Positions 1-64,000 of a stretch of 64,000 nt of DNA are shown here, piece by piece. The position numbers were made by a program, and so were the translations under genes. The notes under the pieces were generated by a model, which saw nothing but the letters and a program-made list of their open reading frames with translations, was not told the origin of the DNA and made no database searches. The stretch is from a virus. How positions within the stretch are numbered: position 1 is the stretch's first letter; the number at the start of each line of letters is the position of its first letter. The stretch is from IMG/VR virus record IMGVR_UViG_3300037063_000214. The stretch is one strand, 5' to 3'.

Positions 1-1068
1 TTACACAATAGAGTATCAGAACTATCCGATCAATTTCAAAAAAGCGTGGTTACAACTGCGGAACAAGGAGCACCTAAATCTCCAGAAAGGAGATCGTCTT
101 TAAAAGAACTGGTTAATATGTTCTGGAATCTTAAAGATCGAGGAGGATTAGCTATAACCCTATCAAAAAAAGGAATAATGTCTATGGAACAAGTCATGGA
201 TAAATCTATGACTCAAGAAAAATTGATAGACGCTTTAGATTCTGTAGACAAAAACGGACAAGGTTTGATACAGCAGGGGGATATCAATAATGATATAAAT
301 AACGATGGATTTAACGCTATGAAAAATAGCGAAGAGTTACTGTACCACATAAATGAAAGACAAAAAAAAGACAAAATTACAGACAAAGACAGGGAGAAAG
401 ATTTAGATGTAGCCAGAATGCTGCAAAGACGAGAAACTACTCCAGCGGATGCAATTGGAGCAATCTTTCAACCTTGGATTTTTGAACTTATTCATGGGGT
501 TGAAAAATTAGTAGACTTAGCTACCTTAGGAACTAATGATACAGAGGCACTAAAAAAACTTTACGAGGAAGATAAAGGGTCTATCCAAAAAGAGATAGAT
601 AATACTCAAAAATCCATGGATGATATATCTCAAGGGCTTAAAGATATAGCAGGCATACACACCACAGAAGCCGACAAAAAAAGAAAAGAGTTAGAAGAAA
701 AAGGTAAAAATCTATTAGCTTGGAGAAATAGATTAGACTTGATTAGTGGTAACCAATCTTACAGTACGCCGGTCGAAGCAGCCAGCGTAGAAGCAGGATT
801 GGGGTTACAGCCAATTGCAATGGATTTAACTAGCAGGTTACCTAAACAGTTGGACAATGGTTTAATATTAGAGACTAAGGGGGGTAGTAATCAACCACAA
901 TATAAAATAGATCAAAGTTCATTTATTGTAAATCAGTTTAGCGCTCCAATTAACCAGGATGCTGGGTATAATGACAGCGCAAGCGTGTCTAATGAACAAG
1001 CAGGTAAACAGATGCACCCGGCAATCGCTCCTTGGTTGAATGGGGGACTTCCAAATAGGAATCAATAA
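1..1068 (+). CDS. Hypothetical virion/internal protein, 5'-partial. The frame is open from position 1, so the ORF continues upstream of the window. Charged, coiled-coil-rich.
   Basis: Frame 1 has no stop from nt 1; the track shows 46..1068. Ends TAA at 1066-1068, immediately upstream of the SLT-domain gene, which suggests a tape-measure or internal-protein C-terminus. K/E/D-rich composition. Confidence 0.5.
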   Translation, partial: LHNRVSELSDQFQKSVVTTAEQGAPKSPERRSSLKELVNMFWNLKDRGGLAITLSKKGIMSMEQVMDKSMTQEKLIDALDSVDKNGQGLIQQGDINNDINNDGFNAMKNSEELLYHINERQKKDKITDKDREKDLDVARMLQRRETTPADAIGAIFQPWIFELIHGVEKLVDLATLGTNDTEALKKLYEEDKGSIQKEIDNTQKSMDDISQGLKDIAGIHTTEADKKRKELEEKGKNLLAWRNRLDLISGNQSYSTPVEAASVEAGLGLQPIAMDLTSRLPKQLDNGLILETKGGSNQPQYKIDQSSFIVNQFSAPINQDAGYNDSASVSNEQAGKQMHPAIAPWLNGGLPNRNQ

Positions 1069-1102
1069 TCAATAATCAATAATCAATAATCAATAATCAA
1101 TA
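1061..1102 (+). repeat. Heptanucleotide microsatellite (ATCAATA)x6 at a gene junction
   Basis: Six perfect tandem copies of atcaata at 1061-1102. It contains the TAA stop of the upstream ORF, places stops in all three frames, and its last copy supplies the AT of the ATG at 1102. Confidence 0.9.
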
Positions 1103-2556
1103 TGCCAACAATATATAATTTCAACCAATTAGAGGGTTTTGCAGCTAATGCAGGTTTTACAGGAGATCAAATACCCATCATGGCCGCTATTGCTTTAGCG
1201 GAGAGTAGTGGGAATCCCAATAAATATAATCCAGACGACCCTGGGGGGTCAGTAGGCCTTTGGCAAATAGATGGGCATTATTGGCCACAGTATGACCAAA
1301 ATGTAATAACAGATCCTCAAGCTAATGCTGACGCAGCCTTCGCTATTTTCCAAGCCCAAGGTTACCGTGCTTGGACTACCTTTGGAAGCGGTGCTTTTTT
1401 GGACCATCTAGACCCAAATACAGCAACTCAAGTTGCTAGTACTTTAGGAATTTCCCGGTTTAATGTACTAAATACTCCAGTAGCGCCTCAAGTAGGAAAT
1501 ATTATTGGGCCTAACACAACCGGTACTAATTACGGATTATCAGCGGCTGATCTTACACCGCCTTTACAGGTTCCGGAGCCAAGTCTAAGCGCCACGCCAT
1601 GGTATTTGGATAGAAATTTAGTCACTGGAAATCCTCATGCGCGTGGTATGGTACAACCAGTGAGTTTTGTAGTATACCTGGATCGTAATGACCCCACACA
1701 AACGCTGAATAACCCCACTAATCAGCAACCTATCGTCATTGAACTCAACACATCAATGACTACATTTGAAATAGCAAGTAAGCATGTTTACAATCGCACC
1801 CCATCGCGTACAGGTATGCATATCACCCTCTGGGGTATGCAACCGGATCTCATCAATGGTAGCGGCACTACGGGAGTGTTTATGAATCAATACGGTATTA
1901 CAGATTGGTTCAGCACCGCTCAAATTAATGATGAGATAGCTAAATTGGTAGGAGCTGGTTTTAGTAACAATCCCGATACAGAAAGGGCTATTAACCAAAA
2001 CCCAGAAGCCTATCGAGTAGCGGCACAGGATTGTTTTGTAGAATTTTTGAAGTTATTCCAAATGAACGGTAATGTGTGGTATCACACGGATAGTTATAAC
2101 GGAACTATGGGCGAACAAGAACAACAAGCCCCGAATGGTTGGTCTACCAAAGTAGGAGCCAGTTCATTTCAACAACATGGGCGTAACAATGATGTTATGA
2201 CACGCGGGTATGTGGGGATGAAGTATAGAAACAATGTTTATTTGGGGTATTTCAAGTCTTTGAATTGGACCCAAGATGCGGACAGCCCGTTTCAATGGAA
2301 ATTTTCTTTTACATTTCAAGTTGAGAATACCTATACATCATTGTATTATCCCAATTTCCAAGTTACTCAACCTCTCCCTAAGATTAATTTACTGGCTCAA
2401 GCTACAACGCAGCCGATTGTTACATTGACAGAACGTGGGGGATCCGCAAGTGTAGGAGGTCTTACCACAACTATGGTTACATCTGCAACTAATACCATAG
2501 CTCAAACTTTAGGTCCAGTACAAACTACAACTTCAGGACCCGTGGGAGATATTTAA
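1102..2556 (+). CDS. Virion-associated peptidoglycan hydrolase with an N-terminal SLT / lytic transglycosylase (GH23-like) domain
   Basis: N-terminus ...AAIALAESSGNPNKYNPDDPGGSVGLWQIDGHYW has the SLT catalytic Glu-Ser and GLxQI motifs. No SD; start overlaps the upstream repeat. The C-terminal 45 aa are shared with the 3723..6827 protein. Confidence 0.7.
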   Translation: MPTIYNFNQLEGFAANAGFTGDQIPIMAAIALAESSGNPNKYNPDDPGGSVGLWQIDGHYWPQYDQNVITDPQANADAAFAIFQAQGYRAWTTFGSGAFLDHLDPNTATQVASTLGISRFNVLNTPVAPQVGNIIGPNTTGTNYGLSAADLTPPLQVPEPSLSATPWYLDRNLVTGNPHARGMVQPVSFVVYLDRNDPTQTLNNPTNQQPIVIELNTSMTTFEIASKHVYNRTPSRTGMHITLWGMQPDLINGSGTTGVFMNQYGITDWFSTAQINDEIAKLVGAGFSNNPDTERAINQNPEAYRVAAQDCFVEFLKLFQMNGNVWYHTDSYNGTMGEQEQQAPNGWSTKVGASSFQQHGRNNDVMTRGYVGMKYRNNVYLGYFKSLNWTQDADSPFQWKFSFTFQVENTYTSLYYPNFQVTQPLPKINLLAQATTQPIVTLTERGGSASVGGLTTTMVTSATNTIAQTLGPVQTTTSGPVGDI

Positions 2557-3722
2557 TGGCAAGCACAAATACAAACAACTCCAATATTGGATCAAATGTA
2601 AGTACCGATTTTAGTGATTTCAATATAACTGCGGGAAATTCGGCGCAAACATCCCCTGTTCAACTGCCTATTCGCGGAGAGAAACGCATCATTCCCTGTC
2701 CTATTAGCCCCAGCGATACCAGTAGTCAGATTGAAAAAGCATATACAGCACGGGGACAAAAATCCCCTCAAGATAAGGGTTACGCTGCCACCGGTCGAAC
2801 AAGTCTTGTGCAATATAGCGATTTTTTTACAGCGGGGGCGATGAAACCCTTCGTGGATTATGTACTCGTTCGTATACCACATCGCGGAGTTACATCCACA
2901 GGACAACAAAATGGTAATGCACCAGCAGCTATTTTTCGATTTCTCATTAACCCGTCTCAGGTTCAAGTCAATCGACAAACTTTAGATGGGCAAGCTATGA
3001 CTCGTGCTGGCTGGCAGATAGGTGTGTGGGGAGAAGATTCTTTCCAAGTAAATCTCAGCGGTAAAACCGCTGGCCAATATTTTGCCTTTGGAGTTACAGA
3101 TCAGTTTCAACCATTTTCAGATTCCTATCGGAATTTAGAGTCTTTGGTCATGGTGTTTGAAAATAACGGATACTGGTTTGAAGGAGAGCAAGCAGCTGAA
3201 GGCCCACTCGCAGCGGATTTCACCAGACGTAGAATCAAAATGCACCAAGATGTCGAATTGTGGGTAGGAAATTTTATTTGGTACGGTATGTTTGATTCCC
3301 TTACTATTAGTCAATCGGCGGAAGCACCTTGGCTGATGAATTTTCAAATCAGTTTTATCGCGTGGAAAGAGAGATTTCGCTCCACATCCCCGTATCAAAA
3401 TTTGATTCTCAATAATGTACAACGAGGGCATACTTATGGAGCATGGGCTTCGGCTGCTACCACTTCACAAAATGGTACAACTACAGTATCATCGTTGGCT
3501 AATTTACCTCCATCAAATATACCAGGAACCAATATTTCTAGTGTTGGGTTTAGTACATTGAATAGTCAACCAGCTTTAGTCTCCCCATCTGTTGCGGCTG
3601 CTAATGTTAACAATACCCTGCCACAAGTAGCTCCTACATCCGTAGATAATATGGCAAATACATCTTTTCTTTTAAACCCCACTAGTGTGGCAGCGTCTAA
3701 TTTTTATAACGGAGTTTCTTAA
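2556..3722 (+). CDS. Hypothetical structural protein (388 aa)
   Basis: TAATG overlap with the upstream gene; Ser/Thr/Asn-rich C-terminus; same operon. Confidence 0.6.
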   Translation: MASTNTNNSNIGSNVSTDFSDFNITAGNSAQTSPVQLPIRGEKRIIPCPISPSDTSSQIEKAYTARGQKSPQDKGYAATGRTSLVQYSDFFTAGAMKPFVDYVLVRIPHRGVTSTGQQNGNAPAAIFRFLINPSQVQVNRQTLDGQAMTRAGWQIGVWGEDSFQVNLSGKTAGQYFAFGVTDQFQPFSDSYRNLESLVMVFENNGYWFEGEQAAEGPLAADFTRRRIKMHQDVELWVGNFIWYGMFDSLTISQSAEAPWLMNFQISFIAWKERFRSTSPYQNLILNNVQRGHTYGAWASAATTSQNGTTTVSSLANLPPSNIPGTNISSVGFSTLNSQPALVSPSVAAANVNNTLPQVAPTSVDNMANTSFLLNPTSVAASNFYNGVS

Positions 3723-6700
3723 ATGGCTATTCCAGTTCCATTTGATCCGAATAACGCAGTTACCGTTACAGGTACAGGTGCAACAGTAGAAACGCAGAAT
3801 TCTACACTCCCGAATCAACTACCTATCTCCAATACATCACCCACAGGAGTTACGGGTACAGTTCCATCCCAAACTCCGGCTACTACTATTAGAAATTTGT
3901 CCCAAAGTTGTCAAGAAAGAGAAATAATCAAGACCGCTCCCGATGTTATTGTGTATTTAGAGGGAACCCCCTATTTGACAAATTACTTTATCGACGATCC
4001 AAAAACCAAAGCTAGTAGTACTTTAGTGAATTTTAATGACCATGTCACAGCATTCAACGCTTCTTATGATACAGATATAATGGTACCCAACGCCACTATC
4101 GGTTTGCAGGTTCCAAATTTTTTAAGGTACTTGTATAAAATGCCAGGGGGTAACAATCTTTTAGACACTATGATGCAGGTACAAGTATATGCTAAAGGAT
4201 ATTACTTAGCATCAAACGGAGATACAGTATATCGCCGGGTTTTCAAGGGAATCACATCTCACATAAGTTATAACGACAATGGAAAAACTCTGGAGATATC
4301 AATTCAATGTCAAGGGTCAATGCACTTACTTGAAAAGATGCAAATTAATGTTCACCCATCTGCAATGGCAGCGGTAACTTTAGGGAGTATGTTAACCTGG
4401 CAGCAAAGTATTTTTGGAGATAATAATTGTTTTACTATCTTAGCAAAAGCTTTCACAACAGGTTTTCAATCGGATGGATTTCAAGCTAGTTCAGTTAGGA
4501 GCACAGATGGAGGTTATTTAACTCCAAGTGATATGTTTTATTCCGCTGTTACTAGAGGTTACATGGCGAAATGGCAAGCCATTTTGATGAATATGATTAA
4601 AGATGTACATATTTATGGGCCAGACAAAGATACTTTAGGGCAATTAGATCAATTACAAGAAGATGAAAATAAAGGGAAGATGGACAAAGATAAGAAGTAT
4701 GCTAGTGTTACATCTCATCCCGTAAAAACTTTTACTGAAACGATTACTGATAACTCCCCTTATTATAAAAAAATACAACAATTTTTACCTTTTAGAACTC
4801 CCGCTAGTTTACAGCTTACTGAGAGTGTTATTGTTAATAGATTGGATATTATTCGTGAAGTAGTTAAGAAGATGGATTTTGAAGCATATCAAGATATTGA
4901 TGGTAAGATTATTATCAAACCACCTTTGTACAATCTGGATGTCACAAACTTAGGTACTCGGTCTAAACAAACTAGTTCCAGCCCTCAAAATTTTGACAGT
5001 TTAGTTCAATCATCTATATCTACTGCACTTAGTGGAGGCTCGACGCCAACAACAACTACCTCTAGTAATTCAGTGTCTGCTAGTAGCATTAATCCACCAT
5101 CTACTAGCAATAGTATGACGAATCCTCTGACTCAAATTTACCCGCAAAATAATCCTTTTGTGGTTTATTTATCAGAAATGTTAACAGAACAGGAAACAGA
5201 AGATCAAAGCGCCATTCGACGCACGCGCACCACTATAACAGGAAATATTATGCCGTGGCAGGGGAACAATTTTCCGGCACCCGCAAAGCCAGTAGCGGAG
5301 TATATTGATGTCACAAAACTAGCAAAGTTTGGTCTTAGGGAAGAACCCATGCAGCAAGTACCCTGGCTTACAATGGGAGACAAATATACTCTATTCGCTC
5401 ACGCTGCCGCAGAAACAGCTAGGACAAATAGAGGGTACCGTACTTACTCGTTTACTATTCCCATGCGCCCTGAATTGAAATTGGGATTCCCCGTATTTAT
5501 ACCCCACAAAGATATGTACGCATACATAAAATCTGTAGCTATAAATTATCAGGTTGGGGGGTCAGCTACAATGTCCATAGTATGTGATACAGTCCGACCT
5601 AGAGTTTTGGTTAAGACAGCTCAAACATCTACTACGGGCAATGTTAGTAATTCACCGGCCACAAAATTTTCCGCTTATACCACAGCCCCTAATTTAATTT
5701 ATATGTGGACAAATAATCCAGTCGCAGCTACGGTGTTTGATCCCGCGCAACCCCAAAGTTACAATCAATATATTCAACAAACCGCTGGGGGTAATCAAAA
5801 TACAAACACTAATATGACAAGTGAGCTAAATGTATCTCAATCTTTACCCGCTGTTACGAAAAACATTGACGGAACAAAATTTGGTCCAACAGATCAACAA
5901 ATAAAAGTGTATTCTTATCTATCCACTACCTTAGCAACAACCGTAGGTAATAAAGCCAGTACTCCTACATCTACTTATGTTATCGTAAATGATACGGGGT
6001 ATTTTAATGGAAGAGCAAAAGACCCAAATTATCCAGGCCGACCAGCGGATGGAGATTATGTAAAGGATATTTGTGGTAATCCAAATTCTGTTATTCCTTA
6101 CACAGATGATAAAGGATATGAATTAATATCCCCATTTCCATGGGGGAGATGGAAAGATCTCAACACAACCATCAGTGAAATAACCGAACAGGGGTGGATT
6201 AATATTCCTCAGACTAACGGGTTAAATGGGCAAGATTTACAAGATGAGACAACTTTTCAAAGTACGGAGGCTTTTTTGTTTGCTGGTTTAGGTACTCCAA
6301 CGGCTACAAGTGACCCATCGACTATGTTATCCACGGCCATGGCTACCCAACAAAGTACAAATACTACACCTACATCGGTTTCACCAGCTTCAGCATCAGC
6401 TCCAAATTCACCGAATACCGGGGGAAATTCGACAAATACCATACAACCAGATGTTACTGTAATAGTATTAGATTACAGTCAACCAGGTTCTAATAGTAAT
6501 TTGTTAAATGCAGCTCAACCAGAAAACGCCTTGGCCGCTAGTTTAGTTAGCGCTAAAAACGCTGGATTGGCCGAACAGCAGCTAGTTAGCGTATTAGTAT
6601 CTGGGACTGTAGCTCCAATCCCAGCGGTGCAAGAACAATTATTAATTGCTCAAAACAGTGCGGCTAATGCACAGCAGTCATTTGCTACACTGACCTTACC

Positions 6701-6827
6701 AGGGGGATCCGCAAATGCTGGGGGACTTACTACAACTAAGGTTACAGCTTCAACTAGTACTATAGCTCAAACTTTGGGTCCAGCGCAAACTACAACGAGT
6801 AATTTACCAGTAGATATAACACCATAA
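3723..6827 (+). CDS. Large structural protein (1034 aa), Thr/Ser/Asn-rich, with a C-terminal module shared with the SLT protein
   Basis: Long ORF coupled to its neighbours. C-terminus LTLPGGSANAGGLTTTKVTASTSTIAQTLGPAQTTTS is about 80% nt-identical to the end of 1102..2556. Confidence 0.65.
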   Translation: MAIPVPFDPNNAVTVTGTGATVETQNSTLPNQLPISNTSPTGVTGTVPSQTPATTIRNLSQSCQEREIIKTAPDVIVYLEGTPYLTNYFIDDPKTKASSTLVNFNDHVTAFNASYDTDIMVPNATIGLQVPNFLRYLYKMPGGNNLLDTMMQVQVYAKGYYLASNGDTVYRRVFKGITSHISYNDNGKTLEISIQCQGSMHLLEKMQINVHPSAMAAVTLGSMLTWQQSIFGDNNCFTILAKAFTTGFQSDGFQASSVRSTDGGYLTPSDMFYSAVTRGYMAKWQAILMNMIKDVHIYGPDKDTLGQLDQLQEDENKGKMDKDKKYASVTSHPVKTFTETITDNSPYYKKIQQFLPFRTPASLQLTESVIVNRLDIIREVVKKMDFEAYQDIDGKIIIKPPLYNLDVTNLGTRSKQTSSSPQNFDSLVQSSISTALSGGSTPTTTTSSNSVSASSINPPSTSNSMTNPLTQIYPQNNPFVVYLSEMLTEQETEDQSAIRRTRTTITGNIMPWQGNNFPAPAKPVAEYIDVTKLAKFGLREEPMQQVPWLTMGDKYTLFAHAAAETARTNRGYRTYSFTIPMRPELKLGFPVFIPHKDMYAYIKSVAINYQVGGSATMSIVCDTVRPRVLVKTAQTSTTGNVSNSPATKFSAYTTAPNLIYMWTNNPVAATVFDPAQPQSYNQYIQQTAGGNQNTNTNMTSELNVSQSLPAVTKNIDGTKFGPTDQQIKVYSYLSTTLATTVGNKASTPTSTYVIVNDTGYFNGRAKDPNYPGRPADGDYVKDICGNPNSVIPYTDDKGYELISPFPWGRWKDLNTTISEITEQGWINIPQTNGLNGQDLQDETTFQSTEAFLFAGLGTPTATSDPSTMLSTAMATQQSTNTTPTSVSPASASAPNSPNTGGNSTNTIQPDVTVIVLDYSQPGSNSNLLNAAQPENALAASLVSAKNAGLAEQQLVSVLVSGTVAPIPAVQEQLLIAQNSAANAQQSFATLTLPGGSANAGGLTTTKVTASTSTIAQTLGPAQTTTSNLPVDITP

Positions 6828-6828
6828 T

Positions 6829-9213
6829 ATGCCGCTACTAAGAAAAAATACGGATTTTTATCCACCTACATCATTTGAAAGAACAAATGAAAGCCTCCAC
6901 CGCGATATTTTCATTGTAGAAGTTCTTACTGTTGACTATGAGCGTAAAGTAATGACAGTAGAAGATGTCAAAGATGGCCTTATTTATGGTAATGTTCAAG
7001 TATTTCCATCCGCGTCCACTTCATCACAAGGATACGATATGGTAATGCCCGAACAAGGTTCTATGGGAATTGCTTGTAATTTTGCTTACGATAAAGGTTT
7101 TCGTCAGGTGATGATAATTAGCTGGATTCATATGGATAGGTATCTTGGGATAGATGCTGTTGGGGTTAGACAAATATCCGGCACCCGAATCCAAGGTTAT
7201 AGCGACCGTCTGAGAGGTGTATATCGAAAGGCGTTCCCAGGGCAAAAAACATCAGCTTATACAGGTGGGGCGTCAGAAAAGGTGGATACCGGCTGGGATA
7301 GACAAGCAGCCGATTATAGCAGAGATAAAACGGATGCGGATAAGCGTCAATGGACTCAGATAGCGGCCCGTAGGGTCTCCTATACCGATGCTGGGGTATC
7401 TTTTGAGGGGTCAGTGAATCGCCCTCTGGCATCAAATTTAATCCCTGTGATTCTCCCAGATGGGACAATGGAATATGTAGCCTACCTGCAACCCGGAGCC
7501 CAACCATCAGATCGATATGTTAGCGGGAAGCAGGATGTAATTCCTTTCGCTGAACACACAGAATTGACGCAGGAATTCTCTCTTGATTATCCCATGCCTT
7601 ATGAAGTATTACAGACCAGTTTGTTTAACACCGTATTAGGTTCTACCGCAGACCCATGGGCACGCACTAAGGTAACCTCTCCCAGCGGTCAAGTAGCTTA
7701 CGATAACGAAACTTACATGATTACCCAGACTTGGGATGATCCGTTTGATGATAGAGCAAAAGCCGTGGGTCCAACACTTAATGAAGGACCTACCCCGCAA
7801 CGTAGAGCTTTTATTGTAGAAAAATCTCAAGGCACCTTGGTTGGATATAATATTTTTGACCAGGCAACTTACGGTCATGTGTTGAAGCCTGTTCTATTCC
7901 CTTATAATTACTGCGGGCGTTTTGGAGCAGATGTGGAATCAGGATATTTGCCAGTTGTGGATTCCGCGGATCATGAAGAAGCTCGTTTAGCAGCATCTTG
8001 TCTAGCCATACGATTCCCTTATGACCAAAACACTACGCGATTGGATGTAACGAAAGAGGGTTTTATCAGCTTGGAAATCGGATCGACTTTACCTAAAGAA
8101 AATATTCTAAAGCATTGGCAAGGTGGATATGAACACCCCCACGGTGCTGGCCGTTCTTTAGAAGCGCACCTTGTAGGTAGTGCAAAAATTGTTATCGGTA
8201 AAAATAGAGATGAAGAAGATGCTTTGGACGCTCAAATTTTAGGGCAATCTGTAATTCGTCTAGGGGCGGATGATGCATCTCTTCCGAATTCTCGTCGCAC
8301 AGTACAGACTCAAATTCGAAGTAATGGAGATATTCCGGCGACTCGTACTTTACAGTTCTGGACCGAACACAAATTGAATCCAGGGGACGCCGGTAGCCTA
8401 ACTATGAAAACGGGTGCTGAGAATATATCTCTTCGCGCTGCTACGGATGGAGGCGCTGTACTACGCTTGGGGGCTAAGAATCCAGCATCTTTACGCCGTC
8501 ATTTGATTAATGGGTACTCCGATGGTCCTGGTAAAACCGCTTATCCAGAATCTCCTACAGGACCTTATGGCGGAGGTACTGATTGTGGGGAACCTTTCCA
8601 TGGTCGCATAGACTCCAAGAGCCCGGGTCGTCCCACCTACGGAGCCGGGGATAATATTTATCGGTTCCATGATCTTACTCAAGTAGGAACACCCCCGCCA
8701 AATTCGGGGACAACTGACTTTAATCCTTTTCCCCCATACGCATGGAGTGGTTCTCCAGTAATCAACATGGATGCTCATGGGCAATCTCTTGATTTGCATG
8801 CTGTGCGAGATGCTTTATTGCGTTTGGGTTCAAATCCAGATTCTGGGCAATCGTTGCTTTTAGACTTAGCCGGTGGAATAGTTGCAGCACTGGGAAAAGA
8901 CAATCAGGGGCGTTCTATTACCGCGGCCTTAGACGGCGGGATTGAGATTACTATACTTCCTAACGCACAAGGAAAAGCCATGCGATTAAATATTATTGGT
9001 GATGTTGACATCTCTCATAAAGGGCACCTTCAGTACAACTGTGGGGGAGATATAATTACAGAATGTACAACAGCGAGAAGTATTGTAAAAACAGATCGTA
9101 TTGAAACACAGATGAATGCGATTAGTGCTTCTCTTGTTAGCGATAAGAGAGAAGCTCCAAATTCTGTGGATAATAATGGACTTTATGTCAGCAATGAAAA
9201 TCAAATTTCTTGA
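6829..9213 (+). CDS. Hypothetical structural protein (794 aa), possibly a baseplate or tail-tip component
   Basis: Long ORF starting immediately after the upstream stop; no recognisable catalytic motif. Confidence 0.6.
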   Translation: MPLLRKNTDFYPPTSFERTNESLHRDIFIVEVLTVDYERKVMTVEDVKDGLIYGNVQVFPSASTSSQGYDMVMPEQGSMGIACNFAYDKGFRQVMIISWIHMDRYLGIDAVGVRQISGTRIQGYSDRLRGVYRKAFPGQKTSAYTGGASEKVDTGWDRQAADYSRDKTDADKRQWTQIAARRVSYTDAGVSFEGSVNRPLASNLIPVILPDGTMEYVAYLQPGAQPSDRYVSGKQDVIPFAEHTELTQEFSLDYPMPYEVLQTSLFNTVLGSTADPWARTKVTSPSGQVAYDNETYMITQTWDDPFDDRAKAVGPTLNEGPTPQRRAFIVEKSQGTLVGYNIFDQATYGHVLKPVLFPYNYCGRFGADVESGYLPVVDSADHEEARLAASCLAIRFPYDQNTTRLDVTKEGFISLEIGSTLPKENILKHWQGGYEHPHGAGRSLEAHLVGSAKIVIGKNRDEEDALDAQILGQSVIRLGADDASLPNSRRTVQTQIRSNGDIPATRTLQFWTEHKLNPGDAGSLTMKTGAENISLRAATDGGAVLRLGAKNPASLRRHLINGYSDGPGKTAYPESPTGPYGGGTDCGEPFHGRIDSKSPGRPTYGAGDNIYRFHDLTQVGTPPPNSGTTDFNPFPPYAWSGSPVINMDAHGQSLDLHAVRDALLRLGSNPDSGQSLLLDLAGGIVAALGKDNQGRSITAALDGGIEITILPNAQGKAMRLNIIGDVDISHKGHLQYNCGGDIITECTTARSIVKTDRIETQMNAISASLVSDKREAPNSVDNNGLYVSNENQIS

Positions 9214-9300
9214 AAAGATAAGGGGATATAGTGGAGACAGCCTACTCTTTCAAGACGAGCAGAATACGGCGTGCTTAAACGTAAGGCAGAGAGAATATAA

Positions 9301-12300
9301 ATGGGCAGCATACCAGGACTAACACAGGCAGAAAATAACGCGCTTTTGTGGCCGATCAAAGCCAAAGGACAAGTGAATCGTTTAAATCCTCTTGGGGATC
9401 CTACGATTGAGCAATACTACCACTCTGCCATGGAGCAAGGTCGTTTCCTAGAAAAAAGTATAGCTGACGCTAATAACTGGATTCTTCAGAAAAAACAACA
9501 AGCCTTAAAGTACATTCAAACCTACACCCATATGAATTCTTTAGCTGTAGACGGACAGCTCCAACACGGTCCTCGTGCGGTTAAATACATCGCGGACTCT
9601 ATCAGTATCCTAAAAACTGTAGCCCAATTTGAAAAAGAAATTACTGGACTTGCTCAAGCAATTCAGCAGAACCTTACTATGCTTCTGTCTATTGAACAAA
9701 GCATGCTGCAAATGGTTCAGACTAATTCAAATGCTTTAGCAAATTTGCTGAACAATGTTTGTAACTGGGGACTGCCAGCTCGTCCATCAATCCCCAATCT
9801 TTTACCTGAGGGTATGTGGAATTGGAACGGTTTTAATTTTGCTCCGTTAGCTAATTTTGCTAAAGCGTTTGCTACGCCTCCATCATTCAATTTCAATTTT
9901 TCTTTCAGTCAATGTTCGTTGTCTATTCCTGGATTATTTAATTCAGGGGCATTGGGGAATAATATTCCGATATCTGTTACGACTAATAGTGGATTAATGC
10001 TCGGTACGGCGCAGTATATTCCACCTTTAGGGGGTTCTTCATCCTCAGCACCAGGGGCATCCCCAGTTTATGGACCTACATTTAATCCTAATACATCAAT
10101 GAATGGAGCGGTACCCGACCCCCATACTATTGTTGATAATTATTTAATGCCCGCAGCTACTTACATGAACAACATTGTATCCATTACACCGGTGTTGAGA
10201 GGGGATACAGTAGAACCTACAGATGCTGATTACTCAAACCCCAATTATACAGTTAGGGCAGCAGGGTTGCGCAAAGACCTAATTCATTTCATCACATTAG
10301 GTAATATCGTAGCCAATAATTATGATCCGTTTATAACCAGCGCGTGGATTTTATACCTCAATGCTACGCACATCGGGCGGGGTGGCAATTGGTTACCAAA
10401 TTTTGAATCCGTGTACGAACAATACATTCAACCGTCCATCACTTATTTGCAGAACACTCCTGTGCCTTACAATAATGTCAGTGGAAATGGTGTAGAGTAC
10501 ATGAGTATTTGGGGAACTACAGTAGCATACCAAGTAAATGACGTGGTAACTTACAATGGAAATTTGTATATAGCTCTGCAAATCAATACAGGGTATGAAC
10601 CAGACACGAATCCCACATACTGGCAGACACCTATTCCTCTAAATACTGTGTATGAAAACGCCCCAAACAACATACCTCTGATCGCTACCCTTAACAGCTT
10701 AAGTTTAGGAGATAGAAATACGCTGCTGTGGAAACTTTCATATATCGAAGCTTCTTTATTAGGTTACACCAGAAATCAAACATGGGATGCTTATCAAAAC
10801 GCCAATTACCTTTCGAATGTAACTGGATCAGATTTGGATTACACACCTACGGCTATTTCAACTACAACTAGCACTTTGATTTTAGGAGAGGGTGTAGCAG
10901 ATTTTCCTACGCCTATTACATTCCCTAGTTCTATGACAGTGCAATTGAACGCTGTCATAGCAGCCGCAACTATAAATATTCAAAACGATGTTGGATATCT
11001 ATCAGTTCGTTTGGGGAACCGGTACACTTACAATCAGTTTGCACAAGCAACCTTAGTCGATAGATTTAGCCAGTTTTGGCGCGATTTTGCTACCAATCTT
11101 AAAATTCTTCTGGCTCAAGATCCTTATCTTGTTCAATTTGTAATCACATATTTTGGTACATTGAACGGAGCCTTAAACCCCCTAGCTGATGCTACGGCAT
11201 ATAACGCCCTACAAGTAGACACTTCGAGTAGAAATCGATCCTGGACGCCTGGAACCCCCTTGCTGAGTATCCCAATCGCACCTATAGTATCCTACACTGA
11301 CAATGGTTCTCCCCCATCTACAGGGGGTTGGATCAATCCTCCAATAGATTTTGACCCTAATACTTTTCTTGCACGCCCCGATGTACAGGGACAACCTATT
11401 CCAGTGCAGATGGCCATGCTACGTACAAACATAAGCTACGCCGCCCTACAAACTTTCAAAAACAACTTCCAAAATGAAATTGCGGGACAAATTGCAAATG
11501 CTCAAAGTATCTTGGCACAATCCCAACAAATAGGGTTTCATGTGACGGCTGTGAATGATACCACAACCGTACCCTCGGGGGCGAGTATTCCTGTTCTATT
11601 TGATGACAGTACAAATTCAGCTTTGGGGGATTACGATTACACGGGAAATGTAACTAATCCCACTACTTTTACAATTCAAGCCGCAGGTGATTATGCTGGT
11701 TATGGACAATTGGATTGGGTTGCGACAGTTGCCGGAACTTATAATGTTACGATAAATCAAAACGGTGTTGGAATATTTACTACATCTGTAACTACGACAT
11801 CAGCCAATGCAAGTTTAACATTGCCATTTTCGTTTGCGGGTAGTTTTGCTCAAGGAGATGTGGTGCAAGTTATCGCCAATCAAGATAATGGGGTACCCCA
11901 AAATGTTATACCCCAGAGTTTTTTTAGCCTGGTTCAAACAGGAGCTCAAACTACTAGCAGCGGTTCTCCTCCTGTAACTCCTAGTGATACTACCACCATG
12001 TTTACTATGGTTAATTCCTTACCCACTTGGGTAAGCAGTCCCGTACCCGCGGCTACGGTTGTACAAGTTATTCAACCAAATGGAAATGTAGTACCAGTGG
12101 ATCCATTTGTTCCTGGTGTTTCTTTAATTCAAATCACGAACCCTAATGTGGTTATGATTACTGTAGATACTACACATCATTTCTTTATGGGGCAATTGAT
12201 AGTATTTTCTGGGTTTGATGCAGCCAGCTTTGTTAATAATCAAGTCGCTCTTATTACCGGAATTACAACAAATACATTTACAGCTACCTTTATTTCATAT

Positions 12301-12657
12301 ACTCACGCGAGTTACGGTCCAGCATCAGACACAGGGAATGTGTATTTAGCGATTGATGATTCCGGATCAATTTTATCTCCGAATCCTGATGGAATTACAA
12401 TCGCTTCCGCAGCTGCGGGGAGTATGGTAAGTGTTAATACGATTTACGGAGAATCGGTGCAGATACCAGGTCTTACTTTAACTGTTGGACAACCTGTTTA
12501 TGCGGGGTTGAATGGTGTATTGACTCAAGACTATACAACTCTCATCACTCAAGTAGGGTGGGTAATGTATATAGGAATGGCCATACCTGGAACTTTAACA
12601 TTACCGCAGACTGATACTATACTTTACGAGCCGCACATTCCAACAATATATATATAG
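9301..12657 (+). CDS. Tail fibre/receptor-binding-like protein (1118 aa) with a CBM5/12-like motif and one GF-x-N...FTA module
   Basis: VAYQVNDVVTYNGNLYIALQINTGYEPDTNPTYWQ resembles chitin-binding CBM5/12 (aromatic...GD.V.Y.G..Y...W). Later SGFDAASFVNNQVALITGITTNTFTATF is the recurring module. GAGAG SD before the ATG. Confidence 0.65.
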   Translation: MGSIPGLTQAENNALLWPIKAKGQVNRLNPLGDPTIEQYYHSAMEQGRFLEKSIADANNWILQKKQQALKYIQTYTHMNSLAVDGQLQHGPRAVKYIADSISILKTVAQFEKEITGLAQAIQQNLTMLLSIEQSMLQMVQTNSNALANLLNNVCNWGLPARPSIPNLLPEGMWNWNGFNFAPLANFAKAFATPPSFNFNFSFSQCSLSIPGLFNSGALGNNIPISVTTNSGLMLGTAQYIPPLGGSSSSAPGASPVYGPTFNPNTSMNGAVPDPHTIVDNYLMPAATYMNNIVSITPVLRGDTVEPTDADYSNPNYTVRAAGLRKDLIHFITLGNIVANNYDPFITSAWILYLNATHIGRGGNWLPNFESVYEQYIQPSITYLQNTPVPYNNVSGNGVEYMSIWGTTVAYQVNDVVTYNGNLYIALQINTGYEPDTNPTYWQTPIPLNTVYENAPNNIPLIATLNSLSLGDRNTLLWKLSYIEASLLGYTRNQTWDAYQNANYLSNVTGSDLDYTPTAISTTTSTLILGEGVADFPTPITFPSSMTVQLNAVIAAATINIQNDVGYLSVRLGNRYTYNQFAQATLVDRFSQFWRDFATNLKILLAQDPYLVQFVITYFGTLNGALNPLADATAYNALQVDTSSRNRSWTPGTPLLSIPIAPIVSYTDNGSPPSTGGWINPPIDFDPNTFLARPDVQGQPIPVQMAMLRTNISYAALQTFKNNFQNEIAGQIANAQSILAQSQQIGFHVTAVNDTTTVPSGASIPVLFDDSTNSALGDYDYTGNVTNPTTFTIQAAGDYAGYGQLDWVATVAGTYNVTINQNGVGIFTTSVTTTSANASLTLPFSFAGSFAQGDVVQVIANQDNGVPQNVIPQSFFSLVQTGAQTTSSGSPPVTPSDTTTMFTMVNSLPTWVSSPVPAATVVQVIQPNGNVVPVDPFVPGVSLIQITNPNVVMITVDTTHHFFMGQLIVFSGFDAASFVNNQVALITGITTNTFTATFISYTHASYGPASDTGNVYLAIDDSGSILSPNPDGITIASAAAGSMVSVNTIYGESVQIPGLTLTVGQPVYAGLNGVLTQDYTTLITQVGWVMYIGMAIPGTLTLPQTDTILYEPHIPTIYI

Positions 12658-12660
12658 TAA

Positions 12661-13797
12661 TCAGTATTCATATCCAATTAGAGTAAAAGTGACATTTGCG
12701 GTTGTTGTATCACTCAACTGACTGATACCAATTTCTTGTCCCCCGGCAATCTCTAAACCATCTGGAATACTAATCTCTCCGTAGCCCGCGTTGTTTGTTA
12801 CACCAGAAGTACTTAGTAACAATCCAAGAACAACCGGAGAAGAAGCATTTACAGTGCTCGCTGATCGTATACGCAATTTCACATATTCTACAACAGAACT
12901 AGGTTCTTGAATTGACGCGCAAAAAGACTGTATTCGTAAAGTTTTCCCAGTTGTCACAGTATAAGTAGTAGCTGGAGAACTAACGGTTCCTGCGCGATTG
13001 GCACCAACATTAATCAAAGTCTCGGATGTAGTGGTAGCGATAGAATCAATAAACCATACGCAATAAACCCTTCCTGTATCTTTGTATTCTATTACAAAAA
13101 GATTTTTATTTGTATCTAAAAATAAAGGTTCCAGTACATTACTAGCGTTTTGCCCCATCGCTACTGTGCCTGTAGGTGTGGTTACGGATGCTCCAGCGGT
13201 GTATTGGGTTCCTCCCCCACCCCCTGAATCTACGATTACATGCTGAGCACTGGGAAAAACAACTGTGGCGTTTAAACCGGCCGCTGCGGGTTGAGATACA
13301 ATAAGATCGCCGTCACCATTCACTGAGATATTAAGCATAGCCCCGGCAGCATCCACTCCAGCGACTAAAACGGGATTAACTGTAGTTGCACTTGTACCCG
13401 CAGCTTGAATTCCCTGCACTAAAGGATCAGCCCAAACAGCCGTTGCATTACCTGGTTGCGAAATGGGGATTTGTCCAGCATGGGTTAGGATTCCAATAAT
13501 TGGTATGCCATTGATCTCTGTGGCGTTGATGACACCAGAGCCAGTAGGGCCTAAAGTAGCACCAGAGCCTACAACTAGATTCGCTGTGGTGTTTATCCCA
13601 CTGAGAATTCCATTAAATGCTATGGATCCCGTGGGGGAAATGAGGGTAGGGTCAATAATTCCCAACGCATTTAAAGAGACGATTTTACCTGAATCTGCAA
13701 CGCCGCTACTGGTGACTACCACCCCCACTAGCTGTTCTTTTGACGGACCGCCAGGAACAGATTGGGTTATCGAGAAAGTTTTATAAACATCAGGCAC
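12661..13797 (-). CDS. Tail fibre-like protein (378 aa), Gly/Thr/Ser-rich, encoded on the opposite strand
   Basis: GTG start at 13797 with GAGGA SD (revcomp cgaggataaaattGTGcct). Repetitive G/T/S/N-rich composition typical of fibres. Convergent with 9301..12657. Confidence 0.6.
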   Translation of the reverse strand: MPDVYKTFSITQSVPGGPSKEQLVGVVVTSSGVADSGKIVSLNALGIIDPTLISPTGSIAFNGILSGINTTANLVVGSGATLGPTGSGVINATEINGIPIIGILTHAGQIPISQPGNATAVWADPLVQGIQAAGTSATTVNPVLVAGVDAAGAMLNISVNGDGDLIVSQPAAAGLNATVVFPSAQHVIVDSGGGGGTQYTAGASVTTPTGTVAMGQNASNVLEPLFLDTNKNLFVIEYKDTGRVYCVWFIDSIATTTSETLINVGANRAGTVSSPATTYTVTTGKTLRIQSFCASIQEPSSVVEYVKLRIRSASTVNASSPVVLGLLLSTSGVTNNAGYGEISIPDGLEIAGGQEIGISQLSDTTTANVTFTLIGYEY

Positions 13798-13873
13798 AAT
13801 TTTATCCTCGTTTAAAGAAATGAATAGTCAAGCTACATTAAGTTGTTGAAAATAAAGACATTCAAATAAAATA

Positions 13874-13903
13874 TTGACAATTTTCCCCATTTTAGGGTAT
13901 TAT
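13874..13903 (+). promoter_or_regulatory. Consensus sigma70-like promoter TTGACA-N18-TATTAT
   Basis: ttgaca at 13874-13879, tattat at 13898-13903, in a 250-nt non-coding gap. A leader of about 148 nt precedes the 14052 ATG. Confidence 0.6.
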
Positions 13904-14051
13904 ATTCGATGGGGAGCTTCAGGTCATTGATCGACCGAATGGCTCCTAAAAGTGTTTATGGAGGAAAACAAAATATAAGTCCTACCAATTCAATGCTTTA
14001 CGGTGGACGAAGTAGCTACAAAATCTTGTAATTCAGAATAACGGAGATTAT

Positions 14052-14573
14052 ATGAGAGCATTACTGTTGCTCGTCACCATGTGGGTGCTTCCCGCTTTGG
14101 TGGCTGCACAAACGTATGACAAGCAAAAGATTGACTCATTCGCATCTGCGATAGCACACGCAGAAGGATTCAATGTTAAACATTCTATTCCAGCGAAATA
14201 CCATAACCCAGGTGACATAAAAAGTCGCCCAAACTTCCATCCTTTTCCAGGTCAAAAGGCTATAGGTAAAGGTGGACACATTATTTTCAAAACAGATAAG
14301 GCCGGATGGGACGCTTTGAATGATCAAATCAAAAAAATGATTGATGGTCGATCAAAGCACTTCAATCCCAACATGACAATTGTTCAAGTAGCAAAACGTT
14401 ACGCGCAAAACTGGAAACCTTGGGTTAAAATTGTGACGCATGAATTGAATGTCAACCCAAATATAACCCTAAAAAAGCTGCTAACCTCCGATGAGCCTGA
14501 GATTTTTCTACCCTTGACAGCTTTTAATTTACCTCCGCCTACGCTAATGCTCCCAACATTAGCGAAAAATTAA
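14052..14573 (+). CDS. Secreted hypothetical protein (173 aa) with an N-terminal signal peptide
   Basis: GGAG SD 9 nt upstream. MRALLLLVTMWVLPALVAAQ is a signal peptide with an AxA-like cleavage site. Confidence 0.6.
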   Translation: MRALLLLVTMWVLPALVAAQTYDKQKIDSFASAIAHAEGFNVKHSIPAKYHNPGDIKSRPNFHPFPGQKAIGKGGHIIFKTDKAGWDALNDQIKKMIDGRSKHFNPNMTIVQVAKRYAQNWKPWVKIVTHELNVNPNITLKKLLTSDEPEIFLPLTAFNLPPPTLMLPTLAKN

Positions 14574-14594
14574 TCTCGCACAGTATTAGTATGC

Positions 14595-14888
14595 ATGCGC
14601 GTAATCCAATTACCGGATGTACTATTCGAATATCTCGTCCATGTAATTGAGAAGCACTCCTCTTCCGGCATCCATCCGGAAGAGGGTCTAGCTGTTTTTC
14701 AATTATGGGACATTCTAAAAAATAGGTCTACTCACATTGATGATGCTGCTATAGAAAAAATGACAGCAGCTGGTTCCCCAGTAGGGCAATCCCCAGCTGA
14801 CCCTTTAGGGAAAATACGCCACCCAGAAGATGAGTCTGATATTCTTCCCAACACAAAAGGAAAAGCTACTGGAGTGTGTGATTTATAA
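14595..14888 (+). CDS. Hypothetical small protein (97 aa)
   Basis: ORF only; acidic; no SD checked; convergent with the lysozyme gene. Confidence 0.3.
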   Translation: MRVIQLPDVLFEYLVHVIEKHSSSGIHPEEGLAVFQLWDILKNRSTHIDDAAIEKMTAAGSPVGQSPADPLGKIRHPEDESDILPNTKGKATGVCDL

Positions 14889-14908
14889 ACCGTGGGGCGT
14901 AGCGTAAA

Positions 14909-15337
14909 TCATTGCCAAGTTCCGGTTATGAGTTGGGTAGCTAAACGGCCGTATCTGGCTGGGAGTTCTTTAGCGGCGGCACTTTGTAGCAAGTTTGACG
15001 CTGCTTCGTCCCATTCCCCTCGCTGCATATATGATAAGGTGTTGTGAAAAGCGAGTAGTCCATGGACGCCTACATTAAATCCTACATTAATAAGAACACC
15101 TTGTCGTACTACATCTAATTTTGAGAACCAGGGTAAATTAGCGTTGAGATTAGCCACGACACTTGTCACATCATCATTCAAAATAGAGTTGCTTTGAGCT
15201 AAAGTAATACCGCACCCCCGGCGTTTATCAATACAATGACCTGTTCCTATTGTCCAATAACCATCATCATCTGGGTATGCGTATAAAACTGTTCCTTCAT
15301 CCCGATCGAGCTGTGAAATAATATCTGTAATTGCCAT
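14909..15337 (-). CDS. T4-type lysozyme (glycoside hydrolase family 24), endolysin
   Basis: DEGTVLYAYPDDDGYWTIGTGH ... LINVGFNVG ... WDEAASNL ... ITGTW matches the T4 lysozyme catalytic E/D/T core and the C-terminal WDEAA..TGTW signature. 142 aa. Confidence 0.85.
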   Translation of the reverse strand: MAITDIISQLDRDEGTVLYAYPDDDGYWTIGTGHCIDKRRGCGITLAQSNSILNDDVTSVVANLNANLPWFSKLDVVRQGVLINVGFNVGVHGLLAFHNTLSYMQRGEWDEAASNLLQSAAAKELPARYGRLATQLITGTWQ

Positions 15338-15351
15338 TGTTATCTTCCTAT

Positions 15352-16137
15352 TTATAAAGCTACATCCACATACACTTGATCTAAAGCAAAATTTATTGTT
15401 AAAATCATATGGGATTGTGCGGGAGTAGGATTGATAGCTGCTTCCCCTAACGAACTAGCTGGGGAATAACCCTCTATTACTCCCATCGGATTTGCTAAGG
15501 TTAACGTAGTAGACGATGATCCCAGACAGTTAAATGTCCCGTTATTACCAGCGTTTACAAAACCCTTGATTGTAAGGGAGTACCCTGTATAAGCGTTGTT
15601 AATCCCTCCGGGGATAGTTCCTATATATGTTGTACTATCGGGTGGAGAGCTTAGTTTTTCCACGGATACTAGAGAAAACAACCCTAGTTGGTTGCCTGCA
15701 TCAGGTGAAAAGATAATTGAAATAACACCGTCTGCATAGGTTAGTCCTTGAGGGGAAAATCCTTGGAGTGATCCGTTGTAGTTATCGCTTAAAGCAAATC
15801 CATCAGCTAGTAAAAATTGCATCCACATCGGTAATTCTGAGGCTTGAGTAACGGGAACACTTTGATCTAAAATTACCAAGGATGCTAAGGAAAGCAGTAC
15901 TAAACCATAGGTAGGAAAGGCTGCTGTGCTTCCTCTGTATGGATTAGGGCTGTTAGCAAATTCTGTGTACCAGGAAGCGTATACAGGACCTATATCCTGC
16001 ACACCATTGGTGTAGTGAGTTCCGTCAAAAGAAAATCCGGTGTGGTTATTTGCAACTGGAAAGTAAAACCCATCATTTGTTCTGGGTTGTAAATCCAAGG
16101 AGGCTACTGTATCGATATTTAGGTAGTTGTAAGCCAT
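15352..16137 (-). CDS. Hypothetical protein (261 aa) carrying one AYTGY...GF-x-N-x-x-NNGTF-x-C...TLTL module
   Basis: AYTGYSLTIKGFVNAGNNGTFNCLGSSSTTLTLANPMGV parallels two repeats in 20643..26258. 4-nt gap to the lysozyme gene, so co-transcribed with it. Confidence 0.55.
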   Translation of the reverse strand: MAYNYLNIDTVASLDLQPRTNDGFYFPVANNHTGFSFDGTHYTNGVQDIGPVYASWYTEFANSPNPYRGSTAAFPTYGLVLLSLASLVILDQSVPVTQASELPMWMQFLLADGFALSDNYNGSLQGFSPQGLTYADGVISIIFSPDAGNQLGLFSLVSVEKLSSPPDSTTYIGTIPGGINNAYTGYSLTIKGFVNAGNNGTFNCLGSSSTTLTLANPMGVIEGYSPASSLGEAAINPTPAQSHMILTINFALDQVYVDVAL

Positions 16138-16191
16138 ATCTAATAACTATTTTGTTAGTTGATTTGAAAAACCCAACTATCGTTTCCTAAA

Positions 16192-16599
16192 GTGATGCGG
16201 CAGAAAAAAGAACTTAAAGGATTGAAGTTTGGATTTTTATCAGTACTAGGTCTTGGGCTTCCCCAAGGAACGCGGAATAGACCTACTTGGATAGTTCGTT
16301 GTATTTGTGGTAAAGAGAAGTCTATTCGTGAAGATGTCCTTGTGTCTAACAGAGTTAAGAGTTGTGGGTGCGCCTCCGGCCGATTAAAAAAATCAAAAAT
16401 GGAAAAACGATATGGTCTTACGAATAAAAAATTTGGTCGGCTCTGGGTTGTATGGCGTATTGGATCTGTTCAAATAGGGAAATCTTATCATTCTCTTTGG
16501 ATGTGTAAATGCATTTGTGGGACATTTCTTACTGTGCAGGGCGGGAAACTTACCAGTAACAAAACTACAAGTTGTTCAGCTTGTGCGATGGAGGATTAA
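16192..16599 (+). CDS. Tandem zinc-ribbon protein (2x LTVL...WxCxCxCG...SCGC motif), putative DNA-binding/regulatory
   Basis: Two copies of the motif: KFGFLSVL..WIVRCICGKEKSI..SCGC and KFGRLWVV..WMCKCICGTFLTV..SCSAC. First gene of the long + operon. Confidence 0.6.
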   Translation: MMRQKKELKGLKFGFLSVLGLGLPQGTRNRPTWIVRCICGKEKSIREDVLVSNRVKSCGCASGRLKKSKMEKRYGLTNKKFGRLWVVWRIGSVQIGKSYHSLWMCKCICGTFLTVQGGKLTSNKTTSCSACAMED

Positions 16600-19500
16600 A
16601 TGTCAGACCAATATGATCAGAAACAATACCCACTAATAGTAAGTCGTACACTTAATCCCTCGATGAAAGCCCTCGCCACCGTGGTGGCGCGGCACGACGC
16701 GGAAATCACTGACGCGGATATCAATTTAATCCAAGATCTTCAAGATTTAAAAAGGTCTCAGATACTTCAAGATAAATCGTGTGTAAGCGGCTGTTTGACT
16801 TACGCACCTCTGCAATATAATACAGCCATTGCTAATACTTTTTTCATCCCCACCTTTGATGTGTTGTGGAACAATATTGAAATACTAACTATCGCTGGTA
16901 ATATGAGTCCCGATTTAACTCAAAACCGTGTGCAAATACCCACACCCCAAAATTGGACGCCAGGTGTTAACGCTCAAGATGCTCAGATATATGTTGTATT
17001 TCTTGAGATATGGTATCAAGCCCTTAATCCAGTTACCGGGCAGGGGTATTATCAAGATCCTATTACCGGTTTGAATTATTTTTATCCTTACGGAGGAGTC
17101 AATCCCGATCCATCCAATGCTGAAATTGTACCTGATGATTCTATTGATCCGTTTGAGGGGTTGTTTACAACTGAGAGAGCACAGATCCAATGGCGCATCA
17201 ATGTTCAACCTGTAGCTCTAACTTATAATTTTCAGACCTACCAATTTGGTCTAGACCCTGATACCACAGATGCCTCACCTTATGGTGTTCCTCTTAATGT
17301 ATACGCGCAAGCTGGGCAACCAGCCCCTATAGCAGCATCTCAGTACCAATTTTACAACATGGGGAATGTAAACGGGGATACAGGTTTATGGCGAGCTGGG
17401 TCTCCTCCATGGAATTCAATAACTACTTACAATCAAGGAGATGTTGTTACTTATTCCGGTTACACATATTCTAGCACTCAAGGTAGCAATCTCAATAATA
17501 TTCCGTCATCTAATTCATCGTGGGTAGTTACTAGTACAGGAAACGTAAATAATTCTTTGGGTACAATGGATGGTTACAGTTATGCAATGCCGCTGGCTGT
17601 TATCTTTCAACGTAACACCGGAATTTTTGATGTGAACTCCAATATATTTGGATGCGCGAGCGCTACTACCCCCAATTCCGGGGTATTGGCGAATCCCGTT
17701 TCTGGACGTTTTGATTCTCGATTAGCCGACCAGATATTTTCTGATAATGTAGTAGACACTCGTATCATAAACACTTTAGATGCTTGGGATGGAGAACTTC
17801 TTTTAGGGAATGGATTTGGAGATTTAGTACAAGGTAAAACACAGTTAGCGCTTTCTCGTGGATTATCATCGGGCAATAAAGCAGAAGATTTAGGTTCCAC
17901 TCTTCCTTACTATGTATCTATTGGCACAACCCCATCAGGAGGTACAATCCCTAATACATTCCCCGCTGGGTTATTTGATGGTTTTATGAACGGGTTTAGT
18001 AGTGATGCACGAACTTATGAATCCACCTATCAAATTACTACGAGTCAAAAATCTACAGGCATCTCAGGAAATAACTGGGTGTTGGGGGATTCCTTTACTA
18101 TTACTTTACCTTCTACATCTCAAGCTACAATTACCGATATTAGTGTAACGGCTCTTGTAACTCAAGGTACAACCAAAGTGCCCGCAGCTTTGTTACAGGG
18201 TCAGATTACTATTACAGGGCTAGGGTCTTCATCCGCCACAGTTACCTTTACTACAAATCTTACCGGTACACTCTTTGATCCGGGGTCTAATAATCTTTAC
18301 GCCACTATTAGCACAACTTATGCAGCTGGTACGAATGTAAATCTTCAGCAAATTCCATTTACTGTGGATGGTGGAAGTATTTTTGACGCACAAGCAGGTG
18401 CAACAATGCCTGTGTTTGGTATATCAGAATATGATGTACAAGTGCCACAAGTAGTCCTGGCACCGTCGAATCCTGTATATCAAACGGGGGGCGCTTCATT
18501 TGGTGTTTCAGCTAACTCTGTATATGCTATAAGTCCGAAATATTCTGATATTGTATTGGGTACAAAAATTTGGCTGGCAGTACCAGGTTCTCTGGGAACA
18601 TCCCAGACGATAGGTGGAAATTCTGTAACTACTTTCATGCTTCCAATGACCGGCATATCCGGACAACTAAATGGTTTGTACTGTACCTCAGCATGGGATT
18701 TAGCTTCTGACGCACCCTATACAATATCTTCCTGTGTTATGACATCTACGACCCCAGCGGGAATTATGCTTGTTGTTCAACTCCAAGCTTCTGTATCCCC
18801 AAGCTCTACTATTATTTTTTCAATCTTAGCTCAAAACACTGTTCAAACTACTTACAACGCTCCGGTGAAAGGTATTACATCAATTGAAGAAACTGTTATG
18901 TTTGGTAACTATCAATTGAACCAAAACGCAAGCCAAAACTTTCCTTGTGATACGCGAGTCGTGGTAGAAAATGTAAGTCAACCCGGAGGATCAGGCACAC
19001 CCACTACAATAGTTTTAGGGGCTAATGGATGCACTATAAAGGGAATATCCGGAAATGATGTGTCAAGTTTGATTTGGGTAGCAGATAATTCAGGAAATTT
19101 AAATTCCCTTCCAATCACCAGTATCAATTTTGTAAATGATGTAGTAGTTGTAGTTGTGCCAGGTACTGTAAATCTAGTAGGAAATTCTGCTCAACCATTT
19201 TTATTTTGCGGTAGTATTTTGCCCGCCTTATCTGCTACATCTACCTTTATTGTAGAAATTCGTTACATACCTTATCAAGGGGAGGGTGTGATTAATAGAG
19301 ATTATGAAATTTTAGCATCAGAAGATAACGCACTGGTGACATCTAACGGAACGGGTTCCGCCCCAATTATTGGATTAACAGATGTTTATCCCTATAACAG
19401 AGAACTGCCAATTATTACCACGCTCCCAGCGCAATCAAGTTGGGGAGATGCCGGTCTGACTAACACTCCACTAGCTTCTGTATTCGATTCAAATTATGTA

Positions 19501-20640
19501 GCTATGCGAGCAGACAATGTAGAAACTACATTTTTGGTTCCTTTACATACAAATGATTTTATACCCCCTATCAATAAAGATACTCGTAAAACTATACGTT
19601 TTATAACCCCAGGGCAGCGTGGCTTTGCTACAGCAACTCCCCACATCGGGTTCGCTATTACAGCCCCCACCCCTCGTACAGTATTAGGACAGAATCTACA
19701 GAACACTACTGCACCAATTACTTTATACGTGGACAACTCCGGAGCTGGGAACGACAATAACAGCGGATTGACGGCGCTTGAAGCTAAGGCTACATTTGCT
19801 GGGGCTATGGCCGAACTTCCTCCAGTATTGAGTTTCCCTTGTGTAATTATTTTCAATTCAACTGGGGTGCCTTATAGTATTTCAGCTCTTCAAAGTTCCC
19901 TGCAAACAGTAGCTTTAGGGGATGGTGATATTCGCTCACAGAAACAGTACTGTTTGGGAAATTTGTCTCGGACTATTCAAGGAGAAGGCAGGTTAGTAAT
20001 TTCTCAAGCCCCGCTTGCTTCGAGTCCAGTGATAATTACAGCATCAGGATTCGCAGGATTTGGAGATGGGCCTACGGCTGCTTTTTACATTGATACCAGT
20101 CGAGTAATTTTAAATGGTATACAGTTTGTAGGGTTCACCAATCCAGCTATTGTAGCGTATAACGCTGATATTGATATGGTTGGATGCTCATGGATTGGTA
20201 ATGCACAAGCAGGGTCGTACATTGGTTGTGACAGCGTTATTCTAGATGGTGGATATACATCCTTGGCAGATAACACCACAGGACATGTATGTGTGCAGTC
20301 AAATTTAACTTCTTCGAATCATAATCTCATAGTTAGCGGACCATCTGTCCCCCCAGAGCCTGGTATTTTTTATGTAGGAACTAGAGGGTCTACCGTAAAT
20401 CTGCAAGTACATGCAGCTGGTTCTTCATCGCAGACAGATGAAAATTGGACAGTACCCACACCTACATTTATTGTAGTAGAAGCTCAATTGAATTCCAGTG
20501 TAGCAGTATCATCTACTTTTCAAACTAATGGATCGGCTGTATTACAAGCCAATTCTGTATTACAACAAACAGCAGTTACTAATTCGTTTTTAGGTGGGGT
20601 GGTGGTAGATGCTAGTTCGTCAGTAGTGACCCAAGTATAA
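16600..20640 (+). CDS. Giant fibre/adhesin-like structural protein (1346 aa) with a CBM5/12-like motif
   Basis: TAAATG coupling. WNSITTYNQGDVVTYSGYTYSSTQ...SSW is a CBM5/12-like motif. Thr/Ser/Asn/Gly-rich. Confidence 0.65.
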   Translation: MSDQYDQKQYPLIVSRTLNPSMKALATVVARHDAEITDADINLIQDLQDLKRSQILQDKSCVSGCLTYAPLQYNTAIANTFFIPTFDVLWNNIEILTIAGNMSPDLTQNRVQIPTPQNWTPGVNAQDAQIYVVFLEIWYQALNPVTGQGYYQDPITGLNYFYPYGGVNPDPSNAEIVPDDSIDPFEGLFTTERAQIQWRINVQPVALTYNFQTYQFGLDPDTTDASPYGVPLNVYAQAGQPAPIAASQYQFYNMGNVNGDTGLWRAGSPPWNSITTYNQGDVVTYSGYTYSSTQGSNLNNIPSSNSSWVVTSTGNVNNSLGTMDGYSYAMPLAVIFQRNTGIFDVNSNIFGCASATTPNSGVLANPVSGRFDSRLADQIFSDNVVDTRIINTLDAWDGELLLGNGFGDLVQGKTQLALSRGLSSGNKAEDLGSTLPYYVSIGTTPSGGTIPNTFPAGLFDGFMNGFSSDARTYESTYQITTSQKSTGISGNNWVLGDSFTITLPSTSQATITDISVTALVTQGTTKVPAALLQGQITITGLGSSSATVTFTTNLTGTLFDPGSNNLYATISTTYAAGTNVNLQQIPFTVDGGSIFDAQAGATMPVFGISEYDVQVPQVVLAPSNPVYQTGGASFGVSANSVYAISPKYSDIVLGTKIWLAVPGSLGTSQTIGGNSVTTFMLPMTGISGQLNGLYCTSAWDLASDAPYTISSCVMTSTTPAGIMLVVQLQASVSPSSTIIFSILAQNTVQTTYNAPVKGITSIEETVMFGNYQLNQNASQNFPCDTRVVVENVSQPGGSGTPTTIVLGANGCTIKGISGNDVSSLIWVADNSGNLNSLPITSINFVNDVVVVVVPGTVNLVGNSAQPFLFCGSILPALSATSTFIVEIRYIPYQGEGVINRDYEILASEDNALVTSNGTGSAPIIGLTDVYPYNRELPIITTLPAQSSWGDAGLTNTPLASVFDSNYVAMRADNVETTFLVPLHTNDFIPPINKDTRKTIRFITPGQRGFATATPHIGFAITAPTPRTVLGQNLQNTTAPITLYVDNSGAGNDNNSGLTALEAKATFAGAMAELPPVLSFPCVIIFNSTGVPYSISALQSSLQTVALGDGDIRSQKQYCLGNLSRTIQGEGRLVISQAPLASSPVIITASGFAGFGDGPTAAFYIDTSRVILNGIQFVGFTNPAIVAYNADIDMVGCSWIGNAQAGSYIGCDSVILDGGYTSLADNTTGHVCVQSNLTSSNHNLIVSGPSVPPEPGIFYVGTRGSTVNLQVHAAGSSSQTDENWTVPTPTFIVVEAQLNSSVAVSSTFQTNGSAVLQANSVLQQTAVTNSFLGGVVVDASSSVVTQV

Positions 20641-20642
20641 TT

Positions 20643-23600
20643 ATGTCAAATCCAAATGTACCTCTTTATAATTCGGCTCCAGCAACGGCGATTGTAGACC
20701 AAAACTACAATCTAACTTTAAGTTGGGTACCAACACCAGATCCAAACACTGGGTTGTATACGCTCTATGATCACTGGGATATATCATCTACTGTTGATTC
20801 TCTCCCCACTCAATTGGTTAAGTTTTCCCCACCCGCTGGGTGGAGTACGGCGGGTGGTAGTTTAACTTTCACACAAGTTCTATCGGCAGGAAATGTTGTT
20901 ACTTTAAGTATGCAAGCATGGTTAGATACAGCAGAAACTACTTATCTAACTAATCCATGGGAAATTTCAGACCTTGCAACCCCAAGATTTTTTCCCAACG
21001 CTTTAGTGTCTTCTACTTTAACCTTTTACAACGGTACATCAAATTCTACATCCCTAGAGTTGGGACAACCTCTTACTGTAACTCTCAATCCAGCTTATGT
21101 AGCTGCCGGTCAATGGCAAATACTTTGGCCCGATGGAACTAATACAGGTTGGTTACCTTTGTCTATTCGAGCAATTACTAAATCTTTCTCTACACCGGGA
21201 GCTGGAAATGTAGTAATTCAAACTCGTTATAGCTATTCTGGAAGTCAATATGACCCGCCCACTACACTTATTCGTCAATTTACCCAACAAATTTATGTAG
21301 TTGATCAACAGTCTCCCCAAACACAAGGAACCACCGTAGGGTTAACTGGTTATTTAGGTATCAGTGGACAACAAGGATTTGAAATTGTAACATCTTCCAC
21401 ACCAGGATATACAATTCAACCTTGGGAAGTCATCGCACGAGCAATTGTCAGAGACACAATTACTAATGAATTAAAACTTCTGGTTGCGACATCCAGATAT
21501 TCCAATGCTAGTTCTTTATTTGGCACTATGGCGGTGGATGTGTTTCCACTGGAGGGTCGTCCTCACGCAAAAGGGCTGATTACTCCTCCGTACGAATTGA
21601 CAACTACATCACAAACAGAAACATCGCCTGTAGTAATATCTACTACATCTCTTCCAAATTTGATTGTAGGTAAATCTGTAACTCAAATATTGGGGGGAGT
21701 ACCACTGCAATTAACTACGAGTGCGGGAAGTGGCATAGCTCCTTTTATTTGGAATTCTACAGGACTGCCAAATGGCATTGTAATGAATACTAGTGGAGTA
21801 GTTAGTGGAACACCATTGGAATTAGGATTGTTCTACGCAACTTTTTCTGTGCAAGATTCCAGTATTCCATTCTCTATCGCAGAAGTAACCTTACCTCTAT
21901 TAGTAACAACTGATTTGTTAGTTGAAATAGCTCCGGGGCAGACTGACGCTAACGGTAATACTTTAGTACAAACTGGAAGCACTTTGGGTTGGGCTCAAGT
22001 TAATACACCGTATGCTGTTCAGATGCAGGTTGGAAATATAAATACTTCAGTGTCTATTCCTGGAGGACTTCCTCCTTATACTTGGAGTATTCCAGCGGGC
22101 GCTTTACCAGTTGGTTTGAGCATCAACCCCAATACAGGATTGATATCGGGAAGTCCTTGTACTTATAACTCAACCACAGACTTTTCTACTGTTTATTCAG
22201 CTACAGTTCAGGTAACAGATGCTATTGGTGCTAAAGCCACTCAAACTTACACTATGCAACTAGAGCCTGCAATGTTGACTTTTGGGCAACTAGATCAACC
22301 AGTGATATACGCTACACAACAGTTTAGATTAGTGGTTCCCGTTTTCGGTGGACTGTCCCCTTATGTTTTGTCTGATTTTTTAATTCCATCATCTGATTCT
22401 TCTTACTACAGTACCGCTAGTTTGATCGATGGACAGGTGATACTAGATTGTAATTTCCCTCAAAATGCTACGGGGGTTCACACGTTTTCTCTTATCGTAC
22501 GTGATAGCGCATCTCATACTGCTAACTCGTCTTTCAATGTTAACGTAGAGTCGCAAACAAACGAGTCATTTTTAGTGCCAGGTTTCTTAGATTATGCGTG
22601 GCAAAGCTCTACTGATGTTTCTAAACCCACTCCTATACCAGTCACAGGTAATTTTTCAGGGTTTATTTTAAACGGATTGATTGTTGAACTAGATGCCGTT
22701 GCCGCGGCAGCGGGGGGAACTACAATCTATACAGATAGTGGATTTGGGTGTTCTTTTGGTGGAGGATCAGCAAACGCTTATGCTGGGTATACTTTTGCCG
22801 TATCGGGATTCCAAAACTCAGTTAATAACGGAACTTTTTTATGTACTGCATCTACAACTAGCTCTTTGACTTTGAATAATCCAAACGGAGTAGCTGAAAA
22901 TCTGTTTCCGATTACATTCACTTTAACTTCAACTTCGCCAGTTACAGGTGTTCTTACTAATGTTGATTCCCCTTTTATTACAACTACAACATACACTGGA
23001 ACTGTTTCTGGGGGTGCTGGCAACGCTTATGCTGGGCAATCCTTTGAAGTAAGCGGATTTCCAACCGCCGCAAATAACGGAACATTCTATTGTACTAATT
23101 CTTCATCAACTACTCTAACATTATCAAATCCTAACGGTGTAGCAGAAACTGGGATATCATCTCCACCTGCGACTGCTGTTCAATCTTCCGCTAAAGCTCT
23201 ACAAGTTCAAAAAGGAGCCGTCTTATCAAACGGCATCACTGTAGCAATCGATCCTAATGTACCGGAAATTGAATTTTCTGGCCCACCGTCTGGAGTTATC
23301 GGAAATGCACAATACATCGTACCTCTCCAATTTCAATTAGAATTTGAAGGGAGTATACAGGCTACTATTTCACAAACCTTTACAACCTTAGCGGCTAATG
23401 CTATATCACCTCCTTGGCTCACCGGAGATATTGGGGCTATATCAACTACTACTCGTCCTTATTTATTTGGGGCATCGCAAAATGAACTGGTTGGATTAAA
23501 TCCTCGTAAACCTTTTTATAATTCACCAAGCATTCCTGCTTTTAGTCCTACACCCACACCCACGGATGGTCCATGGGTAGCAGCCGTCCAGAGCGGTTCC

Positions 23601-26258
23601 GGACTTCCTCCTGGTTTGTCTCTTGACGCTAATACAGGATTGATTTATGGAACTCTGGTTGGTTCATATTTTAGTCCAAGTGTGATACAGTATGTAGGAA
23701 CATCAGGGACAATTCACGGTACGGTGACAATTTCTTGGACAGTCGTCCAAAGTATGTTCCAGTTACAGGATAACATTATCGATAGTGAATTACTAGGTAC
23801 AATGTATCCATCAAATAGTAATATCTCTGTTCCTGGGGGTATTATTCCACAAACAGCTTCTATATTATACGGAAGATTGCCCTCTGGATTAACCCTCAGT
23901 GGTACCCCAACAGGACAAAATTTCTTGATCACCGGCACCCCACTGGAGGCTGGATACTTTGATGTCTGGTTTCAGATAACATCAACAAATAATCAATCAT
24001 CATATTTACACCACCGTTTTTCAATTAATTTTATTAATCCTTTGACAATTGTTACGACATTATTACCCAACATCAGCGCTCAATCTTTCGCTCCTTATTA
24101 CGCGCTTTTACAGGGATTCGGTGGAGTACCGCCCTATACTTGGTCGTCAAGTAACTTCCCCGGAGGTACGGGTATCGGGAACTTCTCAGGGCTGACTTTA
24201 TCTAGTAGTGGTGTAATATCTTCAGCATCTCCTTGGACGCAAGCCCCAGCTACTCCTACGGATTTGGGGGATATTTCTATAACTTTAACAGACTCTCGTG
24301 GTAGTAATTCGTCTGTAAACACATCTCTGGATTTATACTACAGTAATAGTTTGACTATTATAACTCCATCGCCTCACGGAATTGCAATAGTGACTGATGA
24401 TCCTAATGGGTACGCTTTTATCATGCAAGCAGCGGGTGGAAATCCACCGTATTCCTGGAGTTATTCTGGTGGTACTTTGCCTAGCGGTATATCATTTAGT
24501 TCTTTAGGTGCGTTTTCAGGTATATGGACTGGAAGTCCATATGTCGCAACTCCAATTACGATTACAGTACAGGATAGTACTTCCCCGACCCCTGTTACTA
24601 CATCGGCGGTTTTCAATATACAAACCGGATCACTTACAGCGGGGATTGAATTTTCAACTGGTAGTTTTAGTTTATTTAAGCCTCGTGTTGGAACTGTAGG
24701 GTTTATTCCACGAGGAGAACCATATCAAGGAACTCTTATAGGGATATGTACTCAGCCCCCAGTAGCATGGCAGATAGCTCCAACAGCAGCTTATTCCAAT
24801 ACTTTATTATCTGGATTAACTTTACAAGCTAGTGGTAACGGGGCTACGGCTACTATTTCTGGGACATACTCAGGAGTGCCTCATGTAGCTACAACTATAG
24901 ACGGAATATCTATTACACAAGTAGCTCGATCTGGAACCTTGACTACTATCACAGCTAATAATACATTACAAGTGGGGGATTATGTTATAGTAACATCTTC
25001 ATCTAATTCATCACTGAATGGAACATGGCTTGTAACATTTGTAGATGGTACATTCCCAGCATCTAATACATTATTCAAATTTAATACTGTGGCCTCAGGT
25101 ACAATTCTTCCCACAGCGGATACAGGAACAGCTACGGGATTGGGGTATATCATACGAGTAATCGCTGTCGATAATTTAGGTGATACAGCGGAGGCTCTGA
25201 TACCCCTTATAACAGGAACTAACTTAGTTGTCATAGGGTGGGATACTATACCTCCATCGAATTCCCCCTTCGGATATTCTTTTCCTTTACCGAATGATAT
25301 TATTACAGCACCTTATGGTCCTCTTCAGCTTATCGCAACCCACGGAGTACCGGTTGGTACTAATACAGATGGTTATAATCAATACACCTGGAATAGCCCA
25401 CAGTTTCCGTTAAACGGCCTCATACTCGCAGCGACAGGAGCAACATCAGGTCAAATATCTGGTGCAGCCTCATCTTTATTTAGTCCAAATCCTTTGAATT
25501 GTAGCTTTACAGTTACGGACAGTATCTATAATCAATCTACAATTATTTTACCCCTATTTTCACAAGTATCTGGACTAACTATTACAACGGTTGTACTACC
25601 TAATGTAATAGCCGGTCGAGCTTACGGTCCGATACAGATTACCGCGGCACTGGGTACCCCTCCTTATACATTCTCTGTGTCTCCGCGTACGGCTAGCCCT
25701 CTACCAACCGGAATCACTCTAACAAGTACAGGTGTTTTATCTGGTACTACTACTTTAGGTGGATACACAGAAAATGTGACACTGCGAGTTACGGATAGTA
25801 TCGGTGCTTATTCAGATACGACCTTCCCTCTGGTCGTTAAAGCTGGGTTGAATTTACAGACAGGTATCGACTATACGGACAGCACAAACACTTTGTCTTT
25901 AGGGTATATAACAGCGGCGGGTAATACTAACGATATAACCCCCAACCCAAATTTGTCTTTTTATGTTATAGCAACAGGGGTAATTTCCACCAGTTTGTCA
26001 AACCTTGTAATTACATTAAGTAACCCCAATGTTAATGCAAATCCCATCAGTCTAGTTAACGGGGTAGCTACATTTAGAATAAGTGAAACAACATCAGAGG
26101 GATTGAGCTTAGCATCTTTAGGTGTCAATAATTTAAGTGTAACAGTAGTGGATTCAGGAGTTAGTGTTACCAAAACATTTACATGGACAGTATACAACGA
26201 TGGAGTCATGGTGGTAGCCCCCGCAACGGGATCACTGCCAACACAAACAGTAGGATAA
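20643..26258 (+). CDS. Giant adhesin/fibre protein (1871 aa) with multiple putative-Ig (He_PIG / dystroglycan-type cadherin-like) repeats and two AYAGY...NNGTF-C modules
   Basis: Repeats such as GGLPPYTWSIPAGALPVGLSINPNTGLISGSP, SGLPPGLSLDANTGLIYGT, GGNPPYSWSYSGGTLPSGISFSS and GTPPYTFSVSPRTASPLPTGITLTSTGVLSGT. Also ANAYAGYTFAVSGFQNSVNNGTFLCT and GNAYAGQSFEVSGFPTAANNGTFYCT. Confidence 0.65.
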   Translation: MSNPNVPLYNSAPATAIVDQNYNLTLSWVPTPDPNTGLYTLYDHWDISSTVDSLPTQLVKFSPPAGWSTAGGSLTFTQVLSAGNVVTLSMQAWLDTAETTYLTNPWEISDLATPRFFPNALVSSTLTFYNGTSNSTSLELGQPLTVTLNPAYVAAGQWQILWPDGTNTGWLPLSIRAITKSFSTPGAGNVVIQTRYSYSGSQYDPPTTLIRQFTQQIYVVDQQSPQTQGTTVGLTGYLGISGQQGFEIVTSSTPGYTIQPWEVIARAIVRDTITNELKLLVATSRYSNASSLFGTMAVDVFPLEGRPHAKGLITPPYELTTTSQTETSPVVISTTSLPNLIVGKSVTQILGGVPLQLTTSAGSGIAPFIWNSTGLPNGIVMNTSGVVSGTPLELGLFYATFSVQDSSIPFSIAEVTLPLLVTTDLLVEIAPGQTDANGNTLVQTGSTLGWAQVNTPYAVQMQVGNINTSVSIPGGLPPYTWSIPAGALPVGLSINPNTGLISGSPCTYNSTTDFSTVYSATVQVTDAIGAKATQTYTMQLEPAMLTFGQLDQPVIYATQQFRLVVPVFGGLSPYVLSDFLIPSSDSSYYSTASLIDGQVILDCNFPQNATGVHTFSLIVRDSASHTANSSFNVNVESQTNESFLVPGFLDYAWQSSTDVSKPTPIPVTGNFSGFILNGLIVELDAVAAAAGGTTIYTDSGFGCSFGGGSANAYAGYTFAVSGFQNSVNNGTFLCTASTTSSLTLNNPNGVAENLFPITFTLTSTSPVTGVLTNVDSPFITTTTYTGTVSGGAGNAYAGQSFEVSGFPTAANNGTFYCTNSSSTTLTLSNPNGVAETGISSPPATAVQSSAKALQVQKGAVLSNGITVAIDPNVPEIEFSGPPSGVIGNAQYIVPLQFQLEFEGSIQATISQTFTTLAANAISPPWLTGDIGAISTTTRPYLFGASQNELVGLNPRKPFYNSPSIPAFSPTPTPTDGPWVAAVQSGSGLPPGLSLDANTGLIYGTLVGSYFSPSVIQYVGTSGTIHGTVTISWTVVQSMFQLQDNIIDSELLGTMYPSNSNISVPGGIIPQTASILYGRLPSGLTLSGTPTGQNFLITGTPLEAGYFDVWFQITSTNNQSSYLHHRFSINFINPLTIVTTLLPNISAQSFAPYYALLQGFGGVPPYTWSSSNFPGGTGIGNFSGLTLSSSGVISSASPWTQAPATPTDLGDISITLTDSRGSNSSVNTSLDLYYSNSLTIITPSPHGIAIVTDDPNGYAFIMQAAGGNPPYSWSYSGGTLPSGISFSSLGAFSGIWTGSPYVATPITITVQDSTSPTPVTTSAVFNIQTGSLTAGIEFSTGSFSLFKPRVGTVGFIPRGEPYQGTLIGICTQPPVAWQIAPTAAYSNTLLSGLTLQASGNGATATISGTYSGVPHVATTIDGISITQVARSGTLTTITANNTLQVGDYVIVTSSSNSSLNGTWLVTFVDGTFPASNTLFKFNTVASGTILPTADTGTATGLGYIIRVIAVDNLGDTAEALIPLITGTNLVVIGWDTIPPSNSPFGYSFPLPNDIITAPYGPLQLIATHGVPVGTNTDGYNQYTWNSPQFPLNGLILAATGATSGQISGAASSLFSPNPLNCSFTVTDSIYNQSTIILPLFSQVSGLTITTVVLPNVIAGRAYGPIQITAALGTPPYTFSVSPRTASPLPTGITLTSTGVLSGTTTLGGYTENVTLRVTDSIGAYSDTTFPLVVKAGLNLQTGIDYTDSTNTLSLGYITAAGNTNDITPNPNLSFYVIATGVISTSLSNLVITLSNPNVNANPISLVNGVATFRISETTSEGLSLASLGVNNLSVTVVDSGVSVTKTFTWTVYNDGVMVVAPATGSLPTQTVG

Positions 26259-26262
26259 AAAT

Positions 26263-28440
26263 ATGCCAACAGTAACAGAACAAATTAAAGTAACAGTAAC
26301 CGGAGCTAATCCAAATACTTATACATATTCTTTACCTGTGGATGTAACTACTGGATCTGGTGGTCCTCTAAGTATTACATTAACCGGCGTAAACCCAGGT
26401 CTGGACACAATTACGGCATCTATGGCATCTCACGGATATACATCAAATCCGGTAGAAGTAGCATGGCAACAAACAAACGGAACAGTGGCGGTAGGTCCTA
26501 TTTCCATAACTACTTACTCTTGTCCTAATGGATTTGTGGGTTATCCTGGTTTGACCGGTATTCTAGGGGGTCCTGTGATAGGTAATTCCCTAGTTCTTAA
26601 CCAAGAAAATGAAAACTGGCCGATTTCAGGATTTAATGACACTTTGGTACCTTGGGGCGCTTCGCATCCTACTCCTGATGGAGGTGGGTATAAATTAAAT
26701 CCAATGATCGTCGTAGAGCAAACATCATCGGGTGCTTACGCTAGTTATTTGGCAATACCTGGAACCGGTGGGAGTTTCACTTTAGATATGACGGGTAGCT
26801 TCGTGGTTAGTACCCCAGGAACTTACACTTTCTTTGTGGCTTTTGTGAACAGTGGCAACTACGGGGTATACATTGGAGGCGGGGCTACGGTAAGTTCCGC
26901 AACTAATGTTATTGGTCCCAACCCTTTTCCTTCTGTTGGACCTGTTAGTGGATTTCCTCTAGCTAGTCAAGTAAGTACAAACCTGGGTACTTATCCTCCA
27001 TACAGCTATATATATGTAAATTTTCCAGCGCCCGGGGTCTATCCATTCGAGGCAATTTATGTGCAAAGAACTTCAATTGATCCGGGGGGGTCTTCAAACG
27101 GAGCTTTTCAAATAGTTTATTTAGCTGGTACGCAACCAGATAATAATACCAATGTTGGATACCAGTCATATCCAGTTTCCCTAATATCAACACCGCCGAA
27201 TAGCAATCCCGGCACGGCACAGTTAGTGTTAACACCAACTGGTAGTGTAGCCCTGCAAGGAACATCTGATACACTCACTCTTGTAGTTCAAAACGTAATT
27301 TATACATCTTTTCCTTATTGTCCAATTTTCGAAGGAGTAAAGGGGTCTCTGTATGTGTCAAATGGGGTTAGTTCCGTTAACCCGAATTATTTTATCTATC
27401 CCACATACAACGGGAACAGCGTCAGCTTGACCGCCGCCGCTACACAAGGGGTTATAAATCTACAAGGAAATAACACATCATGGCAGGGTCGTTTAAGTCT
27501 TGCAGCCGATCCATCAAACAATTGGTTTGACTTAAATTACGGGGGTCAAAGTTTTGATTCCGGCGTAGCAAATACTCAACTTACAGTATATGCTGATGAT
27601 GTGGCATGGTATAATGCAGCAAATAAATCCTTCGATTCCTACGCGCCTCACTACCATGGGTACAACGGGGCGATTAGTTTTGGATTAGAAGTAGACTACA
27701 TGGTTAATCCGGGTTTGAATTCTCCTCCGGTTACATCATCTACGACATCTTTTTGGAGTTCAAGTTTCCCTCTAGGGTGTACAATCACTCTTAGTAAGCC
27801 CTTTTCACCTCAACAACAGGGAACTTTAGGGGACACGGGGAATTCTATTAGCTCGTCTATCACAGCCTCTGGAGGTGTGGTAATAACATCGACTAAACCA
27901 AATATTAACAGCTCTGGGTTTTTGACAGGTTGGACTCTTTATTTGCAGACCCCTCTTACTACCACAAACATTAATTTCAACATCATCGTTAATATTAGTG
28001 GTACGCTTACTTATTTGAATGGCACAAATTTTACTACGAAAGTTCTAACCTATGTTAATAACTACGCCATTCCATGCCTAGTTGTTGGCAGTCAATATCA
28101 AGCGCCAGTGTCTTACAGCTTTAGTACTACACCAGCATCTGGAAATGTTGCTGGCACATTTCAGTTATCAGCAACGGTGTATACAACAGACACGGGATCA
28201 GTGACTTTGAACTTTTTTAGGCAACCTTATCTTGGTGGAACATCTACTATATTGGGTGCTGGTATTTTAGGTACTCCGTATACAGGTACCGTGGGAGGTA
28301 AGACTGTATACTATAAACCCTTTACTCTGACTGTTACTATACCAACCGGGTTAGGGGATATGCTTATGGGATATATAGCAACTGATACTCTTAGTACCTT
28401 GTTTACCACTTATTACAGTTCCACGGAGTATAGTAGCTAA
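26263..28440 (+). CDS. Structural protein (725 aa), Thr/Ser/Gly-rich
   Basis: Long ORF coupled to neighbours; TAATG overlap at its 3' end. Confidence 0.6.
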   Translation: MPTVTEQIKVTVTGANPNTYTYSLPVDVTTGSGGPLSITLTGVNPGLDTITASMASHGYTSNPVEVAWQQTNGTVAVGPISITTYSCPNGFVGYPGLTGILGGPVIGNSLVLNQENENWPISGFNDTLVPWGASHPTPDGGGYKLNPMIVVEQTSSGAYASYLAIPGTGGSFTLDMTGSFVVSTPGTYTFFVAFVNSGNYGVYIGGGATVSSATNVIGPNPFPSVGPVSGFPLASQVSTNLGTYPPYSYIYVNFPAPGVYPFEAIYVQRTSIDPGGSSNGAFQIVYLAGTQPDNNTNVGYQSYPVSLISTPPNSNPGTAQLVLTPTGSVALQGTSDTLTLVVQNVIYTSFPYCPIFEGVKGSLYVSNGVSSVNPNYFIYPTYNGNSVSLTAAATQGVINLQGNNTSWQGRLSLAADPSNNWFDLNYGGQSFDSGVANTQLTVYADDVAWYNAANKSFDSYAPHYHGYNGAISFGLEVDYMVNPGLNSPPVTSSTTSFWSSSFPLGCTITLSKPFSPQQQGTLGDTGNSISSSITASGGVVITSTKPNINSSGFLTGWTLYLQTPLTTTNINFNIIVNISGTLTYLNGTNFTTKVLTYVNNYAIPCLVVGSQYQAPVSYSFSTTPASGNVAGTFQLSATVYTTDTGSVTLNFFRQPYLGGTSTILGAGILGTPYTGTVGGKTVYYKPFTLTVTIPTGLGDMLMGYIATDTLSTLFTTYYSSTEYSS

Positions 28441-29108
28441 TGGCAGACAATCTTGTTTACGGATACGCGGGACCACCATTCAATTTTTTGGGGCATTTCA
28501 GTGCAACGCAATGGAAGGCTTTTCAGAGCTACGTTAACGCTCGCACTAAAAATTTCCCAGCGATTCAACAACATTATCAAATTCGTGCCGCCCAACTGCG
28601 GAAGACCGCTGGTTTACTTGAAAAATTCTACGCCACAGTAAATGACATCCCACTTAACCCAACTTTCAATAAATTGGTTTGGAAACCAGGACCTCAAGGA
28701 CACTTTTACTACCCATTTCGGGATGATCATCTACCCATGGTCGCTATGTCCCAAATAAAATCGTATATGAGAGAACAATTTCAACGAATGGATGAAAGTG
28801 TATTTTCAATGAATCAGCTTCGCAATATCATTGAGAAAACAGAAGATAAAGCTCAAATTGCTAACATAGCTACTACTGATACTACCAGGGATATAGCTTC
28901 ATTAATTACTCAAATCAACAGTTATTTTAAGCAACCTCGCTTTGAGACTGTACTTGTAGACGATGTTTCAAATGTTTATCCAGCCGGGACGAGTAATCCT
29001 CGTTATAGCTGGCATAATTTAAACCCTCGTACACAATGGGAGATTGAACAAGTAGCAAATCCAGCGGGTACAGGAGCGTCTGTAAATATGCAGGATTTAG
29101 GGACATAA
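28440..29108 (+). CDS. Hypothetical structural/assembly protein (222 aa)
   Basis: TAATG overlap start. Non-repetitive composition, unlike the fibres, consistent with a baseplate or assembly protein. Confidence 0.55.
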   Translation: MADNLVYGYAGPPFNFLGHFSATQWKAFQSYVNARTKNFPAIQQHYQIRAAQLRKTAGLLEKFYATVNDIPLNPTFNKLVWKPGPQGHFYYPFRDDHLPMVAMSQIKSYMREQFQRMDESVFSMNQLRNIIEKTEDKAQIANIATTDTTRDIASLITQINSYFKQPRFETVLVDDVSNVYPAGTSNPRYSWHNLNPRTQWEIEQVANPAGTGASVNMQDLGT

Positions 29109-29109
29109 A

Positions 29110-29904
29110 ATGGGTACATATGATTACAATGTATTGACTAGCGACCCAATGTCTAAAGCTCCCATTGGAGCATGTAACCACGTTATCTCCTTTGAGCGGA
29201 TGGTAGTAAATCAAAACGATTTCCGTACTTTGAACTACGCTGGAAACACCACTCTCAATATGAGAGGTCCAATTAACGGAAGTACGAATGTGCAAATTTG
29301 GATTAGTGGAGAAGAGATTTTCTCCGATGATCCCGTTTACGGCTGGCAAGTTGTAATAGACCCAAATCGGATAGATACTTCAATACCGGCGGGTATTTTT
29401 TACAAAATAGTATTTAATCAATCGGTCAGATTAGTAATCCCACTAATTGAGGTATCTTATATTACTATACAAGGGTTCTGCTTAAAGTGCAGCGCTACGG
29501 GGTATGTGAATGATTTAAAACCATCTACTTCAGGTAATTTTTTACATGTTTCTGGAGCTAGTAAGTTAGTGCAAAAATCATTTAAATGGATTCTTGCATC
29601 AATGTGTCCCTTTTACCCTACTTTTATATGTCAGATTAAAAATTATCTAGGGAGAAAACTAGGGGCTCAAATTACAGATACCGATATTCAAACAGAAGTA
29701 GTGAATACTCTTAGTACGATGCAACAAGTTCAACAAGCGCAGGGAACAGTACAAAGTCTTGACCCACGGGAGATTCTAAAAGATATCATAAATGTAGTCG
29801 CTATTATTAGCCCAACTGATCCGACCACAATTTTACTGACAATTACGGTATCTAATTATAGTGGGCAGACGGTACCAATGAATTTTGAATTACCAATGAA
29901 TTAA
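29110..29904 (+). CDS. Hypothetical structural protein (264 aa)
   Basis: Starts 2 nt after the upstream stop; same operon. Confidence 0.55.
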   Translation: MGTYDYNVLTSDPMSKAPIGACNHVISFERMVVNQNDFRTLNYAGNTTLNMRGPINGSTNVQIWISGEEIFSDDPVYGWQVVIDPNRIDTSIPAGIFYKIVFNQSVRLVIPLIEVSYITIQGFCLKCSATGYVNDLKPSTSGNFLHVSGASKLVQKSFKWILASMCPFYPTFICQIKNYLGRKLGAQITDTDIQTEVVNTLSTMQQVQQAQGTVQSLDPREILKDIINVVAIISPTDPTTILLTITVSNYSGQTVPMNFELPMN

Positions 29905-29908
29905 ATAT

Positions 29909-32900
29909 ATGTCATCACCAGCCACAACATTATCGCCGTTTATATTGGTCACCCCAGTTCTTCCTCCGGGTACAACGGTATTGTCTACGGATTCTTCGGT
30001 ATTGCCGTTCATTATTAACGCTAGTTTAGATACAACGAGAATAGAAATAGGCATCTACAATACCGTTTATGGGGTTGATACTTACACTACAAACACCAAT
30101 CAAAATCAGTTTACCTTAAGTGTACCTTTAATTCTTACGACAGCAAATACTAATGTACAGATAATTGGGCGTAATTATGATCCCACACAATTTCCTAACG
30201 GCTGGCTCGCTAGTACATCCGTAGCTCCAAATTTTGATTTTGCTGACCCCAACGGAAATGTTCAAGTGGTGTTGGGTACTTTAGTAAATAATCCTTTATC
30301 TTTAAATATCACATCTGGCACTACGGGAATCGTTCAACCATCATGGAATACCGCTATTCCAGCTAATATCACATATGTGAGCCTAGCTTATGGAACTTCA
30401 GTAATAGCTACACTCACAGCCGCTAATAATTTTGTAGCGGGACAATATGTTTACCTTACACGATTGACCAACGCTTCATTTTTGAACGGGCAACTGGTGG
30501 TAGTTTTACCGGGAGTAACACCTACTCAATTTCAAGTAGCTGTAATTAATACCCCTCTAACCTATTTGGCTCAACCGGATACGGGTTATGCCCAATCCAT
30601 TACCCTAGATAATGGGGTTGTATGGACAAACATAGGGCCTATAGCTGTCACCCCCATTGTTAAATTTTCATTACTGGCGTATCAAAGTAATTTATCTATG
30701 GCGATTTCCCCGCCCTCTGGTATTACCGCTAGTAAAAATCAATCAGAGTGTTTAATACAGTGGGTTACTCCAAATTATCCGGGCTTCATCGGGGTCAGAG
30801 TGATGCTGTCTACTGATCCAGCTGGAATCAATCCCCCATACACTCAGTTTGGGGATTTAGTTTCAAACATCAGCAGCACCGCACCTACAATTATTGATAC
30901 TGAAACCACCAGTGCAACCAATGTGTCTGAAGTTATTATTACCGGCATTGGTATTTTTAACAATGTCTTGACGGTACAAGCACAAAATACATTCACCCCG
31001 GGTACAGTGGTTCAGTTTTCTAATATAGCCAACGCAGATTTTCTTGATAATGAAACGGTCACTATATTGACGACCACACCGTCTCAATTCACAGCTAGTT
31101 ATACATCTTTGAATTATCCTAACCCTACCACTTCATCCCTCTTTATTGCAGCAGATACAGGACAGGCTACAAGTATCGTATCCACAAACATTGTTACAAA
31201 TACAAGCACAGTAATGGAGACAAATTATAGCAGTGTAGAGATTCCGTATACAACTATTAACAATTCCATATTTTATGCTCTGTTTTCCACGATAATTCAA
31301 GACCCAGGAACAAATACAATGTACGAGTCTGTGCAAAACGGACCTTTAACCTGCGGCTTTGTAAACCTACAACTGGCTAATCCTACAGATTTTCCCGTTC
31401 TACAACGCAAAGAAGACATTGCCGGTAGATTGATTACTCAAATTACTCGGCAACTTCCGAATTTGGATTTGTCACCCCGTTCAGAAATCCGTGATATGTT
31501 TATCGATCCTTTTTCGATTGAGCTAGCAAGTATGTCTGTGCGTGAATGGTTCGCCAGGGTTTCAGAATCTATCTCCGCTATTTCTCAAGTTGATAATGTT
31601 AGTGGAAACGGCGTATCCGACCCATTTCAATCATCACCATATAAACAACAAATCGCTAGGGCTTTTGGTTTATCCGCAATAAGCACTCAAACCCTTATCA
31701 ATCAGCAGTTTGATTTATTGGGTGGGCAGGCTGGGTTAACTCGTTTGGGGGCTTCTACAGCTACCGGAGTTGCTACATTCTACGCCTATCAGCAACCGCA
31801 GTCCAGCATTACGATTCCCGAAGGGGCAGTGATCGCCACATCTCCGGATTCTAACACTGCCGCGGTGAGTTTCACTACTCTAGGGCAAGGGGTTATTAAT
31901 TTATCTAATCTATCCGCGTTCTACAACTCCCAATCTGGCTGGTGGGGAGTAAGCGTACCCATACAATGTACGCAACCAGGTTCAATCGGCAATGTAGGCG
32001 CTGGTACAATTACTCAAACAGTCACAGGTGTTCAGGCTGGGGTGAGTGTTACTAATTTAACCGCCGCACAATACGGAACAGACCAAGAAACCAATGCTGC
32101 ATTTGCTGCTAGAATTCAAGCTCGTTTGGTAACTGGAATTGATAATAGCTCACGAAATGGGTATTTGGTCAATGCTTTAAGCACTCCCGGTATCATTGGG
32201 GCTCAAATTGTGGCAGCTGGTGATTTGGACATGCTCAGAGACTGGGATCCTACTCGACAAAAGCATGTCTTTGGCTGCGTGGATATTTATGTGCGAGGTA
32301 CTACATACTCAGAGCAAAATGAGTTTGTCCCATTTCAGTACGCCAACAACGGAACGTACGGCATCTATAATACCTATTCTTCACTCGTTTACCAAGCGGG
32401 GACACTTCAGTTTCAAATTCAAGGTTATAATACTTTGGCGTATCCTCCATACGATGGTGTGGAACTACTGGTATCTCGTTCATCTACTCAGAGTTTTTAT
32501 CTGTCATTAGATAGAGCCCAATTCGTGAATAACACTGTTATTCTAAACCCCAATGATATAGCATATCAATATGCAGGTAACTCAATTACATATGCTAAGG
32601 TTGCGCTGAATATTAATAATGTTCCAGCCACAAATCAAGCCGCCTTAGCAGCTATCTCTGGTGCTTTGGTTAATACTTACACTTTTCAGTTGTTATTCCG
32701 TGAAAAATCAACTTTTATCCATGCTCCTGCGTTACAGCCTATAATTCAAGTGAATTCTATTACAGGGGAACCTACTCCTACTGGCACAGGCGTGGTTAAT
32801 TCGAATATTGTGAGTTTGATTCATACATCAGATTTTTTACTCAACGGTGGATCAAACAACGCTGGGGATCTGGTTGAAGTAGCAATACAAAGTCAACCTA

Positions 32901-34657
32901 TTACAAATGTTATTACAGCCAGCACTATGAATCCGGTGTTGATTGACACCGCGATGGATGTCCCCCTGAATAATAATGGAAATCCTTTGAATGTTTTATC
33001 TGTTCTTAGTCAGGATATGTCAACTTCTTATATTTATGGAACAGACTACACTATCGTTCCCTACGGTCCTTATCATCAGTATGGTTTGCAAGTTCTTACT
33101 TCTACTGTCGTAGTCACGGGAGTGAATATAAGTAATAATGTGATTACAGTCATAGCAAATAATGAGTTTGGTATAGGATCTTCTGTAACATTAAACGGGT
33201 TTACAAACTCATCTTTCTTGAACGGCCAAGTTCTTACAATCGCCACAGCAACGTCTTCATTTTTTACAGCTACCTTTACTTATCCCAGCTATGTCGGTAT
33301 AGATAGCGGTACAGCGATGGGCAGCGCCATTCAAAATAATCAACAGGTATCTGTAACATATAACAAATTTGTCTTATATGAACGCCTGAACTTTGTAAGC
33401 GAAGAAACTCAGATACTTACCGGGTCTCTTCCTACTATGTTGGATAACGATGGTTTTGTATATAATGTATGGTTGCCTCAGAGTTACACAACTGGGATAC
33501 CTACTTTTCCCGTTACTCAGCTTGGGTATTCTTTGCTACTTGATGGATGGGACGGGCAGTATAACACTATAGACGGTGGTTTGGATACAGGGGGTTCTTT
33601 AACTTTTGATCCATCTGGTCTAGTGGGTAATCAAGTTCCTTATGCCTCTAGATATATCAAGGTGACATATAATAATGGAATTTTAGATGTAGTGATGCAA
33701 GAAGGTTTAGATTTTACTTTAACCGTCGATCCTACAACAAAGGCAGCAACCATTACTCGTATTCTTACTGGTAAGATACCTGACGGCGCTACAGTTAATG
33801 TATCGTATTTTACCTTGGAAACTTTTACATTTTCTACCCAGTATCCATCTTTTGTACAAGTTTTAGCAACCGCCATCGCTCAAACTCAGTCTGCTTGTGC
33901 AGACGTAGCGATTAAAGCTATGGTAAGTAACCCTATTGATATTACACTTACAGTTACCCTTAACGCCAGCACATCTCCAGCAACTGTGGATCCTATTATT
34001 CGTACAGTCATTGATATTGTGCTAGATAACGCCGTAGGTACATTATATCAATCTGAGTTGATTACACAAATCCAGTCGATTACCGGAGTGCAAAATATTG
34101 AAATACCTCTTTTGAGATGCGCTAAATCTGATGGCAGTTATGATATCGGGGTTGTAATTCCCACAGGCACGAAATGGATTCCACTTTCATCTGACTCAGC
34201 TTTCGCCGGTATTAGTACCCCAAAAAATAGTTGGATTACAGCGGACCCCGTGCTGCCGGATACTACGATTCCATCTGGAGGGGCGGTGGATGCTATTGTA
34301 GATTTTCTTTATCAAGGACAGGCTTTTCAAAGAGCTTTATCTATTCAAAATTTTCTAACCAATCCTGTGACAGTTCAAAATATCGCTGTTCCTCCAGGTG
34401 CTACTTATGATACTCCCGGCTCATTTTATATCATAGGGCAGAATGATGAGATTAGTTCCACGGTGTCTTTACCCAATTCTTATTCTCAAAGAATTATCGC
34501 TACAGTCCCTGAAAATATTTTGAATCCGTCTTATTATAGTTACTTCTGTACTTATCAAGTTTATAATGAAGGGGGTGCGTCCGATGTAACTGTATCGCCC
34601 ACAGAATATCTATCCCCCGGGACTGTTACGATCGCATATCAAATAGCGGGGCAATAA
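29909..34657 (+). CDS. Giant structural protein (1582 aa) with three or more GF-T-N-x-x-F-L-N-G...FTA modules
   Basis: AGQYVYLTRLTNASFLNGQLVVVL..TQFQVAV; GTVVQFSNIANADFLDNETVTILTTTPSQFTASY; SSVTLNGFTNSSFLNGQVLTIATATSSFFTATF. Confidence 0.65.
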   Translation: MSSPATTLSPFILVTPVLPPGTTVLSTDSSVLPFIINASLDTTRIEIGIYNTVYGVDTYTTNTNQNQFTLSVPLILTTANTNVQIIGRNYDPTQFPNGWLASTSVAPNFDFADPNGNVQVVLGTLVNNPLSLNITSGTTGIVQPSWNTAIPANITYVSLAYGTSVIATLTAANNFVAGQYVYLTRLTNASFLNGQLVVVLPGVTPTQFQVAVINTPLTYLAQPDTGYAQSITLDNGVVWTNIGPIAVTPIVKFSLLAYQSNLSMAISPPSGITASKNQSECLIQWVTPNYPGFIGVRVMLSTDPAGINPPYTQFGDLVSNISSTAPTIIDTETTSATNVSEVIITGIGIFNNVLTVQAQNTFTPGTVVQFSNIANADFLDNETVTILTTTPSQFTASYTSLNYPNPTTSSLFIAADTGQATSIVSTNIVTNTSTVMETNYSSVEIPYTTINNSIFYALFSTIIQDPGTNTMYESVQNGPLTCGFVNLQLANPTDFPVLQRKEDIAGRLITQITRQLPNLDLSPRSEIRDMFIDPFSIELASMSVREWFARVSESISAISQVDNVSGNGVSDPFQSSPYKQQIARAFGLSAISTQTLINQQFDLLGGQAGLTRLGASTATGVATFYAYQQPQSSITIPEGAVIATSPDSNTAAVSFTTLGQGVINLSNLSAFYNSQSGWWGVSVPIQCTQPGSIGNVGAGTITQTVTGVQAGVSVTNLTAAQYGTDQETNAAFAARIQARLVTGIDNSSRNGYLVNALSTPGIIGAQIVAAGDLDMLRDWDPTRQKHVFGCVDIYVRGTTYSEQNEFVPFQYANNGTYGIYNTYSSLVYQAGTLQFQIQGYNTLAYPPYDGVELLVSRSSTQSFYLSLDRAQFVNNTVILNPNDIAYQYAGNSITYAKVALNINNVPATNQAALAAISGALVNTYTFQLLFREKSTFIHAPALQPIIQVNSITGEPTPTGTGVVNSNIVSLIHTSDFLLNGGSNNAGDLVEVAIQSQPITNVITASTMNPVLIDTAMDVPLNNNGNPLNVLSVLSQDMSTSYIYGTDYTIVPYGPYHQYGLQVLTSTVVVTGVNISNNVITVIANNEFGIGSSVTLNGFTNSSFLNGQVLTIATATSSFFTATFTYPSYVGIDSGTAMGSAIQNNQQVSVTYNKFVLYERLNFVSEETQILTGSLPTMLDNDGFVYNVWLPQSYTTGIPTFPVTQLGYSLLLDGWDGQYNTIDGGLDTGGSLTFDPSGLVGNQVPYASRYIKVTYNNGILDVVMQEGLDFTLTVDPTTKAATITRILTGKIPDGATVNVSYFTLETFTFSTQYPSFVQVLATAIAQTQSACADVAIKAMVSNPIDITLTVTLNASTSPATVDPIIRTVIDIVLDNAVGTLYQSELITQIQSITGVQNIEIPLLRCAKSDGSYDIGVVIPTGTKWIPLSSDSAFAGISTPKNSWITADPVLPDTTIPSGGAVDAIVDFLYQGQAFQRALSIQNFLTNPVTVQNIAVPPGATYDTPGSFYIIGQNDEISSTVSLPNSYSQRIIATVPENILNPSYYSYFCTYQVYNEGGASDVTVSPTEYLSPGTVTIAYQIAGQ

Positions 34658-37116
34658 TGGCTAATCTTATTAATAATAACCCAGATTTACTATATATCCG
34701 TAGCCGAGAAGATTTACTACAATTTTCTGACAGTCGGCTGAACTCACTTTTACAAGCTGTGGCGAATTTTTACACTACTCGTAATGACCAATCTACGTGG
34801 GGTAATTTTCTTCGAGCCTTGGCGGATGAGCTAGCAACCCTAGATTATGATTATGCCTATGATATCGTCAATAAAAGTCCCAGCTTTCTCACTCCCACGG
34901 ATATTCGTCGCCGCTGGGCAGCACCTTTGTATGTAAGTTCTAACTGGCCCAGCCAAGGGCAGTTTGATTTGGCGTTTAAAGCCATGCTCGTAGAGTTGAT
35001 TGCCGCTTATCAGCAAGGCACCACAGTGGCAGCTATTCAAGATGTAATTTATGCCTACACAGGTATTGATATTCAGGTACAAGAATTGTATAAACAGATA
35101 GGGAACGGAGTTTACGATCAATCTGATAGGAATTCTCTTCTGGTTAGTGTGAATGTGGGAAATGCGGGTTCAAATCCTCTTACAACTATTACATCTCTGG
35201 CACAGCTTCAAACTATCATTCAAAGTTTATATACAGCCATTGATCTAGCAAAACCAGCACATGTGGGGTTGGAATTTACTACAGTATTCAGTGAAGGGGA
35301 GCAATTGGACTGCATACTAAGTCCAACATACTTGACCCAGCAGCAGTACATTACAATGACCCAGGGTGTACAAGCGTACTATGTTAAAACTGGGTATGTT
35401 CCGACCAATCCCCCATTATTTTGGTTGGGAAATACAACCTATTTATTAAATAGTTTGGTTCTAGATTCGAATCAAAATTTTCAGTTAGTGACCGGTTCTA
35501 CAGGATTGGGGGAGACAGGGGTTACTGTACCAGTTTGGAATACCTTATCAGAAGGTACGACAAATGATAATCAACTCACATGGACAAATATTTCCCCCGC
35601 GGTGACAAGTATTGAAATACAAAACAATATAGTTACTGTTAGCCTTAATTTTTCTGCCCCTTTGAGTTTGGGAAATATAGTTACTTTGATAAATTTGGGG
35701 TACGCTACTTTTTTGAACGGTGTAGCTCTTACTGTACTCTCTGTAACGGGTAATACTTTTACAGCTGCCTACAATTATATCAACTCCCCGCCAAATTATG
35801 GACCTACTACCGAAACTCAAGGTACCGCAACTTTTGTTTTTCCGCCAGTGATTACAGCGACTCAGTGGCTTGCCTTACCGTTACAGTGGCAGGCGTTATA
35901 TCAGTTACAGTACACAAATGAGAATTGTCAATCTACCGGAATTAACGATATCTTGCGAATTTATGTGCGCCAAGTTGAAACTCCACCGTGGGGACCGATG
36001 TTGATACAAGCTCCTGTGCTAGACCCAGCGAATCCGTCTACTACAATTGCGGCGTATGGAAGATTATTAAGTCCTACGCTTACACCGAGCGCCTGGTCAA
36101 TATTGCCTAATATTTTTGTAGATGTAACAAGCGCCTATTCTGATGGTATGAACGCTACCTATACTTATATTCCTCGCACTCAATTTCTCCATGATGGGGA
36201 ACAGCTAACCATAACAGGGTTTACAAATCCAGCGTTAAATGTAACCGCTAGGATACATAAGGTTACAAATTTAGTTGCCAATGTGACGGGAGTAAATATC
36301 ACTACTATGGGCTCGCCTCCTGTTAGTACTTTAACTGTAAGTACCGACTCTAATTTTTTATACCCAGGGGCTATTGTTAATTTTGCTAATACCGCTGAAT
36401 CTTTTTTGAATGATACAGAAGTGGTTGTACTTACCGCCAGTCCAACAGGATTTACCGCTATTGCGCCATTGAGTGCTCCAACTTCTTATATTAATTCAGC
36501 GGATACAGGTACAGCAGAGGTTACGTCCTTTCAAATACCTTTAGCTCAAGTTATAGCATTGGAAACTCAGGACGGAACATCGGCAGGGTTAGTAACCCCA
36601 ACTCTGCAATCTGCGTATTACTACTCGGACGGAAATTATATACTAGGGCAAGCTCCAATTAATACAACAGGAGCGGGACAAGGAGAAAGCTGGAATCCTG
36701 GGGAGAGTGTGTTTATCGGACAGTTGATTGTAGATTCTAATGGATACACTCAAATAGCCTTAAATAGTGGAACTACAAATTCCGTTAGTCCTATTTGGTC
36801 TACAGAATTAGACGCAACTACTGAAGATAATGGTGGTGGTGGGTTTGACCTAGTTCGTTTACCTCATCCTATTATTACATCACAAGGAGTTACATGGCAA
36901 AATTTGGGTATGAGTACATTATCTGATCCAAAAAATTGGGTCGGTATATTGAATTTTAATGTAGAAATAATTCCTCCAGCACTTGTTCCTTTTACCGGAG
37001 AAGTAGGTAATTGGGACATTCTACATCTTTATGGTTTAGTTGCTCCCAGGCTTTCGCAGACTTGGGAGATATCGGGTGATCCGCAGGATCAAGATTTCAT
37101 ATTTGGGCTTTTTTAG
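34657..37116 (+). CDS. Large structural protein (819 aa) with three GF-T-N...FTA modules
   Basis: TAATG overlap. NIVTLINLGYATFLNGVALTVLSVTGNTFTAAY; QLTITGFTNPALNVTARIHKVTN; AIVNFANTAESFLNDTEVVVLTASPTGFTAIA. Confidence 0.65.
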   Translation: MANLINNNPDLLYIRSREDLLQFSDSRLNSLLQAVANFYTTRNDQSTWGNFLRALADELATLDYDYAYDIVNKSPSFLTPTDIRRRWAAPLYVSSNWPSQGQFDLAFKAMLVELIAAYQQGTTVAAIQDVIYAYTGIDIQVQELYKQIGNGVYDQSDRNSLLVSVNVGNAGSNPLTTITSLAQLQTIIQSLYTAIDLAKPAHVGLEFTTVFSEGEQLDCILSPTYLTQQQYITMTQGVQAYYVKTGYVPTNPPLFWLGNTTYLLNSLVLDSNQNFQLVTGSTGLGETGVTVPVWNTLSEGTTNDNQLTWTNISPAVTSIEIQNNIVTVSLNFSAPLSLGNIVTLINLGYATFLNGVALTVLSVTGNTFTAAYNYINSPPNYGPTTETQGTATFVFPPVITATQWLALPLQWQALYQLQYTNENCQSTGINDILRIYVRQVETPPWGPMLIQAPVLDPANPSTTIAAYGRLLSPTLTPSAWSILPNIFVDVTSAYSDGMNATYTYIPRTQFLHDGEQLTITGFTNPALNVTARIHKVTNLVANVTGVNITTMGSPPVSTLTVSTDSNFLYPGAIVNFANTAESFLNDTEVVVLTASPTGFTAIAPLSAPTSYINSADTGTAEVTSFQIPLAQVIALETQDGTSAGLVTPTLQSAYYYSDGNYILGQAPINTTGAGQGESWNPGESVFIGQLIVDSNGYTQIALNSGTTNSVSPIWSTELDATTEDNGGGGFDLVRLPHPIITSQGVTWQNLGMSTLSDPKNWVGILNFNVEIIPPALVPFTGEVGNWDILHLYGLVAPRLSQTWEISGDPQDQDFIFGLF

Positions 37117-37136
37117 CTAACAAAATCTTAAATAGG

Positions 37137-38579
37137 ATGATAAAAGCAACTAAAATCGCTTATGTAAGCCCCCCACATGGAGAATTGGTTCTTACCCTAA
37201 TCCATGACGCTAATCCCCGCGCGACCCTCACTTTAGACTTGGGGATTCCCAATTTCACCGTTTTTTCTATGACCTTACCTCTAGCTGAAGGGGAACCTAA
37301 AGCTATGTCAGAACTCATAGCGGAATCTGTCCATGTGCTCCTGGATGAAGTAGCCTCTTTTATGCTTAGCATGGAATATGAAGATGCAGTAATCAAACTT
37401 ATTTATGCAACTGTACTTACATGTTTTAAGGGCATGAGTCAAGAAGCGGATACATCTAAAGAACAAGATGAATCGGGACAAGATCCAACGGTGAAAATGT
37501 TTGAAGGAACATTCGATATTCCGATGGACTTCATCAATGAAACTCAGCGCAAGGTGGTTACAGCTTCCACATCAGCTACAGCATCGTCAAAAATACGCCG
37601 TGATCCACCAACTCGTCATATTGAGTTTACTTACTCTCCGAAAGAGAAGATCAAAGCTATTGATACAGCGCGTGTTATACGGCAGTATAGAAATCGCAGC
37701 CTCAAGCAGCAACCTCGTCCTATGTATGTAATCGTGTATAATCAAATGGGTAGACCCACCGGTACTATTCTCGTTGGCCCCGGTAAAAATTTCAAAAATG
37801 AACTGCTGCATAAGATGAAAAAGAGCAGTGTGGATTTTACTGAGCCCGTAAGTTTTGTCAATGAACAAGAAATGAAATCGTCTCCGCTTAACGGTATTCC
37901 CCGCACTATATCTGTTGGCGGAATGACTTACCAACCGGAGTCTGTTTCTGGGGGAGATATGTGTTTGTATCACGGACCGCAAGATTACATCGTCAAGTTC
38001 GTAGATGGTCGTTCCCAAATATTCCCCGGTCGCCCCACTTTCCGTAAAATGCGGCAATTAAATTTCCCCGTACCCACTAAACGATATCGCTGGACAACTA
38101 TTCCAGAAAATTATTTGAAACAGCCAAAACCTCATATCCCCGAAGAAGAACCGAAAGAAGCGGCCTATGAGGATTCAGAAAAACTAAAAAATACAGTTCA
38201 AGCAGAATCGGTGGATAAGGTAACAAAAGATTTAGTGTATTTAAAACCTATGAAAACCTATGATGATTTAGTACCCTTGGATATTTTGAAGAAACGACTT
38301 CTGCGAGATAAGTTAGCAGATAGACCTATTTTTGAAGGTAAGATGGTAATTGACCGTATTGGGCATAGGGGAGTATATGAAGGTCAATTTAAATTGATCA
38401 TCCCACAGTATTTTATTCGAAGATATGGGGTACAGCGTGACGATGGTACTTTTTCAGTGTATCATTTAAGAAGGGATGGAAAAGCAAGGCGCGTAGGCTT
38501 ACGCCCTGTTCCAGCGGAAGAATTTCGAGAGGCAAAACCCATTGGAGAAGATGATGCAAACGCAAGTGGAGCTGTATAA
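37137..38579 (+). CDS. Basic (K/R-rich) hypothetical protein (480 aa), possibly an internal or DNA-associated virion protein
   Basis: Composition changes sharply from the preceding fibre proteins. Confidence 0.55.
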   Translation: MIKATKIAYVSPPHGELVLTLIHDANPRATLTLDLGIPNFTVFSMTLPLAEGEPKAMSELIAESVHVLLDEVASFMLSMEYEDAVIKLIYATVLTCFKGMSQEADTSKEQDESGQDPTVKMFEGTFDIPMDFINETQRKVVTASTSATASSKIRRDPPTRHIEFTYSPKEKIKAIDTARVIRQYRNRSLKQQPRPMYVIVYNQMGRPTGTILVGPGKNFKNELLHKMKKSSVDFTEPVSFVNEQEMKSSPLNGIPRTISVGGMTYQPESVSGGDMCLYHGPQDYIVKFVDGRSQIFPGRPTFRKMRQLNFPVPTKRYRWTTIPENYLKQPKPHIPEEEPKEAAYEDSEKLKNTVQAESVDKVTKDLVYLKPMKTYDDLVPLDILKKRLLRDKLADRPIFEGKMVIDRIGHRGVYEGQFKLIIPQYFIRRYGVQRDDGTFSVYHLRRDGKARRVGLRPVPAEEFREAKPIGEDDANASGAV

Positions 38580-38862
38580 CGAAGCAACAAATGAATTTAG
38601 AGTTTACTGGCTGGTGGACATGGATCATGAGACTCAATCCTGGCTAGTAAGAGGTCGCAAACTAGCCGTAGCATGGTTGAATTCTTCTCAAGACATAGAT
38701 TTAGGCGGTTTTGCACCATTATGTGTATCCAGAGTTTTTATAACGATACCCGATGACGCGGATTTACCACCAAACGCTCGTAAACTAACTTTATGGACAC
38801 AGTTAGAGGGCGATAGTATGTATGCACTGAATAAAGTGTGTCCTTATATCGGAACGGTTTAA
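38551..38862 (+). CDS. Hypothetical small protein (about 103 aa)
   Basis: Track ORF 38542..38862 begins at a TTG; the first ATG is 38551. Overlaps the upstream gene's end by about 29 nt. Confidence 0.4.
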   Translation: MMQTQVELYNEATNEFRVYWLVDMDHETQSWLVRGRKLAVAWLNSSQDIDLGGFAPLCVSRVFITIPDDADLPPNARKLTLWTQLEGDSMYALNKVCPYIGTV

Positions 38863-38865
38863 AAA

Positions 38866-39543
38866 ATGGTTTATAAAGAGGTTTCAATGCCAATTCAATA
38901 TAAAGATGAGTTTTATACACAAAAGCCACCTATCGACTCGGGTTATATTCGTATCATGAGGGCGGATACCGGAGAAATTCTCTGGCAGCAAAAAAATGTC
39001 ATAACGAATACCGTAAAATGGCTTTTTGCACGGCTCATGGCAAATGCCCTTCCTAACGCTCCGCAGCCGCCCTATACGCTAGGGCAATCTGGGGTGTATG
39101 CTGACCCCCTTTATGGCATCTGGGGGCTTGCAATAGGCTCTGGAAGCCCTAGCTGGGCCCCTGAGACGCAACCTGACCCGACTCCTACTCAAACCGCCTT
39201 GATTTCTCAATTCCTGCGTAAAAAGTTGACCCGTATCAATTATGTGGACACGAATTTTACCCCATTGAACACATTCAGTACCATGGTTGATTTTCAAACT
39301 ACGGTAAATGCGACCACAGATAATATCACGCAAGCAATTAGAGAAATGGGATTGATTGGAGGCGGGACTTTAATTGGAGCAGGGGGACAACCCACTGACA
39401 TGCAAACAGCTCCATATTTTAATCCTACGGGAACCCCCCCAGGACCAGCTGATAGCGTAGTGCTTATAAACTACAAAACACTGCCACCATTGATTCTTCC
39501 GAGCGGAGTTGATATAATTTTCAGCTGGATCCTACAATTTTGA
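38866..39543 (+). CDS. Hypothetical protein (225 aa)
   Basis: ORF starts 4 nt after the upstream stop; last gene of the + late operon. Confidence 0.5.
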   Translation: MVYKEVSMPIQYKDEFYTQKPPIDSGYIRIMRADTGEILWQQKNVITNTVKWLFARLMANALPNAPQPPYTLGQSGVYADPLYGIWGLAIGSGSPSWAPETQPDPTPTQTALISQFLRKKLTRINYVDTNFTPLNTFSTMVDFQTTVNATTDNITQAIREMGLIGGGTLIGAGGQPTDMQTAPYFNPTGTPPGPADSVVLINYKTLPPLILPSGVDIIFSWILQF

Positions 39544-39562
39544 GAACGGTAAGTACTTAATT

Positions 39563-39784
39563 ATGGATTCTCCAGAATATATAGATGATTGGGGGCTTTC
39601 TCCCAAAGATATAGCTACCATCAAACGCGCCGTGCAAGACGCTAATGATGGGCTCACTTATACATTGATCCCGGGATCCTCATTGAGATTTCGTTGCAAT
39701 CCCTGCGGTAGAGAAGCAGATATTGATGAAAGGCCATTTCCCCACAAATTAAATTGTCCTATGAAAAAGTCAATACACCGCTAA
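39563..39784 (+). CDS. Small Cys-containing hypothetical protein (73 aa)
   Basis: ORF with CNPCGRE...NCP, a possible zinc ribbon. Confidence 0.35.
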   Translation: MDSPEYIDDWGLSPKDIATIKRAVQDANDGLTYTLIPGSSLRFRCNPCGREADIDERPFPHKLNCPMKKSIHR

Positions 39785-39820
39785 AACGGGGGGCTTCCGC
39801 TTGGCAAGTTCAGGTGAATT

Positions 39821-40117
39821 ATGAGAGTACAACAAAAAATGCCCGCTCCTATTCGTATATACACACAATTGGGTTGTGCGCCCTGTGACGCTACGAAAAA
39901 ATATTTCCAAGATCGTGGTGTACCCATTGAAGTGGTTATTGTAGATGAACTCCTAAAACAAGGTATTGCTCGTTCTCTAGAAGTAAAAGAATTACAGACT
40001 CCTATTACTATGTGCTACGCTGGGGAAGCAACTCAACTCGTTATTGGATACAGTCCGGAAGCTTTTGACAAATTTATCGAAGATTCTAAAGATTTCAAGA
40101 TGCCACATGTTTTGTAG
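39821..40117 (+). CDS. Glutaredoxin/NrdH-like redoxin (98 aa)
   Basis: IRIYTQLGCAPCDATKKYFQDRGVPIEVVIVDE has the CxxC thioredoxin-fold motif with an NrdH-like layout. Confidence 0.5.
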   Translation: MRVQQKMPAPIRIYTQLGCAPCDATKKYFQDRGVPIEVVIVDELLKQGIARSLEVKELQTPITMCYAGEATQLVIGYSPEAFDKFIEDSKDFKMPHVL

Positions 40118-40129
40118 TATAATGATAGT

Positions 40130-41923
40130 GTGGAAGAATCTACAGTAGTAGCGCCAACAGTAAAAAATCTTATCTCGGAAAAATCCGCCGATCTGCGTGA
40201 CCATTTCCCCTTTAACACTATACGGGAAAATCAAAACGAGACTCTAGATAAGCTTGCAATCTGGAATAAAAGCAATAAAAAATTTTTCATTCTTGAGGCG
40301 GCCACCGGGTTCGGGAAAAGCCCAATAAATATCGCGGAAGCATCTTGGGCTAAAACATCAAAAGGACAATTTAAACCTGGTGCCTACATTCTCACCCCTC
40401 AAAAAACTCTAGCCCAACAATATATGACTGATTTTGAACCTTTGGGTTTAGTTGAACTCAAAGGGAGAACCAATTACACCTGCGCGAGCTGGTCAAAACA
40501 AATGGGGGATAGAGTAAATTGTGAAGATGGGGCATCTATGAATGAAGCCCAGAGAAAGAAGATATCCGATCAAGATAAAAATCCTTCAGAGGAGCCAGAC
40601 AATTTCGTGGATCAAAATCCCTCTCCAGAGGAGCCAGACGATTTCGTGGATCAAAATCCCTCTCCAGAGGTACGTTGTGGTTCCTGCCCATACCGCATTG
40701 CTAAAGATAAATTCATGCATTACCCTTTTGGTACAACAAATTTTGCATACTATTTGTACGAATCAAACCTCTCTGGTCAATTACCAAGAAGAAATACACT
40801 AATTTTAGACGAGGCTCATAACACAGAAGAACAAATTTTAGGCTTAACGGAAACAGTAATTACTCAAAAAGATTGTACTAAAAATGGTGTATCTGAAAAA
40901 CTTCCCATTTTTAAAGATAATGATTCAGATGCGGTTATGCTTTGGCTTGATAATATTTTGGTGCCCGCTATTTCTAAACGATTAATGCATCTGGCTTCGC
41001 AGCTAACATCTGAAAAAAACAGAGTAGCATTAGACGCGGCAAGAAAAAAATCAGCACTGGAGAATTTTATTTTACGCTTGAATTTTTTTCGTTACGCAAA
41101 AGATAAAAGTGAGTGGTTTGTTTGGTCCGACTGGAATGAACAATTTAAACAGGGTACAGGAGATTTGTGTATTAAGCCTTTAACCGCACGTTTATTTGCG
41201 CATGATCTTCTGTTCTCTAAAGCCCAAAAAATATTGATTACATCCGCTACGATTCTTGATCCCAATACTTTCATGCGTAGTTTAGGGATACATCCAAACG
41301 ATGCAGAGTATCTTTCTATTGGTAGTGAATTTCCCATAGAAAATCGTCCTCTATTTTATTGGCCGGTAGGGAATATGCGCCAAAAAGATATTAAAGAAAC
41401 TCTCCCAAAAATGGCAGAAGAGGTAGAAAAAATTTTAAAGTACGCTCGATATTCAACTAAAAAAGGAATTGTACACACACAATCCTATTACATCAATAAT
41501 TATTTGGTGCGATATTTGCGGGATAGAGGACTTGGGAATAGAATTATAACTCATGATTCGAATTTTGGAGCAAGGGAAGAAGCGCAATTTCAACATATAG
41601 TAGCTAGAGAAAAAGACCCTACTATTTTATTTTCTCCGTCTATGACAGAGGGGCTCGACCTTAGGGAGGATTTAAGTCGATTGCAAATAGTTTGTAAGGT
41701 TCCTTATCCAGCGCTTACGCCGTACAATAAAGCTAGAATGCAACGTGACCCTGCATATTATCAATGGCAAACCGCTTTAAAACTGGTTCAGCAAACCGGC
41801 AGAAGCAACCGAAGCGCAACTGATCGTTCCCATACTTTTATACTAGATTCTGGCTTTAGTACTTTTATTCAAAAAAATAATCATATCCTACCCAAGTACT
41901 GGCTCGATGCGATCCACTGGTAA
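40130..41923 (+). CDS. Superfamily-2 DEAH-box helicase, XPD/DinG-like with a Cys-rich (Fe-S) insert
   Basis: GTG start. Walker A EAATGFGKS; motif II LILDEAHN; motif VI QQTGRSNRS. Cys cluster YTC..NCED..RCGSC lies between motifs I and II. Confidence 0.7.
   Translation: MEESTVVAPTVKNLISEKSADLRDHFPFNTIRENQNETLDKLAIWNKSNKKFFILEAATGFGKSPINIAEASWAKTSKGQFKPGAYILTPQKTLAQQYMTDFEPLGLVELKGRTNYTCASWSKQMGDRVNCEDGASMNEAQRKKISDQDKNPSEEPDNFVDQNPSPEEPDDFVDQNPSPEVRCGSCPYRIAKDKFMHYPFGTTNFAYYLYESNLSGQLPRRNTLILDEAHNTEEQILGLTETVITQKDCTKNGVSEKLPIFKDNDSDAVMLWLDNILVPAISKRLMHLASQLTSEKNRVALDAARKKSALENFILRLNFFRYAKDKSEWFVWSDWNEQFKQGTGDLCIKPLTARLFAHDLLFSKAQKILITSATILDPNTFMRSLGIHPNDAEYLSIGSEFPIENRPLFYWPVGNMRQKDIKETLPKMAEEVEKILKYARYSTKKGIVHTQSYYINNYLVRYLRDRGLGNRIITHDSNFGAREEAQFQHIVAREKDPTILFSPSMTEGLDLREDLSRLQIVCKVPYPALTPYNKARMQRDPAYYQWQTALKLVQQTGRSNRSATDRSHTFILDSGFSTFIQKNNHILPKYWLDAIHW
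40578..40670 (+). repeat. 39-nt tandem direct repeat (two full copies plus partial flanks) inside the helicase Fe-S region, encoding PEEPD(N/D)FVDQNPS x2
   Basis: cagaggagccagacaatttcgtggatcaaaatccctctc at 40587-40625 and again at 40626-40664 (1 mismatch), with partial copies on both sides. Confidence 0.85.
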
Positions 41924-42014
41924 ATATTTTTTAACACGCTGAAAACAAAAGGTTTAAAAATATACTTTTTCGGTATTCCTAATGTATACTAGGAGTGGAG
42001 GGAACAACACCCCT

Positions 42015-42563
42015 ATGATTACATCTTTGGACAAAAACAATCTCAAGACTCTACGCAGCGCAATGGAATCCGCTCTGGAGCAGGTAACCAAGCAATATGG
42101 TGTGAAGTTCCGTGTTGGCAGCGCCCGATTTTCTCCTGATGCGGCAACCTTCAAAGTTGAAGTGGCTACCGTTTCTACCGATGGAGTAGTCAACACCAAG
42201 AAAGTGGCTGAATTTAAGCATTGTTGTCATCAATACGGCTTGAAGGAAGAGCACCTTGGGGTTTACATTACCTATAATGGGATGCAGTATAAAATTAGCG
42301 GACTATCCCTCAGTTCGTGGCGTTATCCCATCCTTGCCGATCGTATATCTGACGGCAAAACCTTCAAACTTCCGGAAAGCGCAGTTGCCAGTTTAACATC
42401 CGTTGTTTCGCCTTCTTTTGGGGCTTGTCAGAATACAAGCTGCGCCGGTTTGGCTTCTGAACGGCGTAAGATCGGCGGCAAGGTGGTTACTTTGTGTGAA
42501 TCCTGCGCAATCCTGCACGATGAAGCGATGGCTGAATTGAAATCCGAAGCAGCGGGGAGTTAA
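42015..42563 (+). CDS. Hypothetical protein (182 aa from the first SD-supported ATG)
   Basis: GGAGTGGAGGG SD before the ATG at 42015. The track ORF starts earlier at 41982. Confidence 0.5.
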   Translation: MITSLDKNNLKTLRSAMESALEQVTKQYGVKFRVGSARFSPDAATFKVEVATVSTDGVVNTKKVAEFKHCCHQYGLKEEHLGVYITYNGMQYKISGLSLSSWRYPILADRISDGKTFKLPESAVASLTSVVSPSFGACQNTSCAGLASERRKIGGKVVTLCESCAILHDEAMAELKSEAAGS

Positions 42564-42565
42564 GT

Positions 42566-42889
42566 ATGGCAGCTAAAATTTGTTGTACACCAGCAAGTAT
42601 CGTATGCCCGGAATTCTCGGATTTTTCCGATTACAAAGTATATAATGCCGCGTGCGAGAAATATGTTAAAGCTACGCAAGAATGGACGAAAGCGAACGGC
42701 TCTAGCGAATGCGCCGGAGAGATTATTTTCTTTGGTGTAGGTGACGGCAGTGCGCGTTATGTCGTTTTTTCACTCAAGCCAGTGAAATTAATTCACCTGG
42801 ATGATGGGGATTCGTACCATTTTCCATACGCCCATCTTTTGACCGCGAAAGCTGTTCGTGAAGAAGTCCGCAGAAACAAGGGGGAGTGA
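42566..42889 (+). CDS. Hypothetical protein (107 aa)
   Basis: ORF 3 nt after the upstream stop. Confidence 0.45.
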   Translation: MAAKICCTPASIVCPEFSDFSDYKVYNAACEKYVKATQEWTKANGSSECAGEIIFFGVGDGSARYVVFSLKPVKLIHLDDGDSYHFPYAHLLTAKAVREEVRRNKGE

Positions 42890-43062
42890 TGACAATAGAA
42901 GAACGAGCTGATTGGATAGAAGCAAAGATGCAGGCTAATTGCAGAAGTCTGGACGATCATAGCTGCATTGAATATGGATTAGCTCTGCTTTGTGCTTTAG
43001 CCCATCTAAACTATACTGATGAGCAATGGGAACAAGCTGAGAAATTAATTCAATCAAATTAG
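42889..43062 (+). CDS. Small hypothetical protein (57 aa), below the track's 60-aa cutoff
   Basis: ATGA overlap with the upstream stop (gtgATGAcaat). Reads MTIEERADWIEAKMQ... Confidence 0.35.
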   Translation: MTIEERADWIEAKMQANCRSLDDHSCIEYGLALLCALAHLNYTDEQWEQAEKLIQSN

Positions 43063-43143
43063 AGGCATGAAACGACCAAGAAATGTTGATCCCAACGATA
43101 GGCGGAGCCCGATGCAGCGATTGTTGGAGGGGAAAACAACGCA

Positions 43144-43731
43144 ATGACAATCTACTATAAACTCACGACACAAGAAGGAATGACCCAAAACAATACCCAA
43201 TGGGGCGAGAATGTAACTCATGAGGCTACGGGAGACATTGAGCAAGATTTATGCTCCAATGCATGGATACATGCGTACACCCATCCCTTACTCGCCATAC
43301 TCATGAACCCGGCTCATGCGATGATAAAAAATCCCATCCTTTGGGAAGGAAATGGAGAAGGGGAAGCAAAATTTGAACCCCTTAAGTGCGGGTTCAGAAA
43401 GTTTACTACGCTTCGACAAATTCCTCTTCCCGAAGTAACCAATGTTCAAAAGGTAGCCTTTGGTATTCTCTGTGCTAAAGAAATAAATACGGACTCAAGT
43501 TGGAACCAATGGGCAGATAAGTGGTTAAGCGGGGAGGATCGTACTAAATCTTCTGCTTATTATGCTGCTTATGCTGCTGCTTCTGCTGCTTCTGCTGCTT
43601 ATGCTGCTTCTAATGCTGCTAAGTATGCTGATGCTGCTGCTTATGCTGCTTATGCTGCTTATAATGCTGCTTCTAAAGGCAAAGAATTAGATTTTGTTTC
43701 GATTGCCCTTAAAGCCATGGAGGTGAAATGA
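43144..43731 (+). CDS. Hypothetical protein with a C-terminal Ala/Tyr-rich repeat (AAYAA)n
   Basis: C-terminus SAYYAAYAAASAASAAYAASNAAKYADAAAYAAYAAYNAAS is encoded by a GCT-rich microsatellite at 43549-43680. Confidence 0.55.
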   Translation: MTIYYKLTTQEGMTQNNTQWGENVTHEATGDIEQDLCSNAWIHAYTHPLLAILMNPAHAMIKNPILWEGNGEGEAKFEPLKCGFRKFTTLRQIPLPEVTNVQKVAFGILCAKEINTDSSWNQWADKWLSGEDRTKSSAYYAAYAAASAASAAYAASNAAKYADAAAYAAYAAYNAASKGKELDFVSIALKAMEVK

Positions 43732-44012
43732 TGAGTAAACAGGCGGGGTTGATGCGTGAAATGGTGTGTTCGAAAGGGGATGTAATTCTAAAAAAAGAGA
43801 GTGATCTGCTGGTCAAAGATACGAAATTGACCACTTTATTTTTCCATATCTTCAATTGTGGTGAATGTAAAAAACCCGCACATTTCGGTTTGACTTTGAT
43901 GGCTTTGGCTGTAAGGGGTGCTACGGATATTGCTTTAGAAGAAGTCGCTGGACAAGGATATCAGGAGATTGTGAATGAAGAAGCTGGAGAAGCTGGAGCA
44001 GCGAGAAGCTGA
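43728..44012 (+). CDS. Hypothetical small protein (94 aa)
   Basis: GGAGGTG SD; ATGA overlap with the upstream gene. Confidence 0.4.
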   Translation: MMSKQAGLMREMVCSKGDVILKKESDLLVKDTKLTTLFFHIFNCGECKKPAHFGLTLMALAVRGATDIALEEVAGQGYQEIVNEEAGEAGAARS

Positions 44013-44634
44013 AAATTTGGTGGTTATGCTTTTAGGATGCAAGCTACCTCTGACTCACGAGGCACTTAAAGCTGCGTATCGAAATGCTGTGAGACGCCTT
44101 CGCCCTGACTTAGCCAACAATAAGCAGAATGACGAAGAATTCATTCACATGAAGGATTTGTATTCAGCGTTGCTGGATCAAGAGCCGATTTGGGCGTTTG
44201 TAGACAGTCTTCCCTTAACAAAAACTGTCGAAGGTACTCCCCTAAATGACCTGGGTTTGGGTCTGGGTTCTCGAAAAAACGGAACTGATTGCAAGGATTG
44301 TAACCACAAAGGGTACACAGAACATCATCCTACGGGCTACCAGCGCTGCTCTTGGTGTTTTGCGGGGTTTGCCTACTCGCAACCTTGTCTACGCTGTAGC
44401 GGCACTGGAAATGGCCCTAAGCAGGTTCCTAATACTTGTCCCCAGTGCCTGGGTCGGGGAATTAAGGAATTTTCTCGTGTTGTGCGGTGCGGACAATGCG
44501 ATGGAAGCGGCGGGAAGCAAATTAAAGAAAAGGCAGTTGAATATCACACCTGTTACAAATGCTTAGGAACGGGTGAAATTGAAATTTTCAATCCAGTGAT
44601 TCCAAAAGGGGTTTTAATAGGAAAAGAAAGGTAG
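43975..44634 (+). CDS. DnaJ-like protein: degenerate J-domain (HPD replaced by RPD) plus a DnaJ-type zinc finger (4x CxxCxGxG)
   Basis: THEALKAAYRNAVRRLRPDLANNKQNDEEFIHMKDLYSAL is J-domain-like. CLRCSGTG, CPQCLGRG, CGQCDGSG, CYKCLGTG are the four zinc-finger repeats. AGGAG SD present. Confidence 0.7.
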   Translation: MKKLEKLEQREAENLVVMLLGCKLPLTHEALKAAYRNAVRRLRPDLANNKQNDEEFIHMKDLYSALLDQEPIWAFVDSLPLTKTVEGTPLNDLGLGLGSRKNGTDCKDCNHKGYTEHHPTGYQRCSWCFAGFAYSQPCLRCSGTGNGPKQVPNTCPQCLGRGIKEFSRVVRCGQCDGSGGKQIKEKAVEYHTCYKCLGTGEIEIFNPVIPKGVLIGKER

Positions 44635-44640
44635 AAAAAT

Positions 44641-44904
44641 ATGGCGGAACATATGAATCAAACAGTAGAGCCAGAGTTGGATGGTTTCAATCGCATGGGT
44701 AAGCCGCTCAGTGAACAAGCAAGGAGCGCAGCCTATGAGCATTGTAAGGCAATGGGACTTAATTCAGCGCGGGCGTGGGAATGCGTCAGCTCAATAGCAA
44801 ATCAACTGGAGCATGATAAGCCTTATGAGGCTCAAGCTGCCGGGATGAGGTTTCTCGATTTGACTGGAACCTATCGCCTGATGGCTGTTCTACTAACAGC
44901 ATAG
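44641..44904 (+). CDS. Hypothetical small protein (87 aa)
   Basis: ORF with upstream GGTAGAAAAAT then ATG. Confidence 0.4.
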   Translation: MAEHMNQTVEPELDGFNRMGKPLSEQARSAAYEHCKAMGLNSARAWECVSSIANQLEHDKPYEAQAAGMRFLDLTGTYRLMAVLLTA

Positions 44905-44939
44905 CAAAAGAAGGGTAGAAAAATATGGAGAGAAACTAA

Positions 44940-45320
44940 ATGATAGTCACCATCTTGGCATACAAGTCGGACGGCGTGGATGTCTGCCATGGCTGTGTCA
45001 TGGCACACTATTCCTCGGACTTTCAATGGAAATCCTCTATGGATCGAGGAGAGATCGCCGAGTTCCTCGCGGGTCTCATGTTCGACAACAAGCATCTCGA
45101 CACAAACGAGGGCGGGTACGAATTCACGTTCCTCTTCAACGGCGAAGAGAATAATGGTGAATGGGATTCGGCCGTCCTCAGAAGTGAGATAGAGGAGAAA
45201 GCCACAGCGCTTTACAATCTTAAGGAGATCGACTTCCAACGGAAGGACGCCGAATCCAAGAAGCGATCCGCCGACAATGTTGGGCAAGAGGCAAATGGTG
45301 GAATCGTTAGTATTCAATAG
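44940..45320 (+). CDS. Hypothetical protein (126 aa) in a GC-rich, atypical-codon island
   Basis: Local GC is visibly higher (about 50%+) with GC3-rich codons (ctc, ttc, gac, atc, ggc), unlike the flanks. An antisense ORF 44871..45317 also exists; the + frame is preferred on operon polarity. Confidence 0.45.
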   Translation: MIVTILAYKSDGVDVCHGCVMAHYSSDFQWKSSMDRGEIAEFLAGLMFDNKHLDTNEGGYEFTFLFNGEENNGEWDSAVLRSEIEEKATALYNLKEIDFQRKDAESKKRSADNVGQEANGGIVSIQ

Positions 45321-45322
45321 AC

Positions 45323-45616
45323 ATGCTTCCTACGCGTCGTCAAAAAAAGCGAATCCCTAAAGCAAAAGATATTGTTCTGATGATGCGAGCCTTATCCGCA
45401 TGTATTCCTATGCACGCTCGTCCGAACCATGGTTTGCGCGAGTCTTTGAAAGGGGTTGTAAACTACCGTTTTCAATGCATTACCTATGATGTGGATTGGA
45501 CGGTTGATGTATATCATGGAGATTTTTTTGTTGTAGGGGCTCGCAATTTTAATCAACCCTGTCCTTCGGTGTCATCTGCTATTAAACATTTGCGGCGTAT
45601 GTTAGGATTAAAGTAA
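45323..45616 (+). CDS. Hypothetical protein (97 aa)
   Basis: ORF only. Confidence 0.4.
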   Translation: MLPTRRQKKRIPKAKDIVLMMRALSACIPMHARPNHGLRESLKGVVNYRFQCITYDVDWTVDVYHGDFFVVGARNFNQPCPSVSSAIKHLRRMLGLK

Positions 45617-46191
45617 TGCTCATTCCTCTCGCTATAAACACAGAAGACGATATCAAAGTCATTTTAGCCCATCAAACCCTTATAACTAAAACAGCTCAAG
45701 CAGAATGCGTGCAAGAAGCATTGATCGATGGTGTACCTAAAGCCGCTGAACAATACATAAAAGATGAATCTAAAGTGTTGGAGAAATACGCCAGGTACCC
45801 CACTCTTACAGAATACAGCCTTATGCCCAACGCCTCCAGCGCATTTAAATGGGGGGCTACTTTTGGGGTTACAGCGTTAGTAGGTATTTTGATTCTTGAC
45901 GCTACTAAGCAATTGTTTGATGAAAAACCCGATTTAAAAGATGCGTATTTGCGTTATTTGATACAACTGGATGACCGACAAAAAACAATCAATTTAAACG
46001 ACAAAGTAACTAAAGTATTTACTGTATTATCTGAACATTTTGGGATTATCTGGGGAAAAAATGATACCATATCGCTTACAGTTGTAGGTCGGAGAGTACT
46101 GCTTCATTTGATAGATGCTCAAAAATTTGTTGAAGAGATCATTGAAGCTCATTCCCATTTACAGCCTAAAATCCCAGATACTAGTATTTAA
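45616..46191 (+). CDS. Hypothetical protein (191 aa) with one predicted TM segment
   Basis: ATG overlaps the upstream stop; hydrophobic stretch GATFGVTALVGILILDA. Confidence 0.45.
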   Translation: MLIPLAINTEDDIKVILAHQTLITKTAQAECVQEALIDGVPKAAEQYIKDESKVLEKYARYPTLTEYSLMPNASSAFKWGATFGVTALVGILILDATKQLFDEKPDLKDAYLRYLIQLDDRQKTINLNDKVTKVFTVLSEHFGIIWGKNDTISLTVVGRRVLLHLIDAQKFVEEIIEAHSHLQPKIPDTSI

Positions 46192-46195
46192 AGAA

Positions 46196-46669
46196 ATGAG
46201 GAAGGTATATTTAGCAGCTCCATTTGAGTGGATTGATCGAATGAAAGTATACGCACAAGAATTGCGTACACTAGGGTTTGAAGTAACTTCTCGTTGGCTA
46301 GATGAGCAATATAAAGGCGGGGAAACGGATATAACAAATGAAGACGGAGGCACCCAGTTAGATAAAAAAGATATTGCTATCAGTTACGCGATCAGAGATA
46401 TGCGAAATATTCTTGCGTCTGATATTTTAATCGAATTTAATCCTGGAAAAGCTCTGGTGCGAAATACCCGTTTAGCAGAATTTGGAGGCGCTCTCTTTTT
46501 AGGGAAGCAATGTATTGTAATTGGTCCTGAAAATCCAAAATATAGAGACCATATCGATACCGTTTTTATATTTTTGCAGGGTGATGCGCTCCCCGATGAT
46601 TTGAAGGCCGCTGGCATTAAACCAGTGAAGCATTTTCATACTTGGGAAGATTTTAAACAAACTATATGA
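46196..46669 (+). CDS. Nucleoside 2-deoxyribosyltransferase / DNPH1-like (Nuc_deoxyrib_tr superfamily) protein
   Basis: MRKVYLAAPFE... and NTRLAEFGGALFLGKQCIVIG resemble the YLAGPF and E-containing xGTxfElGyA motifs of this family. Confidence 0.55.
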   Translation: MRKVYLAAPFEWIDRMKVYAQELRTLGFEVTSRWLDEQYKGGETDITNEDGGTQLDKKDIAISYAIRDMRNILASDILIEFNPGKALVRNTRLAEFGGALFLGKQCIVIGPENPKYRDHIDTVFIFLQGDALPDDLKAAGIKPVKHFHTWEDFKQTI

Positions 46670-47448
46670 GCGTGAAGAAAACCGGTGTAATCGGAGTAGA
46701 ATATCCCACCACCCCGCTTCTTTTAGAGCGAACTGTAAAAATGCACAATATTTTGATCGGCAACGACACTACACAGATTCGTTTTGCTGAGCAATTTTTG
46801 TCTACCGTACACAACACCAAAATTTACCATCAGGAAATGCCTGTAGTTAACGATAGTCATCTTTTAGGTAAAGATGAACCTCAACTATATCTTGTAGAGC
46901 GTTCCGGCCTTATCGATATATCCCCACATGTTAAAACAAAAACAGGCATTTTTTCCACTGATATAATCCGGAAAGGTAGCACTGGCGTTCACGCTATTGT
47001 TCGTTTTGCGGCCCAACTTTTAGATATTAAAAAACCCGATAAAATTATAACTCAAAAAATAGCTGATGAAATTGTAGATGACATTTATGATATAAAAGCA
47101 AGTATTTGGTGGGCCGCTTGGCTTTTAAGCGGATCAGTGGTAGAAAAGAATAAATGGGTAAGACCTTGGGAAAATTGGTTAACTTGGATGCCAAGGGATG
47201 AAGACCCCAGGTATCGACTTAATTCCCTTTACTGGGAGTTAGTAATGTGGGTTTTTGCGGCCTTAGGAGACGAACGTGGATACAAAAAAACAAAAGGGCG
47301 CTGGAACCAAAAAAAATTTGAAAATTTAATACAATTAGCTTTGCCTAAAGATAGAGTTTACAGTAGCTTAGAGGTGCTTAGTATATGGCGAGAACGCCAA
47401 TATGACCCATATATTTGTATAATGAAAATATCTCAAATTTGGCGATAA
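46666..47448 (+). CDS. Hypothetical protein (260 aa)
   Basis: ATGA overlap with the upstream gene. Confidence 0.5.
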   Translation: MSVKKTGVIGVEYPTTPLLLERTVKMHNILIGNDTTQIRFAEQFLSTVHNTKIYHQEMPVVNDSHLLGKDEPQLYLVERSGLIDISPHVKTKTGIFSTDIIRKGSTGVHAIVRFAAQLLDIKKPDKIITQKIADEIVDDIYDIKASIWWAAWLLSGSVVEKNKWVRPWENWLTWMPRDEDPRYRLNSLYWELVMWVFAALGDERGYKKTKGRWNQKKFENLIQLALPKDRVYSSLEVLSIWRERQYDPYICIMKISQIWR

Positions 47449-47510
47449 TTTTTTGACTATGATACTCTTAGATATGTCGTTTGGTTACTAAGATAATCAA
47501 GCGGCATATT

Positions 47511-47539
47511 TGATTAATACAGCCAAGTGCAGTATTATC
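47511..47539 (+). promoter_or_regulatory. Sigma70-like promoter TTGATT-N17-TATTAT
   Basis: ttgatt at 47511-47516 and tattat at 47534-47539 in a 125-nt non-coding gap, about 35 nt before the GTG start with GAGGAG SD. Confidence 0.5.
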
Positions 47540-47573
47540 ATGCTATGGGGATTTTTCCCCGAGGAGAAACACA

Positions 47574-48236
47574 GTGAATAAATTCGCTAATATCTTTGCG
47601 GTAATCGTCCTCATGGTCGGTGTCGCTTTTGCACAAACTACTCCAACCACAACTGCTACTGAGTATTATGGTAGCCACTTCGCTCCCTATGTTGAAGGTT
47701 TTATCACTAATACCCCCACATCCAATAACACAGTAAACGGCAGCGTAGGGGCTGGTGTGGAATCTAACTATGAGCATCTGTACGTGGATGCTAATGGTCT
47801 TTTCAATACAACCCAAGCTACAGGCGGTGGGTACTCTGGTAGTTTTACAGCACAAGCCTATGCCAAGTTCGGATATGTATTGCTCGGCGGGGGTGCTAGT
47901 TTTGTAGAAAACTCAAACAGTTTTAGCACTTACTTCAATCATTGTGAAAAAGCGGGTGTAAAGGGTTGCGCTGTACTAGTCCAAAATTCCGCTAATCCAT
48001 TCGTGGGTGGTGGTGTTCAAGTTGGTCGTTTGCGCTCTATCTTTACTTACACAATTCCTGCGGCTAATGCACTTCCTGGACAACAGCAATTCAATGTTAA
48101 TACAGAATTCGCTGCAACCAAGCATATCCGTGTTGTAGTACCTGTACAGTTTACAACGTATTATGATGGTATTGTAAGCCCCACGCATTCTGCAACTGTC
48201 GGTCAATACGGCGGCGGTGTAAAGTTGGTGTGGTAA
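47574..48236 (+). CDS. Secreted outer-membrane beta-barrel-like protein (220 aa), a moron candidate (Lom/Ail/OmpX-like architecture)
   Basis: GTG start with GAGGAG SD. Signal peptide MNKFANIFAVIVLMVGVAFAQ. Alternating hydrophobic/polar, Gly/Tyr-rich segments; C-terminal aromatic ...GGGVKLVW. Own promoter and terminator. Confidence 0.55.
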   Translation: MNKFANIFAVIVLMVGVAFAQTTPTTTATEYYGSHFAPYVEGFITNTPTSNNTVNGSVGAGVESNYEHLYVDANGLFNTTQATGGGYSGSFTAQAYAKFGYVLLGGGASFVENSNSFSTYFNHCEKAGVKGCAVLVQNSANPFVGGGVQVGRLRSIFTYTIPAANALPGQQQFNVNTEFAATKHIRVVVPVQFTTYYDGIVSPTHSATVGQYGGGVKLVW

Positions 48237-48255
48237 TTGTACTTGTTTCTTCCCT

Positions 48256-48287
48256 AAGCCCCGGATCAAACCGGGGCTTTTCTTTTT
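48256..48287 (+). terminator. Rho-independent terminator
   Basis: aagccccgg-atcaaa-ccggggctt hairpin followed by TTCTTTTT. Confidence 0.8.
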
Positions 48288-48332
48288 GCCTATAATCCCT
48301 GCAAAAGCAGTATTAAACCTAAGCAGGAAATT

Positions 48333-48698
48333 ATGGCTACAAGCAAGTCTAAAATCGGGCGTGAAGAGTTAGTATCTAAAGTTCAAAGTAGACTCAAACT
48401 CAAAACCAAGAAGGAAGCTGATTACATCATAAACGAAGTAGTAGCGGCCCTTGAGTCTACTCTTTTAAGTAACCTCCAAACAAAAGATTTCACCTTGAAG
48501 CTGAGTTCCTTCGGGAAATTTACAGTACGGCATAAAACCGGCATTGTAAGATTCATCCCATTTACCCGTGAAGTAAAACAAACAAAGAATAAAAGAAAGA
48601 TTAGATTTACTCCATTGGGAGAATTGCGGAGAGCGGAACCAGAACCTGAAAGTGATCCTGTGAATTCAAAAAATGATCCAAAAGACAGTAGTAAATAA
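48333..48698 (+). CDS. HU/IHF-family histone-like DNA-binding protein with a C-terminal extension
   Basis: AGGAAA SD. ...FGKFTVRHKTGIVRFIPFTREV...KIRFTPLGELRR fits the HU arm signature. Confidence 0.5.
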   Translation: MATSKSKIGREELVSKVQSRLKLKTKKEADYIINEVVAALESTLLSNLQTKDFTLKLSSFGKFTVRHKTGIVRFIPFTREVKQTKNKRKIRFTPLGELRRAEPEPESDPVNSKNDPKDSSK

Positions 48699-48717
48699 AA
48701 GTAGGAGAGATACAAAT

Positions 48718-49572
48718 ATGCCAATACAACAATTTGATGATGATTTCGAAAATTTACCCGTTCAAAGCACAACCAAAAGTGCTGCTGCGGCTGCCCCCGC
48801 GGTTTCAACCAAAACACATACACAAAAACCAGTAGAAAACGAAGAAGAAGAAACACCAAAACCAAAAGTAAGTGATGATGAAGATCTTGCTACGGATTTT
48901 GACGATGAAAAAGTATATGCCCGTACGGGACAACTCAATCAATGCAGACCTGACAAGGGTAAAGCAGCACGATTCGCTTTCATCCCTAAGGATTGGTTTG
49001 CTCCACAAACAGCCAAGAACCATTTCATTGAGACGCTGGATGGCAAGGATGTAAAGAAAGGCCGCTATCGTTGTTTAACTCCTATGGGAGCGAATGCAGA
49101 GCCTCAATTTTGCTGCGTGGCCGTAGATAAAGATGGTGATGTAGAAGTTGTAGCTTTGGTTGTACGATACACAAACGCTGACCCTGTATCTGGGAAGTAT
49201 GTTAAGGATGCAGAAGGCAATTGGCCGCCTATTGAGTTTGAGATTCAATTTGTACGTTTGTCTCAATTTAACATGCGCCAGATCAAGAAACTTCCTGATG
49301 AAGATAGCGATCCTTTCAAGATCGATATTGTAATGACAAATGCTGAGGGCAGGGCATTTGGTTATGAATTTAACCGTAAGTCTAACGCCCCGCGCTGGAT
49401 GGGGGATCAAGCAAAGATCGATGAAGTTAAAGCAGCGGCTCAAAAGTTTATCAAGGATAACGGAAGGAAGTTGCGCTCTAAGCTCGGTCAAAAACTCAAT
49501 TTAACAGAATGGAAAGCGCTTCTCTCCAAGCGAGTCGGAGAAAGTAAAATAGAAAACCTAGAAGAGCTATAA
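48718..49572 (+). CDS. Hypothetical protein (284 aa), acidic N-terminus, possibly DNA-binding/SSB-like
   Basis: Strong AGGAGAG SD before the ATG at 48718. The track ORF 48673 starts earlier, inside the HU gene's end. Confidence 0.55.
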   Translation: MPIQQFDDDFENLPVQSTTKSAAAAAPAVSTKTHTQKPVENEEEETPKPKVSDDEDLATDFDDEKVYARTGQLNQCRPDKGKAARFAFIPKDWFAPQTAKNHFIETLDGKDVKKGRYRCLTPMGANAEPQFCCVAVDKDGDVEVVALVVRYTNADPVSGKYVKDAEGNWPPIEFEIQFVRLSQFNMRQIKKLPDEDSDPFKIDIVMTNAEGRAFGYEFNRKSNAPRWMGDQAKIDEVKAAAQKFIKDNGRKLRSKLGQKLNLTEWKALLSKRVGESKIENLEEL

Positions 49573-49590
49573 AACGAGGAGAAATTAAAG

Positions 49591-49620
49591 GGGTCGGAAA
49601 TACTCCGACCCTATTTTTTT
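49591..49620 (+). terminator. Rho-independent terminator
   Basis: gggtcgga-aatac-tccgaccc hairpin followed by TATTTTTTT. Confidence 0.8.
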
Positions 49621-49626
49621 GAAGAT

Positions 49627-50364
49627 ATGCTTATCTGCGGATTAGACTTTGAAAGTTCGGGCTTAAAAATCGAAACAATTGGTGTTACAGAAGTTGGTAT
49701 TATCATATGGGATACAGTAACTCGTTCCCCTATCCGATCATTCTCTACAATTGTAGATCCCGGGCCTGATGTTATTTGGGAACCTGGCGCATTAGAAGTA
49801 AATAACCTCACTCCAGAGATATGCCGTGATCTAGGCATGCCGGATGAGGAAGCAGCTAGAAGGTCACTTCGCTGGTATGGTAGTTCGGATGTAGCTTGCG
49901 CTCATAACGGCAATAAATTTGACCGCCCTCTGTTAGAGAAGTGGGCTAAAAAATATAACTTGGATTGGCAACCCAGTAAAGTATGGATAGATACAAAAAC
50001 TGATTTGGAACTACCAATAGGTAATAGCAATCGTTTGATTTACATGGCAGCAGATCGAGGATTTTGTAACCCTTTTCCTCACCGCGCTATTTTTGATGTT
50101 ATGACTATGTTAAAGGTACTTGACCATTACGATATTGATAAAGTAATGGAAATGGCCAAAAGTCCTAACCTTACTGTTAAAGCTCTTATCACTTTCGATC
50201 AAAATCAAGCGGTTAAAAATCGAGGTTACCACCCAAACTGGGAAACTAAACCCGATGGTTCAAAAGGTAAATTTCTTTACTGGTCCATGCCAATTAAAGA
50301 GTGCAAGTTAGACGCAGAGCGAATAGCTGCGCGAGCCGCGGGTTTTGAAATTGAGGTAATCTAG
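49627..50364 (+). CDS. DEDDh 3'-5' exonuclease (DnaQ-like)
   Basis: Exo I GLDFESSG; Exo II AHNGNKFDRPLL; Exo III PHRAIFDVMTM. Confidence 0.8.
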   Translation: MLICGLDFESSGLKIETIGVTEVGIIIWDTVTRSPIRSFSTIVDPGPDVIWEPGALEVNNLTPEICRDLGMPDEEAARRSLRWYGSSDVACAHNGNKFDRPLLEKWAKKYNLDWQPSKVWIDTKTDLELPIGNSNRLIYMAADRGFCNPFPHRAIFDVMTMLKVLDHYDIDKVMEMAKSPNLTVKALITFDQNQAVKNRGYHPNWETKPDGSKGKFLYWSMPIKECKLDAERIAARAAGFEIEVI

Positions 50365-51242
50365 TGGCGAAAGAAATTCTTGTTATTCCTAATATTCCAG
50401 CTCCTATGGTAATGGATCAATGGCTGGTTTTTGGTTTGGATTTATCTTTATCCCGCACCGGCTGGTCAGCATTGTATGTGAAAAAAACATCCGATCAAAC
50501 CGAAGCAAAATTTTTAAAGATAGGTTCTATCAAACCCGAATCTACTAAAGCACCAGTTTGGGTTAGAAGTAAATTAATAGCTAAAGGGTTGATGGATACA
50601 CTTCTAACTCCCGCAGTACGGAAGATTTTGAACACACCAAATACAGGTGTGTTATTTGTTTTTGAAGCCAGCACCCCAAAAAATGATTTCTTAAACGGTA
50701 TCTCTCAAGTTGTTCGTTCGGAATTTTTTACCGATCATGCGCTTGTTTCTTACATGGAAAATACCCCAGATAAAGGAGACATGCATACCTGTAATAGTCC
50801 GGAATGTTGTTCCGTCGATGCTAAATATATTTACACTTTATTAGTTAACGCCAGCACTCTTCGTAATATGATGCACCTTACTCAAAGAGGGGTTAAAAAC
50901 AAGAAAGAAAACATCGCCAGGGCATACGATTTTTTAAAAAAAGATGAATTTCCAGAAGTGGATAGTGATGCTTGTGATGCTGTTCTATTGGCGATGGTAG
51001 GCCGTTATGTCTGTTCTATTTTCACAGGATTTCCGAATGAGGTTCCTGGTGTTTTCCTGGACAAACTTTGTGATTCAAAACAAGAAATAAAAGGTAAAGG
51101 GCGCAATCAACACACTATCACTAAGGGTATATTGTATAGACCGGAATATTTTTACGCCCACCAGAATCAAAAGAGAACCTTACTCCTTAAAGACGCCAGT
51201 CAACCAGTAAAAAAGCTACAGAAAATATGGTTTGAAGTATAA
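50364..51242 (+). CDS. RuvC-like Holliday-junction resolvase
   Basis: WLVFGLDLSLSRTGWSAL resembles RuvC motif I (GIDPGxxxTGyav). C-terminal DSDACDAVLLAM resembles DAADALAIA. Confidence 0.6.
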   Translation: MAKEILVIPNIPAPMVMDQWLVFGLDLSLSRTGWSALYVKKTSDQTEAKFLKIGSIKPESTKAPVWVRSKLIAKGLMDTLLTPAVRKILNTPNTGVLFVFEASTPKNDFLNGISQVVRSEFFTDHALVSYMENTPDKGDMHTCNSPECCSVDAKYIYTLLVNASTLRNMMHLTQRGVKNKKENIARAYDFLKKDEFPEVDSDACDAVLLAMVGRYVCSIFTGFPNEVPGVFLDKLCDSKQEIKGKGRNQHTITKGILYRPEYFYAHQNQKRTLLLKDASQPVKKLQKIWFEV

Positions 51243-51306
51243 GTCAGTATTAAACTAACAGTCCAACTTAAAACCCATCGGGTAAAGCAGAGACTCAGAG
51301 GATATA

Positions 51307-52587
51307 ATGCCAAAAAAAACAGCTCCCATAGACACCCGCAATTTAACAGTTGAAGCCCGTCGAGAACTTTTTCTTAAAAGCAGAGAAGAAGATAAACCAG
51401 ATTTTCAAGTACTCACCAAAGATTATGTAGATGAATTGACCCCTTACGGGTTGATCACATTTGATACTGTATTAGGCTTGGGCGGCATCGCTCGCCGCGG
51501 ATGTGTGTCGCAGATACACGGCGACGAAGGCGTTGGCAAGTCCACTCTCACCTATACCATCGCTAAAAATTATCAAGAATATACTGGAGAACCATTGGGT
51601 ATATTTGATTTTGAGGGCACAGGTAGACCCGCTTACTTGGAACGCATTGGATGTGACCTAGATATGGTTAAATTGATTCAACCCATTAGCATGGAAGAAT
51701 CTGTCAAGGAAACCATTCGATTGATCCGGCAAGGTTGCCGTTTCTTCATTTATGATTCGATTCCTTGCATGAACTCTATGGTAGAGGAAACCGATATTAT
51801 GAGTGGCAAAGTGTTCAAAGCGAGCTATGGTAAACAAGCTCAAGTCATGGGAAATTTCTATCGAATTTTACGCCCCTATGTTCAACAAGCAGACGGGCAT
51901 ATGTTCATGGTTAATCAAACCAGGGCTCGTATTGACGACAGCAATGAAGCAAAGTATGCCAATGATTACAGCTATACAAATAAAACATACCAGCTTCCAG
52001 GAGGACGTATTTCCCGCTTTACCCCATCCGTGATGATCGAAATGCGCATGGTAAAAGAAGTAAAACCCTATGATGGAAAACCTGGTATAACACCGGATAA
52101 AGATGGTTTCATTGTAGAGTCCGCTACTCCTGAGACTAAAGATAAACCATGTGTCAATAGAGTAAGAGTCCGTACCCTAAAAAATAAAGTAACGGGCGCT
52201 GGGTTTCGTGAGGGGTTCATTTGGGTTCGTCCAGCAACTCATCCTTGTCCTGGTATTGATGATCTGATGAGTGTGCGTGAGCTGGCGCGTCATTATGGTT
52301 TCATTCAAAATAAAGGGGCTAAGTGGTTTGTCGGAAAAACAGCAGATGAGGCTATCCAGGCTTATCCCAACAAAGATGCAGCGATTGATGATTTGGTGAT
52401 AAAGAAAAACCCTGAGGTACATGCGAAGTTAAAATCTCTTGTTGCAGAGGCTGTAAGGTCTGATAGCACTGGTCGTTTTAATACAACTCTTACAACAGAA
52501 GATTTAGAGTTGCTTGAAGGAGATGATGCTCTAGCTCCAGTGGGGGTAGGTAAGAATATCGTTTCATTTGATGAGGAAGAGAACTAA
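51307..52587 (+). CDS. RecA-family recombinase (UvsX/Sak4/RecA-like)
   Basis: GAGGA SD. FDTVLGLGGIARRGCVSQIHGDEGVGKSTLT has Walker A, and the following IFDFEGTG...IYDSIPCM matches the RecA core layout. Confidence 0.7.
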   Translation: MPKKTAPIDTRNLTVEARRELFLKSREEDKPDFQVLTKDYVDELTPYGLITFDTVLGLGGIARRGCVSQIHGDEGVGKSTLTYTIAKNYQEYTGEPLGIFDFEGTGRPAYLERIGCDLDMVKLIQPISMEESVKETIRLIRQGCRFFIYDSIPCMNSMVEETDIMSGKVFKASYGKQAQVMGNFYRILRPYVQQADGHMFMVNQTRARIDDSNEAKYANDYSYTNKTYQLPGGRISRFTPSVMIEMRMVKEVKPYDGKPGITPDKDGFIVESATPETKDKPCVNRVRVRTLKNKVTGAGFREGFIWVRPATHPCPGIDDLMSVRELARHYGFIQNKGAKWFVGKTADEAIQAYPNKDAAIDDLVIKKNPEVHAKLKSLVAEAVRSDSTGRFNTTLTTEDLELLEGDDALAPVGVGKNIVSFDEEEN

Positions 52588-52593
52588 TAACGA

Positions 52594-53766
52594 ATGTCTA
52601 CGAGCATCAAACTATCAGGGAAAAATTTCCAGAGCTGGGATGCATTTGATTTAACGCTTGCTGGATTGACTGTATTAACTGGTCCTTCAGACACTGGGAA
52701 AAGCGCCATTTTTCGTGCTTTAAAAGGCGTATTACGAAATGAACTCCCTATTGACTGGATACGAAATGATCAAGATGAATCTTTAGAAGTTCGACTTGAA
52801 TTAGATAACCACATTGTTACAGTGAAACGCCCTCTTAAGGGTTCTACTACATACACCATTGATGATAAAGTTTTTGCTAAACTCGCCGGTGCTATACCAG
52901 ATAAAGTAAAAGAGCTTAAATTTGGTGATGTGGTTATCGGAGAATATGATGTAGACCCCATATTTGGGCGGCAGAATAGTCCTCAGTTTCTTATTGATCC
53001 TGATACATTCAAACCTCCGGAAGTAAATGCTATTTTAGGGGCATTTGGGGGTACTGAAAAACTTGAACACGGTAAGAAAGAAGCCAATCTACGCAAGACT
53101 CAAAAAGATGCTGAAGCTCGCACTCTAGCTGTTCAGATACGAGACGCTGAAGAACGGAAGGCCGCTTTAACCGTCCTGCAAACTCAAGGTGACAGTTTAG
53201 AGACTGTTTTGCAGGAACTGGAAGCGACTATTTTAATCGTGGAACTGGAAAATCATTGGTTAGAACAGGCTATTGCATGTCGCCAGCGTATAATCCCCCT
53301 TCGAGAAATTCAAGAAACTCTCATTTTACCCGATATTTCGGATTTAGAACTGATGTACCAGCAAATTCAAAAGGCAGACCAGGCAGCAGAAGCAACAGCT
53401 TACGCTAAATGGCTTAAAAAACCGTCTACAATCACTTCTGCGGTCGTTGGGCAGTGGGATGAGGCTAGACGGCATTGGAACCTGATCGAAGCGCTAGGAA
53501 GCACTGTAGAAGCAGGAAAGCACATCGTATCCACAGATAAGCTAAAAGCAGCTTTACAGGGCATAGAAACTCTATATTCTGATACTGTTGGGCTTTGGGG
53601 CGGTATTAAAAGACTTGAGGTACTTGGAGCGCTACTAGACGAACTATCGGATTCGACTAATCGATTGGTCGGGGTTGAAGGTGAACTTCTGGTAGCGCAA
53701 ACCGAGGCTCAAAAAGGGCTTTGCCCCAAATGTGGATCCCCAATGTTTCATGTTTGTAAAGGATAA
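52594..53766 (+). CDS. SbcC/Rad50-like SMC-type ATPase (short form, 390 aa) with a C-terminal Cys pair
   Basis: N-terminus KLSGKNFQSWDAFDLTLAGLTVLTGPSDTGKSAIFRAL matches the AAA_23/SbcC N-terminal Walker A. Coiled-coil middle; ends CPKCGSPMFHVC. Confidence 0.5.
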   Translation: MSTSIKLSGKNFQSWDAFDLTLAGLTVLTGPSDTGKSAIFRALKGVLRNELPIDWIRNDQDESLEVRLELDNHIVTVKRPLKGSTTYTIDDKVFAKLAGAIPDKVKELKFGDVVIGEYDVDPIFGRQNSPQFLIDPDTFKPPEVNAILGAFGGTEKLEHGKKEANLRKTQKDAEARTLAVQIRDAEERKAALTVLQTQGDSLETVLQELEATILIVELENHWLEQAIACRQRIIPLREIQETLILPDISDLELMYQQIQKADQAAEATAYAKWLKKPSTITSAVVGQWDEARRHWNLIEALGSTVEAGKHIVSTDKLKAALQGIETLYSDTVGLWGGIKRLEVLGALLDELSDSTNRLVGVEGELLVAQTEAQKGLCPKCGSPMFHVCKG

Positions 53767-53768
53767 TC

Positions 53769-54068
53769 ATGTCAGAAATAACACAAGAAAATCTAAAGAA
53801 AATTCAAGCCAGGGTAAAGGCCTTACAGAGCAGTAGAGACGAAATCATTGGAACTCTTAAGGTTCAGGAGAGCAAAAGAGATGAAGCTTATGTTAAACTG
53901 AAAGAGTTGGGTATCGCTAACCCTGAAAAAATGACGGCGAAAGAACTACAAGCACTGGCTGATCAAAAGAAAAATGAATTAGCAGAAAAAATAGACGCTT
54001 TGAATGATCAGCTGGCGCAGGGCGAGAAGTTGATTCAACAATACGAAGAATTGCAACAGGAGAATTAA
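53769..54068 (+). CDS. Coiled-coil hypothetical protein (99 aa)
   Basis: ATG overlaps the upstream stop; heptad-rich E/K/Q sequence. Confidence 0.45.
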   Translation: MSEITQENLKKIQARVKALQSSRDEIIGTLKVQESKRDEAYVKLKELGIANPEKMTAKELQALADQKKNELAEKIDALNDQLAQGEKLIQQYEELQQEN

Positions 54069-54069
54069 T

Positions 54070-54621
54070 ATGTCAATAATACCGATGGTAAAACCAGCCG
54101 TGGTAGAAAAGCAACCGGATGGCACATATGTGGTAAGAATTCAGCATACTGAAGGGGGAGATGTATCTCAAGTTTCTTTTGGTCACTGGACTTTTGGAGA
54201 ATCCCTAGCAAATGCTTATGCAGCCTTCATTAACGGAGCTTCAAATATAGATTCAAAAATAGATAAACTGGCTTCTGAGATGGAAGCCGCGGCACCAGAT
54301 GCTAAGGCTGATATTAAAAAGGCTACGGAACTAGCTCAGGATCAAGCTAAAGTTATTATCGCTGATGCTAAGGTAGAAGCGGATAAGCTTGTGGCAGCGG
54401 CTAAAGAAGAAATCGTAAAGGTAACAGCAAATGCTGAAGCTTTTTATGAAGATACAAAAAATGAAGCTCGTCAACTTTTAACTGAAGCCCGATCGGAAGC
54501 AGCTAAAATATTAGCTAAAGCTGCGGAAGCTGTAAAGCCTCTTGTACCAGATCCAGTACCGTTCCCCACTAAACCAACAAAGCCATCAAAGTCAACTAAG
54601 CCAGAAATTGATGAGGAATAA
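54070..54621 (+). CDS. Coiled-coil hypothetical protein (183 aa), Ala/Glu/Lys-rich
   Basis: AGGAGA SD; AEAxK repeats. Confidence 0.5.
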   Translation: MSIIPMVKPAVVEKQPDGTYVVRIQHTEGGDVSQVSFGHWTFGESLANAYAAFINGASNIDSKIDKLASEMEAAAPDAKADIKKATELAQDQAKVIIADAKVEADKLVAAAKEEIVKVTANAEAFYEDTKNEARQLLTEARSEAAKILAKAAEAVKPLVPDPVPFPTKPTKPSKSTKPEIDEE

Positions 54622-54647
54622 TGTCGATTTTACCGGAGTTGTTTTAA

Positions 54648-55199
54648 ATGGACGATAAAACCCCGTTTGGTAAAATGGTTTATCTAGCATCGCCATATAC
54701 CCACGAAAACAGAGAAGTAGAAACAGAGCGCTTCATCGCGGCTGTTAAAGCTTGTGGGTGGTTGATGGTTAACATTTCAGATGTTCAAATGATTTACTCT
54801 CCCATCGCTCATACACATCCTATCGCTGATGTATGTACTCTTCCTGGTTTTTGGAGTTTTTGGGAAGCTTGCGATAAATGTATGCTCTCACGCTGTGATG
54901 AAATTTGGATTCTCACGCTCGATGGTTGGGAGACCTCTACGGGAGTAACAGCAGAACGGCAGATTGCTTCGGAGTACGGATTGAAAGAAAAATTCGTGGT
55001 TCCTCAATCTGATGGTGGATATGCAGTGGAGGCTTACGAGAAAAAACAAAAAATAAAAGGTAGATCATTTCTTGGATTTCATTTACATGACTGGTCTAAA
55101 TGGGAAGTTGTAAATAGAGGTGAAATTAGATCCGGGATAAAACAAAAGAGAGTTTGTTTAACCTGCAATACAAAGCAAGTTGATATAGAGTGGGTATAA
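54648..55199 (+). CDS. Nucleoside 2-deoxyribosyltransferase-like (DUF1937-type) protein
   Basis: GGAG SD. KMVYLASPYTHENRE... and TSTGVTAERQIASEYGLK fit the YLAsPY...E motif of the family. Confidence 0.5.
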   Translation: MDDKTPFGKMVYLASPYTHENREVETERFIAAVKACGWLMVNISDVQMIYSPIAHTHPIADVCTLPGFWSFWEACDKCMLSRCDEIWILTLDGWETSTGVTAERQIASEYGLKEKFVVPQSDGGYAVEAYEKKQKIKGRSFLGFHLHDWSKWEVVNRGEIRSGIKQKRVCLTCNTKQVDIEWV

Positions 55200-55432
55200 A
55201 GGTGCATAAATATTTACGAATACCTTCTTCCAAACGCATAGAAATGCTCAAAAGTAATATTAGTATCTGTGAAAACACTCTTCAGCATGTCAATAATTGC
55301 ATCGAATGTCAAGAAGCTAAAGATGAAGAATTGTGCCCTTTGGGTCAAAAGATGTTTGATGAATTTTTAGTATTCCAAGCTCGTTGTAAATATTTAAACT
55401 TGATTGGAGAAAATGCTGATGTCATTTTTTAA
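55190..55432 (+). CDS. Small Cys-containing hypothetical protein (80 aa)
   Basis: ORF overlapping the upstream gene's end; CIECQEAKDEELCP. Confidence 0.3.
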   Translation: MGIKVHKYLRIPSSKRIEMLKSNISICENTLQHVNNCIECQEAKDEELCPLGQKMFDEFLVFQARCKYLNLIGENADVIF

Positions 55433-55718
55433 TGAATTTCATATAGCGGATGAAAAAACATGCAAAGCTCGCTGGAGTTGCGGCAAACCTGGGTTGTTGT
55501 TTTTCTGTGCCTTTTGTGGGTATAAGTTCGTTGTTGGAGATGAATATCGAGTAACTTATACGAATGACACTGATGCTGGTGGTAATCCCCTTACATGTAG
55601 ACCTTGTGATACTAAATTTGGTGGTTTAGACGGGTGCCGTAAAGTTTGGATAGAAATGAATGAAGAATACCGTACCAAGTTCAAGTATTTCTACTACAGA
55701 GATTTGTATGGTGATTAA
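55413..55718 (+). CDS. Zinc-ribbon small protein (about 101 aa)
   Basis: GGAG SD 5 nt before the ATG at 55413 (track TTG start 55404). CKARWSCG...CAFCGYKF...CRPCDTKF. Confidence 0.45.
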   Translation: MLMSFFNEFHIADEKTCKARWSCGKPGLLFFCAFCGYKFVVGDEYRVTYTNDTDAGGNPLTCRPCDTKFGGLDGCRKVWIEMNEEYRTKFKYFYYRDLYGD

Positions 55719-56715
55719 ACTCCAAGATCCAAAAAACAGAGTAAACTTAGTTTGGTCAACTGACTGGCACCTTACTGACATCCCACCCGCTAGGCGTAAA
55801 GATGATTATCGTAACGCTATCTTAGCAAAAATAGAATTCATTCGTGATCTAGTAGAAAAACTTAACGGAGCCGGTTTATGTGGAGGTGACGTTTTTCACT
55901 ATAAAATCCCTAAACATGCTGGAAACAGCATCCGTTTGATTATCGATTTGATGCACGCTTTAAGAAAGTTTCCTCAGGGTAAAGTATTTGGTTCCATTGG
56001 AAACCATGATTTATCCTGGGATCGTATGGATACACTACCTCGTCAACCATTGGGTTTATTGATCGCTGTAGGCGCTTACCATGACCTGAATACTGAACCT
56101 GTTATTTTTACTAATGCTGATGATACTGTACGAGTATCCGTTGAAACTTTTCCATTTGCTGAAGGGGATGTTACGATTCAAAATATCAAAAACGCGGATC
56201 CTAGGCAACCTCATGTAGACCATAGAATAGGCATTGTACACGCTTACGGGTATCCTGGAGACGCTGGTTCAATGTTTGGCACCCGAAAAATAGGCTATAA
56301 TGAATTGATTGGTACAGACTTTGATATACTGCTGTGGGGGCATGATCATTCAAGACATGAAACTATAGAAGTGGGCGGCTGCACCCATATAAATTTGGGG
56401 AGTTTGGCTCGTGCAGCGTTTACTTATGATGAGGTTGAACGCCCAGTGTGCGCAGCTATTCTTTCCTTTGAACCAAGCGGTGCTTTCAAATATGGAGAAA
56501 AAGAAATTCCGGTGAAACCCTTGCAAATAGCTTTTGCAGCCGCAGATAAGGGTGTAGAGCAAATAGCAAAGTCTGATGATATCACTTCGTTTTTTGCGGA
56601 TATGGATGCTGCGGTACAGGGAATTGAAGTCAATGATCCTAAAGTAGTTATTAAAGAGTTGTGTGCTGGGGATATCAATTTAGAGAATTTGATTTTAGAG
56701 CTGTGTGATTTATAA
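55708..56715 (+). CDS. SbcD/Mre11-like calcineurin-fold nuclease (metallophosphoesterase)
   Basis: VWSTDWHLTD (DxH), GGDVFH (GD), GNHD (GNHD/E), GHDH motifs in order. ATG at 55708 inside track ORF 55660. Confidence 0.65.
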   Translation: MVIKLQDPKNRVNLVWSTDWHLTDIPPARRKDDYRNAILAKIEFIRDLVEKLNGAGLCGGDVFHYKIPKHAGNSIRLIIDLMHALRKFPQGKVFGSIGNHDLSWDRMDTLPRQPLGLLIAVGAYHDLNTEPVIFTNADDTVRVSVETFPFAEGDVTIQNIKNADPRQPHVDHRIGIVHAYGYPGDAGSMFGTRKIGYNELIGTDFDILLWGHDHSRHETIEVGGCTHINLGSLARAAFTYDEVERPVCAAILSFEPSGAFKYGEKEIPVKPLQIAFAAADKGVEQIAKSDDITSFFADMDAAVQGIEVNDPKVVIKELCAGDINLENLILELCDL

Positions 56716-56736
56716 ACACTAAGCATCCCTCTTAAC

Positions 56737-56958
56737 ATGGAGACTCGCCGCAGCGATGTAGTGGAAGAACGAGTATATAAGGCGGCTTGGCATATACTCA
56801 TAGCTGGAATTGGTTTTTACGAATTTCGTCACCATCGGACAACTGCCTCCAAAGTATTGGCCTGTGGGTTAATGGCTTTTCATGTTGATGGAGCAATATC
56901 CGATATTCTGGACTCCAAACCCCTATCTCAAAGACTTTTAGATCGTATTCTTCGCTAG
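56737..56958 (+). CDS. Small two-TM membrane protein (73 aa); holin-like topology is possible
   Basis: Hydrophobic segments AAWHILIAGIGFY and KVLACGLMAFHV with a charged C-terminus. Confidence 0.35.
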   Translation: METRRSDVVEERVYKAAWHILIAGIGFYEFRHHRTTASKVLACGLMAFHVDGAISDILDSKPLSQRLLDRILR

Positions 56959-56998
56959 TCTTCCAATCCTTGGTATTAACAATCTGAAAGGATTTTTT

Positions 56999-57355
56999 AT
57001 GCTTGAAAAAGTTAAGTATGATGCTACACCTCAACCTTTACCAGTGGGAGGAACTATAGATGTAGCAATTGAAGTTGCAAAAGACCTAAAAGCGATGGGG
57101 CTAGAAAACATTGCAGAATGTGTTGAAGCTCGTATTCGCTTAGGTGAAAAAAAGTATGGAACTCGTTTAAAAGCGCATAATGGTAGAGACGCAATGACCG
57201 ATTTATTTGAGGAGCTTCTCGATGCTTTGAACTATTCAAAACAAATTCAACTTGAAAGTACTAATGGCGACACTTATTTTTACCCAGAACTTCTTAAATT
57301 AGTCATTAAGGTTAAAGCCAGTCTTGACCTAAAACATTCAACTAAAGTAGAATAA
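56999..57355 (+). CDS. Putative all-alpha NTP pyrophosphohydrolase (MazG-like)
   Basis: ENIAECVEARIRLGEKKYG ... DAMTDLFEELLDALNY resemble the ExxE...E/DxxD metal-binding helices of MazG/HisE-type enzymes. Weak. Confidence 0.3.
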   Translation: MLEKVKYDATPQPLPVGGTIDVAIEVAKDLKAMGLENIAECVEARIRLGEKKYGTRLKAHNGRDAMTDLFEELLDALNYSKQIQLESTNGDTYFYPELLKLVIKVKASLDLKHSTKVE

Positions 57356-57369
57356 AACCAGGAGGAAAT

Positions 57370-59541
57370 ATGAATCGTATTGTATCCGCACTTATCGTTT
57401 TTGTATTATTTGTAACCCCAGTTTTTGCTAGAAACCATCCATTGAAACGTCATGTCCGCAAAGAAGTTACATCGGCTGCTCGTGTAAGTGACCTTCCAGC
57501 AGATCGTCAATTGATTATGGCTATTATGTTGCCTCTCCGCAATGAGTCAACTTTAACAGCTCTTTTACAGCAAATAAACACCCCATCAAGTCCTTTGTAT
57601 CACCAGTTTCTAACGCCTGAACAATTCACTAAAGAGTTTGGTCCAACGGAACAGGATTATCAAGCGGTAGTTCGTTTTGCTATAAAGCAGGGGTTTTTTG
57701 TGTACAAACAACACACTAATCGTATACTTGTTGATATCACTGGATCTACAGCACAAATAGAAAAAGCTTTCAATGTAAAAATGGGGTTATATAAACATCC
57801 TATTGAAAATCGTAATTTTTATTCTCCAGATGTAGAACCGTCTCTTGATTTAGATGTTCCAATCTATCGTATTGCTGGTTTAAATAATTTCTCTATTCCT
57901 AGTCGTAGATTGATTAAGCGTTCATTTAACGCTCGTCTATCAGATGTAGTTGCAGGGTCTGGTCCTAGCGGTTCTTTCCGTCCATCGGATATGCGAGCGG
58001 CATATTATGGATCAGGTACTTTGACAGGTACCGGTCAATCTGTGGGCATGTTAGAGTTCGATGGTTATAATATCGCAGATGTAAATTCTGATATGGGGGG
58101 TGTTGCTTATACCGTACCTGTACAGAATATTCTTGTCGATGGTGCAAGTGCTGGCTCTGATGGAGATGATGGAGAGCAAGCTTTGGATATCGCTCAAGCT
58201 ATCGGTATGGCACCGGGGTTAACTTCTGTACGGGTTTACATCGCCCCAGGCAATTCCGCCATAGGTACCGGAGATGTGGATATTTTTAATCAAATGGCTG
58301 TGGACAACATTTCCAAACAATTGAGTTGTTCTTGGGGTTGGAGTCCCGATGATATAACTGATGATGACCCTATTTTTAAAGAATTCGCAGCACAGGGTCA
58401 AAATCTTTTTGTAGCCTCTGGAGATGCTGGTAAGTATACGGGAAATAACAATAATGATAGCAGCTACCCAGCTGAAGATCCGTATGTTGTAGCTGTTGGC
58501 GGTACGGATTTAACTACAAATGGTGCTGGAGGAACTTGGCAAACAGAAACGGCTTGGTCGGATAGCAGTGGTGGTCCAGCGGACGATGGTTTTGCAATTC
58601 CTAGCTGGCAAGTAGGAGTAGCAAATTCTAATGGTGCTTCTACAGCAATTCGTAATGTTCCGGATGTTGCCGCAGAAGCAAATTTCGATAATATTATGTG
58701 TGATGATGGCGCTTGCACTTACAATCAAACTGGGGGTACTAGCTATGCTGCGCCTCGCTGGGCTGGCTATATGGCTTTAGTGAATCAGCAGAACATGACT
58801 AATCATGGTACTACTTTAGGTTTCTTGAATCCCTTGATTTATCCCATTGGTTTCGGTGCTGCGTACACTATTAATTTTCACGATATTACAAGCGGGAGCA
58901 ATGGGCATCCGGCTACTGTTGGGTATGATATGGTAACTGGTTGGGGTAGTCCTAATGGGGCAACTTTAATCAATACTTTAACAGGCGCTCCAACCGGAGT
59001 AGGATTACAAGCAACTTATAATCCAACCTATAAAACTCCAGCATGTACAGTTGTCAGTAATTCCTGTGATTCAGGCCCAACTCTACTTTTAGGTCGCGGA
59101 AATGTGCATAACGGTGCGGAACAAAATCACCCCAATACAATCAATAACTCTTGCGGGGATGGGAACTCGGGGGTATTTCACTCCTATGAATCAAATGATC
59201 GCCTTGCGGTAGCTTCTGTATCTGGTGGGTTGTTAACCGCGGGTACAAAAGCAACGATAACAGCCACAGTATGGGCTCGAAAGGATTTTGAAAGCGATTC
59301 TCTTGACCTTTACGTTACTTCAAATGTTGTAAATCCTACTTGGGTTTATATCGCTACGCTTAAGCCCACTAAAGATGCACAAAATATTTTATCGACTACA
59401 TTTACTCTCCCAGCCTCCGGCAATTTACAAGCTGTACGAGCACATTTTCGATATGAGGGACATGTGAATCCATCGGCTTGTGGTAATTCTTCTGGTGGAG
59501 AGTATGATGATTATGATGATTTAGTTTTTGCGGTGAATTAA
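57370..59541 (+). CDS. Secreted S53-family serine peptidase (sedolisin/kumamolisin-like) with an N-terminal pro-kumamolisin activation domain
   Basis: AGGAGG SD. Signal peptide MNRIVSALIVFVLFVTPVFA. Pro-domain QFLTPEQFTKEFGPTEQDYQAVVRFA. Catalytic Ser motif GGTSYAAPRWAG; Asp/Glu-rich catalytic region. Confidence 0.8.
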   Translation: MNRIVSALIVFVLFVTPVFARNHPLKRHVRKEVTSAARVSDLPADRQLIMAIMLPLRNESTLTALLQQINTPSSPLYHQFLTPEQFTKEFGPTEQDYQAVVRFAIKQGFFVYKQHTNRILVDITGSTAQIEKAFNVKMGLYKHPIENRNFYSPDVEPSLDLDVPIYRIAGLNNFSIPSRRLIKRSFNARLSDVVAGSGPSGSFRPSDMRAAYYGSGTLTGTGQSVGMLEFDGYNIADVNSDMGGVAYTVPVQNILVDGASAGSDGDDGEQALDIAQAIGMAPGLTSVRVYIAPGNSAIGTGDVDIFNQMAVDNISKQLSCSWGWSPDDITDDDPIFKEFAAQGQNLFVASGDAGKYTGNNNNDSSYPAEDPYVVAVGGTDLTTNGAGGTWQTETAWSDSSGGPADDGFAIPSWQVGVANSNGASTAIRNVPDVAAEANFDNIMCDDGACTYNQTGGTSYAAPRWAGYMALVNQQNMTNHGTTLGFLNPLIYPIGFGAAYTINFHDITSGSNGHPATVGYDMVTGWGSPNGATLINTLTGAPTGVGLQATYNPTYKTPACTVVSNSCDSGPTLLLGRGNVHNGAEQNHPNTINNSCGDGNSGVFHSYESNDRLAVASVSGGLLTAGTKATITATVWARKDFESDSLDLYVTSNVVNPTWVYIATLKPTKDAQNILSTTFTLPASGNLQAVRAHFRYEGHVNPSACGNSSGGEYDDYDDLVFAVN

Positions 59542-59548
59542 CCAGAGC

Positions 59549-59624
59549 GCTCTTGTAGCTCAGTGTAGAGCATTCCGTGTGCAACGGAAGGGTCGGATGG
59601 TTCAACTCCATCCCAAGGGCTCCA
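59549..59624 (+). tRNA. tRNA-like element, possibly a degenerate tRNA (anticodon loop tgTGCaa implies UGC/Ala) with an encoded 3' CCA
   Basis: Acceptor gctcttg/caagggc (one U-G) then t, CCA. D-arm gctc-agtgta-gagc (6-nt loop). Anticodon stem ttccg/cggaa. T-arm ggatgg-ttcaact-ccatcc. Non-canonical G at position 33 and a 6-bp T-stem. Confidence 0.5.
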
Positions 59625-59629
59625 AATTT

Positions 59630-60595
59630 ATGAAGGAAATCTATGAACGAGTAGCGGCAGATTTCGCAGAGAAAATTGACCATCTGTTTGAATCTGAAAA
59701 ATCCCTAGAGACCACATTTAAACAGTATTACGAAGGTTTGCCCTTTGATCGTACAGAGCACTGGAGCGGTATCATCCACAAAATTTTATCTGATTCCTGG
59801 AAAGACAAAGGACCTGAAGTAAAGTGTGAACCTACAGGAATGGATAAACTTCAAATTATGCGTTATCTTCATCATCTTCTGGATTACAATATTTTTACTC
59901 AAGTACTTCTCAATCTCCAAGGATACACCGGTATGTTTTATATGACCGGAGATGCCCAAGCTGAGATTGAGCGAATGAAATCAGCATGGTCTTCAGCATA
60001 CAAACTTGACCCCTTTGCTCCAAAGGCTAAAATGCTGAAACAGGCTGAAGCGATTACCGAAGAACAAAAACAATACAATCAAACTATCAGTGCTCTTCGT
60101 GCCCTGCGTATCATCACTCAGTTTACTCCACAAATTAGCTTCAGAGTGAGCCCAAAAGGGTCTACACCGGCCTTCGCAGACAGTCGTAATATCAGTATGA
60201 TAGGGTTGGGGGGAGATCGCTTTCTTAAAACGATATCATCCCTCAAACCGTATTACATTACTTGGAATCAAGTTCCTCAAATAGCCCAATTTATCGGGAT
60301 TACCACACCACCAGGGCACGATGTTCCTGTCTCTACATTTAAAGCAGACGGCATATCATATGAATTCCATTCAAAATCTGGTGGAGAAGTGATTCAAGAT
60401 GTTCTTTTTGCTAGAAAAATCATGTATGAAATCTTCCGAGATGTTAATATAACCAGAGAGACTTGTATCATGATTCCTCGTATGAATTCTATTTTGATTG
60501 TTGGGGATGTAGTATTTGAGAATCTACAAAAGGCATACGAGCGCCTGTACAAGATGTATCCGGTCATTAGTTTTGTGGATGGGATTCGTGCCTAA
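59630..60595 (+). CDS. Hypothetical protein (321 aa)
   Basis: First ATG downstream of the tRNA-like element. Track ORF 59579 would start inside the tRNA. Confidence 0.5.
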   Translation: MKEIYERVAADFAEKIDHLFESEKSLETTFKQYYEGLPFDRTEHWSGIIHKILSDSWKDKGPEVKCEPTGMDKLQIMRYLHHLLDYNIFTQVLLNLQGYTGMFYMTGDAQAEIERMKSAWSSAYKLDPFAPKAKMLKQAEAITEEQKQYNQTISALRALRIITQFTPQISFRVSPKGSTPAFADSRNISMIGLGGDRFLKTISSLKPYYITWNQVPQIAQFIGITTPPGHDVPVSTFKADGISYEFHSKSGGEVIQDVLFARKIMYEIFRDVNITRETCIMIPRMNSILIVGDVVFENLQKAYERLYKMYPVISFVDGIRA

Positions 60596-60770
60596 AAAAT
60601 GTAGTATTCATCTCTGTGAAAATCAAGCAACTAACTCTCTTCTGTTTAGTGATGATTCCATATCATTTTATTGCGCAAAACATTATGATTCCATAACCAA
60701 GCGTTGGCTGAAACAGGCAGCGGAAGACTTAGATTGTTTAAAAGCGGTGAAAAGGAATAAGCTCAGATGA
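60579..60770 (+). CDS. Small Cys/His protein, paralog 1 of the ...FYCAKHYD... family
   Basis: MGFVPKKCSIHLCENQ...SFYCAKHYDSI. The start is uncertain; it overlaps the upstream gene. Confidence 0.45.
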   Translation: MGFVPKKCSIHLCENQATNSLLFSDDSISFYCAKHYDSITKRWLKQAAEDLDCLKAVKRNKLR

Positions 60771-60964
60771 AAAAATGTGATTATACTCGCTGTGAAAATT
60801 CAACTGTCGCACATATCGATTATTATAATAGTAATTTAAAATTTTACTGTGCGAAGCATTATGATTTAATAGTTAAACATTTGGCCAAATATGCCCAAGA
60901 CCCCGATGAATGGGGGATTCAAAGGTGGTTTACAGAAATTCTAAGAAGGAACGGGATCAGATGA
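60767..60964 (+). CDS. Small Cys/His protein, paralog 2 (MKKCDYTRCEN...KFYCAKHYD...RRNGIR)
   Basis: ATGA overlap with paralog 1; strong aa and nt similarity to paralog 3. Confidence 0.55.
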   Translation: MKKCDYTRCENSTVAHIDYYNSNLKFYCAKHYDLIVKHLAKYAQDPDEWGIQRWFTEILRRNGIR

Positions 60965-61173
60965 AAAAATGTGACTATAATCGTTGTGAAAATTCAGCTG
61001 TCGCACATATCGATTACTGCGGGCAAACAGCTCAGCCAATCTGTGGGCCCGCAGTAAAGTTTTACTGTGCGAAGCATTATGATTTTATAGTTAAATATTT
61101 AGCTAAAGATGCCCTAGACCCCGATGATGATGGGTGGTCTACAAAAATTCTAAGAAGGAACGGGGTCAGATGA
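60961..61173 (+). CDS. Small Cys/His protein, paralog 3 (MKKCDYNRCEN...KFYCAKHYD...RRNGVR)
   Basis: ATGA overlap. The same junction sequence aagaaggaacggg(a/g)tcagATGAaaaa recurs. Confidence 0.55.
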   Translation: MKKCDYNRCENSAVAHIDYCGQTAQPICGPAVKFYCAKHYDFIVKYLAKDALDPDDDGWSTKILRRNGVR

Positions 61174-62153
61174 AAAAGATATTTCTGTTGGACACAATGA
61201 GTTTTATCTACCGCGCTTATCATGCTGCGGCACATCAGTCCATTATGATGAGTACTAAAGCAGGATTTCCTACCGGGGCGAGTTATATTTTTTGTAATAT
61301 GCTTCGTAAATTACAAAAAGATTTTAATCCCGAGTACCTCATCGCCATATGCGACACCCCGGGCGAAACCTTTAGAGATAAACTATCCCCTGATTATAAG
61401 GCCAATCGCAAGGGCGAAACTCCTTACGACTTGGTACGCCAACTTCCTCACATTTTTAAGGCGATTGAAGCTTACGGCATCTCTAAAATGGAGTTGGCTG
61501 GATATGAAGCAGATGATATTATTGGTACCTTGGCGCGTAAAATTTACGCCGAAGATCCTGAAAATCAAGTATACATTGTGACCGGTGATAAGGATATGTT
61601 TCAGTTGGTAAACGACAGAACATTTACCATCAATCCTATGAAAGACTTGGTGTGTGATGTAGAAAAAGTGACTGAGATTGTGGGTGTGCCCCCAGAACAA
61701 GTTGTAGATGTCATGGCTTTACGTGGAGACACCACAGACAATGTGCCCGGAGCCCCGGGAATCGGCAAGAAGGGGTCTGTAGACATCATCAAGCAGTTTG
61801 GTTCTTTAGAACAAGCTTTTGTACGAGCGGATGAATTGAAGCGTAAATCATATAAAGAGTCCTTAAAAAATAATCAAGCTCAAATCCTACTCAGCAAACA
61901 ATTAGTGACCATAGAAATCAATGCTCCCGTAGAACTTAGTATTTCGTCTATGAAAATAGGGGAAACTAATACTGAAGCTCTGAGTTCTTTATACAAAGAA
62001 CTAGAGTTCGCCACTCTTTTGAAAAGAGAAGGTTTAGGAGCGCTGCCTGAAATTGTAGATGACTTCGCAGAAATCGTACCTCCTGATGACATTCTCACCC
62101 AAACCACGATGACCAAAGAAGATGCGGATGATTTGATCGACAGTATTTCATAG
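61170..62153 (+). CDS. 5'-3' exonuclease / flap endonuclease (Pol I N-terminal-domain-like, FEN)
   Basis: FLLDTMSFIYRAYHA; GYEADDIIGTLA; IVTGDKDMFQLV; the H3TH region TDNVPGAPGIGKKGSVDII. Confidence 0.8.
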   Translation: MKKIFLLDTMSFIYRAYHAAAHQSIMMSTKAGFPTGASYIFCNMLRKLQKDFNPEYLIAICDTPGETFRDKLSPDYKANRKGETPYDLVRQLPHIFKAIEAYGISKMELAGYEADDIIGTLARKIYAEDPENQVYIVTGDKDMFQLVNDRTFTINPMKDLVCDVEKVTEIVGVPPEQVVDVMALRGDTTDNVPGAPGIGKKGSVDIIKQFGSLEQAFVRADELKRKSYKESLKNNQAQILLSKQLVTIEINAPVELSISSMKIGETNTEALSSLYKELEFATLLKREGLGALPEIVDDFAEIVPPDDILTQTTMTKEDADDLIDSIS

Positions 62154-62155
62154 AT

Positions 62156-62587
62156 ATGGCTAAATATAATTGTAGCTGCGGTGAACCAGCGTTTGCTGTT
62201 ATATGCGGGGAAGAAGGTTTTCCTGTTTGTTTTGATCATTTTTTCAAACAGATAAAAGAAGATGTTGAATATTATTTAAAACAGGCAGTTGGAAATACTG
62301 AAAGGTTTCAAATCCATTGTTTTTTCAAGAATGATGAACCTATTTATCTTCCTTTTGCGAGCTATCTTCAACTAGGAGAGAACCAACACTGCTGGGATAA
62401 ATCTGATAACTGGAAAGATATTACTCCCTGTAAACATGAGAAATTTCATATAGCAAAAGCATTCGAGAATGACCCGGTTTATAGCGATGATGACCAGCTT
62501 AAATATTGTGATTCCTGTGGAGTAAATAAACTACAGGAAAGAAAAGCCCGCGGCAGAATTTTTAATACTGGAAAAAGAAATGATTGA
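62156..62587 (+). CDS. Cys/His-rich small protein (143 aa), distantly related to the FYCAKHYD paralogs
   Basis: NCSCGEPAFAVICGEEGFPVCFDHFFK parallels C-x4/5-C...C-x2-H of the paralogs. Confidence 0.5.
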   Translation: MAKYNCSCGEPAFAVICGEEGFPVCFDHFFKQIKEDVEYYLKQAVGNTERFQIHCFFKNDEPIYLPFASYLQLGENQHCWDKSDNWKDITPCKHEKFHIAKAFENDPVYSDDDQLKYCDSCGVNKLQERKARGRIFNTGKRND

Positions 62588-62688
62588 TGTTAACATATCG
62601 ACCTATTAGCGGGTATTGATCAAAATTAGTTAGGGGTACAAAATCAATCCCGAAATTTTCAGACTTTCAAAATTATATTCATACAACC

Positions 62689-62716
62689 TTGAAATTTAAC
62701 CTCACTGTGGTATTAT
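62689..62716 (+). promoter_or_regulatory. Sigma70-like promoter TTGAAA-N16-TATTAT
   Basis: ttgaaa at 62689-62694, tattat at 62711-62716, in a 200-nt AT-rich non-coding gap upstream of 62791. Confidence 0.45.
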
Positions 62717-62790
62717 AAATATATAGCAAACATTTATCGATGAAGCCACTTTATTGTGGTAAACCATAACAATTCAACCCCAGAGGAAAT

Positions 62791-63444
62791 ATGAATAAAT
62801 CAATTGTTACCGTTCTTTCACTAGCACTTTTTATGACTCCCCTTATTGCACAAGAAGAAAAAGGTGGACATGAATCGGCTAGACCCCAAGCAGCGCAACA
62901 TGAAGGCGCAGCAAAACAAACAGCACCAAAACAAGAAAAAGTTCCAAAGGCTGAAAAAGTAGCCAAAGTTCCGAAGGCTGAGAAACAAGAAAAGGCCCCA
63001 AAGACAGAGAAAGTAGCTAAGACTCAGGCTCCAAAAGCTGAGAAGCAAGCAAGATCTGAAAAGCCTACAGCTGTAAAGGCCCAAAAGCAGGAAAAGGCCC
63101 CTAAACAGGAAAAAGTAAAGGCTGAAAAACCAGAGACTCAAAAAGAGGATCGTACCAATGAGATAGCACATCAAAATTGGAACGGTAAGAATTTTAAGCC
63201 AGAATACTTTAAATCTAACTTTGGTGAATCGCACGGTTTTGGTATTCGCAGTGCTCAATGGCAGGGAAATCAATTCCATTCAGGCTCACGCTTTATGTTC
63301 GGCGGTGCGTGGTTTGTACTAGGAGAGGATCTACCTCTAGATTGGTACAGCTGCAACACCTATATCAATGAATATGAAGGCGGATATGCTCTTTACTGCC
63401 CTGAATATCCAGGCGTTCCATTTGGAATCACTGTAGTATTCTAA
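62791..63444 (+). CDS. Secreted/anchored protein with a Lys/Pro/Glu-rich (PKxEK)n linker and a C-terminal globular domain ending in F (TolA/TonB-like architecture)
   Basis: GAGGAAA SD. N-terminal hydrophobic MNKSIVTVLSLALFMTPLIA. Repeats KVPKAEKVAKVPKAEKQEKAPKTEKVAK... C-terminal 100-aa domain ...GVPFGITVVF. Confidence 0.6.
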   Translation: MNKSIVTVLSLALFMTPLIAQEEKGGHESARPQAAQHEGAAKQTAPKQEKVPKAEKVAKVPKAEKQEKAPKTEKVAKTQAPKAEKQARSEKPTAVKAQKQEKAPKQEKVKAEKPETQKEDRTNEIAHQNWNGKNFKPEYFKSNFGESHGFGIRSAQWQGNQFHSGSRFMFGGAWFVLGEDLPLDWYSCNTYINEYEGGYALYCPEYPGVPFGITVVF

Positions 63445-63465
63445 TAACCGTTAACATTAACATCA

Positions 63466-63500
63466 ATATAGCCACTAATATAGTGGCTATATTTTTTATC
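63466..63500 (+). terminator. Rho-independent terminator
   Basis: atatagccact-aat-agtggctatat hairpin followed by TTTTTT. Confidence 0.7.
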
Positions 63501-63518
63501 GTGGCTATATTTTTTATC
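63483..63518 (+). repeat. Perfect 18-bp tandem duplication gtggctatattttttatc x2 overlapping the terminator's 3' half
   Basis: Identical copies at 63483-63500 and 63501-63518. Confidence 0.85.
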
Positions 63519-63706
63519 GTTACACTTGTTAAATTTTTATCGGACTTTTCATTTCATAAGTAGATACGAGAACGCGAAGAAAAATTATTTGAAATACTAG
63601 GATGAAATAATTGGTCTGCTGCGAAACTCGTAGCTTTCAAAACCCCACAACTAACAGGGTTCGCCGTGGAAACTACAGTCAACCAACCAAAGACAAGGAG
63701 AATTTA

Positions 63707-64000
63707 TGAATTTCGATTATACCCCAAAAGCATCAGGACCAAAGAAAGCAATTGGCCTATCTGTTACACAAACCATCAATAATGACGGCACAGCTTCAAC
63801 AAACGCAATTTTTCAAGACAGCGATGGATTACCGATCACTGCCGCTCAGTTCAACAATTTATACCCAGTAGGTGTAGCGCTTCCAACGGTTACCGCTGGC
63901 GACAGTACACCAGGCCCTTCAGCATTTAAAGTTGTAGCAGTTACTCCTCCAACTGCAAGCACTGCGGTCCCTGGGGCCTTTGTTGTAGCTACAACTTCCG
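63707..64000 (+). CDS. Hypothetical protein, 3'-partial (runs off the window end)
   Basis: AAGGAG SD 7 nt before the ATG at 63707; open to position 64000. Reads MNFDYTPKASGPKK... Confidence 0.5.

Follow-up and report, generated by a model that had tools for sequence, protein, structure and literature searches.

The DNA analysed here, a 64-kb window from an uncultivated phage of peat or soil, carries six perfect head-to-tail copies of the 7-nt unit ATCAATA (positions 1061-1102, + strand) between the stop of a tape-measure-like gene and the start of a gene for a virion lysin, and the number of these copies varies by whole units among near-identical wild genomes. The locus is a microsatellite, or VNTR, with every defining feature of that class present: short units repeated in tandem and whole-unit polymorphism in close genomes. 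As to what the array does, we hold with about even confidence that it acts as a hypervariable, unstructured intercistronic spacer, which has ended the coupling of the lysin gene to the tape-measure gene and may adjust translation of the former.

The array and the genes that it separates

Tandem Repeats Finder placed the array at 1060-1102 (period 7, 6.1 copies, 100% matches, score 86). For this base composition, the expected number of 35-base runs with period-7 identity is 1.6e-16 per window, so that the array cannot be ascribed to chance. Its two-unit 14-mer is unique in the 64 kb and no other site lies within fewer than two mismatches of it. As a spacer between the two cistrons, the array is non-coding, contains no G, varies in length and supplies both of its own borders: the TAA stop of the upstream gene (1066-1068, + strand) is made where unit 1 meets unit 2, and the SLT-domain ORF's start codon (ATG, 1102-1104) takes its A from the final base of the array, leaving 33 nt between the two (1069-1101). 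TAA triplets at 1066, 1073, 1080, 1087 and 1094 cover all three frames, which excludes a tape-measure/lysin fusion produced by frameshift or readthrough. The initial annotation, made from the letters alone, had described six repeats, a 33-nt gap and stops in three frames, and this description was borne out in every detail.

The same annotation stated that the downstream gene is without a Shine-Dalgarno motif, and we agree: there is not a single G in the 41 nt upstream of the ATG and hence no such motif in that segment. The sole Shine-Dalgarno-like motif near the junction is an AGGA (1057-1060, + strand) that abuts the 5' end of the array. It lies 41 nt from the ATG with the six units of the window, 27 nt with four units and 48 nt with seven. 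With a single unit it would precede the ATG by 6 nt, the usual distance for a Shine-Dalgarno motif in this phage; the other Shine-Dalgarno motifs of the window begin at about -13 to -7.

The window opens inside the upstream gene, of which it holds the 3' part (1-1068, + strand; 355 codons, in frame from base 1) in an allelic form designated 'B'. The full tape-measure-like gene was read elsewhere and encodes 1118 aa in contig L004 and 1112 aa in contig L006. Its protein gave no significant match against Pfam and PHROG, and the upstream protein of one relative gave a TMP_2 match at sub-threshold level only. It is synteny with Tunturi_5, a cultured Tunturiibacter phage of 309 kb, that identifies the gene as the tape measure. 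In Tunturi_5 a tail assembly chaperone is followed by the tape-measure protein (1106 aa), the lytic tail protein, and virion and tail proteins, and gene order and sizes at the locus of the window (about 200, 1118, 484, 388 and 1034 aa) match this arrangement. What had been annotated as a virion gene can on this basis be narrowed to a probable tape-measure gene.

The downstream gene (1102-2556, + strand) encodes a lytic tail protein of 484 aa with an N-terminal SLT_3 domain and a conserved C-terminal tail-protein domain. The SLT_3 domain spans residues 13-93 (Pfam 4.6e-19, 69.1 bits against a cutoff of 27), the Pfam SLT profile scored 26.2 bits against a cutoff of 21.3, a PDB profile search with the 484-aa protein retrieved Slt70 and MltC at about 1e-4, and the catalytic Glu34-Ser35 pair is intact in the window protein (ALAE34S35S). 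The SLT domain that had been read directly from the translation is thus confirmed by Pfam, by the PDB profile matches and by the catalytic pair; in several close relatives the Glu of the SLT motif is lost. The only cultured relative of this protein is the 'lytic tail protein' of Tunturi_5, with 34.6% identity, and a megablast search of positions 1-3000 of the window against cultured phages returned no match. The start at 1102 agrees with that of homologues (MANYTYQQLE in L021 versus MPTIYNFNQLE in the window), and an identical 484-aa protein is present on 43 public contigs. The next gene of the tail module (2556-3722, + strand), which overlaps the lysin gene by 1 nt, encodes a protein of 388 aa with a weak Phage_tail_tube_init match. 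An apparent 391-aa variant of it in contig L013 was traced to a run of N in the scaffold and is not a real variant. The three junctions of the operon that follow in the window (2556, 3723 and 6829) have gaps of -1, 0 and +1 nt and serve as an internal control for the tight spacing usual in it.

Copy-number alleles and the origin of the array

The junction was read in 14 contigs, namely the window and 13 distinct metagenome contigs retrieved by exact-protein look-ups, which derive from three or more assembly sources (JGI, ENA k141 MEGAHIT-style contigs and ENA WOOD18 scaffolds). The commonest allele, found in seven of the 14 (L004, L008, L010, L011, L013, L028 and L032), has seven units and the longest gap, 40 nt. 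Six units and a 33-nt gap are shared by the window and L012, and four units and a 19-nt gap by L005 and L009. The remaining three contigs (L006, L007 and L022) carry a 3+1 allele, ATTAATA(ATCAATA)3, with a gap of 22 nt and a differing C-terminus of the upstream protein. All length differences among the 14 contigs are of whole units, and alleles of five or eight copies, or short alleles of one or two units, were not encountered among them. The initial annotation had proposed a count of repeat numbers in related isolates, and the heterogeneity that it had in mind does exist, with alleles of 7, 6, 4 and 3+1 units in these contigs. Two further searches added nothing to the sample: the exact DNA pattern of the right flank had no match in the scanned metagenome or viral contig collections, and an exact look-up of the 1034-aa protein of the window returned no record and hence no further contigs of its haplotype.

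The flanks of these alleles indicate how fast the array changes. L004 and L008, with seven units, and L009, with four, show 0 SNPs over array flanks of 2,359 nt (upstream) and 6,350 nt (downstream), and L004 differs from the four-unit L005 by 5 SNPs across 11.3 kb. Since a seven-unit and a four-unit allele can be found between 8.7 kb of flanks that differ at no position, the array must change by orders of magnitude more quickly than single nucleotide sites do. The simplest cause is slippage, as a recombination tract would need to be confined to the array. Judged from this population comparison of contigs, the array is a slippage-prone, hypervariable microsatellite. Some of the variation could nevertheless stem from recombination, the six-copy and 3+1 alleles being found on somewhat different backgrounds. 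Assembler miscounting or polymerase stutter can occur at short repeats, and we considered whether the length differences might be assembly or sequencing artefacts. This is barely credible: with 29-50 nt the arrays fall below the length of the reads and of the final k-mers (k141 in the contig names), and independent samples and pipelines repeatedly gave identical discrete alleles (7 units in seven contigs, 4 and 6 units in two each, 3+1 in three) that differ by whole-unit steps.

For a view of the junction in the wider family, we collected 66 related loci from metagenomes and eight via protein look-ups, which gave 38 non-redundant junction sequences; the relatives of the phage sit on contigs of 330-460 kb. 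The gap from stop to ATG is -4 to +4 nt in 36 of the 38, and +15 or +16 in the other two. A Shine-Dalgarno-like motif of the GGAG or AGGA type is present at -20 to -5 in 32 of the 38, and none of them has a repeat with a unit of at least 4 nt at the junction. In Tunturi_5 the genes for the tape-measure protein and the lytic tail protein overlap by 1 nt. As read from these sequences, tight coupling and a Shine-Dalgarno motif characterize the junction family-wide, and, with tight gaps in the relatives and a repeat in none of them, the array appears as a young, lineage-specific insertion into such a junction. Several relatives read ...CAATAA, then 0-3 nt, then ATG, and it is plausible from these sequences that an ending of this kind was the seed of the ATCAATA unit. 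Arrays of (ATCAATA)n with at least four units have also arisen independently in 26 unrelated A/T-rich viral contigs.

Copy number and translation of the lysin gene

Because the first unit junction contains the stop codon and the last unit the ATG, every allele with at least two units preserves both ORFs, and what varies from allele to allele is distance only. The gap takes the values 5, 12, 19, 26, 33 and 40 nt for two to seven units. A frame-based switch can therefore not operate here, and the fact that 7 is not divisible by 3, to which the initial annotation had attached a change of phase, is without consequence, neither reading frame being altered in any allele. Frame-shifting contingency loci carry their repeat inside an ORF, and this array lies outside both; the hypermutable repeat of a contingency locus is present, as judged from the population data, and the array is no more than a candidate for that class. 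Being in the intercistronic leader, the array through its length alters both the stop-to-start and the AGGA-to-start distances.

RNA structure does not appear to mediate an effect of copy number, as the array is predicted to be unpaired (mean unpaired probability 0.81-0.87) and the modelled accessibility of the start site stays flat at about 0.75 in arrays of 1-10 units. A perfect 9-nt inverted repeat, TTGGTTGAA / TTCAACCAA (arms at 1032-1040 and 1120-1128, + strand), encloses the array together with the stop and the ATG. It was discarded as a coupling helix, since the fold of 1020-1140 is no more stable than its shuffles (z = -0.18) and no consistent equivalent was found in relatives. Consensus scans for promoters and terminators over 700-1400 found nothing on the + strand, and an Rfam search of 800-1400 at E<=1 gave no match. 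From the lack of promoter and terminator and from the packing of the operon we infer that transcription runs through the array.

The reading that we hold with about even confidence combines these elements as follows. The microsatellite would have been born by slippage and would have expanded inside an ancestrally tight stop/start junction, so that neither the stop codon nor the former Shine-Dalgarno motif (AGGA) would any longer be within reach of the ATG. Reinitiation and Shine-Dalgarno-assisted initiation would thereby have been largely lost, and the lysin gene would be translated mainly by independent initiation with no Shine-Dalgarno motif, for which the array itself may provide a G-free, A/U-rich and structure-free leader. 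Copy number would then act as a variable spacer, perhaps adjusting lysin yield quantitatively, and not as a frame-dependent ON/OFF device. Three routes to such an adjustment can be envisaged: residual coupling might persist at 19-22 nt and be absent at 33-40 nt, a ribosome terminating on the upstream gene might occlude the start site at short gaps, or the length of the A/U-rich landing pad might matter. The sign of the effect is ambiguous, as coupling should fall with array length and independent initiation could rise with it. An adaptive switch through copy number is unproven.

The initial annotation had offered a different account, in which the lysin gene probably needs termination-reinitiation through the array and 7-nt steps, by changing spacing and phase, could produce a contingency-type ON/OFF switch. 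Several observations are in keeping with it: hypervariability is real among the 14 contigs, the lysin gene has no Shine-Dalgarno motif, its product acts at the phage-host interface, and the efficiency of reinitiation depends strongly on distance (PMC10666635). In reporters, reinitiation is down by 40-80% at about 14 nt, has almost vanished by about 20 nt and does not exceed background at 38-40 nt (PMC10666635, PMC2268962), these distances having been obtained in E. coli and Haloferax, from which the phage's host may differ. All the gaps that we observed (19, 22, 33 and 40 nt) thus lie beyond the spacing over which the reporters registered coupling, where reinitiation is nearly or fully gone, and half of the contigs have the longest of them. 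By analogy with the reporters, dependence of the lysin gene on termination-reinitiation is unlikely, since gaps of 19-40 nt, most commonly 40 nt, precede a strictly conserved structural gene, and a switch of this kind would have that tail gene off in most genomes. Moreover, copy number changes no reading frame and no 'ON-like' allele of one or two units was seen. Nor is the lack of a Shine-Dalgarno motif a pointer to reinitiation, being unexceptional in a window where about half of the genes are without one. We consider the reinitiation switch very unlikely; of the ON/OFF behaviour that had been proposed, a graded effect on translation is at most plausible.

A strong rival to the tuning spacer is that the array is a neutral VNTR: the lysin gene would initiate independently, all spacers of at least about 19 nt would be equivalent, and copy number would have no effect on expression or fitness. 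Downstream genes that initiate on their own respond little to intercistronic distance (PMC2268962). The start of the lysin gene may never have required coupling, as with the half or so of the window's genes that lack a Shine-Dalgarno motif, and copy number would then perhaps be irrelevant. An array that keeps stop and start in all alleles can persist and drift, its absence from all 38 relatives marks it as young and not as a conserved regulatory element, its predicted structure and start accessibility are unchanged by copy number, and its occurrence in 26 unrelated contigs points to generic slippage. Two considerations, neither of them direct evidence, weigh on the other side, namely that the junction otherwise stays at -4 to +4 nt family-wide, which implies selection on spacing, and that the interval from 19 to 40 nt spans changing residual coupling and ribosome-footprint overlap. 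Neutrality is in our judgement a real possibility that falls short of being probable. The array could also be imagined as a cis-acting DNA site, a promoter or a set of iterated sites bound by a phage or host protein, through whose copy number the lysin gene and the tail genes downstream would be transcribed more or less strongly. The unit junction AATAAT fits five of the six positions of a -10 hexamer, and the 7-bp hmw repeat, discussed below, was long placed in a promoter region (PMC10127715). We regard this as extremely improbable, as the consensus scan found no + strand promoter in 700-1400, the unit does not recur in the 64-kb window, the junction lies within a tightly packed co-oriented tail operon, and gaps of -4 to +4 nt leave no room for a promoter in the relatives. 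We likewise rejected readings as an IHF site or as a dispersed regulatory motif, the unit fitting the ATCAA core only and the two-unit 14-mer being absent elsewhere in the window.

Known repeat systems and what the array may mean

Hypervariable repeats are a classic bacterial route to diversity, and to our knowledge they are barely documented in phages. It is conceivable, though rather unlikely, that the present array is a tuning device of the phage, in which slippage creates subpopulations that differ in the amount of tail lytic transglycosylase relative to tape-measure protein through the stop-to-start distance, and not through a reading frame or a promoter. If so, the phage would hedge its bets on penetrating the cell wall of different hosts or host states, and the array would be the first 'translational-coupling rheostat' driven by a repeat.

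The closest functional analogue, by comparison of features, is the heptanucleotide repeat (ATCTTTC)n in the leader of hmw1A/hmw2A of Haemophilus influenzae, which gives graded expression (PMC12721329, PMC10127715). Arrays there have 10 to more than 60 units, and expression drops as their length grows; the repeats and a G-rich arm form a long 5'-UTR hairpin that is cut by RNase III (PMC12721329, PMC10127715). Both systems have a 7-nt heteropolymeric unit, non-coding and upstream of a start codon, with whole-unit variation in natural populations, and in both the output would be graded and not a frame-based ON/OFF, which for the phage is a proposal only. The phage array differs from hmw in having 3-7 units, in being G-free and predicted to be unstructured, and in lying between two cistrons of an operon. 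A hairpin of the hmw type is not found in it, given the number of units, the high unpaired probability and the z-score reported above.

Among phages, hypermutable polyG tracts have been described in the receptor-binding-protein ORFs of Campylobacter phages, where frameshifting turns expression ON or OFF (Sorensen 2021, as cited in PMC10579305). On that second-hand account, the two cases have in common a simple-sequence repeat in a phage, a virion or host-interaction gene and heterogeneity within populations. They differ, as far as the same account goes, in that the present repeat is a heptanucleotide, lies outside the ORFs and affects no frame. The remark in the initial annotation that such a switch would be unusual for a phage holds only in part: repeats of this general kind are known from the Campylobacter phages, and the intercistronic position is what lacks a precedent. 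We found no phage with a comparable repeat between cistrons in the literature searched, whose incomplete coverage makes this a weak negative. Were the array a tuning device, it would, going by the citing source, be a second kind of repeat-mediated variation in phages after the polyG tracts, and a mechanistically different one.

Translationally coupled gene pairs (PMC10666635, PMC12548453) provide another point of reference, of which the relatives of the phage, with stop and ATG at -4 to +4 nt, are textbook cases. Like such pairs, the two genes of the window are co-oriented, with no promoter or terminator between them. Coupled pairs are spaced at about -8 to +10 nt, a range that takes in 36 of the 38 relatives and leaves out the gaps of 19-40 nt found here, and the locus looks like a coupled pair pulled apart by repeat expansion.

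Bacterial and viral VNTR loci serve in MLVA typing, for which no function is required. The array resembles ordinary VNTRs in its perfect head-to-tail units and its whole-unit polymorphism among near-identical genomes, and departs from them in occupying a strongly constrained stop/start junction for which it provides stop and start codon alike. On near-identical backgrounds the alleles offer a natural series of gaps (19, 22, 33 and 40 nt). If copy number alters lysin yield, this would be a new mode of repeat action, a stepwise uncoupling of two cistrons, and the series would be a natural test of the reach of translational coupling. If it has no effect, the array would be a harmless invasion of a constrained junction by a repeat, tolerated because it brings its own stop and start codons, and it would offer a ready-made strain marker for the phage population.

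Two forms of the tape-measure-like gene and a second junction allele

The tape-measure-like gene upstream of the lysin gene was found to exist in two allelic forms within one phage population (window 1-960; compare L004:1604-4960 with L006:1640-4978, two metagenome contigs of the window's phage). Form B is carried by the window, L012 and L006, and form A by the remaining contigs. The N-terminal ~230 aa and the final ~35 aa of the two proteins are identical, whereas the middle displays 50-90% identity and the C-terminal ~500 aa merely ~20%, a pattern which indicates a swapped module. Contig ends are frequent inside this gene, and strain mixture breaking the assemblies is probably their cause.

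A second allele of the junction between the tape-measure-like gene and the lysin gene was observed in three contigs of the same phage (L006:4950-5000, L007:2910-2960 and L022:150-210). In this allele, the upstream protein terminates in …WLNPSRIPNRLGN instead of …WLNGGLPNRNQ and the first unit of the heptanucleotide array is imperfect (ATTAATA); the L022 lysin carries an additional Pro2Gln substitution. Because the second junction allele is found with form A of the tape-measure-like gene in L007 but with form B in L006, its distribution implies recombination near the stop/start junction. The stop codon, the array and the start codon are flanked in the window by a 9-nt perfect inverted repeat, TTGGTTGAA / TTCAACCAA (1032-1040 and 1120-1128). 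The predicted fold across this repeat was not better than that of shuffled sequence (z = -0.18), and a consistent equivalent of the repeat was not found in relatives.

The lysin family

The SLT domain of the window lysin (1102-1480, residues 1-125) retains the catalytic Glu-Ser pair (ALAESS). In the relatives closest to the lysin in the C-terminal domain, the Glu is replaced by Ser, Cys, Ala or Gly (P0002, P0003, P0008, P0011, P0022, P0025, P0029, P0050 and P0101), and these proteins match the window lysin across the C-terminal ~60-65% only. Repeated exchange or inactivation of the N-terminal enzyme domain seems to have taken place within the family. Lysin homologues sit on contigs of 330-465 kb (for instance L016, L018, L060 and L077) and on one of 894 kb, so that the family at large appears to consist of very large ('huge') phages from peat and soil; the window's own phage measures at least 176 kb.

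The heptanucleotide in other viruses, further repeats and a tRNA gene

Arrays of (ATCAATA)n with 4-11 units were also detected in 26 unrelated IMG/VR viral contigs (L033-L058), which are mostly very A/T-rich and many of which belong to giant-virus bins. In two of them, L039 and L054, the array leads directly into an ATG, as it does in the window.

Several other repeats were mapped in the window. ORF 40130-41923 contains an in-frame 39-nt tandem repeat (40574-40670), with 2.6 copies at 91-97% matches, which codes for recurring DQNPSPEEPD-FV peptides and may be a further length-variable site. Within ORF 43144-43731, an imperfect periodic repeat of 9/12/30 nt (43550-43674) codes for a low-complexity Ala/Tyr-rich tract (…SSAYYAAYAAASAASAAYAASNAAKYADAAAYAAYAAYNAAS…). 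In the product of ORF 62791-63444, a signal-like, hydrophobic N-terminus precedes repeats of the KAEKQEKAPK type that are rich in Lys, Glu and Pro, and 27-nt and 18-nt DNA repeats are present inside this ORF (62928-63113). Shortly downstream, 2.3 copies of the 18-nt unit TATCGTGGCTATATTTTT (63479-63520) adjoin a hairpin (GCCAC…GTGGC) that leads into a T-run, an arrangement resembling a duplicated terminator. Finally, a tRNA-Ala gene (anticodon TGC) is located among phage genes at 59549-59624; it is overlapped by the GTG-initiated ORF 59579-60595, whose 5' end is therefore probably spurious.

Follow-up and report, generated by a model that had tools for sequence, protein, structure and literature searches.

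A C-terminal module shared by the tube-initiator-like lysin and the baseplate hub of a large soil phage

Two baseplate-core proteins of a large soil phage, a tube-initiator-like lysin and the baseplate hub, end in the same module of approximately 55 amino acids, with both tails predicted to be disordered. The last 14 residues of the module, P-x-[QE]-T-T-T-S-x-L-P-[DN]-[QA]-I-T, are a real short linear motif that is conserved at the peptide level. Sequence comparison indicates that only this lineage carries the module at the C-termini of both proteins. We infer, with about an even chance of being correct, that the tail was copied within this lineage and that the 14-mer serves as a tethering motif for a common partner in the baseplate core.

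The window, meaning the whole stretch of 64,000 nucleotides that was analysed, originates from a large soil myovirus, a phage whose tail is contractile. A search for near-identical DNA among GenBank phages returned no match. The tape-measure gene is followed by 1102..2556, 2556..3722 and 3723..6827, which are the baseplate-core genes. The gene block contains:

1..1068, plus strand: tape-measure protein gene, 3′ part
1102..2556, plus strand: tail lysin/tube-initiator-like protein of 484 aa (Pfam SLT_3; tail-tube-fold domain), referred to below as the SLT protein
2556..3722, plus strand: conserved baseplate-core protein of 388 aa, weakly tube-initiator-like, without the module; position kept in all loci
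3723..6827, plus strand: baseplate hub of the gp27/Mu gp44/VgrG-N class by fold comparison, 1034 aa
6829..9213, plus strand: conserved protein of 794 aa, candidate partner; position kept in all loci

The tape-measure ORF (frame 0) is already open at nt 1 and extends beyond the start of the window. The ORF ending just 5′ of the SLT gene in relatives is 1040–1150 aa long, and a tail length tape measure protein is annotated at the position equivalent to 1..1068 in Tunturiibacter phage Tunturi_5. This cultured phage, a myovirus by morphology (PMC11924767), has the gene order tape measure, lytic tail protein, structural protein and tail protein. In P2 and pyocin, the tube initiator/ripcord gene likewise lies between the tape-measure and hub genes (bioRxiv 10.64898/2026.09.14.750843). 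Elsewhere in the window, a Baseplate_J protein is encoded at 29909..34657 and a sedolisin/subtilase-like peptidase at 57370..59541.

The SLT protein comprises an SLT domain (residues 1-114), a disordered linker (115-134), a tail-tube fold (approximately 160-412) and a disordered tail (434-484, pLDDT <50). Its membership of the SLT family (PF01464/PF18896) is evident from matches to SLT_3 (69.1 bits against a cut-off of 27, E=4.6e-19) and to Pfam SLT (26.2 bits, cut-off 21.3). A profile search of the PDB retrieves EtgA and Slt70; the fold of the domain is lysozyme-like, and its catalytic Glu belongs to an E-S motif. Residues 160-412 adopt the tail-tube (Hcp-like) beta-barrel fold, and the gene is located between the tape-measure and hub genes, as is that of a tube initiator or ripcord (T4 gp48/54, Mu gp43, pyocin PA0626). 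The protein is a lytic transglycosylase fused to a tube initiator/ripcord-like domain. It is a candidate for the hexameric ring that joins the hub to the first tube ring, a role for which the neighbouring 388-aa protein may also be considered. The 388-aa protein encoded next to it matches PF23980 (Phage_tail_tube_init) at E=0.0025, which is under the cut-off, while 12 of 19 orthologs are matched by the same model; the profile of this family found nothing in the PDB. The 794-aa protein has no match in Pfam or PHROG.

The hub was identified by fold comparison only, its sequence profile finding nothing in the PDB. It consists of tandem tube-like domains with inserted domains, and it is disordered in an N-terminal extension (residues 1-62) and in the C-terminal tail (967-1034), both with pLDDT <50. 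The earlier designation of the two carriers as virion proteins is thus supported and can be sharpened to a tube-initiator-like lysin and a baseplate hub.

The module itself is present in two copies:

2393..2556, plus strand: module copy A, tail of the SLT protein and the probable donor; a homologous tail is found in the SLT protein of the closest relative (P0002/L055)
6661..6827, plus strand: module copy B, tail of the hub and the probable recipient, lineage-specific; it is not found at the C-termini of 119 other hub homologs

The first-pass annotation had described two ORFs (1102..2556 and 3723..6827) whose 3′ ends are about 80% identical, at 2431-2556 and 6694-6827. Both ORFs and the quoted peptide strings are correct, and blastn returns 80.5% identity over 123 ungapped, in-frame nucleotides (2409-2531 against 6674-6796, E=3e-28). 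The best local nucleotide alignment spans 2393-2531 and 6661-6796, and the earlier coordinates lie within or overlap it. The final 25-31 nt before the stop codons diverge more and contain two 3-nt indels. At the protein level, identity is 54% over 68 aa (E=2e-12 with compositional adjustment) and 69% across 54 aligned tail residues. The Smith–Waterman score of the two C-termini is 152, with z=18.8 against 300 shuffles. Outside the module there is no sequence similarity between the two proteins, as had been claimed, and tblastn and blastn searches of the 64-kb window for a third copy found none.

An assembly artefact is rejected, because the copies are merely 80% identical and both proteins occur with identical tails on 16-43 contigs from several sources. 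It had been noted beforehand that the similarity would lose its meaning if the module were a generic low-complexity, T-rich tail. A module profile search rejects this: among 1.84 billion representative proteins, only the phage’s own protein (E=2e-24) and two unrelated, internally repetitive proteins were matched.

The terminal motif could be followed further than the module. A HMMER search with a 14-column seed HMM gave a single match and was too insensitive, and a first regular expression was too strict; the motif was therefore scanned with a position-specific scoring matrix (PSSM) that was built solely from SLT-protein C-termini and controlled with shuffled sequences. The window contains three instances:

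2512..2553, plus strand: degenerate instance (GPVQTTTSGPVGDI) at the C-terminus of the SLT protein, PSSM score 15.4
3780..3821, plus strand: weak instance (ATVETQNSTLPNQL) in the N-terminal extension of the hub, PSSM score 11.4
6780..6824, plus strand: well-preserved instance (PAQTTTSNLPVDITP) at the C-terminus of the hub, PSSM score 21.6

The SLT protein’s copy has lost the Leu-Pro core, and the S-x-L-P-x-x-I-T consensus is kept better by the C-terminal copy of the hub than by that of the donor (21.6 vs 15.4). Nine to ten hub homologs score 19-31 at residues ~15-35, against a shuffled maximum of 17, and these strong instances sit at the same position as the weak one at 3780..3821. Across 126 related loci, all strong matches but one are on the termini of the SLT and hub families, with 12 matches compared to one in shuffled ORFs. 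By genome, the motif is on the C-terminus of the SLT protein in four and on the N-terminus of the hub in eight; only the window has it on both proteins. The two placements largely track subclades. An either/or rule for the placement has no statistical support and is not claimed: a strong motif on both proteins occurs in 0 of 12 genomes, and ~0.6 such genomes are expected by chance. The codons of the motif vary synonymously across genomes, with Ser as AGC or TCN and five different Leu codons.

The distribution of the module among relatives bears on how the hub acquired it. The closest relative has a homologous tail on its own SLT protein, as does a subclade of SLT homologs. In contrast, the C-terminal module on the hub is restricted to this phage (1 of 120 hub homologs and 1 of 31 genomes). 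A clade-wide rule whereby the SLT protein and the hub end alike is rejected, as the two tails resemble each other significantly in the window alone (z=18.8); the tail similarity in 30 other distinct genomes has p >= 0.003, mostly >0.2. In both families the tail is hypervariable, differing in length as well as sequence, and it is frequently missing. The SLT protein of many clade members ends without a tail directly after ‘FQVE.T....P’, and no extension of the hub is found there either. Tunturi_5 is likewise without the tail, its SLT protein stopping at the core. At 14 aligned sites the two window copies agree with each other against the closest relative. The comparison suggests that the transglycosylase subclade inherited the tail from its ancestor and that the tail is native to the SLT protein, and so duplication or gene conversion within the genome, from the SLT gene, accounts best for the hub copy. 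The earlier suggestion of a recombination remnant thus holds for the origin of the copy. As the hub gene of the closest relative stops at a contig end ~60 codons before its own end, the duplication could be older than assumed.

The copying event itself is ordinary recombination. A non-reciprocal intragenomic exchange, either duplication or gene conversion, would have placed the SLT tail onto the hub gene, where it would have taken the place of the hub’s own short tail 3′ of ‘...PAVQE-LL-A-Q’, a segment conserved in the family. At its upstream edge, the similarity appears to end within sequence that the two families had in common beforehand (‘LLAQ/LLIAQ’, GCTCAA/GCTAAT).

Whether the copied tail has a function is the point on which the alternative explanations differ. 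It is tentatively possible that the 3′ end of the SLT gene was joined to the hub by illegitimate recombination or gene conversion and has persisted as a harmless appendage, with no common function. This would be in keeping with the lineage-specific arrangement, with the hypervariable and often absent tails, and with other module sharing among the tail proteins of the window. The two copies differ by 11 synonymous and 13 non-synonymous changes (dS ~0.42). Their dN/dS of 0.40 points towards selection on the peptide, but with 40 codons it falls just short of the neutral value and is not clearly unlike it. Two further comparisons have no power, namely a relative-rate test of the copies (4 vs 3 sites) and strain polymorphism (six variable sites in the hub, none in its tail). 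Against a neutral remnant, the hub copy has kept an uninterrupted reading frame right up to its stop despite a dS of ~0.42, and it is nearer to the motif consensus than its donor. In addition, the 14-mer is kept at the termini of both families across distant genomes while its codons turn over synonymously. The same codon variation, together with the lack of a structural signal, largely refutes a nucleotide- or RNA-level element that couples or regulates translation of the downstream genes (2556.. and 6829..), an explanation which we consider barely credible. Both copies do end directly 5′ of the next start codon (TAATG, TAATATG), but conservation is lowest in the 25-31 nt that precede the stops, a search for RNA structure at both copies found no excess stability (z = +0.84 and +0.35), it is the amino acids that are conserved across genomes, and the hub gene carries the motif at its 5′ end as well.

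Two protein-level alternatives concern modification of the tails. A shared proteolytic site, which the first-pass annotation had raised, would be cut during tail maturation or infection and is considered unlikely; one candidate is the Gly-rich ‘GGSAxxGG’. The Tal proteins of lactococcal phages carry a comparable Gly-rich autoproteolysis site; alternatively, a phage protease would make the cut. Both window copies retain ‘GGSA(S/N)(V/A)GGLTTT’ exactly or nearly, the disordered tails would be accessible, and a sedolisin/subtilase-like peptidase (57370..59541) is encoded in the window. However, the Gly-rich stretch is confined to the window and its closest relative, whereas the clade as a whole conserves the 14-mer at the very end and no internal site; the N-terminal versions of the motif on the hub are without the Gly-rich stretch. 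It is very improbable that the Thr/Ser-rich tails are substrates of phage-directed O-glycosylation or another modification, even though the T-rich composition (TTTS) and the disorder would fit and glycosylated C-terminal tails are known on mycobacteriophage virion proteins. Both carriers are buried components of the baseplate core, the conserved L-P-D/N-Q-I-T half would be unexplained by glycosylation, and no glycosyltransferase is linked to the tails.

The tethering motif remains our preferred reading. Of the module, only the last 14 residues plausibly fit the earlier proposal of a docking or incorporation signal; in relatives they recur on the C-terminus of the SLT protein or the N-terminus of the hub and are conserved as a peptide. 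Since the 14-mer is a conserved motif on either protein in related phages, it is probably a small docking tag. Placed in a disordered terminal arm, it would anchor whichever protein bears it to one shared partner of the baseplate core, with strand addition or groove binding as the likeliest mode. This partner may be the 388-aa protein, the 794-aa protein, a wedge protein or the tape-measure C-terminus. As the tube-initiator ring would sit directly on the hub, a single site could be within range of a tag on the initiator C-terminus and of one on either end of the hub, and this would explain the movement of the motif between termini in the evolution of the clade. Many members are without the tail and ~35 of 50 genomes are without the motif, so the tag would be dispensable or replaced by other tails.

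It may be speculated, though we regard this as doubtful, that the 14-mer is a self-contained ‘address tag’ of the soil jumbo myovirus clade for one conserved receptor site, having moved between carriers at least twice. With two copies on each hub chain, a trimer would have six, in keeping with the six-fold symmetry around it.

Should the 14-mer indeed serve for docking, it would offer a minimal handle, transferable between proteins, for fixing them to the core of a contractile-tail baseplate, and a trimeric hub and a hexameric initiator ring could use the same contact. This would be relevant to the engineering of tailocins and contractile injection systems and to the annotation of structural genes in soil jumbo phages. 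If it is a mere remnant of recombination, gene conversion would act between core tail genes, beyond the fibre genes. Either way, structure-based roles are proposed for three proteins that are conserved in a widespread clade of soil megaphages and had no annotation before: the tube-initiator lysin, a second initiator-like protein and the giant hub.

The closest parallels are found in tube initiators that are encoded at the same position after the tape-measure gene: the ‘ripcord’ PA0626 of pyocin R2, gp43 of Mu with its helix-rich/LysM domain, and the initiators of Pam3, E217 and XM1 (hold BH1a). C-terminal extensions of myovirus tube initiators touch the hub and the wedge (PMC11915804), and the ripcord domain of pyocin likewise contacts both (bioRxiv 10.64898/2026.09.14.750843). 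In these solved structures a C-terminal arm leaves the ring and extends down between the hub and the wedges, and the tethering proposed here would resemble this. Those arms are helical or LysM domains, whereas the present arm is a short, disordered, T/G-rich peptide, and the protein differs further in its N-terminal SLT lysin. To our knowledge, none of the cited initiator structures reports the same arm on the hub as well. The hub is approximately three times longer (1034 aa) than others of the gp27/Mu gp44/P2 gpD/VgrG-N class, from which it is also distinguished by extra domains and by motif-bearing disordered N- and C-terminal tails.

Portable terminal targeting peptides are familiar from other particles, e.g., the capsid targeting sequence of T4 internal proteins, the cargo-loading peptides of encapsulins and the N-terminal loading signals of PVC/eCIS payloads. 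Like these, the 14-mer is a short, disordered and movable terminal peptide common to unrelated proteins of one particle, and, as with the encapsulin peptides, either the N- or the C-terminus can bear it. The known tags serve to bring cargo into a shell or tube, whereas the carriers here are structural core proteins, and the module has no sequence similarity to them. The mosaic exchange of tail-fibre anchor and receptor-binding modules is similar in that recombination moves a short module between tail genes; in that case it is a folded fibre domain, and here a disordered terminal peptide on the hub and initiator. Further intragenomic module sharing between tail proteins is seen among the fibre-like proteins of the window.

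The two reading frames described in the first-pass annotation, 1102..2556 (484 aa) and 3723..6827 (1034 aa), are present and end in the peptides it quoted. Its figure of about 80% nucleotide identity is borne out by MAFFT and BLAST, which agree on a DNA repeat. BLAST gives 80.5% identity over 123 ungapped nt (2409-2531 against 6674-6796, E=3e-28), and the top local alignment spans 2393-2531 and 6661-6796. The last 25-31 nt ahead of each stop can be aligned as protein, with two one-codon indels. BLASTP with compositional adjustment matches the two proteins at 54% over 68 aa (E=2e-12) and nowhere else, in keeping with the earlier statement that the remainder of each is unrelated; Smith–Waterman comparison of the tails gives z=18.8 (300 shuffles). 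No third copy of this module was found within the 64-kb window at either DNA or protein level. An assembly artefact was rejected, as both proteins with identical tails are recorded on 16-43 contigs, the longest 176 kb.

The genes concerned are as follows.
1102..2556, SLT protein (lytic transglycosylase with a tube initiator/ripcord-like domain), carrier
2556..3722, 388-aa protein between the carriers
3723..6827, hub of the gp27/Mu gp44 type, carrier
29909..34657, Baseplate_J wedge protein (1582 aa), downstream of the carriers

Among GenBank phages there is no close relative of the window. The hub is 33% identical to the ‘tail protein’ of Tunturiibacter phage Tunturi_5, a soil jumbo phage of 309 kb with a contractile tail (PMC11924767). 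The gene order of that phage (chaperone, tape measure, ‘lytic tail protein’, structural protein, ‘tail protein’) recurs in about 120 metagenomic or viral loci of the clade as tape-measure protein, SLT protein, and proteins of ~380, ~950 and ~800 aa, followed by a fibre of ~1000-1100 aa. Part of these loci lie on 330-465 kb contigs, and the first nucleotides of the window fall within the tape-measure gene. Sequence annotation of the carriers is of no use, yet their folds and gene context put them in known structural classes, namely SLT lysin, tube initiator/ripcord-like protein and gp27/gp44-type hub. The 388-aa protein has a weak but recurring tube-initiator Pfam signal (12 of 19 orthologs). 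From these identities, the module-bearing pair are neighbours stacked at the centre of the baseplate.

Values for phage and pyocin proteins
phi812 baseplate component: 10.0
pyocin R2 ‘ripcord’ PA0626: 9.5
phiCD508 LysM protein: 9.1
P1 PmgG: 9.1
Pa193 ripcord-1 / ripcord-2: 8.7 / 8.2
Bas63 tube initiator: 8.2
Mu gp43: 8.1

The conserved core of the SLT family stops at ‘FQVE[RK]T...Y.P’ and is followed by a hypervariable tail of 0-75 residues. The closest relative (P0002, locus L055, 69% identity) has a homologous tail, LLAQAVTPQQITVTSLGGFAVAGGVTSTKV...PQTSTSTLPDQIT, and one SLT subclade has a shorter form, ..TLP[GN]GTT[IV]Q..PQ.TTS.LP[DN]Q[IV]T. None of the 119 other hub homologs has a module-type ending. 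When SLT and hub tails were paired in 31 distinct genomes, they resembled each other in the window only, and 1.84 billion representative proteins, searched exhaustively with a profile, yielded only the window's own SLT protein and two irrelevant repeat proteins. Sharing of the whole module is therefore specific to the window's lineage, and the SLT gene is the parsimonious donor.

The window's tails are 69% identical to each other and 43-57% identical to that of L055, against which they have 14 states in common. On this evidence the duplication or latest conversion postdates the divergence from L055, with the caveat that the L055 hub runs into a contig edge ahead of its tail. Divergence between the copies amounts to dS 0.42, dN 0.17 and dN/dS 0.40 (40 codons). 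The upstream edge of the repeat is a stretch already alike in the two families (hub ‘..PAVQE.LLA.Q..’, SLT subclade ‘..LLAQA.T.Q..’), plausibly the microhomology for exchange. Taken alone, a recombinational origin of the shared tail is very probable.

Other terminal variety was seen in the clade. Many SLT proteins close with a Pro-rich, then T/A-G ending (PPPPPTGG, PPGPSTGS, VIPPPTGS; L002, L012, L013, L016, L023, L060, L070, L074, L075, L113 and many of P0003-P0093), which also occurs on a ~1090-aa ORF in the tape-measure position (L012) and a ~376-aa protein (L016/L017) and may be a second relocatable terminal peptide. One hub subclade ends in ‘..[ST].[EQ]LDQ[FY][KQ]G..’ (P0162, P0165, P0166, P0168-P0170, P0176, P0181; L014, L016) and others in ‘..DLYPTTNQQG[IT]K’, ‘..GLPQF..’ or ‘..PQNVQLLN.I..’; thus, hub tails form several discrete classes. 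In several relatives, an ORF of 191-217 aa sits exactly between the SLT and ~380-aa genes (L018:6910-7485, L019:7944-8519, L035:10870-11499, L038:1135-1764, L050:8175-8828; also L051, L052). It ends in ‘..GGY.K.N.W.ISKKAN.{2}K.N..’, with a weak, below-cut-off NUMOD3 match. It resembles an insertion of the homing-endonuclease type and could favour gene conversion at this site.

At its extreme end the shared tail carries a 14-residue motif, P-x-[QE]-T-T-T-S-x-L-P-[DN]-[QA]-I-T. A scoring profile (PSSM) built from 14 SLT-family C-termini only gives nine hub homologs scores of 19-31 at residues ~15-35, against a maximum of 17 in shuffled hubs (n=600). This stretch is part of an N-terminal extension ahead of the hub core ‘IRNISQTVQEREIIK’. 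A high score at the hub C-terminus occurs only in the window, whose hub bears a second, weaker instance in its N-terminal part, ATVETQNSTLPNQLP. The L-P...I-T core is retained in the hub's C-terminal copy (score 21.6) and has been lost from the SLT copy (GPVGDI, 15.4). In ORFs of at least 150 aa from the first 53 loci and the window's first 22 kb, 12 matches were found, 11 at SLT or hub termini, compared with one in shuffled ORFs. Per genome, the strong motif lies at the SLT C-terminus in 4, at the hub N-terminus in 8 and nowhere in ~35; only the window has it on both. This either/or placement is suggestive, not significant, and tracks subclades.

In 39 of 115 hub homologs, including P0177, P0178, P0182, P0183, P0186, P0190, P0193, P0173, P0159 and P0127, the core is preceded by an extension of 20 aa or more (3723-3887 in the window); nine of the 39 have the strong motif, after which ‘PSSNSPAGTSGT’ often comes next. 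Gene callers at times choose a downstream Met and miss the extension (e.g., P0189 versus L010). Close to the C-terminus of a distant hub (L007/P0233) lies a motif-like ‘AQSTTTSSILDNIENEMGNPVGPNA’ (residues ~915-939, PSSM 18), the sole further hint of a C-terminal hub tag outside the window.

From genome to genome the motif keeps its amino acids while the codons vary without restriction (Ser AGC/TCG/TCA; Leu CTT/CTC/CTA/CTG/TTG/TTA; all Thr and Pro codons), so selection acts at the peptide level. RNA folds of both copies are no stabler than shuffles, and the least conserved nucleotides are those closest to the downstream start codons. These results make a regulatory RNA or DNA element unlikely, and a nucleotide-level role for the shared tail is scarcely credible. 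That it is a modification site appears very improbable, and a common cleavage site (the GGSAxxGG stretch being one candidate) improbable. A harmless recombination remnant is a more serious contender, albeit still unlikely; duplication as such is an ordinary event. The noteworthy part of the case is the relocatable 14-mer. The analysis shows that a disordered terminal tail is duplicated in frame on two neighbouring proteins of the baseplate core, that a conserved 14-mer constrained as peptide lies within it, and that the 14-mer is placed on different termini of the same two families depending on the genome. We tentatively read the 14-mer as a docking peptide, at slightly under even chances for the function alone; recombinational origin and docking combined stand at about even.

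In solved myovirus and tailocin baseplates, the C-terminal part of the tube initiator exits the ring and runs down between hub and wedges, as in the helix-rich/LysM domain of Mu gp43 and the Pam3/E217/XM1 extensions holding BH1a (PMC11915804). Pyocin R2 has a ripcord domain by which the pre-contraction state is stabilised (bioRxiv 10.64898/2026.09.14.750843). A flexible arm tipped with a binding motif would do this job in the window phage. As the initiator ring sits on the hub, an arm from the hub's termini could reach the same site as one from the initiator, which would make relocation of the tag tolerable. We rate the case as module shuffling combined with a putative terminal docking arm. 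Portable targeting peptides include the T4 capsid targeting sequence, encapsulin cargo-loading peptides and PVC payload signals; the shared tail resembles these in principle and the initiator arms in location, but belongs to neither group. To our knowledge, no single terminal peptide common to hub and initiator has been described.

Elsewhere in the window, a 261-aa protein (15352-16137, -) and a 1871-aa He_PIG/Ig-domain protein (20643-26258, +) have a repeated 45-80-aa segment in common (43-52% identity, E=4e-12), a further case of intragenomic module sharing. Short segments (29-41% identity, E about 1e-4) are common to the 1582-aa Baseplate_J-containing protein, an 819-aa protein (34657-37116) and a 1118-aa CBM_5_12 fibre-like protein (9301-12657), whose family keeps the C-terminus ‘..F.YEPH[IV]PTR..’ clade-wide. 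Downstream of the structural block lie a DEAD/ResIII-type helicase and a RecA-like recombinase (40130-41923 and 51307-52587). A candidate protease, for processing or directed at the host, is a 723-aa protein (57370-59541) that combines a pro-kumamolisin activation domain with a subtilase/sedolisin-like peptidase domain and a weak GEVED domain; its gene is directly followed by tRNA-Ala (TGC) at 59549-59624.

Follow-up and report, generated by a model that had tools for sequence, protein, structure and literature searches.

Giant proteins of a probable tail-tip and baseplate gene cluster in an uncultured relative of Tunturiibacter phage Tunturi_5

The wedge core of contractile tails is conserved and is encoded by gp25-gp6-gp7-gp53 in T4, by W-J-I in P2 and by gp46-48 in Mu; work by Buttner and colleagues from 2016 is reportedly a source on this conservation. 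In Bacillus phage G the tape-measure gene gp183 is followed by gp184, gp187, the J-type gp188 and gp189 in a compact set (gp184-189 total 3687 aa, J 619 aa) that lies directly after the sheath, tube and chaperone genes. A link of gp188 to T4 gp6 and P2 gpJ has been described previously (PMC8570332). Multi-layer baseplates with many accessory proteins are found in Herelleviridae (phi812/A511) and in phiKZ/Goslar, and the phiKZ virion atlas counts 40 constituent proteins (PMC13250141). Tunturiibacter phage Tunturi_5 (PP885688.1), a soil phage of 308.7 kb, is an isolated myovirus whose head measures 113 nm and whose tail, contractile by electron microscopy, measures 167 nm (PMC11924767).

The window analyzed in this work, a stretch of 64 kb of viral DNA, is collinear gene by gene with about 88 kb of Tunturi_5 (206.6 kb to 118.4 kb). 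Nearly every structural ORF has a one-to-one homologue of 32-54% identity, in the same order, among Tunturi_5 gp257-gp252 and gp247-gp240, and the two structural blocks amount to 10,647 aa in the window and 10,130 aa in Tunturi_5. The downstream replication module is also common to both. Similarity is not detectable at the DNA level, and when the 24-kb region was searched by megablast, none of 50,697 phage records matched. The GC content differs (about 41% in the window versus 58%), so that the host is probably not that of Tunturi_5. Further differences concern the J-like protein (1582 versus 1239 aa), the 819-aa protein, whose counterpart comprises only 344 aa, and about 12 kb of extra genes located between gp240 and gp224/gp222 in Tunturi_5. 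The order of the module is kept in 29 IMG/VR loci on contigs of up to 463 kb; the longest contig with an identical 1346-aa protein measures 176 kb, and contigs of relatives span 244-463 kb. Gene identities, synteny and conservation can be read directly from these comparisons. The region very likely encodes the tail tip and baseplate of a jumbo phage that is uncultured, has a contractile tail and belongs to a clade including Tunturi_5; jumbo size and contractile tail would be expected by analogy with the relatives (about 240-463 kb; sheath on one contig) and with the electron microscopy of Tunturi_5. The run of giant genes (Table 1) is thus largely ordinary and part of a known kind of phage module.

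Table 1. Features of the window discussed in the text (a, end of the run of + strand genes).
Feature	Position	Strand	Basis or remark
Probable C-terminal end of tape-measure protein	1..1068	+	ORF runs off window start
Tail-associated lytic transglycosylase, 484 aa	1102..2556	+	Pfam SLT_3 4.6e-19, SLT 6.2e-6
Tail-tip protein, 388 aa	2556..3722	+	41% identity to Tunturi_5 gp255, virion structural protein
Tail-tip protein, 1034 aa	3723..6827	+	Counterpart of Tunturi_5 gp254 (33% identity), labelled 'tail protein with lysin activity'
Probable central spike (gpV/gp5-like), 794 aa	6829..9213	+	Spike-like profile and fold matches
Fibre-like or carbohydrate-binding tail protein, 1118 aa	9301..12657	+	Pfam CBM_5_12 6.7e-8
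Insert separating the two structural blocks	12661..16137	-	378-aa, lysozyme and 261-aa ORFs plus one + strand ORF
Orphan, 378 aa	12661..13797		Within reverse-strand insert
ORF, 173 aa	14052..14573	+	Inside insert
Lysozyme	14909..15337		Within reverse-strand insert; Phage_lysozyme 1.6e-11; phrog_7 endolysin 7e-17
Conserved protein, 261 aa	15352..16137		Within reverse-strand insert
Protein with two zinc-ribbon repeats, 135 aa	16192..16599	+	GTG start; directly upstream of 1346-aa gene, conserved there
Clade-conserved giant, baseplate or tailspike-like, 1346 aa	16600..20640	+	
Ig-domain-rich giant, 1871 aa	20643..26258	+	He_PIG 4.4e-16, 5 stretches
Variable tail protein, 725 aa	26263..28440	+	Homologues of 418-1059 aa at 32-48% identity
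Conserved baseplate-module protein, 222 aa	28440..29108	+	41-63% identity in 19 loci
Sheath initiator (gp25-like wedge protein), 264 aa	29110..29904	+	Pfam matches of relatives, position
Wedge protein of Baseplate_J/gp6 type, long extensions at both termini, 1582 aa	29909..34657	+	PF04865, phrog_6
Wedge-type N-terminal domain plus long variable C-terminal extension, 819 aa	34657..37116	+	
Charged protein, 480 aa	37137..38579	+	27.7% charged residues
Virion or baseplate-periphery protein, 225 aa (a)	38866..39543	+	Pfam BW3TFN 4.4e-6, 27.2 bits vs cut-off 27
DNA helicase	40130..41923	+	phrog_2488 2.9e-95; 42% identity to Tunturi_5 gp192

An earlier note on this DNA had described 16192-39543 as a tightly packed + strand run of T/S/N/G-rich giant proteins, and ORF layout, junctions and composition confirm this description. 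The totals of about 6,300 aa and 8,500 aa given there were recomputed as 6343 aa for the five giants (1346, 1871, 725, 1582 and 819 aa) and 8495 aa together with the upstream 1034- and 1118-aa proteins. All ORFs of the run lie on the + strand apart from five - strand ORFs of at least 100 aa (19494-19856, 25961-26269, 26963-27274, 28927-29349 and 37587-38057) that are nested inside long + strand ORFs and were treated as spurious. The gaps at the nine junctions are, in order, 0, 2, 4, -1 (TAATG), 1, 4, -1 (TAATG), 20 and 286 nt. Of the junction pattern put forward earlier, the short gaps (seven of nine at most 4 nt) and TAATG overlaps (two) were recovered; none of the nine is an ATGA overlap and the last two are loose. 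Gene spacing is what suggests co-transcription in one translationally coupled operon; scans for sigma-70 promoters and terminators gave counts equal to those of shuffled controls. The five giants contain 34-43% T+S+N+G and 5.5-10% charged residues, compared with 17-24% and 24-32%, respectively, for the downstream replication genes. The 725-aa protein marks the extreme of both ranges (43% and 5.5%), and the 480-aa protein lacks the bias (20.8% T+S+N+G).

The first structural block (1-12657) would follow the tape measure and provide the parts of the tube tip, that is a transglycosylase, hub-proximal proteins, the spike and a carbohydrate-binding, fibre-like protein. The truncated first ORF is open in frame 1 right from the start of the window, and its product contains 28% charged residues. 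Sequence similarity to a tape measure was not found for it; the assignment as the probable tape-measure end follows from its position, which is that of the tape-measure gene gp257 in Tunturi_5, and on metagenome contigs with identical genes a 1110-1118-aa ORF ends just before the 484-aa gene. The 484-aa protein is 35% identical to Tunturi_5 gp256, a 'lytic tail protein', and has the C-terminal 68 aa of the 1034-aa protein in common with the latter, for which Pfam, PHROGs and a PDB profile search gave no match. The 388-aa protein matches phage G gp184, encoded after the tape measure in that phage (4e-5), and has a weak, below-threshold similarity to Phage_tail_tube_init (Pfam, 0.0025); it is possibly of the tube-initiator or hub-proximal type. 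The 794-aa family (244 members, 53-70% identity) contains no Pfam domain. A PDB search with the family profile returned T4 gp5 beta-helix fragments as all of its top seven matches (query 671-735), at a sub-significant E of about 0.6. With a pLDDT of 47 the AF2 model of the monomer is poor, and its confident N-terminal OB-like barrel resembles the spikes of R2 pyocin, P2 (gpV), PVC, Pam3 and Mu (probability 0.9-1.0, E>0.03) alongside generic OB-folds, so that these matches are suggestive and the protein is a probable central spike. The 1118-aa protein, a homologue of Tunturi_5 gp252, matches PHROG tail-fibre families at 2e-6. The reverse-strand insert that follows carries a 378-aa ORF with homologues in none of 30 related loci and a 261-aa protein whose N-terminal 150 aa are kept beside the 1346-aa gene in 27 loci.

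The second block (16192-37116) would consist of the three clade-conserved giants of 1346, 1871 and 725 aa with Ig-like/beta-sandwich domains, after which the genes of the universal wedge core come in canonical order: gp25-like (264 aa), gp6/J-like (1582 aa) and a gp7/I-like N-terminus with a long extension (819 aa). Residues 602-769 of the J-type protein match PF04865 (2e-16, 60.5 bits versus a cut-off of 21.1), phrog_6 is matched at 1.6e-24, and the protein is 45% identical to Tunturi_5 gp241 and 27% identical to phage G gp188. A single-sequence PDB search found nothing; the family profile does match solved 'triplex'/J chains (8v3w_E, 7.5e-7; 9g8s_C, 1.6e-6) and phi812 ORF62 (9euf_C, 4.8e-5). 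It is classed as a Baseplate_J/gp6-type wedge protein. The gene immediately upstream of it encodes the 264-aa protein, for which HMMER found 247 relatives in a library of 1.84 billion proteins. Pfam did not match the window's own protein directly and a PDB profile search of the family gave nothing meaningful; PF10934 (Sheath_initiator) was present in 21 of 63 sampled relatives (best 4e-9), weakly so in three of eight close ones, and GPW_gp25 (PF04965) in two of the 63. The protein also matches gp187, encoded before the J gene of phage G (3e-7), and via its relatives it is assigned to the gp25/sheath-initiator family. Residues 9-222 of the 819-aa protein are 47% identical to Tunturi_5 gp240, a 'baseplate protein', and residues 28-210 match phage G gp189 (0.003 in a small database). 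The gp189 N-terminus in turn matches phrog_1160 'baseplate protein' at 4.5e-12 (Tunturi_5 gp240 at 0.099). A PDB profile search of the 819-aa family gave nothing meaningful; this chain of matches indicates that the N-terminus is probably the wedge protein following J (gp7/I-like). The C-terminal 120-150 aa or so have no homologue in related loci, and the C-terminal extension is a candidate fibre or receptor-binding part. The 222-aa gene precedes the 264-aa gene in all of its 19 loci. Neither family nor PDB searches, including one with the family profile, matched its product. An equivalent of gp53 was not identified in the window, and the 222-aa protein is a candidate by position only.

The locus resembles T4, P2 and Mu in the sequence of gp25-like, J-like and probable next wedge protein and in the location of the probable spike and the lysin near the tape measure, yet its wedge proteins are two to three times longer than their T4 or P2 counterparts. 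The core order is also that of phage G, where gp184, gp187, gp188 and gp189 correspond to the 388-, 264- and 1582-aa proteins and the 819-aa N-terminus, respectively. In contrast to phage G, three giant genes stand between hub and wedge genes and the sheath gene is not adjacent. The many accessory proteins are reminiscent of Herelleviridae and phiKZ, as are the BW3TFN domain in the 225-aa protein, the J-family match to phi812 ORF62 and weak fold matches of the 1346-aa protein. As in myophage baseplates of solved structure, the wedge core would be expected to polymerise round hub and spike and nucleate the sheath.

Downstream of the wedge core the 480-aa protein, without a family match, is probably not a fibre. 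The 225-aa protein matches phrog_1394 (virion structural) and is 46% identical to the virion structural protein gp222 of Tunturi_5. The helicase gene marks the end of the structural region and the start of a replication/recombination module, with a polymerase exonuclease, UvsX-like, SbcCD-like and 5'-3' exonuclease genes in the flanks; a tRNA is also present. Most ORFs of at least 100 aa in the window were scanned against PHROGs and Pfam, and none matched a capsid, portal, terminase, tube or sheath family. Capsid, terminase, portal, tube or sheath genes of the phage were likewise not seen in its 10-kb flanks, which hold only tape-measure-proximal, replication and small genes. The remote-homology searches proposed earlier as a check for standard tail core proteins returned baseplate proteins and no capsid, portal, terminase or sheath; the statement that nothing of the morphogenesis core was recognisable is wrong for the baseplate, since Pfam and PHROGs find Baseplate_J directly.

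Two explanations had been offered for the missing core, namely that it lies outside the window, with a large region given over to surface-binding structures, or that it is present and too divergent for recognition. The former is supported by the collinearity with the 309-kb Tunturi_5, in which terminase, portal (gp7), major head (gp334), protease and sheath (gp326) are annotated tens to hundreds of kb from the module, and by a relative's contig of 243,799 bp, the one case verified, in which the sheath gene is located about 64 kb from the 1346-aa homologue. Contigs with sheath homologues equal those with the 1346-/794-aa families in at least 13 sizes; among the 120 of 539 sheath matches listed, none is on a 176,231- or 133,018-bp contig. 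When IMG/VR was scanned with the Tunturi_5 sheath, the matching contigs were not those that carry the module; the scan relies on exact peptide patterns, and this outcome is uninformative. Many window ORFs lack a family match, and Tunturi_5 gp224, the homologue of the 480-aa ORF, is annotated as 'portal protein', both of which could be taken to favour a divergent core. Against this, the Tunturi_5 homologue of every large ORF is a protein other than the annotated terminase, gp7, gp334, protease and gp326, the sheath homologues in relatives are separate genes, and the model of the 1346-aa protein shows arrayed beta-sandwiches instead of an HK97, portal or sheath fold. The portal label was rejected as a lead, because the N-terminal 200 aa or so of the 480-aa protein match only the C-terminal part of similar length of gp224, the remainder of which has GNAT- and ParB-like motifs. 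A divergent core in the window is highly unlikely and an unsupported, unnecessary assumption. Since core genes of relatives sit elsewhere in the genome, their absence most likely reflects the size of the window rather than extreme divergence, and we infer that capsid, portal, terminase and sheath genes of this phage are located outside it. Within 64 kb, a probable jumbo phage can carry a complete baseplate module and no capsid, packaging or sheath gene, so that lack of the core in such a window does not indicate an unusual virion.

Tailocins, eCIS and T6SS-like nanomachines likewise have Baseplate_J, gp25-like and spike proteins, and some of the fold matches are pyocin and PVC components. An origin from such a system or from a bacterial adhesin locus is nevertheless extremely unlikely in view of the flanking phage replication and recombination genes and the tRNA, the 64-kb collinearity with a tailed phage that has been isolated and the occurrence of relatives on viral contigs of 240-463 kb. 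With the baseplate module of a phage as the preferred reading, roles as sheath initiator, J-type wedge protein, probable spike and tail lysin can be given to 'hypothetical' proteins common to a widespread clade of huge phages from soil and peat.

Three giant conserved families that lack solved homologues stand out in the same reading, with Tunturi_5 as a culturable relative. The proteins of 1346, 1871 and 725 aa are common to the clade of 240-460-kb phages, and sequence homology to a solved chain was not detectable for any of them. Tunturi_5 gp247, gp246, gp245 and gp244 are their homologues, the 1871-aa protein being represented there, and also in several other loci, by two genes (gp246 and gp245). 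Residues 1-600 and 850-1871 of this protein are conserved in 25-30 loci, 650-850 are variable, and a single-sequence PDB search found nothing. The homologue of the 725-aa protein, gp244, is annotated as 'minor tail protein', and the 725-aa protein is a candidate host-recognition component. Adhesin-like features, comprising He_PIG Ig domains, CBM5/12 matches and pilin-like beta-sandwich domains, occur in the 1346-, 1871- and 1118-aa proteins. The earlier description of the run as almost entirely giant fibre or adhesin proteins is borne out to this extent and overstated for the 1582-aa J/gp6 wedge protein, the 264-aa gp25-family protein and the 819-aa N-terminus. A host-range cassette without a core structural role, in which all five giants are receptor-binding fibres or adhesins, is improbable. 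The Baseplate_J domain and the baseplate link of the 819-aa N-terminus argue against it, as does the conservation of most of the 1871-aa protein and of the 1346-aa protein, which is 43-70% identical end to end in 153 relatives, unlike typical fast-evolving receptor-binding tips. The pattern expected of a receptor-binding fibre or tailspike, a conserved N-terminal anchor with a variable C-terminal binding or enzymatic domain, fits the 819-aa protein, where the tip is unique, and in part the 725-aa protein, but not the 1346-aa protein.

The three proteins of 1346, 1871 and 725 aa probably contribute to the outer baseplate and its fibres. If the solved baseplates of myophages are a guide, the giants would form an outer layer and fibres, bind polysaccharide on the host surface and transmit the trigger for contraction. 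One may tentatively consider an outer layer without a solved counterpart, in which the 1346-aa protein would be a permanent, baseplate-integrated tailspike (beta-helix, possibly enzymatic) and not an exchangeable receptor-binding protein. A motif in its sequence and one weak Pfam match (0.056) suggest a C-terminal beta-helix, its N-terminus is matched by phage G gp211, and its model has weak fold matches to phi812 and phiKZ087 chains. Single-sequence and profile PDB searches and fold comparison gave no convincing structural homologue, so that any location in the particle is conjecture.

The 135-aa gene precedes the 1346-aa homologue in about 14 loci. Its product contains the motif CxCG...SCGC twice and matches phrog_374 'HNH endonuclease' (6e-24) in the repeat region only; this label was dropped, as the match is confined to the zinc-ribbon repeat and the position is conserved. 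In the 1346-aa protein itself, the most conserved segment (about 890-1040) is left unfolded in the AF2 monomer and would suit an oligomerisation or docking interface.

The all-plus-strand run of giant genes between 16192 and 39543, which the earlier note took for a translationally coupled operon made almost entirely of fibre or adhesin proteins, is reproduced by the ORF table: it encodes proteins of 135, 1346, 1871, 725, 222, 264, 1582, 819, 480 and 225 aa, and every reverse-strand ORF within it is nested inside long plus-strand ORFs. The five giants (1346, 1871, 725, 1582 and 819 aa) sum to 6343 aa, or to 8495 aa with the upstream 1034- and 1118-aa proteins, in line with that note. T, S, N and G make up 34-43% and charged residues 5.5-10% of the giants, compared with 17-24% and 24-32%, respectively, in the downstream replication genes. 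The genes are tightly spaced, with successive junctions of 0, 2, 4, -1, 1, 4, -1, 20 and 286 nt and TAATG overlaps at two of them, but the ATGA overlaps also claimed are absent from these junctions and the last two are loose. Since promoter and terminator scans of the window gave no excess over shuffled controls, the terms operon and translational coupling are founded on spacing alone.

The description as almost entirely fibres and adhesins is overstated, as the run includes a Baseplate_J/gp6-type wedge protein (J), a sheath-initiator family member and a probable wedge protein following them. The 1582-aa ORF matches Baseplate_J in Pfam (PF04865, 60.5 bits with a cut-off of 21.1, E 2e-16) and 'baseplate wedge subunit' in PHROGs (phrog_6, 1.6e-24), and its family profile finds solved J or 'triplex' chains (8v3w_E, 7.5e-7; 9g8s_C, 1.6e-6; phi812 9euf_C, 4.8e-5). 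Standard family scans already suffice to identify it as a core baseplate protein. The 264-aa ORF itself has no direct Pfam match; an exhaustive HMMER search yielded 247 relatives, and among 63 sampled, 21 match Sheath_initiator (PF10934, best 4e-9) and two match GPW_gp25. It also resembles gp187 of Bacillus phage G, whose gene precedes that for the J-like gp188. An intein (Hint/Intein_splicing matches) is present in one relative of this family. The 819-aa ORF, located after J, has its first ~220 residues in common with the 'baseplate protein' gp240 of Tunturiibacter phage Tunturi_5 (PP885688.1; 47% identity) and also aligns with the N-terminal part of phage G gp189, a part that in turn matches phrog_1160 'baseplate protein' (4.5e-12). 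Judged by these three assignments, the predicted canonical wedge order gp25-like, J-like, following wedge protein is contained within the 'fibre operon'.

Features of the window and their closest matches (positions are window coordinates)
Feature	Position	Strand	Match or property
Upstream structural block	1102-12657		Tunturi_5 gp256-gp252
484-aa protein			lytic transglycosylase, SLT_3 4.6e-19
378-aa ORF	12661-13797	-	T/G/V-rich, low charge; between the two structural blocks, next to lysozyme
Phage lysozyme	14909-15337	-	opposite strand, embedded in tail module
261-aa protein	15352-16137	-	conserved, low charge; embedded in tail module
135-aa ORF	16192-16599	+	two zinc-ribbon repeats (FGxLxV...CxCG...SCGC)
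Second structural block	16600-37116		Tunturi_5 gp247-gp240
1346-aa protein, residues ~890-1040	19270-19720	+	most conserved stretch of the family
264-aa ORF	29110-29904	+	directly upstream of 1582-aa ORF; relatives PF10934; phage G gp187
480-aa ORF	37137-38579	+	C-terminus of Tunturi_5 gp224
225-aa ORF	38866-39543	+	Tunturi_5 gp222; Pfam BW3TFN (baseplate periphery) at the cut-off
Replication/recombination module	from 40130		Tunturi_5 gp192 onwards
220-aa ORF	47574-48236	+	fibre-like composition (TSNG 36.8%, 8.2% charged); no PHROG match
723-aa protein	57370-59541	+	Pro-kuma_activ and weak Peptidase_S8 (precomputed Pfam)
tRNA-Ala (TGC)	59549-59624	+	overlaps listed GTG start of ORF 59579-60595
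312-aa protein (partial)	63707-64000	+	no Pfam match

The block upstream of the run probably contributes tail-tip components. An open frame 1 covers bases 1-1068, and on contigs with identical genes a 1110-1118-aa ORF ends just ahead of the 484-aa gene, where Tunturi_5 has its tape measure. Metagenomes with identical genes include ENA ERZ28653482 (scaffold_266, 133 kb) and JGI 3300014491, and a 176-kb contig also has them. The 388-aa protein resembles gp184 of phage G, whose gene comes after the tape measure there. The 794-aa protein belongs to a family of 244 members that lacks a Pfam domain. The seven best PDB matches of the family profile are all T4 gp5 beta-helix fragments, but with E about 0.6. 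The AF2 monomer model is poor (pLDDT 47), with a confident N-terminal barrel that aligns with the spikes of R2 pyocin, P2 gpV, PVC, Pam3 and Mu at probability 0.9-1.0 and E >0.03, generic OB-folds scoring alongside. The 794-aa protein is therefore a probable, not a proven, central spike. The 1118-aa protein combines a CBM5/12 module (6.7e-8) with tail-fibre PHROG matches, and the 1034-aa protein found no family match in Pfam, PHROG and PDB profile searches.

None of 50,697 phage records matches the window at the DNA level. At the protein level Tunturi_5 is the closest isolate (45% identity for the wedge protein, 42% for the helicase), followed by phage G and metagenomic huge phages. Protein mapping, which took in the whole Tunturi_5 genome save about 5 kb (150-155 kb), shows the window to be collinear with Tunturi_5 from 206.6 kb to 118.4 kb. 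Tunturi_5 is a 308.7 kb jumbo myovirus whose head measures 113 nm and whose contractile tail measures 167 nm (PMC11924767). The annotated positions of its terminase (gp1), portal (gp7), sheath (gp326), protease (gp331) and major head protein (gp334) genes are all distant from the tail module. Tunturi_5 gp224 is also annotated as 'portal protein', yet its sequence carries GNAT-like and ParB-like motifs; with these motifs and gp7 bearing the same annotation, the label looks doubtful. The homology of the N-terminus of the 480-aa ORF is limited to the C-terminal ~200 aa of gp224. The upstream flank, over 10 kb, holds the tape measure, a ~209-aa gene sitting where Tunturi_5 has a chaperone, a DnaB-like helicase and two further small genes; in the 10 kb downstream, the 312-aa ORF is followed by small genes and by two AAA ATPases. 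Neither flank contains capsid or sheath genes. The gene for the 312-aa protein, which the earlier note had listed for comparison with capsid, portal and baseplate folds, is not followed by morphogenesis genes.

The module is shared by a whole clade. The 1346-aa protein is found at 29 IMG/VR loci on contigs of up to 463 kb, and 153 proteins were retrieved in a large database. The order 794, 1118, variable insert, zinc-ribbon protein, 1346, 1871, 725, 222, 264, J is kept throughout, the insert including a conserved reverse gene and the 1871-aa gene sometimes being split. Homologues of the Tunturi_5 sheath gp326, many with PF17482, lie on contigs equal in size to those of the 1346- and 794-aa families, with at least 13 coincidences. 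One case was verified, on logan:SRR29078145_33038 (243,799 bp), where the sheath gene occupies about 137-141 kb and the homologue of the 1346-aa gene about 204-208 kb. With some 64 kb between the two on one contig, the sheath gene can easily fall outside a window of 64 kb. Together with the remote core genes of Tunturi_5 this supports the earlier note's first alternative, that the morphogenesis core lies outside the window and a large region is given over to surface-binding structures; its other alternative, that core proteins are too divergent to be recognised, is unnecessary.

Both structural blocks amount to 10,647 aa in the window versus 10,130 aa in Tunturi_5 and 3,687 aa for the contiguous gp184-189 of phage G. 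The module is large, yet not unusual for its clade, and jumbo phages such as phiKZ are known to have complex baseplates of many proteins (PMC13250141). What novelty is left resides in three conserved families of giant proteins for which no homologue has been solved. Members of the 1346-aa family are 43-70% identical along their whole length, nearly all measure 1240-1380 aa, and Pfam records no domain for them; CBM5/12 is matched in 3 of 18 members and Beta_helix weakly in one, and the C-terminal consensus appears similar to how right-handed beta-helix proteins begin. Phage G gp211 is matched by the N-terminus. For residues 1-1100, AF2 gives a model (pLDDT 69, pTM 0.64) that is nearly all beta and confident over 60-890. 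Residues ~890-1040 are dense in invariant positions and are not folded by AF2 when modelled as a monomer (pLDDT below 50), a combination that suggests an oligomerisation or docking segment. The 1871-aa protein, represented by two genes in Tunturi_5 and other relatives, contains five He_PIG Ig stretches and is conserved save for residues about 650-850. The 725-aa protein and the 819-aa C-terminus are the most variable parts and the best candidate host-range determinants.

Solved myophage baseplates offer an established analogy for wedge assembly and the roles of the periphery. Accordingly arranged, the gp25-like, J-like and gp7-like proteins would surround the hub and spike as wedges and nucleate the sheath. 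Breaching the cell wall would fall to the SLT enzyme together with the spike, and the giant Ig/beta-sandwich and CBM-bearing proteins would bind host polysaccharide at the periphery and trigger contraction. What the analysis demonstrates is gene identity and synteny; it is from this analogy that we infer the placement and role of the giants.

The giants and their neighbours have small modules in common. One of ~60-80 aa occurs in the 1582-aa (337-410, 1069-1125), 819-aa (310-387) and 1118-aa proteins (938-1011, with a weak E1_FCCH-like Pfam match), and the 484- and 1034-aa proteins have a 68-aa module at the C-terminus in common. At its C-terminus (175-253), the 261-aa protein has a domain that recurs in the 1871-aa protein, within the variable middle (711-870). 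None of 30 related loci carries a homologue of the 378-aa ORF, which would therefore be a strain-specific gene. In about 14 related loci the 135-aa ORF immediately precedes the 1346-aa gene, sometimes in duplicate, and it acts like a conserved component of the module, not like a mobile nuclease; its PHROGs label, HNH endonuclease, stems from a match confined to the zinc-ribbon repeat region.

The replication/recombination module encodes a helicase, a polymerase exonuclease subunit, a UvsX-like recombinase, SbcCD-like proteins and a 5'-3' exonuclease, in addition to a weak RuvC-like match. The Pfam matches of the 723-aa protein encoded there suggest a sedolisin/kumamolisin-like secreted protease; it has no PHROG match, and its composition is like that of the structural proteins (TSNG 33.5%). 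Given the overlap with tRNA-Ala, ORF 59579-60595 probably begins further downstream than the listed GTG.

Follow-up and report, generated by a model that had tools for sequence, protein, structure and literature searches.

Zn2 is a small, cysteine-rich phage protein encoded in a 64,000 nt stretch of viral DNA (the window), and it is best read, with a probability of roughly 0.6, as a domesticated relative of the PacI-type HNH homing endonucleases that has no nuclease, binds DNA without cleaving it and is co-expressed with tail genes. The gene has been shown to be real and under purifying selection, and it is not a decaying pseudogene. The features of the locus, by position in the window, are as follows:

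14909-15337, minus strand: lysozyme, T4-type (PF00959)
15352-16137, minus strand: 261-aa gene, function unassigned, conserved in relatives; left border of the slot that holds Zn2
16138-16194, no strand: divergent intergenic region of 57 bp between the 261-aa gene and Zn2
16156-16179, no strand: inverted repeat TAGTTG-N12-CAACTA, conserved in filled-slot loci
16195-16599, plus strand: Zn2 gene (open reading frame list, ortholog gene calls, selection, pI, nine Cys)
16216-16380, plus strand: Module 1, aa ~8-62 (internal repeat, ortholog columns, AlphaFold2)
16381-16416, plus strand: basic linker between the modules, SGRLKKSKMEKR (ortholog conservation, AlphaFold2)
16417-16587, plus strand: Module 2, aa ~75-131 (repeat, ortholog alignment, AlphaFold2)
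16597-16602, plus strand: stop/start junction of Zn2 with the 1346-aa gene, TAA followed directly by ATG
16600-20640, plus strand: 1346-aa tail-module gene, right border of the slot (33 IMG/VR loci have homologs)

The Zn2 reading frame has an alternative GTG start at 16192, an ATG at 16195 and a TAA stop at 16597-16599, in agreement with an earlier sequence-only reading of this DNA; gene calls on three 96%-identical metagenome contigs place the start at the ATG, giving a basic protein of 134 aa with a pI of 10.1 and nine cysteines. The pI ranges from 9.7 to 10.2 across all Zn2 orthologs. A further contig of 1,785 bp, Ga0182031_1397144, encodes residues 68-134, the final 67 of the protein, with 100% identity. 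The frame ends 4 aa past its last cysteine, has no match in Pfam or NCBIfam at E ≤ 10, and at that threshold contains no HNH/His-Me catalytic domain of either the HNH or the PacI type; lacking a nuclease domain, the protein cannot cleave DNA by a His-Me/HNH mechanism. No such nuclease domain was found downstream of the gene or elsewhere within the 64-kb window, an HMM of the PacI-like domain of the relatives has no match in any frame of the window, and there is no second copy of the cysteine-rich module elsewhere in it; the protein is therefore free-standing, as had been proposed.

The DNA of the window comes from a large and novel phage of the myovirus-like kind, with a GC content of ~41%, and megablast of the 12 kb around Zn2 returns no match among GenBank phages. 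A plus-strand tail block upstream of Zn2 (46-12657) encodes SLT lysozyme-like and CBM_5_12 fibre-like proteins together with a tail-tube-initiator-like protein recognized by a weak match (E=0.0025); between this block and Zn2 lies an islet of mixed orientation. The gene was described as divergent from a lysis islet and as immediately preceding a long run of structural genes, and both observations are upheld: the 261-aa and lysozyme genes are on the minus strand, and the TAA at 16597-16599 abuts the ATG at 16600, a junction that reads TAATG or TAAATG in relatives. The co-directional block that follows (16600-39543, 23 kb) opens with the 1346-aa protein and an 1871-aa He_PIG Ig protein, and also encodes a Baseplate_J protein and a baseplate-wedge component (BW3TFN). 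Beyond 39543 are a helicase, RecA, an AAA_23 ATPase with a Metallophos phosphoesterase, a combination typical of SbcCD-type nucleases, and a 5'-3' exonuclease. The further claim that Zn2 heads a late operon stands only in part; the gene directly precedes the 16600-39543 block, but because a second tail block lies upstream it is inside a tail/baseplate module and not demonstrably at the head of a late operon.

Zn2 contains an internal repeat, residues 1-60 and 70-132 being 35% identical over 63 residues (E=5e-8), and a single-module HMM matches both halves. Module 1 (LKGLKFGFLSV...TWIVRCICG...IREDVL...KSCGCA) has the invariant columns C36, C38, G39, S56, C57, G58 and C59 in 12 orthologs, and carries Val at the first Cys of the CxCxC triad, as do most orthologs. 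Module 2 (LTNKKFGRLWVVWR...LWMCKCICG...TSCSAC) contains F-G-R-L-W-V and ends in a CxxC pair (S-C-S-A-C) rather than CxC. The motif pair of the sequence-only reading is thus borne out as a duplication but not in its exact form, since Module 1 has Val for the first Cys and Module 2 ends in S-C-S-A-C. In the 134-aa numbering the cysteines fall at 36, 38, 57 and 59 in the first module and at 104, 106, 108, 127 and 130 in the second. Module 1 does without the first Cys of the triad, which suggests that this residue is dispensable and makes the last two triad cysteines and the C-terminal pair the likely ligands of each module; this gives four cysteines per module (C36, C38, C57, C59 and C106, C108, C127, C130), as in the wider module family, and Zn2 also shares with that family the arrangement of tandem copies with a period of ~55-65 aa.

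The AlphaFold2 model, computed from an input of 51 two-module units, has a mean pLDDT of 83.5 and a pTM of 0.49, and predicts a three-stranded sheet and a short helix for each module; Module 2 is modelled with a pLDDT of ~90. The modules are joined by a basic helix predicted at low confidence (residues 66-73, pLDDT ~53-77 for the block), and the core of this linker, K-x-x-K-M-E-K, is nearly invariant among Zn2 orthologs. The solved folds nearest to the modelled module are small barrels of the SH3-, Tudor- or KOW-like kind, and no solved structure in the PDB matches the module by sequence or profile. The duplicated Cys-rich module itself is well founded; 'zinc ribbon' as the name of its fold is doubtful.

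The module belongs to a very large family. Among PHROGs, phrog_374 'HNH endonuclease' matches Zn2 in two stretches with E=6e-24, the match covering only profile positions 187-252 of 617. In GenBank phages 39 records match Zn2 by tblastn at 28-43% identity, under inconsistent names (HNH endonuclease, AP2 domain protein, regulatory protein, transcriptional regulator and hypothetical). A profile search with the module against 1.84 billion cluster representatives (50% identity clusters) recovers 100,295 proteins at E ≤ 1e-3, of which 33,409 also pass E ≤ 1e-10. In the top 255 proteins of this search the module occurs in 1-11 copies per protein and is N-terminal in every case; 169 of the 255 have a C-terminal extension of at least 70 aa, and the remaining 86 consist of modules only. 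Pfam HNH domains are present on two of the module proteins (P0005 and P0046), a third (P0007) has a 'LDRINNDGDYEPANCRW' domain attached to its modules, and a DUF559/Vsr-like tail on a fourth (P0074) is weak and not significant (Pfam E=0.36). Viral structure matches to module proteins are named AP2, HNH, restriction enzyme or homing endonuclease. The expectation that the module is found in small phage proteins or N-terminal to HNH domains is confirmed by PHROG_374, by P0005 and P0046, and by the survey of 255 proteins. A Pfam/NCBIfam scan of Zn2 and of canonical multi-module relatives shows that a model of the module is absent; it yields nothing but chance matches below threshold, Acetone_carb_G and CapR among them. 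Nothing relevant was found in the literature on the module motif or on CapR, the jumbo-phage comparative paper does not describe the module, and the neighbourhoods of phiCDHM11 gp28 and Bacillus phage WH1 gp055 are variable and gave no functional clue.

The origin of Zn2 is best seen in the slot that it occupies. An IMG/VR search with the N-terminus of the 1346-aa protein identified 33 related jumbo-phage loci, on source contigs of up to 463 kb, in which the slot was mapped by HMM and tblastn. The 261-aa gene (minus strand, homologs 32-57% identical in 31 of the 33 loci) and the 1346-aa gene (plus strand) are divergent neighbours in all loci except one that is cut at a contig end, and the slot between them has four states: empty, a free-standing Zn2, Zn2 with an HNH domain, or one module with an HNH domain. 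It is empty in ~15 of the 33 loci, where the two start codons are ~57-100 bp apart and several slots carry a 30-bp palindrome (GACTTTcctCTACTaAGTAGatgcAAAGTC); in L028, for example, the empty allele lies at about 5925-6010. Free-standing Zn2 is present in L001-4, L009, L014-17, L019, L022, L025/26, L035/39 and L037; these orthologs are 128-146 aa long and ~42-65% identical to the protein of the window. A metagenome scan adds 14 further free-standing orthologs, none with a nuclease. Of about 27 Zn2 orthologs one, in L010, bears a nuclease, and a conserved neighbouring nuclease gene is found at none of the ~25 ortholog loci. L010 alone has Zn2 fused to a C-terminal domain of ~120 aa; L021 and L029/30 have one module followed by the same domain, and in L077 a gene of the one-module+HNH type sits between Zn2 and the 1346-aa gene, replacing the last Zn2 codons. 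With four alternative contents between conserved flanks, the slot is a homing-endonuclease hotspot; its intergenic position between conserved genes and its presence/absence polymorphism are those of a homing gene. The L010 fusion and the intact one-module+HNH genes in the same slot thus tie Zn2 evolutionarily to the HNH homing endonucleases.

The C-terminal domain of the relatives is of the PacI type. Its profile matches PacI (PDB 3ldy) with E=1.2e-5, and both share the motif CxxCG...G(I/V)DRxD..(G/D)Y...N..C..C(N/Q)..K; among the proteins with this domain (L010, L021, L029 and L077) the third motif Cys is missing in L010, one of five sequences. The Tyr at the 'GY' position is invariant in the five phage C-terminal domains and is probably the catalytic Tyr; PacI-type His-Me fingers are without the catalytic His and rely on an omega-loop Tyr instead (PMC5714182). 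The Pfam HNH match to this domain is weak (E=0.09), and hhalign of the domain against the HNH-bearing P0046 gives no signal; the link to the His-Me finger is drawn from the PacI match together with the weak Pfam HNH match.

Module genes that bear a nuclease have moved recently. Three such genes of L029 are missing from L028, whose flanks are 96% identical, with sequence identity falling beside the insertions, and on a simple neighbour-joining (NJ) tree of the flanking genes the empty L011 and the filled L021 are sisters. They behave like free-standing homing endonuclease genes, a class known to settle in the spaces between genes that phages conserve (PMC2988022). Every insertion in the slot stops at the 1346-aa start codon, and this suggests the 5' end of the 1346-aa gene as the homing target.

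Zn2 itself shows the signature of a maintained gene. Compared with the 96%-identical copy in L001, dN is 0.0195 and dS 0.147 (dN/dS=0.13); compared with L004 (58% identical), dS is saturated and dN is 0.35, similar to the flanking genes. Across 12 orthologs of 42-63% identity 28 columns are invariant, including all of the proposed ligand cysteines. All Zn2 orthologs except L009 retain the C-terminal pair, in the form CxC, CxxC or CxH; L009 has one Cys of the pair remaining and an extra Cys within an insertion. Several motifs are conserved in the Zn2 clade and missing from canonical modules, namely the GEPQG loop, IREDxL, the KSKMEKR linker and FGxLWVVWR. It had been stated that the regulatory reading would fail if the protein proved to be the N-terminal fragment of a disrupted HNH endonuclease; kinship to such an enzyme is indeed evident from L010, but the dN/dS of 0.13 is not that of a pseudogene.

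On an NJ tree of the 1346-aa N-terminus the presence of Zn2 is largely clade-consistent, with losses. L010 falls inside or next to the L004/L009 group on the flank-gene tree and near the base of the Zn2 tree (also a simple NJ tree), and its Zn2 region is far more diverged from that of L009 at the DNA level than the flanks are. L010 could therefore be either a retained, ancestral nuclease-bearing form or a secondary fusion, for example from an L077-like arrangement of Zn2 and HEG. A chimeric Zn2/HEG origin of the second module of L010 is ruled out by BLAST, as the module is Zn2-type throughout, so any fusion point must lie after it.

The divergent intergenic region upstream of Zn2 contains an inverted repeat that belongs to the cassette. 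Its core, TAGT-N16-ACTA, is invariant and of fixed spacing in 10 aligned filled-slot loci (including L010) in which synonymous sites are saturated; the repeat is at the expected place in L001-4, 9, 10, 15, 16, 19, 22 and 37, and was not found in empty-slot loci. The Zn2 ATG lies ~15 nt past the repeat, behind an AAG(G/T)-like remnant of a Shine-Dalgarno sequence. No strong sigma70-type promoter is present in 16138-16194; a weak sigma70-like match (9/12, at background frequency) overlaps the repeat and ends one base before the ATG at 16195. The repeat may be the promoter of the cassette, an operator for Zn2, or both, and it offers the most concrete lead to the function of the gene. An RNA hairpin is rejected, as RNAalifold predicts no conserved pairs. 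TAGT-N16-ACTA is also rejected as a mark of operon starts in the window (4 matches against 1.07 expected, the other three inside coding regions), and CCAACTAYCGTT as a window-wide promoter motif is not enriched (13 matches against 8.5 expected).

It is proposed that Zn2 consists of two tandem zinc-stabilised β-modules, each probably holding one Zn through the C-x-C of a hairpin turn and a C-x(1-2)-C at the start of the helix. The modules would serve as the targeting N-terminus in a large family of nuclease proteins carried by phages, and the one- and two-module HNH genes of this clade would home just upstream of the 1346-aa start codon; Zn2 would be the nuclease-less form at that hotspot, kept by purifying selection in ~25 diverged phages. 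Co-transcribed with the tail genes and translationally coupled to them, Zn2 would bind DNA site-specifically, without cutting, through its two Zn modules and the basic linker, and would act locally, most likely at the TAGT-N16-ACTA repeat as an I-TevI-style autoregulator; a second possible site is the neighbouring 5' end of the 1346-aa gene. Site-specific binding without cleavage is best inferred from the pI of ~10, the conserved basic linker, the targeting-domain architecture, the upstream inverted repeat and the I-TevI precedent. In that precedent the DNA-binding domain represses its own promoter, with the operator overlapping the promoter and without cleavage (PMC2988022). The parallel in Zn2 is a conserved inverted repeat just upstream of the gene, where repression by Zn2 would be putative; Zn2 differs in that I-TevI is a GIY-YIG enzyme that keeps its nuclease and binds through a helix-turn-helix, a minor-groove helix and one zinc finger.

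A variant of this proposal, put forward tentatively and less probable, is that Zn2 is a domesticated targeting domain that has lost, or never required, the PacI-type nuclease, binds the hotspot of its nuclease relatives, and there either regulates the divergent tail-gene promoter by way of the TAGT-N16-ACTA repeat or modulates the access of incoming endonucleases; as part of it, the arrays of 1-11 modules seen across the family may read DNA in a modular way. The endonuclease gene of L077 inserted despite the presence of Zn2, which argues against a strong protective role.

The sequence-only reading favored a late-gene regulator or DNA-binding factor that is not a nuclease. The absence of a nuclease domain is established and DNA binding is the most reasonable expectation, but it is unlikely that Zn2 is a transcription factor activating or otherwise governing the late structural operon of 23 kb. 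Such a role would suit a basic protein whose gene leads a long run of structural genes on one strand, diverges from the lysozyme islet and has a conserved inverted repeat in the divergent intergenic region, and DNA-binding domains of homing endonucleases are known to act as repressors (PMC2988022). Against this, about half of the clade lacks Zn2 yet has the same flanking and downstream structural genes, and Zn2 ends right at, or within, the start codon of the first structural gene, so that Zn2 would be made with, and not before, its supposed targets. The repeat does not mark other operon starts in the window, another large block of tail genes lies upstream, and Zn2 has no similarity to known late activators (Pfam, E ≤ 10). 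The P2 Ogr and P4 Delta proteins (PF04606) are likewise small, Cys-rich phage proteins encoded near late genes; Zn2 differs from them in its Cys pattern and in having no Pfam match at E ≤ 10, and, unlike activators of this type, it is dispensable in half of the clade and apparently co-transcribed with the structural genes. With no family match, and with the structural genes present but Zn2 missing in about half of the phages, a place for Zn2 among the late activators is not supported; the best explanation is an accessory, domesticated remnant of a selfish element and not a core late-gene switch.

Two further alternatives are improbable, and to a similar degree. In the first, Zn2 would be the targeting subunit of a split endonuclease, with the nuclease encoded outside the 64-kb window. 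The phage genome extends well beyond the window, with related contigs as long as 170-463 kb, relatives have several module+HNH genes per genome, and about one third of the top family members are modules only; the window, however, contains no free-standing PacI-like or other HNH domain, and no nuclease neighbour is conserved at any of the ~25 ortholog loci. In the second, Zn2 would not bind DNA at all but would serve the 1346-aa tail protein as an adaptor or assembly factor stabilised by zinc. The gene is always directly upstream of the 1346-aa gene and coupled to it, and many of the SH3-, Tudor- or KOW-like folds closest to the module bind peptides; on the other hand, half of the clade assembles the same tail protein without Zn2, the extreme basicity of the protein is conserved, and thousands of phage proteins, nucleases and AP2 proteins, carry the module in N-terminal arrays, the architecture of a targeting domain.

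Least probable of all is that Zn2 is what remains of an HNH homing endonuclease gene that has lost its function and is decaying, with a frame that is merely still open; the L010 fusion of these modules to a PacI-type HNH domain at the corresponding locus, the location in a homing-endonuclease hotspot and the differing tails past the last Cys pair among Zn2 orthologs would fit it, but it is largely refuted by the selection analysis (dN/dS=0.13, and dN far under the saturated dS), as well as by the ~25 orthologs of near-constant length (128-146 aa) and 42-65% identity with their ligand cysteines kept (L009 excepted in part), by the strong conservation of clade-specific motifs, and by the lack of any nuclease trace downstream, where the 1346-aa gene starts at once.

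As a probable domesticated, non-cleaving relative of homing endonucleases, Zn2 can be placed beside several known systems. It is well established that HNH homing endonucleases occur free-standing and that they degenerate. Those of phages (T4 mob genes, I-HmuI-like) share with Zn2 an intergenic site between conserved genes (PMC2988022) and presence/absence variation among relatives; members of PHROG_374 have the same N-terminal module type, and nuclease-bearing paralogs share the slot of Zn2 in sister phages. Unlike these enzymes Zn2 has no His-Me/HNH domain, and unlike decaying homing endonucleases it is conserved by purifying selection across its subclade. PacI (PDB 3ldy/3m7k) has a domain like the C-terminus of the L010, L021, L029 and L077 proteins, which Zn2 itself lacks, while the N-terminal region of PacI is HTH-like and does not consist of Zn modules (PMC5714182). 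Zn2 also resembles AP2 in that AP2 is a DNA-binding module found with phage HNH nucleases as well as free of a nuclease, and AP2-named proteins carry the same Zn modules; AP2 has no sequence or fold kinship to the Zn modules, and a transcription-factor role is not indicated for Zn2. Magnani et al., in 2004, reportedly described AP2 as a homing-endonuclease DNA-binding domain recruited as a transcription factor.

Less ordinary is that selection conserves a targeting domain free of a nuclease, and that a single hotspot displays all the intermediate states; that so large a module family has neither a curated model nor a structure is unusual as well. For annotation, it follows that open reading frames without a catalytic domain should not be named 'HNH endonuclease'. 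A two-module protein of 134 aa is a convenient subject for determining the fold, the zinc stoichiometry and the DNA-recognition code of the family. The clade shows how the targeting half of a selfish nuclease persists as an independent, selected protein, the same route that has been proposed for AP2-type transcription factors.

In L029, a related jumbo-phage locus, three separate genes encode proteins in which Cys-rich Zn modules are fused to a C-terminal PacI-like HNH nuclease domain:

2585-3154, first Zn-module and PacI-like HNH gene
4047-4784, second Zn-module and PacI-like HNH gene
5370-5999, third Zn-module and PacI-like HNH gene

All three are missing from locus L028, whose flanks are 96% identical to those of L029; beside the three insertions identity falls to 83-93%, and this drop, together with the missing genes, indicates that homing took place recently and left co-conversion tracts. 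At 1078-2054 of L077, a homolog of Zn2 (the two-module, nuclease-free protein of the window) is immediately followed by a gene for one module fused to a PacI-like HNH domain, which it overlaps at ATGA, and then by the homolog of the 1346-aa tail-module gene. Because only the last ~10 residues of the L077 Zn2 depart from P0002, a protein of the same module family that is otherwise identical, the comparison shows a 3' end rewritten by insertion at the junction.

Phages with an empty slot (L020, L023, L028, L032, L034) keep a ~30-bp palindrome, GACTTTcctCTACTaAGTAGatgcAAAGTC, at about 5925-5990 of each locus between the divergent homologs of the 261-aa and 1346-aa genes; it probably serves as an operator or bidirectional promoter element, and in filled slots it is replaced.

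Elsewhere in the window, the following features were located:

13874-13903, +, sigma70-type promoter match, TTGACA-18-TATTAT, 11/12, near consensus
13927-13899, opposite strand, second sigma70-type match, 10/12
43975-44634, +, DnaJ-like protein; J-domain and CxxCxGxG zinc domain, each under the Pfam gathering score
57370-59541, +, 723-aa protein; pro-kumamolisin activation domain and subtilase/sedolisin-type peptidase domain
59549-59624, +, tRNA-Ala, anticodon TGC
60516-61173, +, three tandem Cys-rich paralogous ORFs, ~65-87 aa each

The 254-bp gap at 13798-14051, which holds the 11/12 match 5' of a 173-aa ORF starting at 14052, looks like a divergent, host-RNAP-dependent promoter region within the tail module. 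The peptidase-type protein, which also has a weak, sub-threshold GEVED-domain match, is an unusual enzyme among phage genomes. Since the tRNA-Ala overlaps the GTG listed as the start of ORF 59579-60595, the real start of this ORF is probably farther downstream. The Cys-rich ORFs, each overlapping the next, share the motifs C-x-Y-x-R-CENS-x-VAHIDY, KFYCAKHYD and ILRRNG(I/V)R; a 5'-3' exonuclease gene lies directly downstream.

Protein collections clustered at 50% identity contain the ~55-aa module (FGxLxV / WxCxCxCG / SCGC) in more than 100,000 clusters, as arrays of 1-11 copies. Pfam and NCBIfam lack a model for it, it is structurally unsolved, and its public annotations contradict one another; the module qualifies as a candidate for curation as a protein family. 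A 1785-bp metagenome contig (L088, Ga0182031_1397144) matches residues 68-134 of the window protein at 100% identity; it probably derives from the same phage population, and could aid recovery of the complete genome of the window phage.
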